From positions 54,294,153 through 54,358,152 of the forward strand of contig NC_090390.1 of NCBI RefSeq assembly GCF_036365525.1: a stretch of DNA of 64,000 nucleotides. The letters run 5' to 3'. The DNA is from Heterodontus francisci (Eukaryota). Positions 1-64,000 of the stretch are shown here, in pieces. The position numbers and the translations under genes are program-made. The notes under the pieces were generated by a model. It saw only the letters and a list, made by a program, of their open reading frames with translations. It was not told where the DNA came from and made no database searches. The first letter of the stretch is position 1; each line of letters begins with the position of its first letter.

Positions 1-355
1 TTTAGGAACTGATCTCTAGGAAGCTGAAAGGACAATTGCCAATGGTGGAGCAATTTTAAAATCGGGAATGTGCAGGAGGCCAAATTGGAACAGCACAGAT
101 TTGAGTGTTGTAGGGCTGGAGGAGGTTAGAGAAAGGTGCAGCTATGCAAGGATTTGAAAGCAAGAGTGAGCATTTTTTAATTGTACTGCTGAGCTGGGAG
201 CCAATGTAGATCAGTGAGCACAAGAGTAATGGGTGAATGGGACTTGGTATAAGTTAAGATTCAGACAGCAGAGTTTTGGTTGAACTGAAGTTTATGGAAG
301 GTGGAAAATGGGAGGCCATCCAGGTGAGCACTGGCTTAGTCTAGAGGTAACAGAG
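1..355 (-). mobile_element. Degenerate L2-like LINE 3' fragment
   Basis: Resembles the antisense L2 3' region from recall. No intact ORF. Confidence 0.45.
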
Positions 356-1825
356 ACATGTGCTATGAGACAGGTGAGAAGGGGTCCCTTCTTTTCCCTC
401 CTTGTTTGACAACAGGTTTATTTCTTTAAGTGGATGTACATGCCAATTCACTGTTTAACTGTTCACGGTGTGACGACTGAGGCAGGAGCAAGGCACTATC
501 AATTCTGCCCCATCACTTCACAGGTTGCAGCATATTATTGAAGTTTTCCCACCCAGCTGGAAAATAGCCAAATTAAAGCCTCCAGTAACCCCTAGAATAA
601 AACAGACCAGACCAGGTATTTTTAGACAACACATCAACTATTAAAAACTAAATCTTAAACACTAGTAAGACAAATCTATGTCCAAAGACCTTGTAACTTA
701 TTTTAACCTAACTCTCCCATTTAGACATGACACTCAAAAATCATGGTTAACTTTTTAAAATGTACTAAAAAATTAACTTTAAGAATAAAAACTGGGTTAA
801 TAAGTCTTTGTGGGTTACATTCTTGATGGGTGTGATATCCTAGTGTAAAAAAAATCAAATGCAACTTGAAGTCTCCGTGCGGATTTGATGAACTAGTCCT
901 TTAATAGATAGGCATACAAAACACTTCGACTGCAGCAGGCATCAAACAGTTCTTTCAACGATGAGCACAGCAGTAGGTCTTTTTGAATTTTAAAACTGAC
1001 AGTGTCTCAGTCAAAACTTTACTTCAGTAATACAAATGGTCTCTTCAAAGGGTTTTTTCCTGCTTAAGTAATTAACTCTGCCTGTAGGTCCTTGTAGAAT
1101 TTTTGTTGAGAAATAGCTTTTTCCTTCAGTGGCATGTTTTGCAGGTGAGTCAAAACTGGTTTCAGCTGGTTTTTACAGTTAAATTGTTAAAGTACACCAT
1201 GTGACTTCCTGCTGTGGTCTAGGAGCAGGTGCAGCTGGTACACTGCCTCTGTTTTTTTTAAAGGCACACTGTTTTTAAACCGAGTCTTAAAGGCCCACAC
1301 TGTTGTAATCCGAGGAGAAAATAACTACAGTTCCGCGACACTCCACCCTTGGTGAAATGAAACGCCATTCTAAAAATGTTTCATAACTGCAAAAAAAAAA
1401 AGGAAACTGGGGAAAAACTTTTTCCACATTCATGTACCCATTCGCTCTGCTAATCTTACAGCATTTTATTAGTACTATCACCATCCATGTAACTTAACAT
1501 GGATAATTTTGTGACAAAGCATCGGCGATAACATTGTTTTTCCCCTGAAATAGTTACAATTTTCAAATGATAAGGCTGTATCAACAAACTCCATCTAAAT
1601 ATTCTAGTTTTTACTTCTAACATTTTTCCACGTGAATGGGTTATGGTCAGTGTATATTAATTTTTCTTTTATAGTCTTGGCAGACATATACTTCAAAATG
1701 TTTGAGAGGCAGCAAAAGTCCTAATGTTTCTTTTTTCCACAGTGGAATACATTTTTTTGATGGCAATTTAGTTTTCTTGAAAAGTACCCAACTGGCTTCT
1801 CAGCCCAATTTGTCATCCTGCAATT

Positions 1826-1950
1826 GCTCTAGCCATAGTCATCTCTCCCCAAGCATGGGGCAAGGTGGGCCTCTATGAACTACCACAGCTGGTACAGGGA
1901 TTGAAACTGTGTCTTTCTGCATTTCATGCTAGCCATCTAGCCAACTGAGC
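1826..1950 (-). mobile_element. tRNA-derived SINE remnant interrupting the RNase H region
   Basis: Minus strand reads tagctcagttggctag (A-box-like) and gtttcaatccc (B-box-like). Confidence 0.5.
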
Positions 1951-2455
1951 TAAATTTGGAGCAGCCAACACTGGTTCATTAGTTAAGATTTCCTTTAGCT
2001 TTTCAAAAGCTGCCTGGCATTCATCTGACCATATTACTTTGTTTCTCTTTTTTGTAGCAAATCGGTTAATAGAACAGCCGCAGTACAAAACTTCCGTACA
2101 AATTTCCTGTAAAAAAAAACGCACAACCCTAAAAACCTCATTATTTTCTGTTTGGATTCAGGGATAGGGAACTCCATGAAGGCTTGTACCTTTGCCGCTT
2201 TTGGCAATACCTGTCTTTGCACCACAATGTTACTCTTGCTTTTGTAACTTCGCTTTTTGCCAGATTTATCACAGTCTTGTAGCTTTTTAAACAGAATTTT
2301 TAGCTGGTTTAAGTGTTCTTGCCCAGTGTTACTGTATATTAGTACATCAAGATGCATGACACAGTTGGGAACACTGGCTACCACCTGACATATTAATCTT
2401 TGAAAAGTGGCTGGGGCATTTTTTTTAGCTCGAATGGCATCACCCGGCACTGATT

Positions 2456-2600
2456 AAAAACCAAAATCAAAGCAAAATGCTGCGGATGCTGGAAATCTGA
2501 AATAAAAACAAGAAATGCTGGAACCACTCAACAGGTCTGGCAGCATCTGTGGAAAGAGAATTAGAGTTAACGTTTCGGGTCAGTGACCCTTCTTCGGAAC
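2456..2600 (-). mobile_element. Penelope-like terminal repeat with minimal hammerhead motif (2564-2600)
   Basis: Reverse complement gtt-CCGAAGA-a-gggtc-act-gaccc-GAAA-cgtt-aactc. Same unit recurs at least 8 times. Confidence 0.75.
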
Positions 2601-3619
2601 CCTAGCCATTCTGTATTTGCCAATCTGATAGTTGGAGGTTCAGCTGAGAACTATTTAGGCCTCTTCCTCTCTCATCCTCACTATATCCTTTTCCTTCTGA
2701 ACAATCCCGATTACCTGTTGTACCTGTATTGGCTTATCCTCCTCCCTGTGATAATATTGCTTGAACATATTGATGTGACACAACTGGTTCTTCTGGCGAT
2801 CAGGGGTGTCAATCAACTAATCTACCTTACCCACTCTTTTTTGATCATTTTATATAGGCCACTGAACTGTGATTTTAATGGTTTACCCTGTAATGGTAGC
2901 AATACCGATATTTGATCCCCGGTTGAAAATTATGGGTTTTTGCATTCTTGTCTGCCCATTTTTTCATATTGGCTTGGGATGCTTTAAGGTGTTCATGAGC
3001 CTTTCCTGGAACACAGATACAAAGTCCAGTATCGCAGTTCCATTCTTTTGTTCCAAGAATCTTTTTTGAGTTTTAGAGGACCTCTTACTTCATGTTCGTA
3101 AACCAGTTGAAAGGACTGAAGCCTGTAGACTTATTAAGTGAGTCTCTAGGGGTAAATAAGAAAATCTAGTCCTTTATCCCAGTCATGCAGATATTCGTGA
3201 CAGTATGTTCTCAAAACAATGATTAGAGTTTGGTGGTATCTCTCTAAAGCTCTCTGTGATTGTGGGTAATATGTTGAAGATTTCAACTGTCTGATACCCA
3301 AATTACCCATGACTTCTTGAAATACCTTAGACATGAAATTAGAACCTTGATCTGATTTGAACGTCAAGTGGCAAACCATATCTCATAACAAATTGGGTTC
3401 ACTTTTCTACTATTTTAGCAGTAATTGTCCTCAAAGGAATGGCCTTTGGAAATCGAGTAGCCATATCCATGACAGTAAGTATGTATTGTCCCGCTTTTGT
3501 TTTTGGCAAGGGTCCGACACCATCTACCAATACCCTGCTAAATGGTTCCTCAATCACCTGGTATGGGAACTAGTGGTGCTGGTTTTATGGTAGGTTGCAG
3601 TTTTCCCACCATTTGTACG

Positions 3620-5452
3620 AAAAATGAGGCTGAAGCATTTGCAACAATCATCAGCTAGAAGTGCCGAGGTCCTGATTCATCTGTGCCTCCTCTTGAAGTC
3701 CCCACCATCACATGCCAGACTTCAGCCAATTCAATTCACTCCGTGTGATATCACGAAACGACTGAAGCCACTGGATAGTGCAAAGGCTCTGGGCCATGAC
3801 AATATTCCAGCAATAGTACTGAAGACCTGTGCTCCGGAACTGGCCGCGCCCCTAGCCAAGCTGGTCCCAGTACAGCTACACCACTGGCATCCACCCGGCA
3901 ATGTGGAAAATTGCCCAGGTATGTGCTGTACACAAAGAGCAGGACAAGTCCAACCAGGCCAATTACTGCCGCATCAGCCTACTCTCAATCATCAGTAAAG
4001 TGGTGGAAGGGGTTGTCAACAGTGCCCTCAAGCGGCACTTGCTTGGCAATAACCTGCTCAGTTTGGGTTCCGCCAGGGCCACTCAGCTCCTGATCTCATT
4101 ACAGCCTTGGTTCAAACATGGACAAAAGAGATAAACTCATGAGGTGAGAGTGACTGCTCTTGACATCAAGGCAGCATTTGACAGAGTATGGCATCAAGGA
4201 GCCCTAGTAAAACTGAGGTCAATGGGAAATGGGGGGAAACCCTCCGCTGGTTGGAGTCATACATAGCACAAAGGAAGATGGTTGTGGTTGTTGGAGGTCA
4301 ATCATCTGAGCTCCAGGACATCACTGCAGAAATTCCTCAGGGTAGTGTCCGAGGCCCATCCATCTTCAGCTGCTTCATCAATGACCTTTCTTGAATCATT
4401 AAGTCAGAAGTGGGGATGCTCGCTGATTGCACAATGTTCAGCACCATGTGTGACTCCTCAGATACTGAAGCAGTCTGTGTAGAAATGCAGCAGGACTTGG
4501 ACAACATCCAGGCTTGGCTGATAAGTGGCAAGTACCATTTGCGCCACGCAAGTTCCAGGCAATAACCATCTCCCCATGACATTCAATGGCATTACCATCG
4601 CTGAATTCCCCCACTATCAACATCCTAGGGGCTACCATTGACCGGAAAGTGAACTGAAGTAGCCATATAAATGGGTACTATCTGTGTGGAGTTTGCAAGT
4701 TCTCCCTGTGACCACGTGGGTTTCTGCCGGGTGCTCCGGTTTCCTCCCACAGTCGAAGATTTGCAGGTTGATAGGTAAATTGGCCATGGTAAATTGCCCT
4801 AGTGTAGGTAGGTGGTTGGAGAATTTGGGGTTAATGTAGAATTAGTATAAATGGGTGGTTGTTGGTCTGCACAGACTTGGTGGGCCGAAGGGCCTGTTTC
4901 AGTGCTGTATCTATACATACACACCACCCCACCCCACGCACACCGCACCCTCCTGACTCCCCAAAGCCTGTGCATCATCTAGAAGGCACAAGTCAGGAGT
5001 ATGATGGAATACTCTCCCCTTGCCTGGATGGGTGCAGATCCAACAACACTCAAGAAACTTGACGCCATCCAGGACAAAGCAGCCCGCTTGATTTGTACCC
5101 CATGTATGTACCATCTACACGATGCAATGCACCAAGGCTCCTTAGATAGCACCTTTCAAACCCACGATCTCGACCAAGTAGAAGGGCAAGGGCAGCAAAT
5201 GCATGGGAACACCACCACCTGCAAGTTCCCCTCCAAGTCACACACCATCCTGACTTGGAACTATATTGCCGTTCCTTCACTGTCGCCGGGTCAAAATCCT
5301 GGAACTCCCTTCCTAATAGCACTGTGGGTGTACCTACCCCACATGGACTGCAGCAGCTCAAGAAGGCAGCTTGCCACCACCTTCTCAAGGGCAATTAGGG
5401 ATGGGCAATAAATGCTGGCCTATCCAGTGACACCCACACCCATGAATGAACA
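3620..5452 (+). mobile_element. CR1-group LINE, family B (RT fragments WKIAQVC, PQGSV, MEYSPLAW; 3' tail gggcaattagggatgggcaataaatgctggcc)
   Basis: Frameshifted RT ORFs 3624-5411 and a recurrent 3' end. Confidence 0.9.
4672..4914 (+). mobile_element. 5'-truncated HE1-like V-SINE inside the LINE
   Basis: Matches the body and tail of the SINE copies at 33318 and 43401. Confidence 0.85.
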
Positions 5453-5799
5453 GCACTAGTTTCAGCCCGTTTTTACACACAGATTGTTACAGTACACCAT
5501 GTGACCCCTCTCTCCTGCTGTGACCATGGAGCAGGTGCAGCTGGCACACTGCCTTGTAGATGTTTTAAAGGCACACTTTTTAAAGTTAAAGGCACACACT
5601 GTTTTAATCTGAGGAGAAAATAACTACACTTCTGTAACAACATGCTGTGATCATAGCCAATCGAACAGGTTTTCTTGAGTTTAACAAAGAGTTTAGCTTT
5701 ATTATACTAAAAATCATCTAATTAAAAATAAAATACGCTGCAACTCTCCTCTCTCTCCCCCTCCCCCCCTCTCTCTCTTCCCCCCCCCCCCCCCCCCAA

Positions 5800-6850
5800 A
5801 CCTGTCAATGCCCCTCATAATTTTGTAAACCTCAATCATGTCCCCCCTCAGCCTTCTCTGCTCTAAGAAAAACAATCCTTGCCTTCATAGCTGAAATGCT
5901 CCAGCCCAGGCAACATCCTGGTGAATCTCCTCTGCACCCTCTCCAGTGCAATCACATCCTTCCTATAGGGTGGTGCCCAGAACTGTACACAGTACTCCAG
6001 CTGTGGCCTAACTAGTGTTTTAGAGAGCTCCATCATAACCTCCCTGCTCTTATATTCTATGCCTCGTCTAATAAAGGCAAGTATCCCATGTGCCTTCATA
6101 ACTACCTGTGCTGTTGCCTTCAGTGATCTATGGACAAGTACACCAAGGTACTTCCTAGGGTCCAACCATCTATTGTATATTTCCTTGCCTCGTTAGTCCT
6201 CCCAAAATGCATCATCTCACACTTCTCAGGATTAAATTCCATTTGCCGCTGTTCCGCCCATCTTCCCAGCCCATCTCTATCATCCTGTAATCTAAGGCTT
6301 TCCTCTTCACTATTTACGACACCACCAATTTTCGTGTCATTTGTGAACTTACTGATCATACCTCCTATATCCACGTCTTAATCATTACTGTACTCTACAA
6401 ACAGCAAGGGTCCCAGCACCGATCGCTGTGGTACACCACTGGTCACATGCTTCCACTCACAAAAACAAACCTTGACCATTACTCTCTGCCTCTTGCCACT
6501 AAGCCAATTTTGGATCCAATTTGCCAAATTGCCCTGGATCCCATGGGCTCTTACCTTCTTAACCAATCGCCCATGTGGGACCGTATCAAAAGCCTTACCA
6601 AAGTCCATGTAGACAACATCAACTGTTTTACCCTCATCACATCTAGTCACCACCTCGAAAAATTCAATCAAGTTTGTTGGACACGATCTCTGCCAGACAA
6701 AGCCATGCTGACTATCCCTGATTAATCCCTGCCTCTCCAAGTGGAGATTAATCCTGTCCCTCAGAATTTTTCCCAGTAGTTTTCCAACCACTTATGTTAG
6801 ACTCACCGGCCTGTAATTACCTGGTTTATCCCTGCTACCCTTCTTGAAAT
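5800..6850 (-). mobile_element. CR1 LINE (HER1-like) RT fragment
   Basis: ORFs with DFGKAFD, PQRSVLGP, RPQLEYCVQFW. Confidence 0.9.
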
Positions 6851-7399
6851 ATAAGAGTTATGCAGTCTGTGGAGATTGGTGACTTGGCTGCTAGCTTTGG
6901 GCTGAATTCAGTGCTCGTGCAACTTTCCTTTGGTCCTGAGATTTCCAGTTTGAAGATGCGAATGGCTGATTCGGGGATACTCTGGGAAGCAGCAATGTGG
7001 CTGAATTCCTTCAAGGGAGTCTCTTTTTTCCAGATCCTTTTCAAAATTCTCTAGCTCCACCTTCAGGCTTAAGTAATTAAGCAGTGAACATCAATTGGTA
7101 AACAGATTAACGCCATCATCCAACACGGTGGGGCGGCGTAAAATTCAGCCTATTGTGTCTTTTCCTGTCCTCAGTACCCTTTCAGCCTTTTCTCAATGTG
7201 CACTGTTTTTAGCTTCAGGTAGGCAACTCACCATGCTCTCGTAGTTATTCTTAGAAACACGTAAGGCCATCCACTTTCCTGATCAGAGGGCCCATATAAT
7301 CAGTCTTCCTCTGCCTTACTGTTTGCAGCTTTTTCAGAGTTTCTAACAATTTATTTTCCTTTGATCTGGTTTCCTTCTGAAGTATTAGTGCATCTTGTA

Positions 7400-7530
7400 T
7401 CAAAAGCAAAATACTGCAGATGTTGAAAATTTGAAATAAAGGCAGAAAATGCTGGTAATACTCAACAGCTCTGGCAGGATCTGTGGAGAGAGAAAGAATT
7501 AACGTTTCAGGTCTGTGACCCTTCATCTTA
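7400..7530 (-). mobile_element. Penelope-like terminal repeat, degenerate hammerhead
   Basis: Same unit as 2456-2600. Confidence 0.7.
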
Positions 7531-7597
7531 TCTGCAATTTATCTGTTCATCATTATTATAATCTGTAGTTGCACAGACTCCATACCATTTTTTCTAT

Positions 7598-8484
7598 TGT
7601 CATGCAGACCCCACGTGCCAAGAATGAGTCTAATTAATTTTTTCATATGAACGTTGATTTTAAACTGTTGCTGGAGTGAAGAAGTTACTTGTTTGAAGAT
7701 CACCAGACACTGGGCTGGAAGGACATTTGCATACTAAAAGACGCAGCTTGAGGAGACAAAGGGCTATTCCCTGCTCCAATTAACCCAAATGGATTTTGAT
7801 CACCAGACATTGAAGGGGTAAGGAAGCACATTCCAGGCCCTGCTAAAATGATACAATCCACAGAGCCAGAACTGGTTAAACCAGCTGGTCACATGACTAA
7901 CTGGCTGGTCCAGGTTTTTTGAACTAGCCACAGGACAGGTTGAATTCAGAAGCAGTGTGCAACTGAAGCTGAAACAAGCAAGACGCGCCGATCTGCCCCT
8001 CTCCCTCTCCCTCTCTCACTTTCTCCCAAGCCACCGGACCCACGGAAGACACGTGAACCTTGAGAGAAAAGACTCCTACATCAGAACAAGTTGAAGCGTG
8101 AACTGGGCCCCAACGAATTGCAAGACTTACTGGCAATTAAAGACTCCACATTGAACTTAAAGGACTGTAACTAACAGTTATTGCCTCAAACTTTTCCCCT
8201 TTATTCCTTCTACTTTTTCTGTGTTTATCGTTTATGCGTGCTAGCGTGGTCGTGTCATTTGTAATTGTTAACCAGATTAGAGTTTAAGATTAATAAACTT
8301 CTACCTTTTCTTGTTTAAATCTAAGGAAACCTGTTTGATTTCTTTGCCTTACAATTGGAGCAGTGAACAAGGATTCACTGTGGGGGAGCTAAAAACACGA
8401 TGTTTTAAAATTAAACCCTGTTACGGTTAAACCAGGCAAAGGCTGAGAGGGAACCTCTAGTACCCTTTTCACCTGGTTGTAAAA
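7598..8484 (+). mobile_element. Solo LTR (tgtcatg...ctggttgtaa family), 4-bp TSD CTAT
   Basis: TG start, internal AATAAA, CTAT at 7594-7597 and 8485-8488. Confidence 0.88.
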
Positions 8485-8719
8485 CTATTGTTGCCAAGTT
8501 AATACATTCAGTAACCTCCCTTTCATTGGTTTCCCTCAGCACTTATTTTTTCTTGGCAACCTTTAAATGGATGTAACAAACTCTAGCTCCAGTCTTCAAT
8601 GACTTGATCTCAAGATTAATTTCATTAATTTATAATGAGTCATTTATGGAGTCTCAAAATAATTCTCATTCTTAATGATCCCTTCATTTTTTTGCCTTAG
8701 CTGTTAAGTTCATGTATCA

Positions 8720-11700
8720 TCTAGGAACAGGAGTAAGCTATTTAGCTGCTTGAGACTGTTCTGCCATTCAATGAGATCATGGCTGATCTGTCTAACTCCG
8801 TATACCTGCCTTTTCCCTTAATACCCCTGGCTAACAGAAATCTATCAATCTTGGATTTAAAATTAACCCAACAGCATCAAGTTCCAAACTTCTACCACCC
8901 TTTGTGTGCAGAAATGTTTACTAAATTCACTCCTGAACGATCAGGCTCTAATTATCAGACTATGTTCCCTAGTTCTGGTCTCCCCAACTAGCAGAAATAA
9001 TTCCCCTCTATCTACACTATCCATTCCCCTTAATGTCTTAAACTTAGATCAAACCACACCTTAACCGTCTAAATTCCAGGGAATACAATCCTAGTTTGTG
9101 TAATCATTCCTTGTAATTTATTCCTTGGAATCTAAGTATTGTTCTAGTAAGTATGCACTCTACTGCCTCCAAGGCCAGTATATTTGCCTAAAGTTTGGTG
9201 CCCAGAACTGAACACAGTACTCCAGGTGTGTCTAACCAGGACTTTGAATAGCTGTAGCATGACTTCTATCTCCTTGCTTTTTAGTCCTCTAGATATAAAG
9301 GCCAGCATTCCATTTGCCTTTTTGATTATTGTCTGTACCAGCTCATGACATTTTAATTGCAGGTGCTGGTGGTATTCCTGTGTGTCTGCTGCCCTTGTCC
9401 ATCTAGGTGGTAGAGGTTGCGGGTTTGCAAAGTGCTGTAGAAGGAGCCTTGGTGAGTTGCTGCAGTGCATCTTGTACATGCTACACAATGTTGTCACTGT
9501 GGTGGTGGCAGAGGGAGTAAATATTTAAGGTGGTGGATGGGATGCTGATCAAGCAGACAGCTTTGACCTGGATGGTGTCGATCTTTTTGAGTGTTGTTGG
9601 AGCTGCGCTCATCCAGGCAAGTGGAGAGTATTCCATCAGACTCCTGACTTTTGCCTTGTAGGTGGACAGTCTTTGCAAAGTGTGGAGGTGACTTACTTGA
9701 TGCAGAATTCCCAGCCTCTGACATGCTCTTGTAGCCACAGTATTTATATGGCTTGTCCAGTTAAGTTTCTGGTCAATGGTAACCCCAAGGATGCTGATTC
9801 AGTGATGGTAATGCCATTGAACGTCAAGGGGAGATGGTCATTGCCAGGAACTTGTGCAGTGCGAATGTCACTTGCCACTTATCAGCTTGAGCCTGAATCT
9901 TCTCTAGGTCTTGCTGCATGTGGGCATGGACTGCTTCATTATCTGAGGAGTCTCAAATTGTATTGAACGATGCAATCATCAGAAAACATCTCCACTTCTG
10001 ACCTTATGATGGTCATTGAAGCAGCTGAAAATTGTTGGACCTGGGACACGACGCCGAGGAACTCCTACAGTTGTCTGTCCACTCAGTTAAGTAGTTAATA
10101 TAGTCAATAGTTGAGGCCCCAACAGAGATCCTTGTGGAATGCCATTAGTTCCAATCTGCTAGTTAAAGTACCTGCACATTATCCCTACTGTCTGTCTCCT
10201 GCTGCTCAGCCAATCTCCTAACCAGGTCAATACTTTGACGTCCATTCCACGAGCTTCAACTTAAGCTAACCATCTCTTATGAGGAACTTTATCAATGCCT
10301 TCATATAAATAACATTCATGGACATTCCCCTGTCTACTACTTTTATCACCTCTTCAAAAAATGCAATCATATTTGTTAGGAATGGCTTACCCTTTACAAA
10401 TCAATGTTGGCTCTCTAATCAGCTGAAAAGTTTCATGGTATTCAGTCCCTCTATGTTTAATTATGGACTGTAATAAATTTCCTAAGAGCAGCGGTTAGGC
10501 TAATTGGTCTATAATTCCCTGGTTTCCCCCTCTCCCAGAAAGGAGTGATGTGCAATTTTCCAAACCGAAGTAATGGTTCCGAAATCAAGAAAGCTTGGGA
10601 GATCATAATTAGGGCATCTACAATGTTCTCACCCACTTTAAAATCCTGGGATGGAAACCATCTGGTCCGAAGGATTTGTTAATCTTTAGTGCCATTTTTG
10701 TTCCTTCATTACTGTTATTTTGCTTATATTAATTATAGTAAGTCCCTGTCACTGATTCAATAGTAGTTTCCTTGGGATGAGTGGCATGTTATCTCTGTCT
10801 ACTGTAAATACTGACAGTCATTTAACATGCCACCACTTATTTTCATTTATAATATCACCATTATCCATTTTAAGGGGCCCTCATTTCTCTTAAATACCCT
10901 CTTTTTCTTATTTAAAAAATTTGGTTAACTTGATTTTCCTTACAAGTTCCTTTTCATATTCCCATTTTTTTGTACTTACTATCTGTTTTATCACCCATTG
11001 CTGTTCATTGTATATCTCCAGTTTTCCAGGATCAGAATCATTTTTTTCATTCCTGTATGTTTTTTCTTTGTTTTATGTTGTCTCTTACCTCTTTAATTGT
11101 GGTGTTTTTTTTGGCAAGTACAGCTGTTGCCTTTAGTATAAACTGGTTCCCTATTGAGTTGAATTATTTTTTGAACATATCCCACTGATCTTCTGTCATT
11201 GTACCCAATAACAGATTTGTCCAGTTTACTGTAGACAGTCTCGGTCTCATCCCATTTAGGTTGGCCTTATCTCAATCTAAAGCCTTAGCTGTTTTGCTTT
11301 CAAACACAACATTGAACTCGTCATTTTATGATTGCTCAAATAAAGCATAACCTCTAACATGAATTGGTTGGACTGAATGGCCTGTTTCTGTACTGTATAT
11401 TGTCTGTAAATATTCATGTACTATTAGGTTGTTAACTAAATCTGGCTCATCACGCATTATTAAATCTAATATGGCCTGTCCTTTTGTTGGTTCTCAGGCA
11501 TATTGTGTATTTAAAACAGTTTTCTGCAACAAGAAATTCACTAGCTTTCTGACATGTGTTCATCTGCTGATCCCAATCTATGGAAGTTAGACCACTCTTT
11601 TCCCCCTCCCCCCACTATAAACATTCTGCCATTGCTACATGCTTGTCTAATCTCTGCATTATTGCAATCCATTTGCCGCAGTTTTTCCCATTCACTTAAT

Positions 11701-11880
11701 CTTTCCATACCTCTAATTTTATGCTTCCAAAACCACCTATCTTTGTGCTGTTGCCAAACTTAGAGATGTGGCTTTTTATCCCATTATCCAAGTTGTCAAT
11801 AAACACAGTGACTAGTTAAGGTCCCAACATAGATCCCTGTGGGTGCCAATTGGTGTACCTACCCATTATCACTACTTCTG
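8720..11880 (-). mobile_element. Degenerate CR1 LINE (3' end to endonuclease) interrupted by family-B LINE
   Basis: CR1 3' terminus at ~8720. RT and EN remnants on the minus strand. Confidence 0.75.
9358..10070 (-). mobile_element. Family-B LINE fragment
   Basis: MEYSPLAW ORF 9481-9738. Confidence 0.85.
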
Positions 11881-11892
11881 TTATAATCCGTT

Positions 11893-12750
11893 TGTTATGA
11901 CCAGGTGAGAAAGGTGTCTAGGGGTCCCTCTTAGCTTTCACCTGCTCTTACAGTAACAGGGTTTTGTTTTTAAACAGTGTTTTTAGCTCCCCCTTGTTCA
12001 CCGCTTTTCAATTATAAGGCAAAGAAACCAGCACAAGCAGGTTTTCTTAAGTTTAAAGATGAAAAGTTGAAATGTATTAAACTTGAACTTAAACTCTAAT
12101 TTGGTTGACGCCTATGGATACACGACACACACATGCAAATAGAGACGGAAAAGAGCAAAAGAAAAATAAAGTGGAAAAGTTTGAGGCAATATCTGAAGTT
12201 TTTGTTATGGTTCTTTGAGCTCACTGTAGAGTCCTTGATTGTAGGTAGATCTTGCTTTTTGTTGGGGCCCAGTATTCTTCTTAAACCTTGTTCACTGTAG
12301 GAAACTTTTCTCTCTTGGGGTTGATGTGATTCAGAGGCTTGTGAGAAAGAGATCGGAGCAGACAGGAGAGATCTCAGTCCAGGAGCAATCTGTCTTTCTC
12401 AGTTCAAACTCTCTTGGCTAGTTCAAAAAAAACTGGAACAGCTAGTCAGTCAAGTGACCAGCTGGTCCAACCAGTCCTGGCCCCCGTGGATTGTATCACC
12501 CCAGCACACCCTGGAATGTGCTTCCCCACCCCCTCACTGTCTGGTGATCCACATCCATTATGGGTTGAATGTGTCAGGGAATGGTCCTTTGTCTGTACAA
12601 GCACCATCTGTTAATATGCAAATGTTTTTTTTCCAGCCACAGCTGATATGTTCAACAAGTTGTTTCCTTGCCTCAGCAACAGTTCAAAATCAATGTTCAT
12701 ATGACAAAACCAATGGGCCTCATTCTTGGCAGGTGCGGGCCTGCATGACA
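11893..12750 (-). mobile_element. Solo LTR, same family; flanks ccgtt/ccctt
   Basis: tgttatga...gcatgaca termini, reverse complement of the 7598 copy. Confidence 0.85.
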
Positions 12751-12819
12751 CCCTTCCTTACGGTCTTTTATAATTAGGGTTTTTTTTGCATCCTTGCCTA
12801 AAAGCCTCCTGCCATTGGG

Positions 12820-14046
12820 TTTGTATAGGGTGCTCCACAGGATGCATTACATGATTTTAGCGGTTAAAGAAAATGATTAGGTAAGGTGCCACATAGGCTG
12901 GTTAACAAAATTTGAGGCTCCTGAAATAGGAGGGTCAGTGTCCAATTGGATAAAAAATTGGCTTAAGGACAGAAAACAGCAAGTCCTAGTAAAAGGTTGC
13001 TTTTCAGACTGGAGGATGATAGACAGTGGCGATCCCCTAGGGTCAGTGCTGGGACCACTGTTTTTTTTTGCTTTATATAAATGACTTGGATCTTGGAATA
13101 CAGAGTAGAATCTCAAAATTTGCTGACGACACCAAACTTGTAGGTGTAGCAATCAGTGACAATGATGTGAACTGACTGCAACAGGACATAGATAGGCTAG
13201 CAGAATGGGTGGACAGGTGGCAGATAGAATTTAATACTGACAAGTGTGAGGTGATGCATTTTGGCAGAAGGAATAGGGAGAGGCAATATATACTTAATGG
13301 CACAGTTCTAAAGAGTGTACAGGGCCAGAGGGACCTGGGGGGGGGTGGGTGGGGGGAGATGAATGTGCATCGATCTTTGAAGGTGGTAGGACATATTGAG
13401 AGAGTGGTTAGTAAAGCAAATGGGATCTTGGGCTTCATAAATAGATGCATTGAAAGCAAAAGCAGGGAAGTTATGCTGAACCTTTATAAAGCTCTGGTTA
13501 GGCCCCAACTGAAGTTTGCATCCAGTTCTGGTCACCACACTTTAGGAAGAATGTGAGGATCCTTGAGAGGTTGCAGAGGAGATTTACCATAATGGTTCCA
13601 GGGATTGGGTTTAGATATAAGGTTAGGTTGGAAAAGCTGGATTTGTTCTCATTGGAGCAATGGAGATTGAGGGGAGATTTAATAGAATGTACAAGATTAT
13701 GACAGGTTTGGGTAAGTTAGACAAGGAAAATCTAATCCCATTAACTAAAGGTACAAGGACTGGGGGGCACAAATTGAAGGATTTGGGCAAGAGATGAAGC
13801 GGGAATATGAGGAAACACTTTTTTTTTAATGCAGCAGGTGGTAATGACCTGGAACTCACTGCCCACAAGGGTGGTGGAAGCGGAGACAATCAATGACTTC
13901 AAGAGGAAGTTGGTTGGTCACTTGAGGGAAATCGATTGTCAGGGCTATGGGGATCTAGTGAAGGAGTGGGACTGGCTGGATAGCTCTGTGGAGAGCCGAC
14001 ATGGACTGAATGGCTTCCTTGTGTGCCATAAATGACTCTGATTATG
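12820..14046 (+). mobile_element. CR1 LINE 3' half
   Basis: GSVLGP, FADD, WQIEFNTDKCEVMHFG, typical 3' tail. Confidence 0.9.
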
Positions 14047-14214
14047 ATTATTTTTGAAATGAATGATTAATTACAGCCTACGTGTGCAGTCGAATGTGAT
14101 TTGAAGGACGATTGCTACCTCACTGAAAGCTAAGTAATCTTTTTATTTGTAAGGAGTGAATTGATGGCTTTTATTGAAAAGAACTAATATAACAAATCTC
14201 AACCACAGTTCTTT

Positions 14215-14550
14215 TTGGACAACAGGTGCCAATAATTGTGCTGCTGTTGCCATTTACAGCTCCTTAAGACACAACTTTTGTTTCTTGTCCCATTACCACT
14301 CCCTTTTGCCTTGCACCATCATCTTTTTTGTCATTTAATTTTTCCTGCCTTCCACCCGATCACAGACCTTCCTTTTTTGTTCTTTCCTCCCTCCCCGCCC
14401 CCCCCTTTCTCTGACTCTATACTTGCATAAAAACTGTTGCATCTCTCCTTCCAGTTCTAACAAAAGGTATTGACCTGAAATATTAACTCCATTTCTGTCT
14501 CCACTGATGCTGCCTGATCTGAGTATTTCCAGCACGTTTTGTTTTTATAG
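14215..14550 (+). mobile_element. Penelope-like 3' region with decayed hammerhead unit
   Basis: Pyrimidine-rich leader followed by the shared unit (...gacctgaaatattaactc...gagtatttccagca). Confidence 0.6.
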
Positions 14551-15164
14551 CTTAACAAAGCATTGTACTTTAGCTAACAATGTGGGTGTTGAGTGTCAGT
14601 ACTGTGTTAATAAATCTTCTAGTTATTTGGCTTACATATTGTTTGAAGGAGATGGAATAAATAGCATTGAATAACTTGGAAGAAGTTGAAGGGAATGTTG
14701 GTTTTACGAATGTAAAAAGCTAGTGGTTTAGAATTTGCATTATATTATTGCAAAATCTAATATTCCCCTTTTTTACAAGACAGTAGTTTTGAGAAAAAAA
14801 TGTCAAAGGGAAAATCTGGCTATTTTTAAGACTTGCACACTAGAGGGTACTCTTGCTTTATATCCACGATCTGTTGCCAACTGATTAAGGTGTCCATAAT
14901 AAGATAATAATTACACCCATTTTGCATTAAAGCCTGGAAATGACTGATTAGTGATTGGATGTTTTACCGAATATTATAACAGAATCATTAATGCATTAAA
15001 ATAAAGCAACACTGTTAAATAGTAGAAAAAGGGGTGTCATGAACAAAGGTAAAGAGATGGAAACAGGCCATTCGGCTCAACAGTCTGTTTTGGTGCTCAC
15101 CCTTCATGTGAGCAAATGGTCATAATCACATTGCCCACACTGTTCTCATATCCCTCCATCCTAG

Positions 15165-18100
15165 TCGGTTCCTTAACATACTGCTCTAGAAAACTTTCCC
15201 TAACACACTCCAGAAACTCATCCTCCACAGCATTAGTGCTCATTAGGTTTACACAGATTGAAGTTACCCATGATTACTGTATTACCCATGCTGCATGCTC
15301 TTTTTTTATTCATTCATGGGATGTTGGCGTCGCAGGCCAGGCCAGCATTTATTGCCCATCCTTAATTGCCCTTGAGAAGGTGGTGGTGAGCTGCCTTAGT
15401 GAACTGCTGCCGTCCAGGTGAGGTATGTACACCCATAGTGCTGTTAGGAAGGAAGTTCCAGGATTTTGACCCAGCGACAGTGAAGGAATGGAGATCTAGT
15501 TCCAAGTCAGGTTGGTGTGTGACTTGGAGGGGAACTTGCAGGTGGTGGTGTTCCCATCCATTTGCTGCCCTTGTCCTTCTAGTTGGTACAGGTCACAAGT
15601 TTGGAAGGTGCTGTCTCAGGAGCCTTGGTGCATTGCTGCTGTGCATCTTGTAGATGGTACACACTGCTGCCACTGTGCGTCGGTGGTGGAGGGAGAGAAT
15701 GTTTGAGGATGGGGTGCCAATAAAGCAGGTGGTTTTGTCCTGGATGGTGTCAAGCTTCTTGAGTGTTGTTGGAGCTGCTCCCACCTAGGCGAGTGGAGAG
15801 TATTCCATCACACTCCTGACTTGTGCCTTGTAGATGATGGACAGGCTTTGCGGAGTCAGGAGGCGAGTTACATGCTGCAGGATTCCTAGCCTCTGACCTA
15901 CTCTTGTAGCCACGGTATTTATATGGCTACTTCAGTTCAGTTTCTGGTCAATGGTAGCCCCGAGGATGTTGATAGTGGGGGATTCCGCAATGGTAATGCC
16001 ATTGAATGTCAAGGAGAGATGGGTAGATTCTCTCTTGTTGGAGATGGTCATTGCCTGGCACTTGTGTGGCGCAAATGTTACTTGCCACTTATCAGTCCAA
16101 GCCTGGATATTGTCCAGGTTTTGTTGCATTTCTACATGGACTGCTTCAGTATCTGAGGAGTCGTGAATGGTGCTGAACATTGTGCAATCATCAGCAAATA
16201 TCCCCACTTCTGACCTTATGATTGAAGGAAGGTCATTGATGAAGCTTCTGAAGATGGTTGGGCCTAGGACACTACCCTGAGAAACTCCTGCAGTGATGTC
16301 CTGGAGCTGAGATGATTGACCTTCAACAACCAGGACCATCTTCCTTTGCGCTATGTATGACTAACCATCAGAGAGTTTTCCCCCTGATTCCCATTGACTT
16401 CAGTTTTGCTAGTGCTCCTTGATGCCATACTCGGTCAAATGCTGCCTTGATGTCAAGGGCAGTCACTCTCACCTCACCTCTTGAGTTCAGCTCTTTTGTC
16501 CAAAATTGAACCAAGGCTGTAATGAGGTCAGGAGCATGCGTGGCCCTGGTGGAACCCAAACTGAGAGTCACTGAGCAGGGTATTGCTAAACAAGTGCCGC
16601 TTGATGGAAATGTTGATGACACCTTCCATCACTTTACTGATGATTGACCGGGTTGGACTTGTCCTGCTTTTTGTGTACAGGACATACCTGGGCAATTTTC
16701 CACATTGCAGTGTAGATGCCAGTGTTGTAGCTGTACTGGAACAGCTTGGCCAGGGGCCTGGCACGTTCTGGAGCACAGGTCTTCAGTACTATTGCTGGAA
16801 TATTGTCAGGGCCCATAGCCTTTGCAGTATCCAGTGCCTTCAGTCGTTTCTTGAGATCACGCGGAGTGAATCGAATTGGCTGAAGTCTGGCATCTGTGAT
16901 GCTAGGGACTTCAGGAGGTGGCCGAGATGGATCATCAACTCGGCACTTCTGGCTGAAGATTGTTGCAAATACTTCAGCCTTATCTTTCGCACTGATGTGC
17001 TGGACTCCCCCATCATTGAGGATGGGGATATTTGTGGAGCCACCTCCTTCAGTTAGTTGTTTAATTTCCACCACCATTCACGGCTGGATGTGGCAAGACT
17101 GCACAGCTTAGATCGGATCCGTTGGTTATGGGATCGCTTAGCTCTGTCTATCTCATTCTGCTTTATGCAGTTTGGCACGCAGATAGTCCTGTGTTGTAGT
17201 TTCACCAGGATGACACCTCATTTTGAGGTATGCTTGGTGCTGCTCCTGGCATGCCCTCATGCACTCTTCATTGAACCAGGGTTGCTTCTCTGATCTCCTG
17301 ATTAATGCCATGCCCCACACTACCACAACTGTTTGGAGGCCTATAAAGAACTCCTACCCTTTGCAGTTTTTTAGCTCCACCCAAACAGATTCCACCATTT
17401 TGTTCTTCCGATTTAGGATCCTCCCTTACTGATGTACTGATCCCATCCCTTATCAGCGCAATACCAGCTCCTTCTCCTTTTCCTTTTTGCTTGTCCTTCC
17501 TAAATGTCGACTATCCTTGAATATTCAGTTCCCAGTCTTGGTCACGCTGTTGCCATGTTTCTGTTATGGCAATTAGATCATACCCATTTACCTCTATTTG
17601 GGCCTTTAATTCATCTACCTTGCATTCAGGTAGAATGCCTTTAACCTTGTCTTCTTGATATTCTGCATTCTAAGCCTAGTTGATGCTCACCTTTATTTTG
17701 CCTGCCTTCCAATGTCACTTGCTACTTTTCTACCTCCTGTTACCAGCTTTACTTCCTTCCAATTTGAGCTACCCTTCAGTTTCCCACCCCCCTGACAAGC
17801 TAGTTTAAACCCTCCCCAGCAGCACTAGCTAATCACCCTGTGAGGATCTTAGTTCCGGTCCTGTTAATGTGTAGCCCGTCCATTTTGTACAGGTCGCAGC
17901 TATCCCAGGTCCCAATGCCTCAGAAATCTGATGCCCTCCCTCCTCCATCAATTCTCCAGCCACTTGTTCAATCGATCAATCCTCTTATTCCCAAACTTCT
18001 TGCACGTGCACTGGGAGTAATCCTGAGATTACTGCTTTGGAGGTCCTGTTTTTTAATCTCCTTCCTTACTCCCTAAAATCTGTTTTCAGGACCTCAGCCT

Positions 18101-18545
18101 TCTTCCTACCCATGTCATTGGTACCAATGTGGACCACGACCTCTGGCTGTTCACCCTCCCCCAGAAGGATGTCCTACAGCTGCTCTGTGACATCCTTGAC
18201 CCTGGGAGGCAACACACCATCCTGGAGTCATGTTTACTGCCGCAGAAACGCCTGTCTGATCCTCTGGCTATCAAATCCCCTATCACTATTGCTCTTCCTC
18301 CCCTCCTGTGCAGCTCAGCCACCCATGGTGCCACGGACTTTGCTCTGGCTGCACTTCCCCGAGGAACCATCAATCTCACCATTGTCCAAAATGGAAAACC
18401 GATTAGCAAGCAAGATAGACTCGGGACTCCTGCACTGCCTGCTTGGTTCTCTTAGACTGCCTGGCAGTCACCCATTCCCTCTCTGCCTGTATGCTCCTAA
18501 CATGTGGTGTGACTACCTCCTTAAACATGCTGTCTCGCGGATGCA
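15165..18545 (-). mobile_element. CR1 5' half (SGNH-esterase ORF1 ~17800-18410, EN remnants) split by family-B LINE
   Basis: AIVIGDLIARG...MVCCLPG esterase motif in ORF 18086-18409. Confidence 0.8.
15300..17290 (-). mobile_element. Family-B LINE, ~2 kb
   Basis: KAMGPDNIP, LDIKAAFDRVWH, QGSVLGP, FADD motifs. 3' tail at 15300. Confidence 0.92.
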
Positions 18546-18659
18546 CAAGTTATGCTGTTTCTTAGCAGAGGGAGTTACACACTGGTTTCCTGGGGTAAGT
18601 TAATGTAAGTATTTTTGGTGCAACTCTGGTTGACTTGAGTGTGGAAACTGTAAGTTGCT

Positions 18660-18905
18660 CTTCCCTGCCCATCCCAGAAACTTCAGTGCAATAGTTGCAT
18701 AATCCCTTACGCACTCTGCAGATACTGGGTGGCAGCAGAACACTGGCAGTTTCCATTAAACTACTTGACAGCATCAGTTCATATTGACACTATCTTTGCC
18801 CACTGGACACCAAACCAGGTGTGCAGGCAGAAGCACAACTGGCTTCTTGGATGAAGACCTCCAAGCTCTCCTCCAACAGGTACAAGCCAGGAGCGTCACA
18901 CTCCT
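18660..18905 (+). mobile_element. Possible Harbinger Myb/SANT-like gene 5' fragment
   Basis: FLDEDLQALLQQVQAR resembles Myb/SANT-like N-termini (recall only). Confidence 0.35.
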
Positions 18906-19059
18906 GGGTCATTTTGTCACCATTCTCAGTTATGGTGCCTGCAGGGAACTGGCACTGGAACTGATTCCCAACTGCTCTCACCCAGGGATTTGAACTGATA
19001 ACTTCTGGGTTACTAGTTTATTAGTGTAGCCACGAGGCTACCGTACCCTCTAATTGCTA

Positions 19060-20260
19060 GTCTATGCCAACAAATGAAGTAACTGGTGTGTAATTTCCTG
19101 GCATATCCATTTTTGAAGAGGGAAGTTACATTTACCATCGTCTAGTTGTCAGCCAAAGTTTTCCATTCCATAGAATTTTGGAAACTGATAGAGCCTAATT
19201 TTTTTACCCTCCCTAAGCTTCCCTCAGGTATAAACTCGGGTCCCAGGGATTTGACTACCTTGGGTTTGAGTAATTCCTTTAGTGCAATCTCTCATTCATA
19301 GTAACTGTCACTGATCTGTTCTACTCTCACCTCTGGTGGTTCTACAGTTCAAACTCCACCTCCACTGTGAGAACTGAGACAAAGTACTCAGTTAGTGTCT
19401 TTACCACTTCCTTGCTCTCCACTACAAGCTTACCTCCTTCACCCTCCACAGCCTTGCACCTACTTTGATTATCATCTTACCATGTATGTGCCTTTAGGAA
19501 GATTTTTTTTTTACAGTCCCCTTTGCCTTTCTGATCTCGCTTTTTATAGCTTTCTGATTACCTTTGTATTTCCTTTAATTCCCAATCTACATTCTTATTT
19601 AATATTTTCCACTTTCATTTAATTTGGGGAGGTCCCTTTTTATTTATTTATTTTTTAACCAACAGCTGGTCTACATTCTCATCTGCCTCCTTCCGGCCCT
19701 TGAAATTCTCTTCTTTTCAAGTTCACCGTATGAACAGAAATTTATATTGTGGCCACTGTTTTGCAAATGCTGCCCTGTTTTTAGGTCACCTATTTGTTCT
19801 GCCTGATTATGTATTTAAAATCTCACACACTCGTGGTCTGTTGCTTGATCTGCCAGAAACTCCAAGCAATTAATTTGGGCTAGATCCTCCTTCATCACTT
19901 AAAATGAGCTCATTTCTTGTTTAACACTTTGTAAGTAAATGAGTCGAAGATCAATATAAACCTAATTAGGTTGTGGTCAGTATTTCTCAAGTGTTCTCCC
20001 AAATTCAGGTAATCTACATGCCCCATTTCGCTACCAAGAATCAGAACTACCGTTTGTTGAGGCATTCTGCAAACAGACTTCTGTCTTATCACAATCTGCC
20101 CTTGGGATAGTTTGAAATCCTGTAACTACTCGAAACCTCTTCCATTACCTACAAATCTCGCTCTTGATTGCTTTACTGTTATTCAGTGTTAGGTGCAGTG
20201 CCATTATAAGAGCAGATCCATTACTATTTTTCAATTAAACCCAAACTTTAAGCACAGCCA
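19060..20260 (-). mobile_element. Old CR1 EN/tether fragment
   Basis: LGEHLRNTDHNLIRF endonuclease motif in ORF 19910-20092. Confidence 0.6.
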
Positions 20261-20269
20261 TCAACAAAA

Positions 20270-20860
20270 CCTTCCCTTCTGCAGGCTTTCTGGCAGTCTT
20301 CCCAATGCAACAAGCATTTCGTTATGCATGCCCATCAGCATTCTTCTGTAAGAGCCCCATCATGTTGCTCATCTGAGTCCTCTGTGGCAGAACTCATGTG
20401 CTACCTCAGCCTCCAGAGAGCTCGCAACTGTGCTATCCTTGCCCTCTGCCCTGGCTACAGCCCACTTGTGCCCAGTGTCTCACCATGTGCGGATCCCATC
20501 TCTATGCTATTCTTTAAATTATGTGCAGTGCCAGTATCAAAGCTGGTGGCAGCAAGTGTGAAATCAAGTGATAGTGCTGTGTCGTCTTCTTCACTCTCTT
20601 GTGTTCCTCCATTGCCTGGACAGGTTGTACTTCTTGGGTATCTGAAAGGAGAAGGGCACAAGGGTAAGGTTGTGGTGCAGGGAGGGGAGAAGAGGTGCAT
20701 GCTTATACCATCTGCAAATTTTAAATCAGAAGAGTGTGTGAGATGAGGGGGAGGTGGGATGTGAGAAAGTGGATTAGATATGAGAATACTGCCATCTTAG
20801 ATGGCATCAGTGCCTCCACTGGCATCTCCCTCAGCAATGGGTATTCCAATAATGGTCAGC
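20270..20860 (-). mobile_element. Probable Harbinger accessory (Myb-like) gene fragment
   Basis: Composition and exon-like layout similar to 49900-51300. Low-complexity acidic/Ser-Thr ORF. Confidence 0.4.
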
Positions 20861-20877
20861 ACTTTCTCCCCTATGCT

Positions 20878-22078
20878 TTTTTAAAATTCATTCATGGGAT
20901 GTGGGCGTCACTGGCCAGACCAGCATTCATTGCCCATCCCTAATTGCCCTTGAGAGGATGGTGGTGAGCTGCCTTCTTGAACTGCTGCAGTCCATGTGAG
21001 GTAGGTACACCTACAGTGCTGTTAAGAAGGGAGTTCCAGGATTTTGACCCAGCGACAGTGAAGTAACGGTGATCTAGTTCCAAGTCAGGCTGGTGTGTGA
21101 CTTGGAGGGGAACATGCAGGTGGTGATGTTCCCATTCATTTTCTGCCCTTGTCCTTCTAGTTGGAAGAGGTCGCGGGTTTGGAAGGTGCTCTCTAAGGAG
21201 CCTTGGTGCGTCGCTGCAGTGCATCTTGTAGATGGTACACACTGCTGCCGCTGTGTGGCGGTGGTGGAGGGAATGAATGTTTGTGGATGGGGTGCCAATC
21301 AAGTGGACTGCTTTGTCCTGGATGGTGTTGAGCTTCATGAGTGTTGTTGGAGCTGCACCTATCGAGGCAAGTGGAAAGTATTCCATCACACTCCTGACTT
21401 GTGCCTTGTAGATGGTGAACAGACTTTGGGGAGTCAGGAGATGAGTTGCTCACAGCAGGATTCCTAGCCTCTGACCTGCTCTTGTAGGCACGGTATTTAT
21501 ATGGCTACTCCAGTTCAGTTTCTGGTCAATGGTAGCCCCTAGCATGTTGATAGTGGGGGATTCAGCGATGGTAATGTCATTGAATGTCAAGGGGAGATGG
21601 TTAGATTCTCTCTTGTTGAAGATGGTCATTGCCTGGCATTTGTGTGGTGTGAATGTTACTTGCCACATATCAGCCCAAGCATAGATATTGTCCAGGTCTT
21701 GCTGCATTTCTACACGGACTGCGTCAGTATCTGAGGAGTCGCGAATGCAAAACTGGACATACCTGGGCAATGTTCCACATTGCTAGGTAGATGTCAGTGT
21801 TGTAGCTGTACTGGAACAGCTTGGCTAGGGGCGTGGAAAGTTCTGGAGCACAGGTCTTCAGTATTATTGCTGGAATATTGTCAGGGCCCATAGCCTTTGC
21901 AGTATCCAATGCCTTCAGCCGTTTCTTGATATCACGCGTAGTGAATCCAATTGGCTGAAGACTGGCATCTGTGTTGCTGGGGACTTCAGGAGGAGGATGG
22001 GATGGATCAACTTGGCACTTCTGGCTGAAGATTGGTGCAAATGCTTCTGCCTTATCTTTTGCACTGATGTGCTGGGCA
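20878..22078 (-). mobile_element. Family-B LINE with internal deletion at ~21750
   Basis: Same motifs as the 15300 copy. Central RT segment is missing. Confidence 0.9.
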
Positions 22079-22294
22079 TATTCGAACCTCTCTGGTTAGC
22101 TCCTGCTGCCTCTGGCTGTGAGGTCAATGAACTTCTTGCAACACTTCATCCAGGTCCTCAGGGCATAACCTCTGGCATTGACCTCCATAGCTCTCTCTTC
22201 CCACTACCTAATTTAAATTCTATCCCCCTGCCTTATTTACCTTCTCCGTGAGGACAATGGTGCTGCTTTGATGAAGTTTATTCCATTTTTAAAA

Positions 22295-22575
22295 AGAAAA
22301 ATCATTCACAGGATGTGGGCATCGTTCTCACGTCCAGCATTTTATTGCCCATCACTAATAGCCTTTGAGAAGGTAATGGTGAGCCCCCTTCTTGAACTGC
22401 TGCAGTCCATGTGGTGAAGGTGCTCCCACAGTGCTGTTGTACATGGAAATCCAGGATTTTGACCCAGTGACTATGAAGGAACAGTTTTATATGTCCAATT
22501 CAAGATGGTGTGTGACATGGAGTGGTGTTCCCATTGCACCTGCTCCCCTTGTCCTTCTAGGTGGTAAAGATCAGA
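22295..22575 (-). mobile_element. Family-B LINE 3' end
   Basis: Shared 3' tail. Confidence 0.75.
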
Positions 22576-22582
22576 TGCCTAG

Positions 22583-23492
22583 TGTTACAACCAGGTTAGA
22601 AAAGTGTCTAGGAGTCTTTCTCAGCCTTCACCTGGTCTTGCAGTAACAGGATTTAATTTTAAACACACTGTGTTTTGAGCTCCCCCTTGGTGTGAATCCT
22701 TGTTCACCACTTCCCAATTGTAAGGCAAAGAAATGAGCACAAAGATTTAAAGAAGAAAAATGAAGTTTATTAAAACATAAACTTAAACTCTAATTCGGTT
22801 AATGCCTATAGATACAGGCCGCGCCCCATACTAGCATGCATACGTGATACACACATGCAAATAGAGACAGAAAAGAGCAGAAGAAAAAATAGAGAGATTT
22901 GAGACAATATCAGAAGAGGTTCTTATTACTGTGCTTCGAGCTCACTGTAGTCCTTTTGTAGGTAGTCTTGCTTTTCGTTGGGGCCCAGTATTCTTCTTAA
23001 ACCTTGTTCACTGTAGGAAACTTTTCTCTCTTGGTGTTCATGTGTCTTCAATGGGTCTTCCGTTCCATTAGAAAGAGATGGGAGCAGACAGGAGAGAGAT
23101 GTTCTCAGTCCAGGAGCAAAGAGCTTTCTGAGTTTCAAACACTCTGTGGCAAGTTCAAATTCAAAAGACTCCAATAGCCAGTTATTCATGTGACTAAACT
23201 GGTCTGACCACGTCTGTTTGTGTATTCAGCCATCTTAGCAGTTAACCTGGAATGCTAGCCCCTCCACCCTCAACATCTGATAATCAAAAGTCTATTGTGG
23301 ATTGAATGTGTCAGGAAGTGGCCCCTTTGTCCTTTCCAAGTGCTGTCTGTTACTATGCAAATGTATTTCCGGTCAAGGGCTTGGCAACACCTTGTGATAG
23401 GCCCTCATTTCTTCCCAGCAACAATTTTAAGTTTTAACGTTCATGTGGCTAAATATGTGTCTTCTTCTTGGCAAGTGGGGGCCTACATGACA
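22583..23492 (-). mobile_element. Solo LTR, same family; flanks ctag/cgag
   Basis: tgttacaa...catgaca termini. Confidence 0.85.
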
Positions 23493-23544
23493 CGAGGTTG
23501 AAGGTGAGTGGTCCAGCAGTTTGAATATTCTTGTATTTCTTTTG

Positions 23545-23865
23545 TATTAGTTTGATACAGCTGAATGGCTTGCTAGGCCATTTCAGAAGGCAGTTGAGAG
23601 ATGAACATTGCTGAGAGTCTGGAGTCACATATGGGCCAGACAGGGTAATGATGGCAGGTTTTCTTCCCTAAAGGGCATTCGTGAATCAGTTGGGTTTTTC
23701 TGACATTCTGATAGCTTCATGGTCACCATTACTGAGATGAGCTTTTTATTCCAGACTTGTTTAATTGTTTTTATTAAAGGGAATTCAGGCTCACCAACTG
23801 CCATGGTGGGATTTGTCGAAGTCTCTGGATTAGTAGTTCAGTACTAACCGTTGCGTTACTGCATC
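23545..23865 (-). mobile_element. SacSINE1-like Deu-domain SINE
   Basis: Homologous to 24285-24657. Confidence 0.65.
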
Positions 23866-24284
23866 CTGGATATCTGCAGCTGTAGAACCTTCCCTTCCCC
23901 AGAATCCATCTCAATGCCAAGATATCTTAAACCATGTCCTCTACACATAATCAGCCAAACCAGGCATTGAAATGTCTAATCTGATACTCCTGAGCTAGTT
24001 GTGTGGCAAAGGAAGTCAATCCAAGATTATTACCCCTAAGACACTGCTCTTGAATTTAATTCCTAGCTCTTCAAACTTCCTTTGGAACACTTCCACCCTC
24101 TCATGCTTCTGGCATTGCTTTCAATTTAAACCATGATTCCACTGTCTCATACCAGAATATTCTCCACCTGCTTAATGTCCCATATTTTGGCATTTGATAC
24201 AAAAGACTAATAAACGTTGATTGTATGTCTCCCACCTAATGATTTGCTCCATGATGCTATGCTGTTGCTGATGAATTCCCTTGT

Positions 24285-24657
24285 TTTCTTTTATTCATTT
24301 ATGGGATTTGGGCATCGCTGGCCATGCCAGCATTTATTGGTCATCCCTAATTTTCCTTGAATTGAGTGGCTTGCTACACCATCATAGGGCATTTAAGAGT
24401 CAACCACATTGCTGTGGATATGGACTCATATGTAGGCCAGACCAGGTAAGGATGGTAGATTTCCTTCCCTAAAGGGAATTAGTGAACCAGTTGGGTTTTT
24501 ACAACAATCGACATGGTCACGAGCTTTTAATTCCAGATTTATTAATTGAATTCAAATTTCACCATCGGCTGTGGTGGGATTTGAAACCATACCCCCAGAG
24601 CACTAACCTGGGGCTCTGGGCTACTAGTCCAGTGCCATTACCACTATGCCACCACCT
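24285..24657 (-). mobile_element. SacSINE1-like Deu-domain SINE, near full length
   Basis: tRNA-like head (ggtggcatagtggtaatg...ggtttcaaatccc) and a 3' tail matching the family-B LINE tail. Confidence 0.75.
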
Positions 24658-24794
24658 CATAAGTATCAAGAAAACTATAAGACAACTTCAGACTCCTGTA
24701 TTGCCTCCATCTGAGACTTACTTCTCCATTTCCCTTCCACCTGGTGGTCACTCAATTCTCTTTCTCTGCCTCTCTTGTTTCTTCTAGCTCCTAT

Positions 24795-26250
24795 TGGGCG
24801 GAATCTTCCCAGTCCCACCAAGGTGGATTTGAAGGCAGGACTAGGCGCAAACTTTGACATGATGGTGTCCGGTTGGTGACCCAACACATTCCCACCTCCA
24901 GGTGATCTTGCTGGAGGTGGGATCATACTGGTGATTGCTACCTGCCCAGGAATGGCGTGTAGCCAATTAAGTAGCCACCTGGGGCCAGATTGCTGATGCT
25001 GCTGGGATCATGTTGGTGGCAGTTAGGCCCACTGCTGAGTCTTAATCCTGACAGATGGCTAGAGGTGGCCTCCAGGATGCAGGCCAGGGGCCACTGAGGC
25101 CTCCGTAACATCCCCCCTTCCCCAAAGCCACGTCTGCCAGAGGGACACAACTGCGCTCACACTTATTTTCAAGTATTTTTCACAACTTCAGAGGGTGCCT
25201 CCATCTTGAGGCATCCCCGCTGTCTCCCTCCTACAGCGGCAATAACCACCTCTCCCAGTGGGACTGCCAGCCACCCAGAGCCTCGGGTGATCACACTGGT
25301 CGTCCTGCCCGTCATCCCTAATAGGACAGGGCACCTGGAGGCAGCCTTTAATTAGCCACCTCTGGGAAGATTGCATGGGGGAGGGACTCTTAAATCATTG
25401 GAGATGTGATCCACATTTGTCCCCAATAGAAGAATAGTTTTAACAGCAATAAAATTCTCCTGTTGGGTATGTTCCAGGAAAATGGGTATGCCCTGCGGTT
25501 AAGTGCAGAAATTCTTCGGGCTGAAAGCTTGGGTTCCCTCCATGCACCTCCTAACCTCCGCCTCTGGAGGTCAGGAAATACCAGCGCTAGCCGGCATGTC
25601 ATTTTTCAGCACATTGTTTCCCAGCAGCAATGCTCACCATGACGGGGGAGGAGGTCCAGTGCTCACATCACCTTCTGATTGAAGCCACTTAAAGCACGTT
25701 AAGAAACTCATTAAGAGCTTATGAGAGGTGAGGGTGGAATTTTGAAAGGGGCGAACAGGTTGCAAGATCTGTCCATTTCTGAGCAGTTGAAGGGAGGCGG
25801 CCACAGAGTGGGCAGCCAGCCATTTCTGCCCCAGGGAATCACCTCAGCCCCATAAGAGGGTCAGTGGGGCAAAGGAGGACTTGGCATTTGGTAAGGAGGT
25901 ACCCTTGGTGCTATGCAGGTGCCAGGAAGAGTGGGCACTCAGCATTAGGACATTGAATGGGGATATCGCTCCCCCCACCTCCGGCATCGCAGCAGCAGAA
26001 AAGCAGGAGCCAAAGCTGCCAGGGACAATTGGACAGCCACCTGTCCAAAAGGAAGACTGCAGCTGGCAATGGGGGCATGACTGCCAAATCTTGGGCCCAG
26101 CGGTGATGAGGGGCAACACACTCTGCAGAAAGGGCAGAGCCCCAGACGGCATGAGAGCAGTGAGGAAGAATGAGGGGCAGGAAGAACACAGGGACCATAC
26201 ATGGAATCTACCACTGAAGATACAGCTACCTGAAGATGACCACAAGAGAC
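24795..26250. mobile_element. GC-rich probable non-autonomous Harbinger-type DNA transposon remnants
   Basis: gggcggaatcttccc terminus-like motif and GC-rich body. No TIR pair verified. Confidence 0.35.
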
Positions 26251-26256
26251 TGTGAC

Positions 26257-26474
26257 TTTTTTTTTTATTTCCAAAATATACTTTATTCATAAAAATCTGT
26301 AAAAATTACATTGCCAAACAGTTTCCAAACAGCACGAAAAAATACAAACATTGCAAGGGAGATCAGTTTCCTTCAATACTGTCATGTGTTTCTTCCCAAC
26401 CCTTCCGTTTCACAATTGTCATGTCAATTACAGTTTTACATTTACAGCAATTGAGAATATTAACGATACAGTTC
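26257..26474 (-). mobile_element. Tx1-like LINE 3'-UTR-only insertion with poly(A)
   Basis: 26267-26474 matches 26770-26977 with 2 mismatches in 208 nt. Confidence 0.92.
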
Positions 26475-26750
26475 TTCCAAGTATCAGCTGCAGACCTTAG
26501 TGGCACTGCAAACAGCATCTAACTGTCAATTAGGTCCCGCTGCTCCACAGGTCACATCAAATCAAAGAAAGCAGCAGCCGAATTGAAACAACCTAGTAAT
26601 CCCCGAATGAGGCAAACCAAACCAGGTATCTTTAGATCTCTTTTCAGCTGCTAACACGCAGCTGTGTCTTTCTGTCTCTGAACAAAACAGTTTTTTTGCC
26701 AGCCAGTTTCAAAGTCAAACGACAACATTGTATGTACTGTTCTCCCTCGC

Positions 26751-29460
26751 TATTTTTTTTATTTTTTTTATTTCCAAAATATACTTTATTCATAAAAATC
26801 TGCAAAAATTACATTGCCAAACAGTTTCCAAACAGCACCAAAAAATACAAACATTGCAAGGGAGATCAGTTTCCTTCAATACTGTCATGTGTTTCTTCCC
26901 AACCCTTCCGTTTCACAATTGTCATGTCAATTACAGTTTTACATTTACAGCAATTGAGAATATTAACGATACAGTTCGAGGGGTTTCCCATGGATCCAGC
27001 CCCTCAGTCCAGCTTGGTGGGGGAACCTTACACTGTGGTCTTTCCCCATTGAGCCTTTGCTGCGGCTGCCCCAAGCTTTAGTGCGTCCCTCAGCACGTAG
27101 TCCTGGACCTTGGAATGTGCCAGTCTGCAACATTCGGTGGTGGACAATTCTTTGCGCTGGAAGACCAGCAAGTTTCGGGCAGACCAAAGGGCGTCTTTCA
27201 CCGAATTGATAGTCCTCCAGCAGCAGTTGATGTTTGTCTCGGTGTGCGTCCCTGGGAACAGCCCGTAGAGCACAGACTCCTGTGTTACAGAGCTGCTTGG
27301 GATGAACCTTGACAAAAACCACTGCATCTCTTTCCACACCTGCTTTGCAAAGGCACATTCCAGGAGGAGGTGGGCGACCGTCTCTTCCCCACCACAGCCA
27401 ACGCGGGGGCACTGTGCGGAGGGGGCGAGACTTCGGGTGTGCATGAAGGATCTGACGGGGAGGGCCCTTCTCACCACCAGCCAAGCTACGTCTTGGTGCT
27501 TGTTTGAAAGTTCTGGTGATGAGGCATTCCGCCAAATGACTTTGACGGTCTGCTCGGGGAACCATCCGACAGGATCCACCGTTTCCTTTTCCCGTAGGGC
27601 CTTGAGGACATTCCGTGCAGACCACTGCCTGATGGACCGGTGGTCAAAGGTGTTTTTCCGCAGAAACTGCTCCACGAAGGATAGGTGGTACGGCGCCGCC
27701 CAACTGCATGGTGCGTTCCGCGGCAATGTGACCAGGCCCATCCTTCGCAACACTGGGGACAGATAGAACCTCAGCACGTAGTGACACTTGGAGTTTGCGT
27801 ACTGGGGATCTACACATAGCTTGATGCAGCCGCACACGAAGGTGGTCATCAGGATGAGGGCCACGTTGGGTACATTTTTCCCGCCCTTGTCCAGAGATTT
27901 GAACATCGTGTCCCTCCGGACCCGGTCCATTTTAGATCCCCAGACGAAGCGGAAAATGGCTCGGGTGACTGCCACGGCGCAGGAGTGGGGTATGGGCCAG
28001 ACCTGCGCCACGTAGAGCAACAACGTGAGCGCCTCGCACCTGATGACCAGGTTCTTACCCACAATGGAGAGAGATCGCTGCCCCCACATGCCCAACTTTT
28101 GTGGTACCTTGGCTACTCGCTCCTCCCATGTTTTGGTGCACGCCCCGGCACTTCCGAACCATATCCCGAGCACCTTCAGGTAATCTGACCTGACGGTGAA
28201 GGGGACAAAGGATCGGTCAGCCCAGTTCCCAAAGAACATGGCCTCGCTCTTGCCGTGGTTAACTTTGGCTCCCGAGGCCAGTTCGAACTGGTCGCAGATG
28301 CTCATCAGTCTGCGCACGGACAGCGGATCCGAGCAGAAGACGGCGACGTCATCCATGTACAGGGAGGTTTTGACCTGAGTGCCTCCGCTGCCTGGGATTG
28401 TCACCCCTCTTATGCTCGCATCCTTCCTAATAGACTCAGCAAAGGGTTCAATACAGCAAACAAACAAGACCGGGGACAGAGGACAGCCCTGTCTGACTCC
28501 AGATTTGATCGGGAAACTTTCAGATTCCCACCCGTTGATTGAGACTGCGCTACTGATGTTTGTGTAGAGCAGTTGGATCCAATTGCAGATTCCCTCCCCA
28601 AACCCCATTTTGGAAAGCACGTCCATCATGTAGGTGTGCGATATCCTGTCAAAAGCCTTCTCCTGGTCCAGGCTGATGAGGCAGGTGTCCACCCTCCTGT
28701 CCCGTACGTAGGCGATCGTATCCCTGAGTAGCGCGAGACTATCAGAGATCTTCCTGCCGGGTACAGTACAGGTCTGATCGGGGTGAATCACCAACTCCAG
28801 AGCAGACTTGACTCGACTGGCTATGACTTTGGACAGAATCTTGTAATCAACATTAAGCAGTGAGATGGGCCGCCAATTTCTGATTTCTGCCCTCTCCCCC
28901 TTCTGCTTGTAAATGAGGGTGATGATGCCTTTTCTCATGGATTCTGACATGCTGCCGGCCAGGAGCATACTCTCGTATACTTCCAGCAGGTCCGGGCCGA
29001 CCCAGTCCCACAGGGCCGAGTACAACTCGACCGGTAAGCCGTCGCTCCCGGGGGTTTTACTCGTCTCGAAAGACTCGACGGCCTTTGTCAGCTCGTCCAG
29101 AGTTAGCGGCTTGTCCAGTCCCTCCCTCCTGCTGTCATCTAAGACCTCTGTGATAGATGACAGGAAGGACTGGGAGGCTCTGCTGTCTGTGGGCTTCGCG
29201 TCATACAGCCCAGCATAAAAGGATTTGCTGATCCTTAGTATGTCGGACTGCGAAGACGTTACCGAGCCATCTTCTTCCTTCAGGCTGCTGATAACAGAGC
29301 TCTCTGTGTGTACCTTTTGGAAGAAGTAACGCGAGCACGTCTCATCCTGCTCGATGGAGCGGACTCTGGACCGGAAGATGATCTTGGAGGCCTCCTTGGC
29401 AAAGAGCGAGGCCTGCTGGCTCTTCACCTCTTGGAGGTCCTCCTTGACCTCGACCTCGAC
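26751..29460 (-). mobile_element. Young 5'-truncated Tx1/L1-clade LINE
   Basis: Poly(A), AATAAA, 3' UTR and an uninterrupted ORF2 frame. CpGs intact. Confidence 0.93.
27028..29427 (-). CDS. Tx1-like ORF2 remnant: reverse transcriptase plus C-terminal Cys/His knuckle, endonuclease truncated
   Basis: PGSDGL, NWRPISLLNVDYK, LDQEKAFDR, GVRQGCPLSP, YMDD, CPRVGCGGEETVAHLLLEC. Frame is open to the junction at 29460. Confidence 0.9.
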   Translation of the reverse strand: MKSQQASLFAKEASKIIFRSRVRSIEQDETCSRYFFQKVHTESSVISSLKEEDGSVTSSQSDILRISKSFYAGLYDAKPTDSRASQSFLSSITEVLDDSRREGLDKPLTLDELTKAVESFETSKTPGSDGLPVELYSALWDWVGPDLLEVYESMLLAGSMSESMRKGIITLIYKQKGERAEIRNWRPISLLNVDYKILSKVIASRVKSALELVIHPDQTCTVPGRKISDSLALLRDTIAYVRDRRVDTCLISLDQEKAFDRISHTYMMDVLSKMGFGEGICNWIQLLYTNISSAVSINGWESESFPIKSGVRQGCPLSPVLFVCCIEPFAESIRKDASIRGVTIPGSGGTQVKTSLYMDDVAVFCSDPLSVRRLMSICDQFELASGAKVNHGKSEAMFFGNWADRSFVPFTVRSDYLKVLGIWFGSAGACTKTWEERVAKVPQKLGMWGQRSLSIVGKNLVIRCEALTLLLYVAQVWPIPHSCAVAVTRAIFRFVWGSKMDRVRRDTMFKSLDKGGKNVPNVALILMTTFVCGCIKLCVDPQYANSKCHYVLRFYLSPVLRRMGLVTLPRNAPCSWAAPYHLSFVEQFLRKNTFDHRSIRQWSARNVLKALREKETVDPVGWFPEQTVKVIWRNASSPELSNKHQDVAWLVVRRALPVRSFMHTRSLAPSAQCPRVGCGGEETVAHLLLECAFAKQVWKEMQWFLSRFIPSSSVTQESVLYGLFPGTHTETNINCCWRTINSVKDALWSARNLLVFQRKELSTTECCRLAHSKVQDYVLRDALKLGAAAAKAQWGKTTV

Positions 29461-30162
29461 CTATTCCCTGATCCAATTAACCCAAATGGATTTTGATCAC
29501 CAGACATTGAAGGTGTAAGGAATTGCATTCCAGGGCCTGCTAAGATAATACAATCCACAAACACGCAAGTGGTTAAGCCTGTTAGTCACATGACTAACTT
29601 AGTTTTTTTTGTGTCACACAGAAAAGAATTCAGAATTCAGAACAAGCAAACCTCACTCCTGGCTGCCTCTCTCTCGCCCTCTCCCAAGCCACCGGACCCA
29701 CGGAAGACATGTACACCTCAAGAGGGAAAAGACTCCGACATCGAAACAAGTTGAAGTGTGAACTGGGCCCCAACGAATAGCAGGACTTACTGGCATCCAA
29801 AGACTCCACATTGAACCCAAAAGACAGTAAATAACTAACAGATATTGCCTCAAACTTTTCCCCTTTATTATTTCTAGTTTTTTCTGTCTCTATCTTCATG
29901 TGTGTTTATTGCGTATGCATGCTAGCGTGGTTGCATCACATATTTGTAGTCGTAAACCGGATTAGAGTTTAAGATTAATAAACTTCTACCTTCCTTGTTT
30001 CAATCTATGCCTGATTTCTTTGCCTTACAATTCGAGCAGTGAACAAGGATTCACTGAAGGGGGAGCTAAAAACATAGTGTTTCTAAAATTAAACCCTGTT
30101 ATGGTTAAACCAGGCAAAGGCTGAGAGTGAACGTTTTGACCCCTTCTCAACTGGTTGTAACG
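29461..30162 (+). mobile_element. 5'-truncated solo LTR (7598 family) abutting the Tx1 5' end
   Basis: Colinear with ~7764-8484. Confidence 0.87.
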
Positions 30163-30215
30163 CTAACAGTTTTTTCCCGATATATAATTTTTTTTAAATG
30201 GTAAGACTACAGCAA

Positions 30216-30510
30216 TAAGTTCTATCTATGTGTGATTTGGTCTTCCAAATTTCCTTATGTCCTACAAAAGGAATGTCGTGTGCTAACCTTAATAATTCCC
30301 GGCGATATTTAGGTGGTACCACTATCTGTTCAACAACTGTCCAGTCTTTGTTGGCAGATCTGTGAGGCGGACTCTATTTCCTCCTCAAAACGCCATCTGC
30401 CATATAATAGCCTTCTGGAATTCCTTTCGCCTCAGCTTCTGTCAGAGCCGTCTGTGCCATTCGGTATATCTCTGGATCAGCTTGCTGTGCTGCAATAATA
30501 GACGATCTGT
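30216..30510 (-). mobile_element. Gypsy integrase N-terminal fragment
   Basis: Hand translation: IIAAQQADPEI...GYYMADGVLRRK*...QIVVPPKYRRELLRLAHDIPFVGHKEIWKT. Confidence 0.8.
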
Positions 30511-30559
30511 TAAACATCTTATTTGGATTATTTAAATCCCCAAATAAGGTTTCAGATAC

Positions 30560-30718
30560 TTAGAGTCATAGAGTTGTACAGCATAGAAACAGGCCCTTCG
30601 ACCCACCGCGTCCATGCCAACCATAATGCCTATCTATATATAATCCCACCTGCCTGCATTAATTCCATATCCCTCTATGCCTTGCTCATTCAAGTACCTG
30701 TTCAGATGCCTCTTAAAT
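30560..30718 (-). mobile_element. HER1-like CR1 3' end
   Basis: Reverse complement of the tail at ~55200-55260. Confidence 0.75.
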
Positions 30719-30780
30719 GGAGGGGGGGTGGGGGGGAGGGAAAGGTGGGGGGGGGGGAAGGGAAAGGTAGGGGGGGGGGC
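30719..30780 (+). repeat. G-tract cluster (G-quadruplex-capable)
   Basis: Six or more runs of at least 3 G. Confidence 0.8.
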
Positions 30781-30999
30781 TGAGAGGACTAGGTGGTGAG
30801 ATTTGTTGAGTTGCTCTTGTCGAGAGCTGGCATGAACACAACAGGTGGAATAGTCTCCTTCTGTGCTCCCACTGGTCTATGATATAAATAGGTGGTGTGT
30901 TGTAAGTCAGTTTTGCAAATAAAAAATACGGCCACCTTATCCGAAATGTAACAAGCTGTTTCGACATTTTACCAAGGCTCAGGCTATCTCCTTTTTCCT

Positions 31000-31500
31000 A
31001 GATACAAGCCGTACCCGAACCGCCACCCACCACAGCATCTTCACTGACGGCGGCTAGTAACGCAGATCTTTCCGGTTGCGTGGCGCGCAGACCAGCCTCC
31101 GTCACGTGGGTCACACGCGCCTATTTAAACGGTCATCGGGAACACGCATGCGTTGGTTCCAGTGAGATTAGCAGCTTTAGAAGGAGCGGTGAAGGTGAGG
31201 AGGAGCATGAGCACTCTTTCGGCTGATTCGGATAACCTGTTTTTTTCCTCGGGTTGGGCCACATCGCATCGGCGCGGTTAATTGTAACTCGCTTGGAAAT
31301 GCCGGATTTTGACGCGATTTCTCGGCTGCCTGTTTCTCCCTTACTCCGTCTGCAGACAACGATGAATTAACTTGTTCACTCCTGGCCCCTGCGATGTGAT
31401 TAATTGTAAATGAAGGGAACGCTGGATGTCCCACCCCGCTGGTAATTGGTCGATCTGCCAATTTATAAGGAAGTAAAGTCATTTCTATCTGTTATGGCGA
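31000..31500 (+). promoter_or_regulatory. OAT: CpG-rich OAT promoter: E-box GTCACGTG (31101-31108), TATA-like TATTTAAA (31122-31129), palindrome ACGCATGCGT (NRF1-like, 31144-31153), ETS-like TTCCGGTT (~31070)
   Basis: Main non-repeat CpG-dense stretch in the window. Motifs read directly, and it is followed by a splice donor 4.7 kb upstream of the first coding exon. Confidence 0.75.
31152..31194 (+). other. OAT: Probable non-coding exon 1 of OAT (TSS approximate)
   Basis: Starts ~30 nt after the TATA-like box and ends at donor GAAG|GTGAGG (GT at 31195). Vertebrate OAT has a non-coding first exon. Confidence 0.6.
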
Positions 31501-31510
31501 TGAAAAGATA

Positions 31511-31820
31511 GCGCAGTGGTTAGCACCGCAGCCCGGGTTCGATTCCTGGTACTGCCTGTGCAAGTTCTCCCTGTGTCTGCGTGGGTTTTCTCCGGTGCTC
31601 CGGTTTCCTCCCTTAAGCAAGATTTGCATTTTGATAGGTAAATTGGCCATTATAAATTGTCACTAGTATAGGTAGGTGGTAGGGAAATATAGGAACAGGT
31701 GGGGATGTTTGGTAGGAATATGGGATTAGTGTAGGATTAGTATAAATGGGTGGCTGATGTTCGGCACAGACTCAGTGGGCCGAAGGGCCTGTTTCAGTGC
31801 TGTATTTCTAAGCTAAAAAA
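31511..31820 (+). mobile_element. HE1-like V-SINE
   Basis: tRNA A/B boxes, central domain and gggccgaagggcctgttt tail. Confidence 0.88.
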
Positions 31821-32129
31821 TAGCAGAGCAGTTAAATGTGTTCGAGTGTTCTGTATTGCCAGCCATTGAAGAAAGCTAGTGTACAGGGAATAGTGAAGTC
31901 TGTGTTTGCAGTTTGCTTTAAGCCTGTTTGTGGACACTTGGATGATTTCAATAGAGTTGTGGATGTATTTTGGTATACTTCAGCAGAAGTTAGGATGGCT
32001 ATAAATCATGCAGCTCTGAGATATTAAGGCCAGGTTGAAAGCCCACTTAATGGTAGCAGGGGAGCTGTTTTATTTTGACTTTGGAGCATATTCAAACCAA
32101 AATGAATGTTGCTACAGCTGAAATGTGGG

Positions 32130-32799
32130 TGTTAGTGGGAATGAATCTAGAAGAATCACTCGACACTCAGGTCTGCTCCAATGTTAAACAGTTTATTGAG
32201 TTACGCCAGCGGGGAGCAGGTCACTAGTCTGTCCAGATGCCTCTCCACTGAACAAAGGTTCCGATGAAGGGTCACTGACCCGAAACGTTAACTCTGCTTC
32301 TCTTTCCACAGATGCTGCCAGACCTGCTGAGTGGTTCCAGCATTTCTTGTTTTTATTTCAGATTTCCAGCATCTGCAGTATTTTGCTTTTATGTAAAGGA
32401 AAATCCACAACAGATATACTCAGCCCATCCCGGCTGGACATAATCCAATCATAATGGTTATTGATTACATACATTACACATATTACCAATTAGATTACTC
32501 ATTAGGCATCAGGTGGCTACGTGATCAGCTCATAGCAAGCCCCCTGATCATCTTGTGATGTTTCCCAGACCCCCTTATCAACTACCCTTGAGTCTTCACA
32601 ATGAATCCTTTTACCTTTCTCAAGCTTGCATTCCTGATTGCTTCGTGCAGTCTGCAGTTACACAAAGCAACTGTCTTATACACTGATATGAGGGACCCTG
32701 CTTGGTCAGCCCAACTGTCTGTGTCTACTTACTCAAATAACATTTAAACAGTATGATATTTACTGCAGGTGCCTCTGCACTTGGGAATACCCTACAACA
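32130..32799 (-). mobile_element. Solo LTR (distinct family), 4-bp TSD TGGG, in OAT intron 1
   Basis: tgttag...ctacaaca termini. TGGG at 32126-32129 and 32800-32803. AATAAA on the minus strand at ~32193. Confidence 0.8.
32258..32392 (+). mobile_element. Penelope-like terminal repeat with hammerhead motif (32258-32294)
   Basis: gtt-CCGATGA-a-gggtc-act-gaccc-GAAA-cgtt-aac. Confidence 0.78.
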
Positions 32800-33292
32800 T
32801 GGGTTTCAGGTTACAAGCTCCTCAATTGTGAGTTTGCAGGGAGCTGATTGGTCTGTACAGTATTTACCCCAAGCTGTTAAACTGTTAAAAATATTTTTTT
32901 AGAAAATGTGTACTATGCTTGGTTGCTTTGCAACTCCTGCTTGCCATTTGGGGAATGCTGGGGTCCAGGTGAAACATGGTTATGTTTACTGCAAGATCTC
33001 AGTTTAATGCAGTCTTTTATATAAAAAAAAATTGTCATTTTATAAATGGGCTGCTTATTTAAAGTGCTTTTTTGTCTTGTAAATGTTTGGTTTTAGAGGA
33101 AGATGGTAGCTTATATAAATATTCAAGATATTTTGGTTGCAGGATGATTTGTAGATTACTTGAAAGTTGGCATGCATCATGAAGTATTTTCTGTAATGTA
33201 TTCCTTTTGATATCAAGGGTGTATTAAACCCACTGACCAATCAGCAACTCAGTTGCTGCAGTTGCCTCACTCCCTTCACAACACTTTGACAA

Positions 33293-33749
33293 GTAAAAAC
33301 AAGAAATGCTGAAATATGGGCGGCACAGTGGCGCAGTGGTTAGCACCGCAGCCTCACAGCTCCAGCGACCTGGGTTCAATTCTGGGTACTGCCTGTGTGG
33401 AGTTTGCAAGTTCTCCCTGTGTCTGTGGGTTTTCGCCGGGTGCTCTGGTTTCCTCCCACCACCGAAGACTTGCAGGTTGATAGGTAAATTGGCCATCATA
33501 AATTGCCCCTAGTATAGGTAGGTGGTAGGGAAATATAGGGACAGGTGGGGATATGGTAGGAATATGGGATTAGTGTAGGATTAGTATAAATGGGTGGTTG
33601 ATGGTCGGCACAGACTTGGTGGGCCGAAGGGCCTGTTTCAGTGCTGTATCTCTAAACAAAAAAATAAAAACCACTCAACAGGTCTGGCAGCATCTGTGGA
33701 AAGAGAAACAGAGTTAACATTTCGGGTCAGTGACCCTTCTTCGGAACTC
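33293..33749 (-). mobile_element. Penelope-like hammerhead repeat split by a SINE
   Basis: aaaacaagaaatgctgaaa...[SINE]...ccactcaacagg...cttcggaactc. Confidence 0.75.
33318..33670 (+). mobile_element. Full-length HE1-like V-SINE
   Basis: gggcggcacagtggcgcagtggttagc head, B-box ggttcaattc, LINE-derived tail. Confidence 0.92.
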
Positions 33750-33924
33750 AATGTTAGACAAGTGTTGGGTGGTTCTGCCAAAACCTATTTCTTAAGATTC
33801 ACGGACATCAAAAGCAACTGTTTTTGCCAGAGACAATATTTAAATGCAGTGTGGTGTTTGATGGTGCTGTTAGTGATTTTAATTCTTGTGTTCAAGTGTT
33901 GTAATGAAAGATTATTATAAATAC

Positions 33925-34000
33925 AGAAAGCAGGTCAGGTAGTATCTGTGGAGGGGGAAGTAGTTAACTATTCAGGTTGATGACCTTTCATCAGAAACTT
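33925..34000 (-). mobile_element. Older Penelope-like repeat with canonical CTGATGA core
   Basis: Reverse complement tttCTGATGAaaggtcatcaacctgaatagttaac. Confidence 0.55.
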
Positions 34001-34457
34001 TCTTTTGCTAAATATATTTTCAGGAACATGGTTATGGTTTATTCCAGGCTCAGTAATTGTAGGCATGTCGTTCAGAGTTTTTGTTCCTGGGAGTTGAGTT
34101 ACAAAAGGGCATTCATTGGTTGTAACTTGCCTTTCAATCTGGTCCTAGTGTTCAAGTTTCCATGAAAACGCTTGATGTTCTGATCTAATAACCCAGAATT
34201 TGTTCCAAAATGGTGAATATTTCTAGGTCACTTTGGGTATTGTTTGAAATGTAATTACAAAGTTTAGGATTAAGTTTATTTTATCATAGAAATCAAATTT
34301 TTGCTGTCTAATGTTTCTGTTAGGATGGGCTACAAAATAAAGCTTGCTTTATATAGAGTAAGCAGTTTTTTCAGAAACTTGATTGTGGTTAGCAGGAGTG
34401 ATGGTTTAAAACATCATATCTAGGTGCTTTTAGTAGCAAGAAAGGCACAAATGGTCT

Positions 34458-34646
34458 AGAAAATGCTGGAAATACTCAAATCAGCCAGCATCTGTGGAGA
34501 GAGAAAGAATTAACATTTCAGCTCGATTGACCTTTTGTCAGCACTCTGAAATGTACTCTCCCTGAGACGTTAACTCTGTTTATTTTCTTTCTCCACATAT
34601 GCTGCTTGACCTGAGTATTTCCAGCATCTGCTGTATTTTGCTCTTG
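34458..34646. mobile_element. Inverted pair of Penelope-like repeats
   Basis: Minus unit followed by plus unit, giving an imperfect hairpin. Confidence 0.7.
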
Positions 34647-35887
34647 TATGTTACAACAGGAGTAAAACAAAAAAGTCACAAACTGGGAAACGGCACAGGA
34701 TAGAGATATTTGTGGGGGTGGGTGGGTTAGGGGCAGTGAAAGTACAATGCCTTTGTTAATTACCTTTATAGCAGTTTAGTTTGTCTCTAAAATACAATAT
34801 ATTAAAGTGCAAATATTTGTACATTTGTGCTTGAGGAAAAACTTTCTCGCAGCGAGTTAAGGTCTGGAATGCGCTGCCTGAATGAGAAGAGAATGTGCAG
34901 GATTGGGGGAGAAGGCAGGGGAATAGAACAGAGGGCGTTGCTCTTTTAGAGAGCTGGTGCAGATTTGAAGGGCCAAATGGCTGCCTTCTGCACTGGAATG
35001 ATTCTGTGATTGTGTTGGTATTTATTCATTGCTGGCTGTACAAGCCAATCCTCAGTTAACTAGAGCAATATTCCCTGCTTGTTGCATCATCTGGAAACAT
35101 AATACGACGTCCTTCCAGACTATTGCCAGCTCCAAGCTTTCAGTGATGCTGAAGCAAGCATTAAAGTAGTCCGGCATAGTTTTATTACTATATTAACTCT
35201 GTATATGCAAAAATAAATTCACTTGCTCAGCCTTGCTTTCCTGTGTCAAGTTCCCTATTTTTGTTAAACATTAGAAGTGATCCTAAAAGTATACATATTT
35301 ATGAACTTCCTTGCATGGCAAGGGTGCTGTTTGGAGAGCAATACAATTTGGTGATGGCTTCTTGACATCAGATGTAGTTGCATCATGGCTGTGTAGAGGA
35401 GGGTTAAGATTTTGGCTTCTGTGGGATGTTAGGAAGGGATTGTTGAATTGGGCTAATCTTGTGCATTGGTCTGGGCTGTGTAGGAATTAGGCAAGTGACT
35501 GCCTCATACCTACTGAACCGGAGATGGAGTCTGTAAATTACTTTTAAATGCTGTTCATCTGTAATACCTTCTAGTTTTGGTCCTTGCACAGTTTTTTCTA
35601 AGAAGTACTAAGTATTCAGATGCAGCCCAGAAGATTTAAGTTAACTCATGTTCATGTTGCTGTTTATGGGATGTGATTTTATTTTCCAAATGGATAGTAC
35701 CTGTGCACGTACTTCATTTGTCATTTAAAACTTATTTGAATGTTTCAGCATCGTAGCTGAAACATTGAAATGGAATATTAGCTGAGGCCAAGTTTCATTG
35801 TTTCATAAATTGCATAAAATTTAATACACAAATAATTAAACTCTATTCCTTCATTTGTGCAGCAAAGCTTGGAACGTATTTTTAAAA

Positions 35888-36089
35888 ATGCTGTCCCGAT
35901 TCTCACATTCCATAAGTTCCAGTGCTTCGGTCTTGAAGCGAAGACTCAAGACAGTGGCTTACTCTGCCGCCACCGAAACATCATTAAAATCTGAGAAGTC
36001 ACTTACTTCAGAAGAGGTTTTTGCACGTGAAGAAAAGTATGGTGCGCATAATTATAGTCCACTGCCTGTAGCATTGGCCAAAGGGGAAG
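35888..36089 (+). CDS. OAT: Ornithine aminotransferase, coding exon 1 (start codon, mitochondrial transit peptide, ...[17 protein letters not shown])
   Basis: Acceptor tttgtgcag at 35862, ATG 35888 in aaaATG context, OAT motif GAHNYxPLPVAL, donor G|GTAGG. Ser/Arg-rich, acid-free N-terminus. Confidence 0.96.
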
Positions 36090-36574
36090 GTAGGCACTTG
36101 AATGCTTGATCTTAAACTTAATTGCTGATTCTACAATCAACAATGCCCAAGCCAAACACAGCTACAGCATTGCTTGTGCTTTTAAGCCAAATACAATTGA
36201 TATTTCATGTTGTATTCAAATTTATTGAAATAGAGTACAGGCCATTTTGATTCAAGGCTTGGTGATTGTACAGCTTGCTTTTGGATGTCTTATATTAATC
36301 ACTCTGGATGAGAGAAGTCATTCAGCTCCTCATCCATCCAGGTGAAGTCCCTCCTGTATTGGAGCACCAGTTAGATCTTAAATGGTTGCATATTTTTGCT
36401 TTCTCTGCTCAACCTGATAGCCTATTCCATATATCCACTGTGCATGAAGTACTTTTTAAGATTAGTCTGAAATCTTCGTTGAACTGGTTTTGAACTTGTT
36501 CCCTTGGCCAACTCTTGCAGTTTAATTTAAAGTAATTTCCCGGATTTAACTTTTCTATATTGATAACTATGTTC

Positions 36575-37020
36575 TATATGTCATGGAGTCATAATGGCAC
36601 AGAAGGAGGGCATTTGGCCCATTGCGTACATACCAGCTCTCTGCAGAGAAATCCAATCAGTCCCATTCTCTGGCTGTATCCTCATAGCTCTGTAAATTAT
36701 TTCTCTCCATTGCCTATTCAATTTTCCACTTTCACCACCCTCATAGGCACTGAGTTCCAGGTCATCACCACTCACTGTGTATAAAAAAAAAAAACTTGTT
36801 CCTCACATCCCTCCCCTGCACTTCTTGCCCAAAACCTTAAATCTCTTTCCTGTGGTCCTTGCACCAACAGAAAATGGGAATACCTTTTCTTTGTCTACCC
36901 TATCTAAACCTGTCAGAATCCTGTACACCTCTATCAAATCTCCCCTCCAATCTCCTTTGCTCCAAGGAGAACAACTCCACTTTCTCCATCCTAACCTTGT
37001 AGCTAAAAATCACTCATCCG
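36575..37020 (-). mobile_element. CR1 3' fragment
   Basis: Reverse complement of the CR1 3' region seen at ~13600-14040. Confidence 0.75.
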
Positions 37021-37787
37021 TGGATCTGTAAAATCACTTATTAGATTTATTCTTTTGAGAATCTTTCTTCATCTCTTAGACCTCTAAAACGAGAGATTTG
37101 CCCAGTGGTTTTTCTCTGCATCTCCCTTGTGCTTCAGAGACCTGAACTAGACAGAGTACATCAGTGTGACCTGGCCAGAGCAATATACATTTTTATTATG
37201 ACTTCCTCTGATTTCTACCAAACTGCTTTGGCTGTATATGGTTCAATATTATATTGGCTTTGTTTGGACATCTTGAACATAGATCTAAAAGTATTAGTAG
37301 AATCTCTTGATTTCATTCCCAGCTATTTTCACACCATTGATGGTAACAGGTTACTGAGTTGGATGATCAGCCATGACCGTAATGAATGGCAGAGCAGGCT
37401 CGAAGGGCTGAATGACCTACTCCTGCTCCTATTTTCTATGTTTCTATGAATAAGTCACCCACTTCCTATATGCAACACCTGTCCACCTGAAGATTTGTGC
37501 CAATTTTCTGGTTACTCATTTTTTTTCGGTTCCCTGTTTTTTGTAATTTTTATGCTTCATCCTTCAATTTCCCTCTGAACTTGATATCATCTGCAAATTG
37601 AACCAGTTTTCATTGATGTGAAAGTGGTTGAGGGATTCATCTTGTCGTAGAATCACAATCTTGTAGCACAGGAGGAGACCATTTGGCCCATTATGCCTGT
37701 GCTGGTGAATTAGTTTTTCCAATTGACATAAAGTGGACTTCAAATATTTAACAAATGTCATAGCTTTGATCAAACTCACCTTTTCAG

Positions 37788-38012
37788 GAGTTTATGTCTG
37801 GGATGTTGAAGGCAGGCGGTACTTTGACTTCTTGAGTGCTTACAGTGCTGTAAATCAAGGCCATTGTCACCCAAAGATTATTGGAGCACTTAAATCTCAA
37901 GCTGATAAATTGACTCTCACTTCACGAGCTTTCTACAATAATGTACTGGGAGAGTATGAAGAATATGTGACGAAGCTGTTCAATTACAAGAAGTTGCTGC
38001 CAATGAATACAG
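37788..38012 (+). CDS. OAT: OAT coding exon 2 ([29 protein letters not shown]...LPMNTG)
   Basis: ttttcag acceptor, G|GTTAGT donor, 225 nt, class-III aminotransferase motif [13 protein letters not shown]. Confidence 0.98.
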
Positions 38013-39803
38013 GTTAGTAAACAACAGTGATTGTGAACATTCTGTATTTAAAAGAAGCTCTGTAACTATGAAAATGTGGATTTTTCAATTATTTTAATCG
38101 TTGTTTCTTATTGGTATGGTATCTATAAGGCACAAGCTCATTTTGTCCATTATCTCTGAAACAGAGCTATGAAAATTTCCACAAGAACCTGCATAGGGGT
38201 TACCTGTGGATAATTGCAAGGACATGCTTGTTCTCTGGCATCTCATTATGTATAAAATATTTGAGTTGAGTTATGCTATTTTATGATGCATCTGTTGGTG
38301 TTCTGCATGTATTTATAGATTTTAATTGCTCATGCTGTGCTAAATGTGATAATTTGAGTGTTTTTAAAATCAGATGAAAGATTTTAAGGACATTTTATTT
38401 GAGAAGCTCACAGTTGACCGCTATTCAATACCATTACTTGGTGCTCTGCAGAACACGACCTTAAATACTAATGGTCTTTGGAAATCATCTCATCTAAGAT
38501 CTGGCCCTCTACTTAAATTCTAACTGCTATATTTAAACAATTACCTGAAAAAAGTGGAGAGGTTACCTGCTAATCTTCTGGGGTTATGTACCCAAGAGCA
38601 TCCCAGGTTCTCTTTGCCTTCAGTTTTTGATTTGGCTGATGCTGTGCATCTAGTCAGTTGTCTAACTAGGATGGCAAGTCAGGACATTGTGCAGAGAACG
38701 TTTGATTTAAATCTATCTTGCTGTTGCAACATTTGTCTGACCTGTTGTAAGGTAGGGAATGTTAAAAATGCAAAATTGTTCAAATATGCAGTTTTTAACT
38801 GGAGTATGGTTAAAATAAACTCAATGAAACAGTCGGTTCAGAATCCTTTTTTTCAATGTAAGTGAGTCATGCCCACTAATTCAGTTCACTCAAAGGGTTT
38901 GAGGTGTGACCTATTGTTTGTAAATTCATATTGATTACTGCTTTGGTCATCTGTTCTTCAGATGAGTAAAATATTTGATATTTCTCATCAACCTTTTATA
39001 TTGGGTTTCTAATAGGTTTGTAATAGTTTTCTCCTTTTTAAACATTATCACTGATTCTATGTTCACTACCCTGTAGTATTCAGAATTCTTGGTTTGTGTT
39101 TACGGAGCTTTTCATCCCATCTAGTCTAAGTTCCTTGTGTGCACTTGATTTGTGCATTTTAGAGAATATACTGAACTCCACTTTAGGGATCTGTAACAGA
39201 AGTAATGAGAATCAAAATTTAGTCCAGTCTAAGTTTGAACCCTCTATACAAACATATGAAAATAATGGGCCAACAGGTCTTTTCCTGTCCATCAAGCCTG
39301 CACATACCTATGATGCCTGGAGCATTACAACTACACCCTTCTTACACACCTTTTCTCTCTTTCTCTTTCCCACCCCCCCCCCCCCCCCCCCCGGCAGACA
39401 TGTAACTTCCTGTGAGGTGGGAAATAAAATATGGAAAATCCCCCTCTGATCCCCTCTTGTAATCAAAACCAGTCTAGGAGACCACTTTGAGCATGTGTAT
39501 GTTAATTGTAAATTCACTTGCATTTGTATAAGATGTGATCTCTGCCCATCCAAGGGCCCAGTTCCCTCATAAAGGCTTGCAGAGATTCAGTAGGCAATGC
39601 ATTCTGGAGGCTCGCTACTCTTTGGGCAAAGAGGAAACACGTCACACTTGGCCTATTCCTTCTGTGTAGTTAAAATGTATGTCCTTTGGTTCTCTCCAAT
39701 CTATCAAACAGAAATAATCTGTAGGCATGCAGCCTGCAGAGGTATTAGAGATGTATTTGCAAGGTGACCGAGGCTGGCAACTGAATATTCTGGAGTATTT
39801 GAC

Positions 39804-40577
39804 TGTCTGGCAAACCCCCCACCTGCCAAGACTGAGGCACACGTTATTTCACCATATGAACATTAAAACTTAAAATTGCAAGCCCTGACTGGAGGGATAT
39901 TTGCATTGTCCCAGACAATGTTCAAACAATGGCAAAGCAGCTGTCCATATAAAAGAGCAAGTCACATGACTGACCTGCTGGTCAACCTGGGAGTTGTTTT
40001 TAAATTTGAACTCCCAACAAAGGGATTTGAACAGACAAAGCTGTGTGCTCGTGGAGTAAAGATCTCTCCTGGAACTGAAGCAAGAATTATAGCCTCTCCT
40101 GTCTGCCTGCCTTCATCTCTTCCCATGGAACTGTATCTTGTGAAAACACATGAAACTCAGAGAAAGGTTTCCTACGTAAACAAGTTTTTAAGACAACGAC
40201 TGGGCCCCAACGAAACGCAAGACCATATCTTCAATCAAGGACTACAGTGAGCTCGAGAAACAGTAACAAAGTATTGCCTCAAACTGTTCTACTTCTCTTT
40301 TCTGTCCCTATCTGCATGTTTATATTGTGTGTACATGCTAGTGTGGGTGCATCATATCAGTAGGCGTGAACCTTATTAGAGTTTAAGGTTTAATAAATTT
40401 CATCTTTCTGTTTTAAACCAAAGAAAGCCTGTTTGTGCTCATCTTTGTCTTATTATTGGAATTGAACAAGGATTCACAAATGGGAGCTCAAAACACTGTT
40501 TAAAATTAAACCCTGTTAGAATAAAACCAGGTAAAGATAGTAACAGACCCGTAGACATTGCTCACCTGGTTGTAACC
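39804..40577 (+). mobile_element. Solo LTR, TSD TTGAC, sense in OAT intron
   Basis: tgtctggc...ttgtaacc termini. ttgac on both sides. AATAAA 40392-40397. Confidence 0.85.
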
Positions 40578-42857
40578 TTGACGCTTCAGAAGGAAAGGAA
40601 ATGGAGGTGGTGTCGCTCTGTTAATAAAGGATTAGTACAGTAGTGAGAAATGATCTTGGCTCGGAACATCAAGATGTAGAATCTGTATGGGTGGAGATAA
40701 GAAATAGCAAAGGAAAGAAGTCACTGCTGGGAGTAGTTTATAGGCCCCCTAACAGCTACACTGTAGGACAGAGTATTAATGAAGAAATAAAGGTGGTTTG
40801 TAAGAAAGGGACTATAATGGTGGTTTAATCTTATTGCATGAATCAAATTGGCAAAGATAGCCTGGAGGATGAGTTCATAGTGTATTCGGTGCAGTTTTTT
40901 AAGAACAATACCTTCAGGAACCAACCAGGGAGCAGGCTATTTTAGACTTGATACTTTGTGATGAGACAGGATTGATTAATGGCCTTAGAGTAAAGGCAAA
41001 AATGATCATATCATAGAATTTCGCATTCAATTTGAGGGTGAGAAATTTGGGTCTGAAACTAGTGTCTTACCCTTATAATTGCCTTAATTTATGTTTATGA
41101 AGACGACATTGGGAAAATAAGTTAAAAGGTAAGACGGTAGAGAAGTACAGGCAGACATTTAAGGAGATATTTCATATCTCTCAACAAATATATTCCATTG
41201 AGAAAGAGACTCCCCAAGAAGGATGCCCCACCCGTTGCTAGCCAAGGAAGTTAAAGGTGGTATCAAATTTGAATGAAAAGGTGAACAATGCTGCGAAGAT
41301 TAATGGTATGCCAGGTGGTTGGTAAAAGTTTAGAAATCAGCCCAGGATGGCTTAAAAGGGAGAAATTGTTATGGGTAAACTAGCAAGAAATATTCAAGTA
41401 GAGCCTCTGCAAGAATATAAAAAGAAAGAGAGTAGCTAGAGTAAACATTGGTCTCTTAGAGGATGATACTGGGGAATTAATATTGGGAAACCAGGATATG
41501 GAATAGACTATGAACAAGTATTTTGTATCTGATTTCACATACAAAGCATCTCAAGAATAGTAGAAAATCACACGGCAAAGGGGAGGGAGGAACTTAAAAC
41601 AATTGCTGTTACTGGAGAAAGTGAGTGGGATATTAATGGGACTAAAGGCTGACAAGTCCCCTGGACCCAGTGACCTACATCGTAAGGTCTTAAAAGAATT
41701 GGCTGCAGAGATAATGGATACTTTGCTTGTGATCTTCCAAAATTCCCTGGATTCTGGAAAGAATCCAGCAGATTGGAAAACTGCTAATGTAACACCTCTA
41801 ATCAAAAGAGGAGGGAGACAGAAAGCAGAAAACTATAGGCCGATTAGCCTAACATCTGTGATTTGGAAAATGCTGGAATCCGTTATTAAGGAAATTGTAG
41901 CAGGATGTTATTTTCTAAATCGAGCAGAGTCAGCATAGCTTTCAGAAAGGGAAATAATGTTTGACAAATTTATTAGACTTCTTTGAGGATGTAACAAGCA
42001 GGGTGGATAAAGGGGAACCAGTAAATGTGTGGATTTCCAAAAGGCATTCGATAAAGTGCCACATAAAAGCTCGCTATGTCAGATAAGAGCTCATGGTGTT
42101 GGGGGTAGTATATTAGCAGGAAGAGAGAATTGGCTAACAGGAAACCAAGTCGGGATAAATGGAGAATTTTCAAGTTGGCAAACTAATTATTGGAATGCCA
42201 CAGGGATCACTGGGGCCTTGTTATGGACAGGTAGGAAATGATAGGGGTGGTTTCCTTTTTCACCTCTCAACTGACTGCAGACTGTTTTTATTAGAGATGT
42301 ATTTTAACCCTTGATCATTTTAATTGTCAATAAACAGACAAATTACAAGTTATCTTGTAGGTTTAAAGAAAGATAAATGTTTAACAATCCAAAAATCAGC
42401 AACATCATGTGCACACATGAGAAAAGATAGAAATGAAAAGATAGCAAGCATTTAGGTCTTTTTTTAAAGATTTCTTTGTGAAACCTGGTTTGTTTCCCGG
42501 GAGTAAAATTTAAATGGTGCAGGCCTGTTTTGTCTTGCTCACTGGAGTCGAGCTTTGGAGAGTTTCCGGTGGACAGATGCTCTGCTGCAGACTTCTTTGG
42601 TTAACTCTCAGTTACAGGCCAATAGTGAAGGTCCTGTTTCAATATCTCAGATGTGGAGTTTTCAAAGGTCACCTTTATGTCTCTGCCTCAAGGTAGTTTT
42701 TAAAGATAGTATTCAGCAGAGTGGTCTTGGCTGCAATAATTCTCTCAGCTTCCTGGCTGCTGGCATTCTGCACAGAACTTTTTTTCTTTAAAAGAAGGAA
42801 CTTTACTGGGTTGATTACTGTTGGGTGACCAAAAGTTGCTGTCCCCTGATTTCATAC

Positions 42858-44073
42858 TGTTCTGACCAGGTGTGAAAGGGGTCTAGGGGGTTGCCTCTCA
42901 GCCTTTGCCTGGTTTGGCTGTAATAGGGTTTAACTTTTAAAACACTGTTTTAAGCTTCCACTCTGAACCCTTGTTCACCACTCTCTAATTGTAATGGCAA
43001 AGAAATCAACCCGACAGGTTTTCTTGGATTTAAACGAGAAAGGTGTAAGTTTATTAACCTTAAAACACTCTAATTCAGCTAAAACTCCTAGAAATATGTG
43101 ACGCGACCACACTAGCATGCATATGCGATAAGCACACATGCAAATAGAGACAGAGGAGGAGAGAGGTTTAAAGTAATAGCTGGAGTTCAGTTACTAGCTT
43201 TTGAGTTTGATGTAAAGTCTTGGATTGCAGTTGTCTTGCAGTTCTCATTGGGGCCCAGTGCACACTTTCAAACTTGTTTAGCTGCAGCAGTCTTTTTTCT
43301 TGAGGTTTGAGTGGCTTCAGTGGATCCCCTGGAACTTCGTGAGAGAGGGAGAGCAGTCTCTCCTCTCTCTGTTTTCAAATTGCAGTCTCTCTTCCAACTA
43401 GGGCGGCACAGTGGCGCAGCGGTTAGCACCGCAGCCTCACCGCTCAAGGGACCCGGGTTCGATTCTGGGTACTGCCTGTGCGGAGATTGCAAGTTCTCCC
43501 TGTGTCTGCGTGGGTTTTCGCCGGGTGCTCCTGTTTCCTCCCAGATCCAAAGACTTGCACGTGGTAGGTAAATTGGCCGTTGTAAATTGCCCCTAGTGTA
43601 GGGAGGTGATGGGGAATATAGGATTACTGTAGGGTTAGTATAAATGGGTGGTTGTTGGTCGGCACAGACTCGGTGGGCCGAAGGGCCTGTTTCGGTGCTG
43701 GATCTCTAAATAAAATATTCCATGAGCACAATTCAAAACTCCAAGTTGGCCAGCAGGTTAGTCATGTGACTAACCCCTTATTTGGAACAGCTCCTGCAGT
43801 CTGTGGATTTGAAAGCTCTCGGTGGGGGTTGTAGTGCTGTCTCTTACACAGACAGGATGTGGATCACGGTTGCCCAGACCAATCTTTAATTGAATCAGTG
43901 AGCAGTTGCCATTGGCTTTTTTTTTAAACTGTCTTTTAGAATGCAAAATGAGCTTTCATGTTTTCAGCCACAGCCCTTTTAAACCAAGCTAGTTTTTTCA
44001 GTCCAGTAACAGTTTAAAATTAATGTTCATATGAAATTAATGTCTCATTTTGGCAGGTGTGGTTTTCATGACA
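42858..44073 (-). mobile_element. Solo LTR, 4-bp TSD ATAC, carrying a SINE
   Basis: tgttctga...tcatgaca termini. atac at 42854-42857 and 44074-44077. Confidence 0.88.
43401..43716 (+). mobile_element. Full-length HE1-like V-SINE
   Basis: Same structure as 33318. Confidence 0.92.
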
Positions 44074-44555
44074 ATACCATGTCTCTGAATGCGTGGCCAT
44101 TGTTAGACAATGGTGTTTGAATGTTAGTCTTCTTGATAAAGTGGTGGTTGGCCATACCTATTATCCAGAGTGAGTCTAGAGCCTCCAGGTCTGCAAAGGT
44201 CATTTTTAGTCCAACTGGTTGAAAAAGGTGCCCATTAACATTGAATGGGGCCATTAGCACTTGTGGGGGAATCCTGAACTAGGGGGCATAGTTTTTAAGA
44301 CTGAGATGAGGAATTTCTTCTCAGATGGTCAGTAATCTTTGTTCTTTGGGGAAGAGAATTCCAATGGAGACTGGGTCGTCGAATATATTCAAGGCTGAGC
44401 TAGACTGATTTTTGATCTACAGCAGAGTCGAGGGTTATGGGGGTCAGCAGGAAAGTGGAGTTAAGGCCCCAATCAGATCAGCTACGATCTTGTGTATTGT
44501 TGGAGCAGGCTCAAGGGGCTGAATGACCTACTCCCGTCTTATCTTGTGATCCAGC

Positions 44556-45379
44556 TGTTGACCAGGGGCTGCAAGAAATACAGAATCAGTTACAAACTGC
44601 GGATTGTTTGACCTGTAGTAACCTGGAGTTCAGACACTGGCCTGTGCTGGTAAAAACCTGTTTGAACTAATTACTTTGAGACAAGTCAAAGGATCGATCA
44701 CCGGAAAAGGGCCTTATTTGGACACTGTGTGATACCGGGATGTTTGGGCCTGGGCCAATTAAGAGAAGATGTGAACGAGGTGAGCAGGCTTCAGCCGACC
44801 GGAAACACACCGCTCCGATTTGAAGAGATGAGCAACAGAATAAGAGAGCTTTTTGGGCATCGAGCCAGCGAAAACTCCGGAGATCAACCATCATGGAAGT
44901 GGAAGACCCTGCGTGAGCAACGCGGCGACGACGTAGAAGAGAGAGAGAACGGAATGCCTGGTCAGCGTTAACTCTCCCTTTTTCGGGTATTATCCTTAAG
45001 TTTTCTGTGACTCAGTCAGGGAAAGGTCAGAGGAACCTAGTGGCTGCTTATGAATTCTAGCTAGTTTTGTTATTAACTGTATAACTCAGTTGGAGTTGCA
45101 TGCTTTTGTCTAATTATATAAGCCTTATTCTTACATTGTACAACAACGTGAATAAAGTAAATTGATAGTTAAAGAAAGGACTTAGTTCCTCCTCTTTGTA
45201 CTAAGCCATTAACTGTAGCTGTGGATTAAGCTGGAGGGTGGCTCTCCAGTAACCTGATATCCCAAACACTCAGCCTGAGCCTGAATTAAGAGGACTTCAG
45301 TCCCACGTGACGGCCAGGATCAAGTGGGTGCAGGGAATAAAGGGGACAAGGGGGAGTTGACTCCGCACCACGGTTTACA
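44556..45379 (+). mobile_element. Young solo LTR (third family), 4-bp TSD CAGC
   Basis: tgttga...tttaca termini, cagc on both sides, AATAAA 45151-45156, CpGs retained. Confidence 0.85.
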
Positions 45380-45389
45380 CAGCCCTTTC

Positions 45390-47540
45390 ATTGTTTACTT
45401 CTATCAAGTCTGTGGTGCTTTAAAGTTATTAGGCACAGCTCTTTAAGCTGATCTGAGTGATTAAGATTCTTTTATGGGTCATTCTTGTAGCTCTCCTCTG
45501 AACCTTTTCTAAGGCCATAATATCACTCCCTATGTGAGGGGTCTAAACTGGTCACAGTTCTGCAAATGTGGTTTAACCGACAACTGTTACAATGACAGAG
45601 TGATATCCCTGATTTGTACTGAGTGGTTCCATTAATACAACTTTATCCTATTTGCTTTGACTGCAATTTTTCTGCATTGGTAGTGAACCTTGACCAATCC
45701 GAACAAGACCACTGAGATTTTTTTCTCCGCTACTTTCAGTATCATTTCCTGTAAGTAAGTATATTCTGTGTTGATCCTACCCATATGCACCACATGACGT
45801 TTAACAAAGATAAATGCAATTTGCCATTGTTTAGCCCATTCCCCAGTGCATGTAAATCTTTTTGCAGCTGATTACTCCTGTATAGCCTTGACAGTTTAAC
45901 AAATTTTAGTTTTGTCCGCAAACTTACTGATCATACCCCAGTCACTACTGTCAGGTCATTAATAAAAAGTGTGGCCCTGACAGCAATCCCTGGGGAACAC
46001 CACTCTTAACCAGCCTGCAGGTTTATCTACAACCTTTGACTACAATTTTCTTTTTGCCTGTGGGATTGGAGCTATTTCCTTATCCAGGTATCAAATTTCC
46101 ACTGATGCCATACAATTCCACTTGGTGAAGTAATTTATTGAAGGCTTTCTTGAAAATCCAGTAGACAATGTCAATTGGATAAACTAATCTAGTTAGTTCT
46201 TCAAAAAAAAAACTCATCGAGTTTGCAAGGTACAACCAACCTTCTTTTCTGTAAGACGTGTTGAGTATCTGCAATGGCCCCTTCTTTATTGCGTGATTTA
46301 CAAAGGGCATCCCTAATGATAAGCATCTTTGCTATGATGGATGTCATGTTGATGGATTTGCACTTCCCCAGCTCTGCTATGTCCTTTTATTTGTTTGAAA
46401 ATTGGAACTGCATGAGTTACCTAAGGCAATTATCCCTGATTCTTAGTGAAGAAAAGGGCAAGAGGGTCATGTATTTCTTTGTGTAATCTTAAGCAACACA
46501 ATGAGGTATGTGGATTCCAGTTTCGTGAAGATCTCTAGAAGGTTTATTAACAGCTAAAACTAATACAATACAGAATCTGCATCCAGGGCATTGCAGTGCA
46601 GAGTGCTTATGGCTTAGTCACAAGAGTACATCCTGGTACTTGGCTTATTAGCATAGCATACTGAGTTCTTAAAGGGACATCACTCCGACAGCGAATATAC
46701 AACAGTTCACAGCACCTGTCCCATCTCTTTAACCACACTGGGTGGATGCCATTTGGGTCTGGAGCTCAATGTCTCTTTTCATATTTCCTATCCAAGATGA
46801 CATTTCTTATCTATTATATGTAATGCAATGCATCCTACAGTTGAAACATGAACGCTATCCACGTGATAGACTGGTGTAAATAGTCATTTAACAGCTCTGT
46901 TATAAATCCAGGAATTTGCCCTAAATTGTCTTTCAATGGCCCCTTGTGAATTCTAACAGTCTAATGACTCCAGATGTAGCTGAAAAAGCTTTTGCTATTA
47001 CGATAATTCTTTTCCAGTTTGCGTTCTCCCAGTTGTCTTAAAGTTAAATTCCCTACATTTGTAAAATATTTTCGGCTTCAGTCTAATTTGACTCTGCAAG
47101 TTTCCAGTTACCAATAATCTTGCTTTGACATGTTCTTTTGAAACATTAGTTTGGCTTTCACTGCTATATACAGTTTTTAATGCACATCCCACTACTGAAA
47201 TTATTAATTGGCCTTTGCACGATTCTCCCTTCTTGCAACTGCTTGTACCTTTTGCTGTTGGTTTTCAACCACCTTTAAGTTTTGCTGATATTTCTCCATA
47301 AATGTGCTTGCATTCCACATTTTTAAAGTTGTCTAACATTAAATGGACAAACGCTCCATGTTTGTTCTTCCATGGAGCTCTTGTTCTAAAATTTGTTTCT
47401 GAAGTCTTGCTCATCTATATTGCTTTGTGGCTTAGTTTTTATTTGCCTTCAGATTGTTGACCGGTCTAATCTTGACCTGACTAGTTTTAAGTTTTCAGCT
47501 TATTTAATGAAACAGTGTAAAGTAATTACTCAAATATTGG
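45390..47540 (-). mobile_element. Old CR1 LINE, with a possible short LTR at ~46482-46704
   Basis: DIVYWIFKKAFNKL and GVPQG remnants. Confidence 0.65.
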
Positions 47541-47547
47541 GAGTAAC

Positions 47548-48132
47548 TTTTTTAAATTCATCCATGGGACGTGGGCGTCACTGGCTAGGACAGCATTTAT
47601 TGCCCATCCCTAATTGCCCTTGAAGTTGGGGGTGAGCTGCCTTTTGAACTGCTGCAGTCCATGTGGGGTAGGTGCTAACTGTGCTGTTAGGAAGAGAGTT
47701 CCAGGATTTTGACCTAGCGACCGTGAAGGAATGGTGATTTTATAGTTCCAAGTCAGGATGGTGTATAGCTTGGATGTGGTGGTCGTCCTGTGCAGCTACT
47801 GCCCTTGTCCTTCTAGGTAGCGGTCACGGGTTTGGAAGGTGCTGTGGAAGGAACCTTGGTGAGTTGCTGCAGTGCATCTTGTAGATGATACACATTGCTG
47901 CCACTGTGGTGGAGGGAGTGAATGTTTATTGATGGGGTGCCAATCAAGCAGGCTGTTTTGTCCTAGTTGGTGTCGAGCTTCTTGAGTGTTGTTGAAGCTG
48001 CACCCATCCAGGCACGTGGAGAGTATTTCATCACACTCCTGACTTGTGCCCTGTCGATAGTGGATAGGCTTTGGGGAGTTACTCGTTGCAGGATTCCTAG
48101 CCTCTGACATGTTCTTGTAGCCACGATATTTA
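47548..48132 (-). mobile_element. Family-B LINE 3' fragment
   Basis: Shared tail and body. Confidence 0.87.
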
Positions 48133-48139
48133 GTGTATT

Positions 48140-51100
48140 TTATTATTAATCACTTAAGGCACTTGAATTGAATTTTGTCACAGCAGTGGTGACTGGCTGG
48201 GATGCAGGTGTGATGGATAGCGTTGGGATGGAAGTCTGACATTCTCACGCTGCTAAAGGATATTTCCCGAGACAGCTGCAGGAGATGCAATTTAAAGGCA
48301 ATTTCACAAAGTATTTACAATTTTGTGAGAACAGCGGAGCTTCAGAGGCGGAAACTCAGTGGAAGGTCCGTTTTGGCTGCAGTTAGCAGTGCCTCATTTC
48401 CTCTGGTTTTGAGACCTCCAGTGAGGAGAAGCATCAGAGAGGGAGAGAACTACAGCCATCAGGAGTGAGGCTGCAGCACCCAGAGGGGCATCAGAATCAT
48501 GAGACTGGAAGGGGGCACAGGGGCTCACAACCAGCCTCTTGTGTGCAGAAGATGTTGCCCACCAGAAAAGCTTCATGGTCAGAAGCTCTGCTTCTTGCGA
48601 ATGTCAAATTGGTGTTGCCAAAGACTCTGCATCACCATGGAGGTGGTATTGAGCTGTGTCATGATAGAGGAGGAGCTGAGTCAAATGGGAAGTGGCAGGC
48701 ACCCATGCGTGTGGTGGTGAAGGTCATAGTGGTGTTGAAGTGTTACACCTCTGGATCATTCTCGGAATCTCATGGAGACACCTGTGGGATTTTGCAGTTC
48801 ACGGCTTATCGGTGTGTCAAGATGGTCACAAATGCCAAGTTCGAGGGCTGGCCAATACGTGCACTTTTGCACTGATCCAGACAGGAAGGCTGAGGGCTAT
48901 AGGATTTGGGGTCATAGCTGAATTCCCCCAGGTGCAAGGTGTATCGACTGCACACATCAAGGCTCGCACAGACCAGGCAACAGCCTTCATCAACAGGAAT
49001 GGCTTCCACTCACTCACTGTGCAAGTGGTTTGCAACGATCACAAATGCTTCCTTCAAGCCTGTGCAAGGTTCCTAGGATGCAGTCATGACTCCTTCATTC
49101 TAAGGAGGTCCCAGGTGCCTGGGCTTTGCGAGCACTGCCCCTTCCCTGCCCCCCCACAAGGCGTGCCTTCAAGGATGGATATTGGGTGTCAAGTGCTAGT
49201 CCCTGAAGGCATTGCTCCCCATGATGCGGAACCCCAGCACAGATGCATAGGAGACATAGAACAGTTGCCACCTGACAAATCGCGACCATTGAGCAGGCCA
49301 TAGGGCTTCTGAAAATGCAGTTCAGATGCTTTGGATCTGGTGGATCCCTTCATTATGCCCATCAAAGGTCTCTTGTATGGTAGTGTGCTGTTTTCTGGGG
49401 AAGCATTGGCCAATCCTAGAGCACGATGTCTCCTCCAAGGATGAATATTTTGGAGGGGGCTGATGGTCACTAATTGACATTTCTCACGAGCATTCCTCAG
49501 ATGGTCATGTAAACAAATAAATCTGCTACCTTCTGTAGCCAAGTTGCCCTTTTCCTTGAATGCCCTTACCATCCCATGACATTAGGTTAGCCATAGATAA
49601 TGCATTGATCTAATGTGGTGTGGACCTTTCCATCACAGTCTTTATAAAAGCAACTGAACTGTTAATGGCCCAATAGTACAGAAATGCTTAAAGTATTCAT
49701 TTGCTTGCACATGTTGAATATAGATTCTACTCATACTTCTAGATCTCTCAATTTCATTCCAAGCTATTTTAACACCATTGATGGTTTTTGGTTACTGAGT
49801 TGGATGATCAGCCATGATCAAAATGAATGGCAGAGTAGGCTTGACGGGCCGAATGACCTACTCGTGCTCCTGTTTTCTATGTTTCTATTTTGTGGTGCAG
49901 CATTCATAAATCCTTCAACACCAAGGCGTCCCAGTACCTGTGCAAGAGCCACCTCTGTCTTCGCAGCTTCATGAGGTATTGGTGCCATTGTCAGAGGACT
50001 GGGGTCCACACCAGGAGTGTCTTGAGAGGAGCTCCCTGTTGCTTCAGGCAGCCGCTTCTCTACCCTTGCAGGGTTCACTTGTCCCTCCCTGAAATATGGA
50101 CGCCTGACTATGACTCCAGGCGTCTTGCCCAGCTATTCCTCCACAGAGCTCATGGCAGAGGTGATGGCATACAGATCCATGTGCATTACTGGCATCCACT
50201 GATATGCTGAATGTGGCTCTCCATGAGGGTCACCCTCAATGGTGTATGCCATGCATGTATGCACCAGAGACGTGGCTAGACTCATGACCTGGAGTAACTC
50301 CTCCATTATTCGTGCATAGATGCGCAAAGCCTCTGGAAGCACTGCCAGATGTTCACACACCTCATGCTGCAGCTGAGGATCACCATGCCCTCCCATTGTC
50401 CTGAGTGTCAATGACTGCAACGGTCACTTCCTACACCAGCTGCTTGGGTGAGACGTGCTGTTCTAATCAAATTGTGCTCCCAGTGCTGTTTGTGAACAAC
50501 TGCCCACTGATTGTGAGAGTATCTGTGCTGGTGGAGGAATGTAAGGCTGCATCTGTTGAGGTCTACTGCTCCATTAGAAAGTTGTCCTGTAGGCTTGGCA
50601 GCTGTCTCTTCAACTGACCTGAGAGTGTAATGATGGGAGGGCACTGCCCGTTCACAAGTCCTTCCGACTACTCATCCTCTGGTGCTCTGAGGTGACCATT
50701 GATGGCTTCATGAGTGCTATGCTTATTGGCCACGAGAGGGTGTATTTCCCTCAATCCATTCGGGCACTTGTCTGGCAGCTCTTCATCTGTCTCATCAGCG
50801 ACAGGCTGCCCTGCCTCCAGACCTCCTAGCTCCATGATCTCCTCTTCCATTGGCATCTGGACTGGACTGCCAGATATAGCATGCTGCCTCTTGTCCTCTT
50901 CCTCTCGAATTGTGAGCTTGTTTCTCCTGCAAGCACATAAATTAACATTGTTACTTGTTCATACGCTCACACCATGCCTTCTGTTGATGACCACATCATT
51001 GTCCATTTATGCCACAGGGATGCCTGCTGCACATAGCATTTCAGTTCAGGCAGTGCAAAAGTCAACTCTGATCAGTGTCCTCGACAGATGCAAATATACA

Positions 51101-51320
51101 TTTGGTAGCCAATGCTACTGTCTGGGTATTGCTGACTGGGTGGGCACTCCAATTTCATATTACTTTTTTGTGACATTTTAAGGCTGCCAGCTTAATGTTA
51201 TGTGCTGCACTCGCCTTGCAAGACTGCATCAGATCATGGATCTTCTTCCTGCACTGCAGCAGTCTCCACCTATGCCCACTTCATCTGCCTAGCCTGCCCC
51301 TGTCACCCGCCCTGAGGGAA
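48140..51320. mobile_element. PIF/Harbinger DNA transposon relic: HARBI1-like DDE transposase (+, ~48480-49370) and convergent Myb/SANT-like gene (-, ~49900-51300)
   Basis: KVIVVLKCYTSGSF, FPQVQG, FINRNGFHSLTVQVVC, GCSHDSFIL. On the minus strand QCRKKIHDL at ~51232-51258. Confidence 0.8.
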
Positions 51321-51443
51321 AATGGGATCTATACTAGTTGCTGTTTTCAAGCAATCATTGTAACAATGGAACCTAAAAGCTTTTTCAGTGTGCCAGTAAA
51401 ATACAATCATGTGATGAGATCTTTTGGTCCTGTGATTTTATAC

Positions 51444-52196
51444 TGTCAGGCAAACCCCCACCTGCCAAGACTGAGGTACACATTATTTCACCACATGAAC
51501 ATTAAAACTTAAAAAGTGCAAGCTCCTGACTGGAAAGACATTTTTGCATAGTAAGAGACGGTGTTGAAACAATGGGGGCCCAGTAGTTGCTTCCCCAATA
51601 CACAGAAGTGGTCAGACCAGCTTCAGTCACATGATGAACTGGCTGTTGCGGAGGTTTGAGCTGAGTTTTAAATTGGAGAAAACAGTACTTGAGATCAAAA
51701 ACTGTGCTCGTGGACTGAACATCTCTCCTGCCTGTCTCCCTCCATCTCTTTCCCACTGAACTGAATCTTGTGAAGACATGTAAACTCAGGAAAAAGTCTG
51801 CTACGTAAATAAGGTTTAAAAGGAACACTGGGCCCCAACGAAATGAAAGACCATATCTTCAATCAAAGACTACAGCGAGCTCAAAGCACAGTAATGAGCT
51901 GACCTCAAACTTATCTTTTTTCTGTCCCTATTTGCCTGTGTGTATTGCATGTGCATGCTAGTGTGGGCTGCGTCATATCTGTATTACTGTTTAAACCTAA
52001 GGTTTAATAAATTTCATCTTTAAACCAAAGAAAGCCTGTTTGTGTTCATTTCTTTGCCTTATAATTGGAAAGTTGTGAACAAGGATTCACAAAGGGGGAG
52101 CTCAAAACACAGCATTTAAAATTAAACCCTGTTACAATGAGACGAGGTGAAGATAGTAACAGACCCCTGGATACCTTTTCTCACCTGGTCGTAACA
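51444..52196 (+). mobile_element. Solo LTR, sister of 39804
   Basis: tgtcaggcaaacccccacctgccaagactgagg...ggtcgtaaca. AATAAA 52006-52011. Confidence 0.87.
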
Positions 52197-52339
52197 GTAT
52201 TCATCATTTGAGTCCTGAGCTTTATTTTCTGGAAGGAATGAAAATCACGTCCAGAAGGATGGAATGGAGATCGTGAGCTACCCACTGTAATGCAGAGTGA
52301 AATTGAAAGGCGGGTAGAACATGACCTGAAATTTGGCAA

Positions 52340-52510
52340 ACAAAAACAAGAAATGCTGGAATCACTCAGCAGGTCTGGCAGCATCTGTGGAAAGAGAAGC
52401 AGAGTTAACGTTTCGGGTCAGTGACCCTTCTTCGGAACCTGCCTGCTGAGTGATTCCAGCATTTCTTGTTTTTGTTTCAGATTTCCAGCATCCGCAGTAT
52501 TTTGCTTTTG
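52340..52510. mobile_element. Penelope-like inverted insertion with 14-bp TSD CTGAAATTTGGCAA
   Basis: TSD at 52326-52339 and 52511-52524. Perfect ~36-bp inverted arms enclose an antisense hammerhead motif. Confidence 0.85.
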
Positions 52511-52656
52511 CTGAAATTTGGCAATACAAGTTTGCTCTGTACCAACTATTTGAACGTAATAATTTGTGCTTGGCACTTTTTTTCCCCTTGCATGCAACTT
52601 TTGGTAATTGTTTTTTTATTTACTTTCTGAATCTTAAACTTAAAATTTGACTTTAG

Positions 52657-52752
52657 GTGTGGAAGCAGGAGAAAGTGCTTGCAAGTTGGCTCGCAAATGG
52701 GCATATGAAGTTAAAGGAATTCCTAAATATAAAGCAAAAATTCTTTTTGCAG
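52657..52752 (+). CDS. OAT: OAT coding exon 3 ([32 protein letters not shown])
   Basis: ctttag acceptor, G|GTAAGA donor, 96 nt, in phase with neighbours. Not in the ORF track. Confidence 0.97.
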
Positions 52753-53228
52753 GTAAGATTTTTTAAAGTAGGGCATCAGCTCCATGTAGTATTTAATCAT
52801 TATAGTTGTAATTTACATTAAATCCTTATTTACTACATTCAAAAATAACTGTTTTAAAACTATTTTGGGCTGTGTACAAATTTAATATTTTGTTCTGTGG
52901 TTTCTAGGAGATGTAATTTAATGGGCTGTCCTATTCGAATGCTCTAGGACTGAAAAATAATTGATTTTGTTGTCAATGTATATAATGATGCAAAGTTCTT
53001 TTGGTTATTGAAATGTTCTTTCTGGTAAAATCCTTGTAAGAAAAATATAAATGCGGGTAGTCAGTTTTTTTTGCTTCCAAGAAAAATGCAGTATCAAATT
53101 TGTGAAATACATCTTGAATTCATAAAGAAAATACTTCTGTAAATGGATTTGCAGCAGGCCCTGTCCAAAGTTAGAAAATTTGAAGTGTCTGAAGGTACGT
53201 GATATTAACATTATTTATTTTCTTTCAG

Positions 53229-53356
53229 CTGGTAATTTTTGGGGTAGAACTATGTCTGCTGTTTCCAGTTCAACAGATCCCAGTAGTTATGAAGGATTTG
53301 GACCATTTATGCCTGGGTTTGAAATTATTCCATACAATGATCTGCCGGCAACAGAG
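53229..53356 (+). CDS. OAT: OAT coding exon 4 ([31 protein letters not shown]...PATE)
   Basis: tctttcag acceptor, GAG|GTATGA donor, 128 nt, NFWGRT motif. Confidence 0.98.
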
Positions 53357-53430
53357 GTATGAAAAATAATTGGAATTGTTTTGTTAGTTTATATTTTGTT
53401 TTAATTTTAATTTCAGTTTTCTCTCTCTAG

Positions 53431-53553
53431 CGTGCATTCCAGGACCCTAATATGGCAGCATTTATGGTGGAACCAATCCAGGGAGAAGCTGGAGTAATTG
53501 TTCCTGACCAGGGCTACCTTCAAGGAGTGAGAGAATTGTGCACAAAATATAAC
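53431..53553 (+). CDS. OAT: OAT coding exon 5 ([41 protein letters not shown])
   Basis: ctctctag acceptor, AAC|GTGAGT donor, 123 nt, EPIQGEAG motif. Confidence 0.98.
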
Positions 53554-53640
53554 GTGAGTTGTAAAATGTCATTGTAACAAGGGTGGTAATTTACTGAATG
53601 TAAACAGAATCTTTAGTAACGAATCTGTCTCATTGAATAG

Positions 53641-53799
<159 letters not shown>

Positions 53800-54429
53800 T
53801 AAACTGAAGTGTTTTCAACATAGCAAGGGTATAGTAGTGGCACCGTAATAGATAGTGAAATAGCTTTTAAGAAATATGATTTGTATTAATTTGATTGCTG
53901 CAAAAATTCAATTGGGTCATTAATGTTGTTCAAGGAATTGAAATGCCACTCAGTGAGACCTACATGTGACATTCAACCACATTTTATGGTTGACGCTTAA
54001 TCTACTCAGTTTATACAAACAGGCCCACAATTAAGGCAATTATGGTGGGTAGTAAGTGTAACATTTCCACTATCTCTTAAATTCAGAAACAAATCACAGC
54101 TAAATCGAATGTCCTGCATTTTAATGAAAAATTTTAACAAACCAGTAGTACACTTTTAAATTAGCACTAGGCTAATGTGGGTCGCTGCAGATGCAAATAT
54201 AGCCAGGGATTAAAAATTAAATGAAGAGTAGCTACTAGACTTTGACATTTGAACCAGTTATGTAATTACTTCAAGTCGTCATTCTGCTGCAGAACGAGTA
54301 TGCTGACACATGTTTTCCAACTAATGGTTTTGGGGTGCAACTAGCATTATCAAGCTCAATATTTTATGCGAATCTTAGTGTACATGTACCAATAGGGCAT
54401 CTCTGGCAGAATTTGTGTGTTATAGGAAT

Positions 54430-55265
54430 GAGCTGTGGCATGTGGAGTTTAATCCTTAGAAGTGTGAGGTGATGCACGTTGGGAGGACTAACAAGGCAAG
54501 GGAATATACAATGGATGGTAGGACCCTAGGTAGTACAGAGGGACCTTGGGGTGCTTGTCCATAGATCACTGAAGGCAACAGCACAGGTAGATAAGGTGAT
54601 TAGGAAGGCGTACGGGATACTTGCCTTTATTAGCCGAGGCATAGAATATAAGAGCAGGGAGGTTATGATGGAGCTGTATAAAACACCTGGTTAGGCCGCA
54701 GCTGGAGTACTATGTACAGTTCTGGTCATCACGCTATAGGACGGATGTGATTGCAAAGGAGAGGGTGCAGAGGAGATTCACCAGGATGTTGTCTGGGCTG
54801 GAGTATTTCAGTTACAGAGAGACTGGATAGGCTGGGGTTGCTTTCCTTGGAGCGGAGAAGGCTGAGGTGGGGGGGGGGGGGAGGGGGAAAACCTGATTGA
54901 GGTATACAAAATTATGAGGGGCATTGATAGGATCGATAGGAAGAAACTTTTTCCCTTGGCGAAGAGGTCAATAACTAGGGGGCATAGATTTAAGGTAAGG
55001 GACAGGAGGTTTAGAGGGGAGTTGAGGAAAAACCTTTTTCACCCAGTGTGGTTGGAATCTAGAACACACTGTCTGAAGGGGTGGTATAGGCAGGCATACA
55101 CACAACATTTAAGTAGTATTTAGATGAGCACTTGAAACGCCATAACATACAAGGCTGCGGGCCAAGTGCCGGGAAGTGGGATTAGTTTCGGACGGGTGCT
55201 TGATGGTCGGTGCAGGTGCGTTGGGCCGAAGGGCCTGTTTCTGTGCTGTAAAACTCTGACTCTAT
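54430..55265 (+). mobile_element. HER1-like CR1 3' portion
   Basis: RPQLEYYVQFW region. Tail gggccgaagggcctgtttctgtgctgta is shared with the HE1 SINEs. Confidence 0.9.
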
Positions 55266-56369
55266 TACTGAAAAGAGACTCTAGAAGAAATTTAAAGTTG
55301 AAGCAAAAATAGTGCAAACCTTGGAAGAATGATTGCAAAATGGATGAATACAAAATATTCATATCCTTCTCCAATGAATGCCAATTGCATAGAAAAATCA
55401 GGAGGAAGGTCTTTAGCTCTGTATTGTATTCAATCTCTAGATCCTTTGGGGCTGCTGCTGAGTGAGCATCTGTCAGAATCAGCTTCCTAATCTGTGGCAC
55501 ATTTGTCCTATAATCTGACAAAGTTTCCAGGTTTTTAAATATGCTAGTTTAAATATCCTGTCAATTTCAATGGGAAGGTTTTTTTTGCCTACTATCCCAT
55601 AATAGAAATAGGGATTTGATGCCTTTTTGTTGAATCTTGTGGAGAGCAGCAATTGTTTGAAAAATTGAATCCCTATTTTACAAGGTCCCAATGTCATTGG
55701 GCTTCAGGTCCAAGGTTTCTTGGGTAAATTTGTTAACTTTCTAAACATTCATGACTTAGCCCATGATCTCTGATGGAGGGTTATCTACCATTCTATTCAA
55801 CAGTGAGAATTTGGTGTCTATTTAAGAAAAAATTGATGCATCTATACAATTCATTGCAGACCATCATTTCCACCAAGCATAATGTGCTTCTCATTTAATT
55901 CCTGAAGGAGCACAAGACTGGTAACTTTTGTAACCTCGAAAATGTATGTAGTTGGACTTCAGTGGACATTAGTTCAATATTTGGTGTTATCCCACAAGTT
56001 TTTCCATCAATGGTGCACCTACATCCTAACCAGTTTCTGGTAGAAAGCTATTATGCAGTTCTGTACGTCCAAGGCGGAGGGAACACACAGTGTCAAAATG
56101 ACTACGCATTCTCCGCTTTGTTTTCATTCATGTTGAAATAGTGATTGCAATTTTAATTAAACAGTAAATTGTGCAGCTGTCTTTCCCTATTCTTTGCTTC
56201 TCCAGAATTGCTTGTGTTGTGACCATCGTGATTTTCAAGGGGAGCCAGCTAAAAGTGTATATTGATTTTTGTCTAAGTTAGAACAGCACTTTGTTCCAAA
56301 GACAATTTAGCTGAAAATTGTATCTTCATGAGGAATTAAGTTGACTATTTCTTTCTCTTTTTTTTACAG

Positions 56370-56483
56370 GTTTCAGCAGTGTTGTGCAATGATGAAATTA
56401 TGTTATCCATTAAACCAGGTCAGCATGGGTCCACATATGGTGGCAATCCCTTGGCATGCCGTGTTGCTATTGCTGCACTTGAG
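56370..56483 (+). CDS. OAT: OAT coding exon 7 ([38 protein letters not shown])
   Basis: Long polypyrimidine tract + acag acceptor, GAG|GTATGT donor, 114 nt, HGSTYGGNP motif. Confidence 0.98.
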
Positions 56484-56789
56484 GTATGTCTGCGATAGAG
56501 ACAAGTCGAAATGGGCTACATGAATGAGTTTTAAGAAGTTATGGCCAATCAGTTTGAATTTTCACACAAATTCTATCTGCTTAGCGGAAGTACTTTTATT
56601 GGCCAGCAGAAAAGGTCATAGCTGAGGTGTGTATGTGTGTGTGTAAATATATATTTTTAAAAAAGTAATTTATACAGTACACTCCTAGATTCTCTCCTGC
56701 TAACAAATAGGAGATTATGCTGAACAGGTTACAAATGAAAACTTAGGAGATGGTGGATGTGGGGGCGGAATTACATTGAAGAGGTGGGT

Positions 56790-57800
56790 TTATAAGCTTT
56801 AGAAGGAAGGAATGGGATAGCAAAGCAATGTTCCAAAGAGCAGTGCTGTAGTGCCAAAGATTAGTCTTTGAAGGCTAAGTGGTAGTTCAAAACTGGAGGA
56901 ACCTTGGATGTGGTTGAGACATGTGATTGAAGTAGATTTTTTAAGAAATAGCTGGAGTAATTTGAAATCGAAGGTAAGAGCCTTGTAGTTGGTAAGCTGA
57001 GGGAAAAGTGCATAGAACTGTGTGAGGACATAAGATAGTTTTGGATTAACCCAAATATGTGACAGCTGAAGGAAGGGAAACTGGAAACCATTCAAGAAAT
57101 TGACCCTTGGTGATAAAGGCATGGCTTGTGTTTTTCAGCATGGAAGAACCATTGGGTAAAGTTCTGAAGGGGGAAATTGAAGTTAGATAGCTGATCAGAT
57201 ATGGGGTTTAAAAGCTCAACTCAGGGTTGAGCAGAGTGTTGAGGTTATGCACCATCTGGTTCAGCCTGTGCGGAGAGATAGTTGGAGCTGCAGCAAGAGC
57301 TGTGTGGGTGGTGGTAGGAACTAAAAACAATGAATTTGATTTTGCCAGTGTGGATTGAAGGAAAATTTAAACTCATCATGACTTGGAAGTTGTACAGGCA
57401 ATCTGACACTGTAGTCACAGCCTTGGAATAGTTATGACAAAGGTAGAGTTGGGAATCATCAGCATGTACAAAAGCTGACCTAATGCTTTCAAAAATGTGT
57501 AGAGGGATAGCATGTAAGTGATAAAAGGGGACTAAAGATGGGCATCTTGCTGATGTAACTGTGCATTGGACTAGAGAGTGGCTATATTCCAACATGTTAG
57601 AATGGAGCATACTGAAGGTGGGCCAGACACAGACATGATATTGGAGGAGAATGTAATCGCTGATTATCAAATGAGCTCTCAGTTTTGGGTACGTAGGATG
57701 TTGACGACTTGGCCAGAGTATTGTGGGCAGACCAGAAATTGGGTTGCAGTGTTTAGGCATAGCTAAGGGGGATATGTTGCAAAGTTGGGCGGCATCATAG
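56790..57800 (-). mobile_element. Old L2-like LINE fragment
   Basis: HADDSQLYL (YADDTQLY-like) in ORF 57245-57760. Confidence 0.6.
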
Positions 57801-58232
57801 AGAGCACATTGGAAAAAGGCAGTAGTTTGATGGATTCTAGAGATTAGTTTTGGAAGTTTTTCTTTGGAAAAGAGCCTTCACGCTGAAGTATTCAGAAATG
57901 TGAAGAAAGTTGTTAAGGAAAGTTGTTCAGTTTGAAGGTTTCCAATATGAGGTACAGAAAGTTTAAAAATGAGGAAGTTTAAAGTAAAGAGGTATGTCTG
58001 GTAGAATGTTTTCACGCAAAGGATGGTCGAGCTGTGGACTGTCAGCAGGAAAGGCCTCTGAGGCAGACCATAATAAATGGTTTCAAGTGACAATAAGATC
58101 ACTTTCTGGTTGAATAATTTAGCAAGGAAGTGTTAATCTGAAAAGGAGAAAGCTTGGTTGGCTTTATCTATTTCCAATGACTGGGATAAACTTTAAATTT
58201 TTTTGCAATACCCCTTTAACTGAAATATACAG

Positions 58233-58377
58233 GTTCTTGAAGAAGAAAACTTGGCAGAAAATGCAGAGGAAATGGGAATGCTCCTCCGAAGTGAGCTGAT
58301 GAAACTGCCATCGGATATTGTGTCTGCTGTAAGAGGAAAAGGATTATTGAATGCCCTTGTTATCCGAGAAACAAAAG
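58233..58377 (+). CDS. OAT: OAT coding exon 8 ([15 protein letters not shown]...[16 protein letters not shown]); terminal exon outside the window
   Basis: atacag acceptor, AAG|GTACAA donor, 145 nt, VRGKGLL motif. Confidence 0.96.
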
Positions 58378-59014
58378 GTACAAACAATCTGGCAATTTTT
58401 CATCAACTGTTCTATTACATTCCATATATTGGAGCAATTCCATTTAAGCAACACAGGAGATCACTTGAGAGACCAGTTAAATAATAGTTACGTGGTGGCC
58501 TAACAGAATGCAGCCAGAGGTAACAGGCTAGAACAAATGTCAAATTTGATCTTTGAGGGTGAAATAATCATAGAGCTAGTAATGGAGTACCACAAGGAAG
58601 ACAAACTTTCTCAAAGTTTAATGTGTTCTCCAGCCATATTTGTTTTTGTACTTCTATCTATAAGAGACTGAGTTCCAGGCAATTACATTCTTACGTTCCA
58701 CAAACAGAAGTGTGCCTGGTATTCTGTATGAACTTGCAGCTGCTTTGTGATTGGACTCTGGGATCTCTCCAGACCTCCTTCATGCAGTCCATTGGCCAAT
58801 GTAACTTTTTGCTGTACATATACTTTGTTTCAGATGATTACAACAAAGTACACTGGTCAGAACCTCTGTGTAAATAGGTGTGGTTAAGTTGTTTTGGTGA
58901 AGTACCAGAGGGTTGATGAAGGTAATACAGTAGATGTTGTGTATCTGTGAACTTGTCTAGGGCATTTGATAAGGTACCTCATAACAGACCTTTTCTGGAA
59001 AATAAAAGCTACAG

Positions 59015-62000
59015 TGCAGCTACAACACTGGCATCTACCTGTCAATATGGAAAATTGCCCAGATATGTCCTGTGCCCAAAAAGCAGAACAAATCCAACCT
59101 GGCCAATTACTACCCTTTCAGTCTAGTCTCGATCATCAGCAAAGTGATGGAAGAGGTTGTCGACTGTGTAATCAAGCGACACTTGCTCAGCAATAACCTG
59201 ATCACTGGTGCTCAGTTTGGGTTCCATCAGGGCCACTCTGCTTCTGACCTTATTACAATCTTGGTCCAAGCGTTCAATTGTAAGGGGAACAGAGTCTTTT
59301 CTTTGGCTGCAAAGGAGACTCCAGGATTTCCCTCCCTTGTGCAAGGGTCAAGGATATCTGAGAGGCTGTAGGACTTTCTGAAGGGGGAGTGGTGTACAGC
59401 CAATGGTCGTGGTACATGTCGGTACCAACGACATAGGTAGAAAAAGGAATGAGGTCCTGCAAGATGAATTAAGGAGTTCGAAGCTAAATTAAAAAGCAGG
59501 ACCTCAAGGGTAGTAACAGGATTGCTTCCTGTGTCACGTTAGTGAGTATAGGAACAGGAGAATAGACCAGATGAATGTGAGGCTGGAAAAATGGTGCAGG
59601 AGGAAGGGATTTGGATTCCTGGGACAACAGGACTGGTTCTGGGGAAGGTGGGATCTGTACAAGCAGGATGGATTACACCCTGGCAGGACTGGAACCAATG
59701 TCCCCGCAGGGGCTTTTGCGAGTGCTGTTGGGGAGGATTTAAACTAGAATGGCAGTGGGATGGGAACTTGAGTGGGGAGACTGAGGAGGGGGAAACCAGG
59801 ATGAAACGAAAGACCGGAAACAAAAAGGCAAAAGTGGAAGGCATAGAAATCGAGCGCAAGAAACAAATAAGGCCATAGTGTGAAATAATGCTAAGATGAC
59901 AATGTTAAAAAGACATGCCTAAAGGCATTGTGTCTCGATGCGCAGAGTATTTGCAATAAGGTAAGTGAATAACCGCGCAAATAGATGTAAATGGATACGA
60001 TATAGTTATGAATTATGGAGACATGGCTGCAGGGTAACCAAGGATGGGAACTGAACATCCAAAGACATGCAGTATTTAGGAAGGACAGGCAAAAGAGGAA
60101 AGGAGGTGGGGTAGCATTTAGTAAAAGAGGAAATCCATACAATGGTGAGGAAGGATATTCGCTCAGAGAATCCTGATGTGGAATCTGTATGGGTGGACCT
60201 AAAACACCAAGGGGCAGGAAACGGTGGGGGTTCTATTTAGACTCCCCCAAACAGCAGTGGTGATGTAGAGGATGGCATTAAACAGGAAATTGGAGTTGCA
60301 TGCAATAAGGGTACAACTGTAATTATGGGTGACTTTAATTTACATTTAGATTGGGCAAACCAAATTATCAATAATACTGTAGAGGAGGCATTCCTGGAGT
60401 GCATACGTGATGGTTTTTTGGACCAATGTGTTGAGGAACCAAGTAGAGAACAGGCCATCTTAGACTGGGTATTGTGTAATGAGAAAGGATTAGTTAAACA
60501 TGTTGTGTGGGGTCCCTTGGGGAAGAACGACCATAACATGATAGAATTCTTCATTTAAGTTGATTCCAAGACTGTGGTCCTAAATCTAAATAAAGGAAAC
60601 TATGAAGGTACGAGGCCCGACTTGGCTATGATAGATTGAGGAACGTTACTTAAAAGGGTTGACGGTGGATGGGCAATGGCTAGCATTTAAAGAGCGCATG
60701 GATGAATTACAACAATTGTTCATTTCTGTGTGACGCAACAATAAAATGGGAAGGGTGGCTTACAAAAGAAATTAGGGATAGTATTAGATTCAAGGAGGAG
60801 AGATATGAAATGGCCAGAACCAGCAGCAAACCTGACCATTGGGAGATGTTTAGAATTCAGCAAAGGAGAACAAAGGAATTGATTAAGAAAGGGAAAATAG
60901 AGTATGAGAGTAAGCTTGCAGAGAACATAAAAACTGACTAAAAGTTTCTAGACATATGTGAAGAGAAAAAGATTAATGAAGGCAAATGTGTGTCCCTTAC
61001 AGTCAGAAACGGGTGAATTTATGATGGGGAATAAAGAAATGGCAGACCAATTAAATACATACTTTGGTTCTGTCTTCACAAAGGAGGACACAAATTACCT
61101 CCCAGAAATGTTGGGGAACATAGGGTCCAGTGAGAAGGAGGTACTGTATGAAATCAGTATTAGTAGGGAAATGGTGTTAGGGAAATTGACGGGATTGAAG
61201 GCCGATCAATCCCCAGGGCCTGATCTACATCCCAGCGTACTTGAAGTGGCCTTTGAAATAGTAGATGCATTGCTGGTCATTGTTCAAAATTCTATGGAGT
61301 CTGGAAGAGTTCCAATGGATCGGAGGGTACCTAATGTAACCCCACTATTTAAAAAAGGAGATGGAGAGAAAACAAGGAATTATGGACCGGTTAGCCTGAC
61401 TTCAGTAGTGGGGAAAATGCTAGAGTCCATTATAAAAAATGTAATAGTAAAGCACTTGGAAAACAGTGACAGGATTGGACAAAGTCAACATGGATTTACG
61501 AAAGGGAAATCATGCTTGACAAATCTACTGGAATTTTTTGACTATGTAACGAGTAGAATAGATCAGGGAGAAGCAGTGGATGTGGTGTATTTGGACTTTT
61601 AGAAGGCTTTCGATAAGGTCCCACATAAGAGATTAGCATGCAAAATTAAAGCACATGGGATTGGGGGCAGGGTACTGACATGGATAGAGAACTGGTTGGC
61701 AGACAGGAGACAGAGTAGGAATAAAGGGGTCTTTTTCCGAGTGGCAGGCAGTGACTAGTGGGGTACTGCAGCGATCAGTGCTAGGACCCCAGCTATTCAC
61801 AATATATATTAATGATCTAGATAAAGGAATTAAATGTAATATATCCAAGTTTGCAGACGACTCAAAGCTGGGTGGGAATGGGAGTGTGAACTGTGAGGAG
61901 GATGCAGAGAAGCTCCAGTGTGATTTGGACAGGTTGAGTGGGCAAATGCATGGCAGATGCAGTATAAAGTGGATAAGTGTGAGGTTATCCACTTTGGTAG

Positions 62001-63820
62001 CAAAAACAGAAAGGCTGATTATTATCTGAATGGCGATAGATTGGGAAAGGGGGAGGTGCAGCGAGACCTGGGTGTCCTTGTGCACCAGTCGCTAAAAGTA
62101 AGCATGCAGGTATAGCAGGCAGTTAAGAAGACAAATGGTATGTTGGCCTTCATAGCGAGAGGATTAGAGCACAGGAGCAAGGATGTCTTTCTGCAATTAT
62201 ACAAGGTCTTGGTGAGACCACCCCTTGAATATCGTGTGCAGTTTTGTTCTCCTTATCTGAGGAAGGATGTTCTTGCTATGGAGGGAGTGCAACGAAGGTT
62301 CACCAGACTGATTCCTGGGATGGCAGGACTGAGGTATGCAGAGAGATTGGGTTGATTAGGCTTGTATTTGCTAGAGTTTTGAGAAGAATGAGAAGGAATC
62401 TCATAGAAACCTACAAACTTCTAACAGGACTGGACGGACTAGATGCAGGAAGGGTGTCCCTGATGGCAGGGGAGTCCAGGTCCAGGGGTCACAGTCTAAG
62501 GAGGGGTAAGCCATTTAGGACTGAGATGAAGAGAGATTTCTTCATCCAGAGAGTGGTGAACCTGTGGAATTCTCTACCATGGAAAGCAGTTGAGGCCAAA
62601 TCATGAATATATTCAAGAAAGAGTTAGATATAGTTCTTGGAGGCTAAAGGAATCGAGGGATACAGGTAGAAAGCAGGAACAGGGTACTGAATTTGGATGA
62701 TCAGCCATGATCGCTTTGAATAACGGAGCAGGCTCGAAGGGCCGAAATGTCCTGCTCCTATTTTTCTGTTTCTGTGGACAACAGCTGAACTCCAGAGGTG
62801 AGAGTGACTGCCCTTAACATCGAGACAGCATTTGACAGTGTGGCATCAATGAGCCCTAGCAAAACTGGAGTCAATGGGAATCGGGGCGGGGGGGGGAACT
62901 CTCCACTGGTTGGAGTCATACCTTGCACAAAGGAAGATGGTTGTAGTTGTTGGAGCTCAATCATCTCAGTCCCAGGACATTACTGCAGGAGTTCCTCAGG
63001 GTAGTGCCTGGGCCTGACCATCTTCAGCTGCTTCATCAATGACCTTCCTTCAATCATAAGGTCAGAAGTGGGGATATTTGCTGATTGTACAATGTTCAGC
63101 ACCATTCGTGACTCCTCAGATACTGAAGCAGCAAGACCTGGACAACATTCAGGCTTGGGCTGATAAGTGGTAAGTGATATTTGCACCACACAAGTGCCAG
63201 GCAGTGACAATCTCAAACAAGAGAGAATCTAACTGTCTTCCCTTGATGTTCAATGGTATTAACATTGCTGAATCCTTCACTATCAACATCCTGGGGATCA
63301 GCATTGACCAGAAACTGAATTGGACCAGCCACAATATTGTGGCTACAGGAGCAGGTCAGAGGCTGGGAATTCTGCAGTGAGTAACTCTCCTGTCTCCCCA
63401 GTGCCTGTCCACCTTTTACAAGGCACAAGTCAGGAGTGCGATGAAATACTCCTCTTTCCTGAATGTGTGCAGCTCCAGCAACACTCCAGAAGCTCGACAC
63501 TATCCAGGACAAAGCGATCCCCTAGATTGGCACCCCATCCACCAATGCACAATGGCAGCAGTGTACACCATCTGAGATGCACTGCAGCAACTCACCAAGG
63601 CTCCTTCGACAGCACCTTCCGAACCCATGACCTCTACCACTGAAAAGGGCAAGGGAAGCAGATGCATGGGAACACCACCATCTGCAAGTTCTCCTCCAAG
63701 CTATGTGCCATCCTGACTTGGAACTATATTACTGTCTTTTTGTTTTCACTGGGTCAAAATCTTGGTACTCCCTTCCTAACAGCACTGTTGGTGTATCTGC
63801 ACCCCATGGACTATAGCGGT
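59015..63820 (+). mobile_element. Family-B LINE split by a near-complete CR1 (59015-59270 and ~62775-63820)
   Basis: Sequence continues across the insertion (...ttggtccaagc | tggacaacagctgaactcc...). Confidence 0.85.
59275..62774 (+). mobile_element. Near full-length decayed CR1: esterase ORF1, APE endonuclease, RT, 3' tail
   Basis: VVVHVGTND, MGDFN, NDHNMIEF, QHGFTKGKSCLTNL, FADD motifs with stops and frameshifts. Confidence 0.92.
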
Positions 63821-63874
63821 TTTTACATGATACAAAATTTGGCATTGTAGTAAGCATGATGGTCATAAATCGGG

Positions 63875-64000
63875 AGGACATAGAATGGTTACAGCACAGA
63901 AGGAGAGCATTCAACCTGTTGTGACTCTGTTGGCTTTCTGCAAGAGCATCTGGCCTTGTTCCACTCCGCAGCCTCTTTTCTCTGTAGCCCTGCAAATTTT
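63875..64000 (-). mobile_element. CR1 3' end
   Basis: catagaatggttacagcacagaagga terminus. Confidence 0.7.

Follow-up and report, generated by a model that had tools for sequence, protein, structure and literature searches.

Hammerhead ribozymes have been described in the pLTRs of metazoan Penelope elements (Cervera and De la Pena 2014, PMC4209133), and the features given in the portion of that paper cited here are also those of the Heterodontus francisci repeats described below: a short helix I, a bulged base ahead of helix II, a G10.1-C11.1 pair, a palindrome replacing helix III, H at position 17, and two copies around an RT+EN frame, with most copies solitary. The 56 hammerheads it lists all have U at position 4 (U4), where those here have C (C4), and no cartilaginous fish is among the species listed. 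The Neptune/Nematis clade of EN+ elements (Craig et al., bioRxiv 10.1101/2021.04.23.441226) is similar in its C-terminal GIY-YIG domain, CX2-5CxxC linker, pLTRs, inverted 5' pieces and tail, a likeness drawn from described features. The PAc Poseidon element of Anolis, by the account cited from Frangieh et al. (2024, PMC11167929), resembles ours in having two internal RT starts, an optional tail of 30-40 nt, AT-rich targets and no genomic trace of copies ending at the cleavage site (in PAc, none in RNA either). It differs in that its start codon lies within the core, whereas ours lies 171 nt past it; in addition, our protein has the Neptune/Nematis Zn-finger linker, and A/T letters are often common to our 3' ends and the target.

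Two further systems bear comparison. The same U4C core change is known from a viroid (via PMC3088659), where, as cited there, it is a rare variant of a complete ribozyme that makes tertiary contacts; in our family it is fixed in a master element, amplified ~35,000-fold and carried on a minimal scaffold. A type I hammerhead related to those of Penelope pLTRs also occurs in non-LTR retrozymes (Li et al., bioRxiv 10.64898/2026.07.22.740005), which, in the part of that preprint drawn on here, are reported in one chondrichthyan; they form tandem non-coding units, whereas our copies lie scattered as solo, inverted or ORF-linked ends.

The window, by which we mean the whole 64,000-nt stretch of H. 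francisci DNA analysed, contains ten pieces that make up eight insertions matching the repeat unit (Table 1), and none was matched in 20 shuffled windows, so the repeats seen in the first-pass annotation are real. Its entries at 33293 and 33711 turn out to be a single insertion whose halves are parted by a SINE; a 7-nt duplication flanks the whole, and a paralogous duplicate (L001) lacks the SINE. An 8-nt duplication likewise encloses both arms of the inverted insertion at 52328..52509. As had been noted, the window holds no Penelope ORF, and tblastn detected no remnant of one.

Table 1. Copies of the repeat unit in the window (percentages are identity to the unit; the first is to that of L105)
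Feature	Positions	Strand	Remarks
Young solo copy with tail	2465..2600	-	94% to unit of L105
Core of the 2465..2600 copy	2565-2601		C4, G-C pair, U17
Old copy with tail	7402..7534	-	5' part of core decayed; G.U pair, U17; 81%
Old decayed copy without tail	14452..14546	+	U4, U17; 73%
Young solo copy with tail	32258..32392	+	96%
Core of the 32258..32392 copy	32257-32293		C4, U7, G-C pair, U17
3' half of young tail-less copy	33291..33317	-	Severed by SINE 33318-33668
5' half of the SINE-split young tail-less copy	33669..33748	-	
Core of the SINE-split copy	33713-33749		C4, U17; palindrome broken by CpG-type change
Old fragment	33929..33996	-	U4, A-U pair, U17; 74%
Old inverted pair, left arm	34461..34552	-	U4, U17; 72%
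Old inverted pair, right arm	34534..34638	+	69%
Young inverted insertion, full-core arm	52328..52438	-	C4, G-C pair, U17
Core of the 52328..52438 arm	52403-52439		
Young inverted insertion, second arm	52442..52509	+	Unit positions 65-132; tail, no core; 99%

The Rfam covariance models found no hammerhead family in the window even at E<=10; the repeats are identified by the published consensus for minimal hammerheads, which supports the minimal type I assignment made earlier. The four young copies do read CCGA(A/U)GA with U at position 17 (U17). The 5-bp stem I first proposed (gagtt/aactc) is present in only one of these four, and the letters further 5' are flank; the stem I proper to the element is a short helix of 4 bp, AGUU/AACU. 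The ACGT palindrome first described for the unit was lost in the copy ending at 33748. Genome-wide, ACGU at 15.2-16.2 followed by U17, giving an NUH triplet, occurs in 50,048 of 50,762 matches. U17 is not a mark of the young lineage, as the older copy at 33929-33996 has it too; nor is GUU a notable variant, being ancestral here and inside the published consensus, with U17 in 24 of the 56 Penelope hammerheads listed in PMC4209133. The real oddity of the family is C4, not U17.

At position 4 and at the helix II closing pair (10.1-11.1, followed by GAAA), three successive subfamilies can be told apart, U4/A-U, U4/G.U and C4/G-C, the last with at least 35,000 copies. The older subfamilies retain the published minimal core CUGANGAH, whereas the young one departs from it: among 36,605 exact matches to its 35-nt core in the genome, 34,918 are C4 and read CCGANGAA, and 1,687 are U4. 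A reciprocal CpG-decay control gave 1,441. C4 is thus the master state, fixed in the youngest subfamily, with a U4 minority that roughly matches CpG decay; a surviving canonical subfamily is mostly rejected as the source of the U4 copies, although the surplus of 246 over the control may be genuine. The view that a recently active lineage spread C4 is borne out by divergence (0.020, vs 0.076 in the older subfamily). No U4C Penelope core was found in the openly available papers searched.

The suggested Penelope origin, with linkage to an RT+GIY-YIG ORF, is supported in that 15 of 30 loci, taken by position, continue into the 3' UTR of such an element. This parent was located by walking upstream of the repeats; scanning the genome for the GIY-YIG family had yielded another Penelope family plus a single unrelated match. 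At locus L105 the direct repeats are spaced 3,298 bp apart, and there are a 13-nt duplication and an open 916-codon frame ordered RT, Zn-linker and C-terminal GIY-YIG, with the hammerhead unit both 376 nt past the stop codon and 171 nt ahead of the start codon. Pfam matches to this frame (RVT_1, E 2e-6; GIY-YIG, E 0.0013) both fall below the curated cut-offs; its motifs include DKG, YIDD and YCIRC/YIGET. The CX2-5CxxC linker lies between RT and EN in L057, P0003 and P0004, and L105 has one of its cysteines changed. Homologues of the protein are 45-70% identical, and a PDB sequence search with it returned 0 matches. A single RT + GIY-YIG ORF, hammerhead pseudo-LTRs and an optional 30-40 nt tail place the element among the EN+ Penelope-like elements, and inverted pseudo-LTR arms are found in L091, L094 and L104. 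The core is common to short, long and full-length copies, and all 16 same-strand hammerheads in 20 long copies carry the C4 variant.

Target-site duplications of at least 8 nt flank 18 of the 30 loci, compared with 40 of 300 random pairs. The 3' ends fall mainly at +95 to +105 (22/77) and +133 to +146 (48/77). At the 5' side, 19 of 19 C4 solo copies break 0-4 nt from the core and 0 at 5-9 nt, and the full-length L090 starts at the same place, within a 12-nt duplication. Starts at the cleavage site (~309, estimated, among ~77,000 copies) do not exceed those at a control site 4 nt downstream (~404), and there is no pile-up there in the C4 and U4 subfamilies alike. Because the U4 subfamilies also show none, this absence does not demonstrate that C4 has lost anything. 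Since copies start a few bases ahead of the core and not at the cleavage site, the inserts are likely to derive from uncut RNA. The extra 5' G expected from a cap shows only a modest excess (18 of 39 against 30% expected, p=0.02; C4 alone 7 of 17, p=0.22) in a count that omits L001-L020 (19 loci chosen with a G-bearing query) and in which about five extended copies are misfiled as solo. In both subfamilies the sequence ahead of the core resembles a 3' splice site, which leaves room for a different cause of the fixed 5' end; a spliced-exon origin of the 5' G's was set aside, because in many copies the duplication reaches to within 0-3 nt of the core, with no space for a shared exon.

We consider it probable that the repeats represent hammerhead-plus-tail ends of a Penelope-like retrotransposon that is autonomous and has a C4 core in its youngest subfamily, that they likely arise from uncut RNA, and that C4 is a predicted weak cutter. 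Transcription would begin at the base of stem I, and the element protein would nick AT-rich DNA and prime reverse transcription at either of two sites within the RNA. The 100/135-nt solo pieces would result when the leader copy is used, and the long, variably 5'-truncated ones when the downstream copy is; cleavage, 32 nt from the RNA start, would be rare, late or unnecessary for insertion. In vitro, the anole element goes on inserting when its hammerhead is mutated, as cited from PMC11167929. In a viroid hammerhead, U4C is reported to lower cleavage without abolishing it ('considerably decreases activity in vitro'; PMC3088659, for Ambros and Flores 1998, as quoted there). The stem covariation suggested earlier as a check is present in stem II, where the pair goes from A-U to G.U to G-C, and none was seen in stem I. 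This stem II series is a single chain of events in one lineage; it suggests that the fold is likely still constrained, and hence that the ribozyme is probably attenuated rather than randomly decaying. Removal of a competing helix by C4 was also considered and dropped: median stem I probability was 0.47 vs 0.20 in 60-nt folds and only 0.16 vs 0.10 in 100-nt folds.

The C4 core could instead be fully functional and selected, cleaving usefully with help from G10.1-C11.1, ACGU dimers and protein for RNA processing or turnover and not to set the insertion 5' end. C4 and the canonical G-C pair are indeed linked (42 C4/C, 22 U4/U and 5 mixed among 74 rows), ten other core positions are the same across subfamilies whose proteins differ by ~20%, and C4 is the majority form (78-85% of depth) in public runs, contigs only, of three organism labels. 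Moreover, the U4C viroid is said, second-hand in PMC3088659, to stay infective, and the anole ribozyme, in the account cited, requires protein (PMC11167929). We nonetheless judge this unlikely: single CUGA mutants have low activity (PMC9901934), C4-G5 is predicted to pair with the CG of the palindrome in a non-catalytic fold, and U4 is present in 56 of the 56 representatives listed in PMC4209133, though that search demanded U4.

A decidedly unlikely elaboration is that the youngest subfamily has evolved an active CCGA hammerhead in which U4C is offset by G10.1-C11.1. Pairing of helix II with six bases lying upstream would then restrict folding of the ribozyme to RNA from the element's own start and keep it off in read-through RNA.

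Alternatively, the ribozyme might be dead or irrelevant family-wide, its sequence being kept as an overlap of internal promoter and protein-binding leader and the covariation being chance. Besides the lack of cleavage-site starts in every subfamily, this agrees with a downstream leader conserved at least as well as the hammerhead, with both young-subfamily changes being T-to-C and each making a CpG, and with single-copy folds whose stability does not exceed that of shuffled sequences (z -0.6 to +0.9). However, the variable core positions are mostly ones that a ribozyme tolerates (N7, loop II and the compensated pair), and the motif agrees with the metazoan consensus down to its bulged A and palindrome; we regard this explanation as very improbable. 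Hardly credible is a reading akin to the first-pass SINE-like alternative, in which the short copies form a non-autonomous family of their own that propagates from solo copies: these are common (8 of the 30 loci, plus 7 inverted), have fixed ends and duplications, and contain the inferred start and both priming sites, but protein-coding copies carry the same C4/U17 core and A7/U7 variants, so a separate SINE is not supported, the full-length copy begins at the identical base, and head-to-tail unit arrays, which would also suit a retrozyme, are absent among the loci examined.

In vitro, Penelope hammerheads are weak and dispensable for insertion, and this family offers a natural comparison set of U4/A-U, U4/G.U and C4/G-C cores. 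If C4 is nearly inactive, a highly successful element has had no need of efficient cleavage; should C4 be active, whole families are overlooked by descriptor searches requiring CUGA. Were the position-dependent CCGA reading true, the family would supply the first U4C core to be fixed and mass-amplified, together with a retroelement ribozyme switch that depends on position.

Searching with a 148-nt query from the complete element gave ten pieces in the window, against 0 in 20 shuffled windows, and these represent eight insertions (table below), in agreement with the dispersed multicopy unit described in the first-pass annotation.

Copies of the hammerhead-plus-tail unit in the window
Feature	Position	Strand	Remark
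unit copy	2465-2600	-	
unit copy	7402-7534	-	
unit copy	14452-14546	+	
unit copy	32258-32392	+	
unit copy	33291-33748	-	split by SINE
unit copy	33929-33996	-	
old inverted pair of units	34461-34638		
young inverted pair of units	52328-52509		

The split copy is counted once because a paralogous duplicate, L001 (G000:C20:54422013-54425148), lacks the SINE. This duplicate lies ~97 kb downstream and is 97.5-99.5% identical to window positions 30784-34247; the SINE (33318-33668) thus inserted after the duplication, very recently. The four young window copies all have the core that the annotation had reported as shared, CCGA(A/U)GA, followed by a bulged A, helix II (5 bp, 3-nt loop), GAAA and then U17; ACGU follows GAAA in three of the four. 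An Rfam search of the window, which the annotation had proposed, gave no hammerhead match, and a search of the window for Penelope coding remnants found none, as had been stated. Arbitrarily chosen genome stretches totaling 590 kb contain 31 unit occurrences, which puts the window at about three times the average density. We also note an open frame of 810 codons for a non-LTR RT with zf-RVT at 27028-29460 (-), a likely young LINE copy, and a fragment of a DDE_Tnp_4 (PIF/Harbinger-type) transposase at 48680-49303 (+).

Scanned across the 6.0-Gb genome, a 35-nt core pattern matches exactly at 36,605 sites and its reversed control at 0. The first 30 by position comprise 7 inverted pairs, 8 solo copies and 15 loci that extend upstream into a common 3′ UTR and the terminal part of a GIY-YIG frame; walking further yielded long copies. 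In the complete element, L105, a 13-nt duplication encloses the whole and the hammerheads lie 3,298 bp apart, with between them an open frame of 916 codons that starts 171 nt past the first and ends 376 nt before the second. The suspected linkage to RT and GIY-YIG frames is therefore borne out. The protein carries DKG, YIDD and GIY-YIG motifs (Pfam matches are weak), and its nearest named homologues, from the shark Chiloscyllium punctatum, are 67-70% identical, as fits a shark-like host. The element belongs to the EN+ Penelope-like elements; locus L057 and homologues have the CX2-5CxxC linker that marks Neptune/Nematis elements. L105 itself has one linker cysteine replaced, and its open frame is therefore no proof of an active copy. 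Two other loci (L052:634-1782 and L053:1462-3243) hold a second family of Penelope elements, distinct from this one, with frames for RT, Zn-linker and GIY-YIG; an inverted pair of the unit studied here directly adjoins it in L052.

Among 20 long copies fetched, 16 have a same-strand hammerhead and all 16 of these read CCGA, which argues against the earlier suggestion that a non-autonomous, SINE-like family carries the variant. In the young context C4 occurs 34,918 times and U4 1,687 times, close to the 1,441 of the reciprocal CpG-decay product, in which G5 becomes A; thus C4 is the master state and the U4 copies are mostly decay. There are three core types, U4 with A10.1-U11.1, U4 with G.U, and C4 with G-C (6, 4 and 7, respectively, of 20 copies from the arbitrary stretches alone). 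Among 74 aligned copies, drawn without core selection from the window, arbitrary stretches, side hits and long copies and so not a random sample, C4/C11.1 occurs in 42, U4/U11.1 in 22 and mixed states in 5. The A-U type (2,614 exact genome matches) is older than the young subfamily, since its divergence is 0.076 vs 0.020, and the proposed spread of C4 by a recently active lineage holds; 12 of 30 A-U loci have an upstream match to the element protein, mostly at 72-83%. Positions 4-5 of older copies are TG rather than a TG/CA mix, and U4 is therefore ancestral. U17, by contrast, is no peculiarity of the young lineage as had been thought, being present in 25,757 of 26,570 older as well as 50,048 of 50,762 young matches. 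T-to-C changes creating CpG, opposite to the usual decay, occur in the young lineage at core position 4, position 11.1 and in the tail.

Two preferred 3′ ends (n = 77), at +95 to +105 (22 copies) and +133 to +146 (48), differ by an optional tail of 34-35 nt. This resembles the tail of the anole Poseidon element PAc, which marks two internal RT starts (PMC11167929). Solo copies sit within duplications of 8-21 nt in 18 of 30 cases, vs 40 of 300 random pairs.

At the other end, 0-4 native bases precede the core in 19 of 19 C4 solo copies (5-9 bases in none), and the start of full-length L090 coincides with theirs. This site resembles an initiator (TCAGTT) and also a 3′ splice site; in Drosophila virilis the intron ends at the equivalent point of helix I. 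Of the 39 solo copies free of selection bias, 18 carry an extra 5′ G (p = 0.02), which weakly supports a capped end. Three acceptor-like sites occur at L105:6050-6210 (-), right before the core, at +107 and at +139; the first has a CTAAY motif kept in young and older subfamilies, and the preferred 3′ ends fall in U-tracts directly ahead of the other two. No spliced copy was found in 16 leader-bearing loci.

Copy starts do not pile up at the cleavage site: among 30 young and 30 older loci lacking U17 they number 5 and 7 (scaled, ~119 and ~190 copies) vs 8 of 30 (~404) at a control position lying 4 nt further downstream, in small samples where the class takes in a few internal deletions, seven of the young loci belong to a single tandem array, and any start with a chance T in front goes unseen. 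Most cleavage-site starts are inversion joints. In seven loci (L040, L108, L113, L116, L119, L120, L122) joints often fall on short self-complementary hammerhead stretches, either six bases from upstream that match helix II or bases of stem I, which suggests joining guided by microhomology. In L131-L137 (G000:C1:235.8-236.1 Mb), A17 element ends lie inside a tandem satellite-like array and were amplified with it (at least 18 among the matches listed).

We infer that the RNA would begin at the base of stem I, that internal priming would give solo units when it occurs in the leader copy and long copies when it occurs in the downstream one, and that inserted copies were probably templated by uncut RNA. 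From this start the predicted best fold is helix I plus helix II (helix II probability 0.95-0.97). With native upstream sequence of 8-40 nt the young element is predicted to have its helix II displaced (0.02-0.16), with medians of 0.14 for young (n = 13), 0.84 for decayed U4 (n = 9) and 0.47 for older copies (n = 7); the older subfamily does not conserve the upstream segment involved in this pairing.

Minimal hammerheads are weak, also as dimers, and CUGA single mutants have poor activity (PMC9901934). In a viroid, U4C reportedly lowered activity but kept infectivity (PMC3088659); the anole ribozyme works with help from protein and is not required for insertion in vitro (PMC11167929). The young core departs from the CUGA of minimal Penelope hammerheads; no U4C Penelope core turned up in our literature searches, and a published alignment of 56 Penelope hammerheads (PMC4209133) gave counts of 24 for U17 and 0 for C4. 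Judged by its sequence, this hammerhead would work like the minimal hammerheads of EN+ Penelope-like elements. Public-run contigs (three organism labels and one metatranscriptome) include no C17 row and have C4 in the majority, with U4 at 15-22% of depth; thus the C4 variant is likely shared with relatives.
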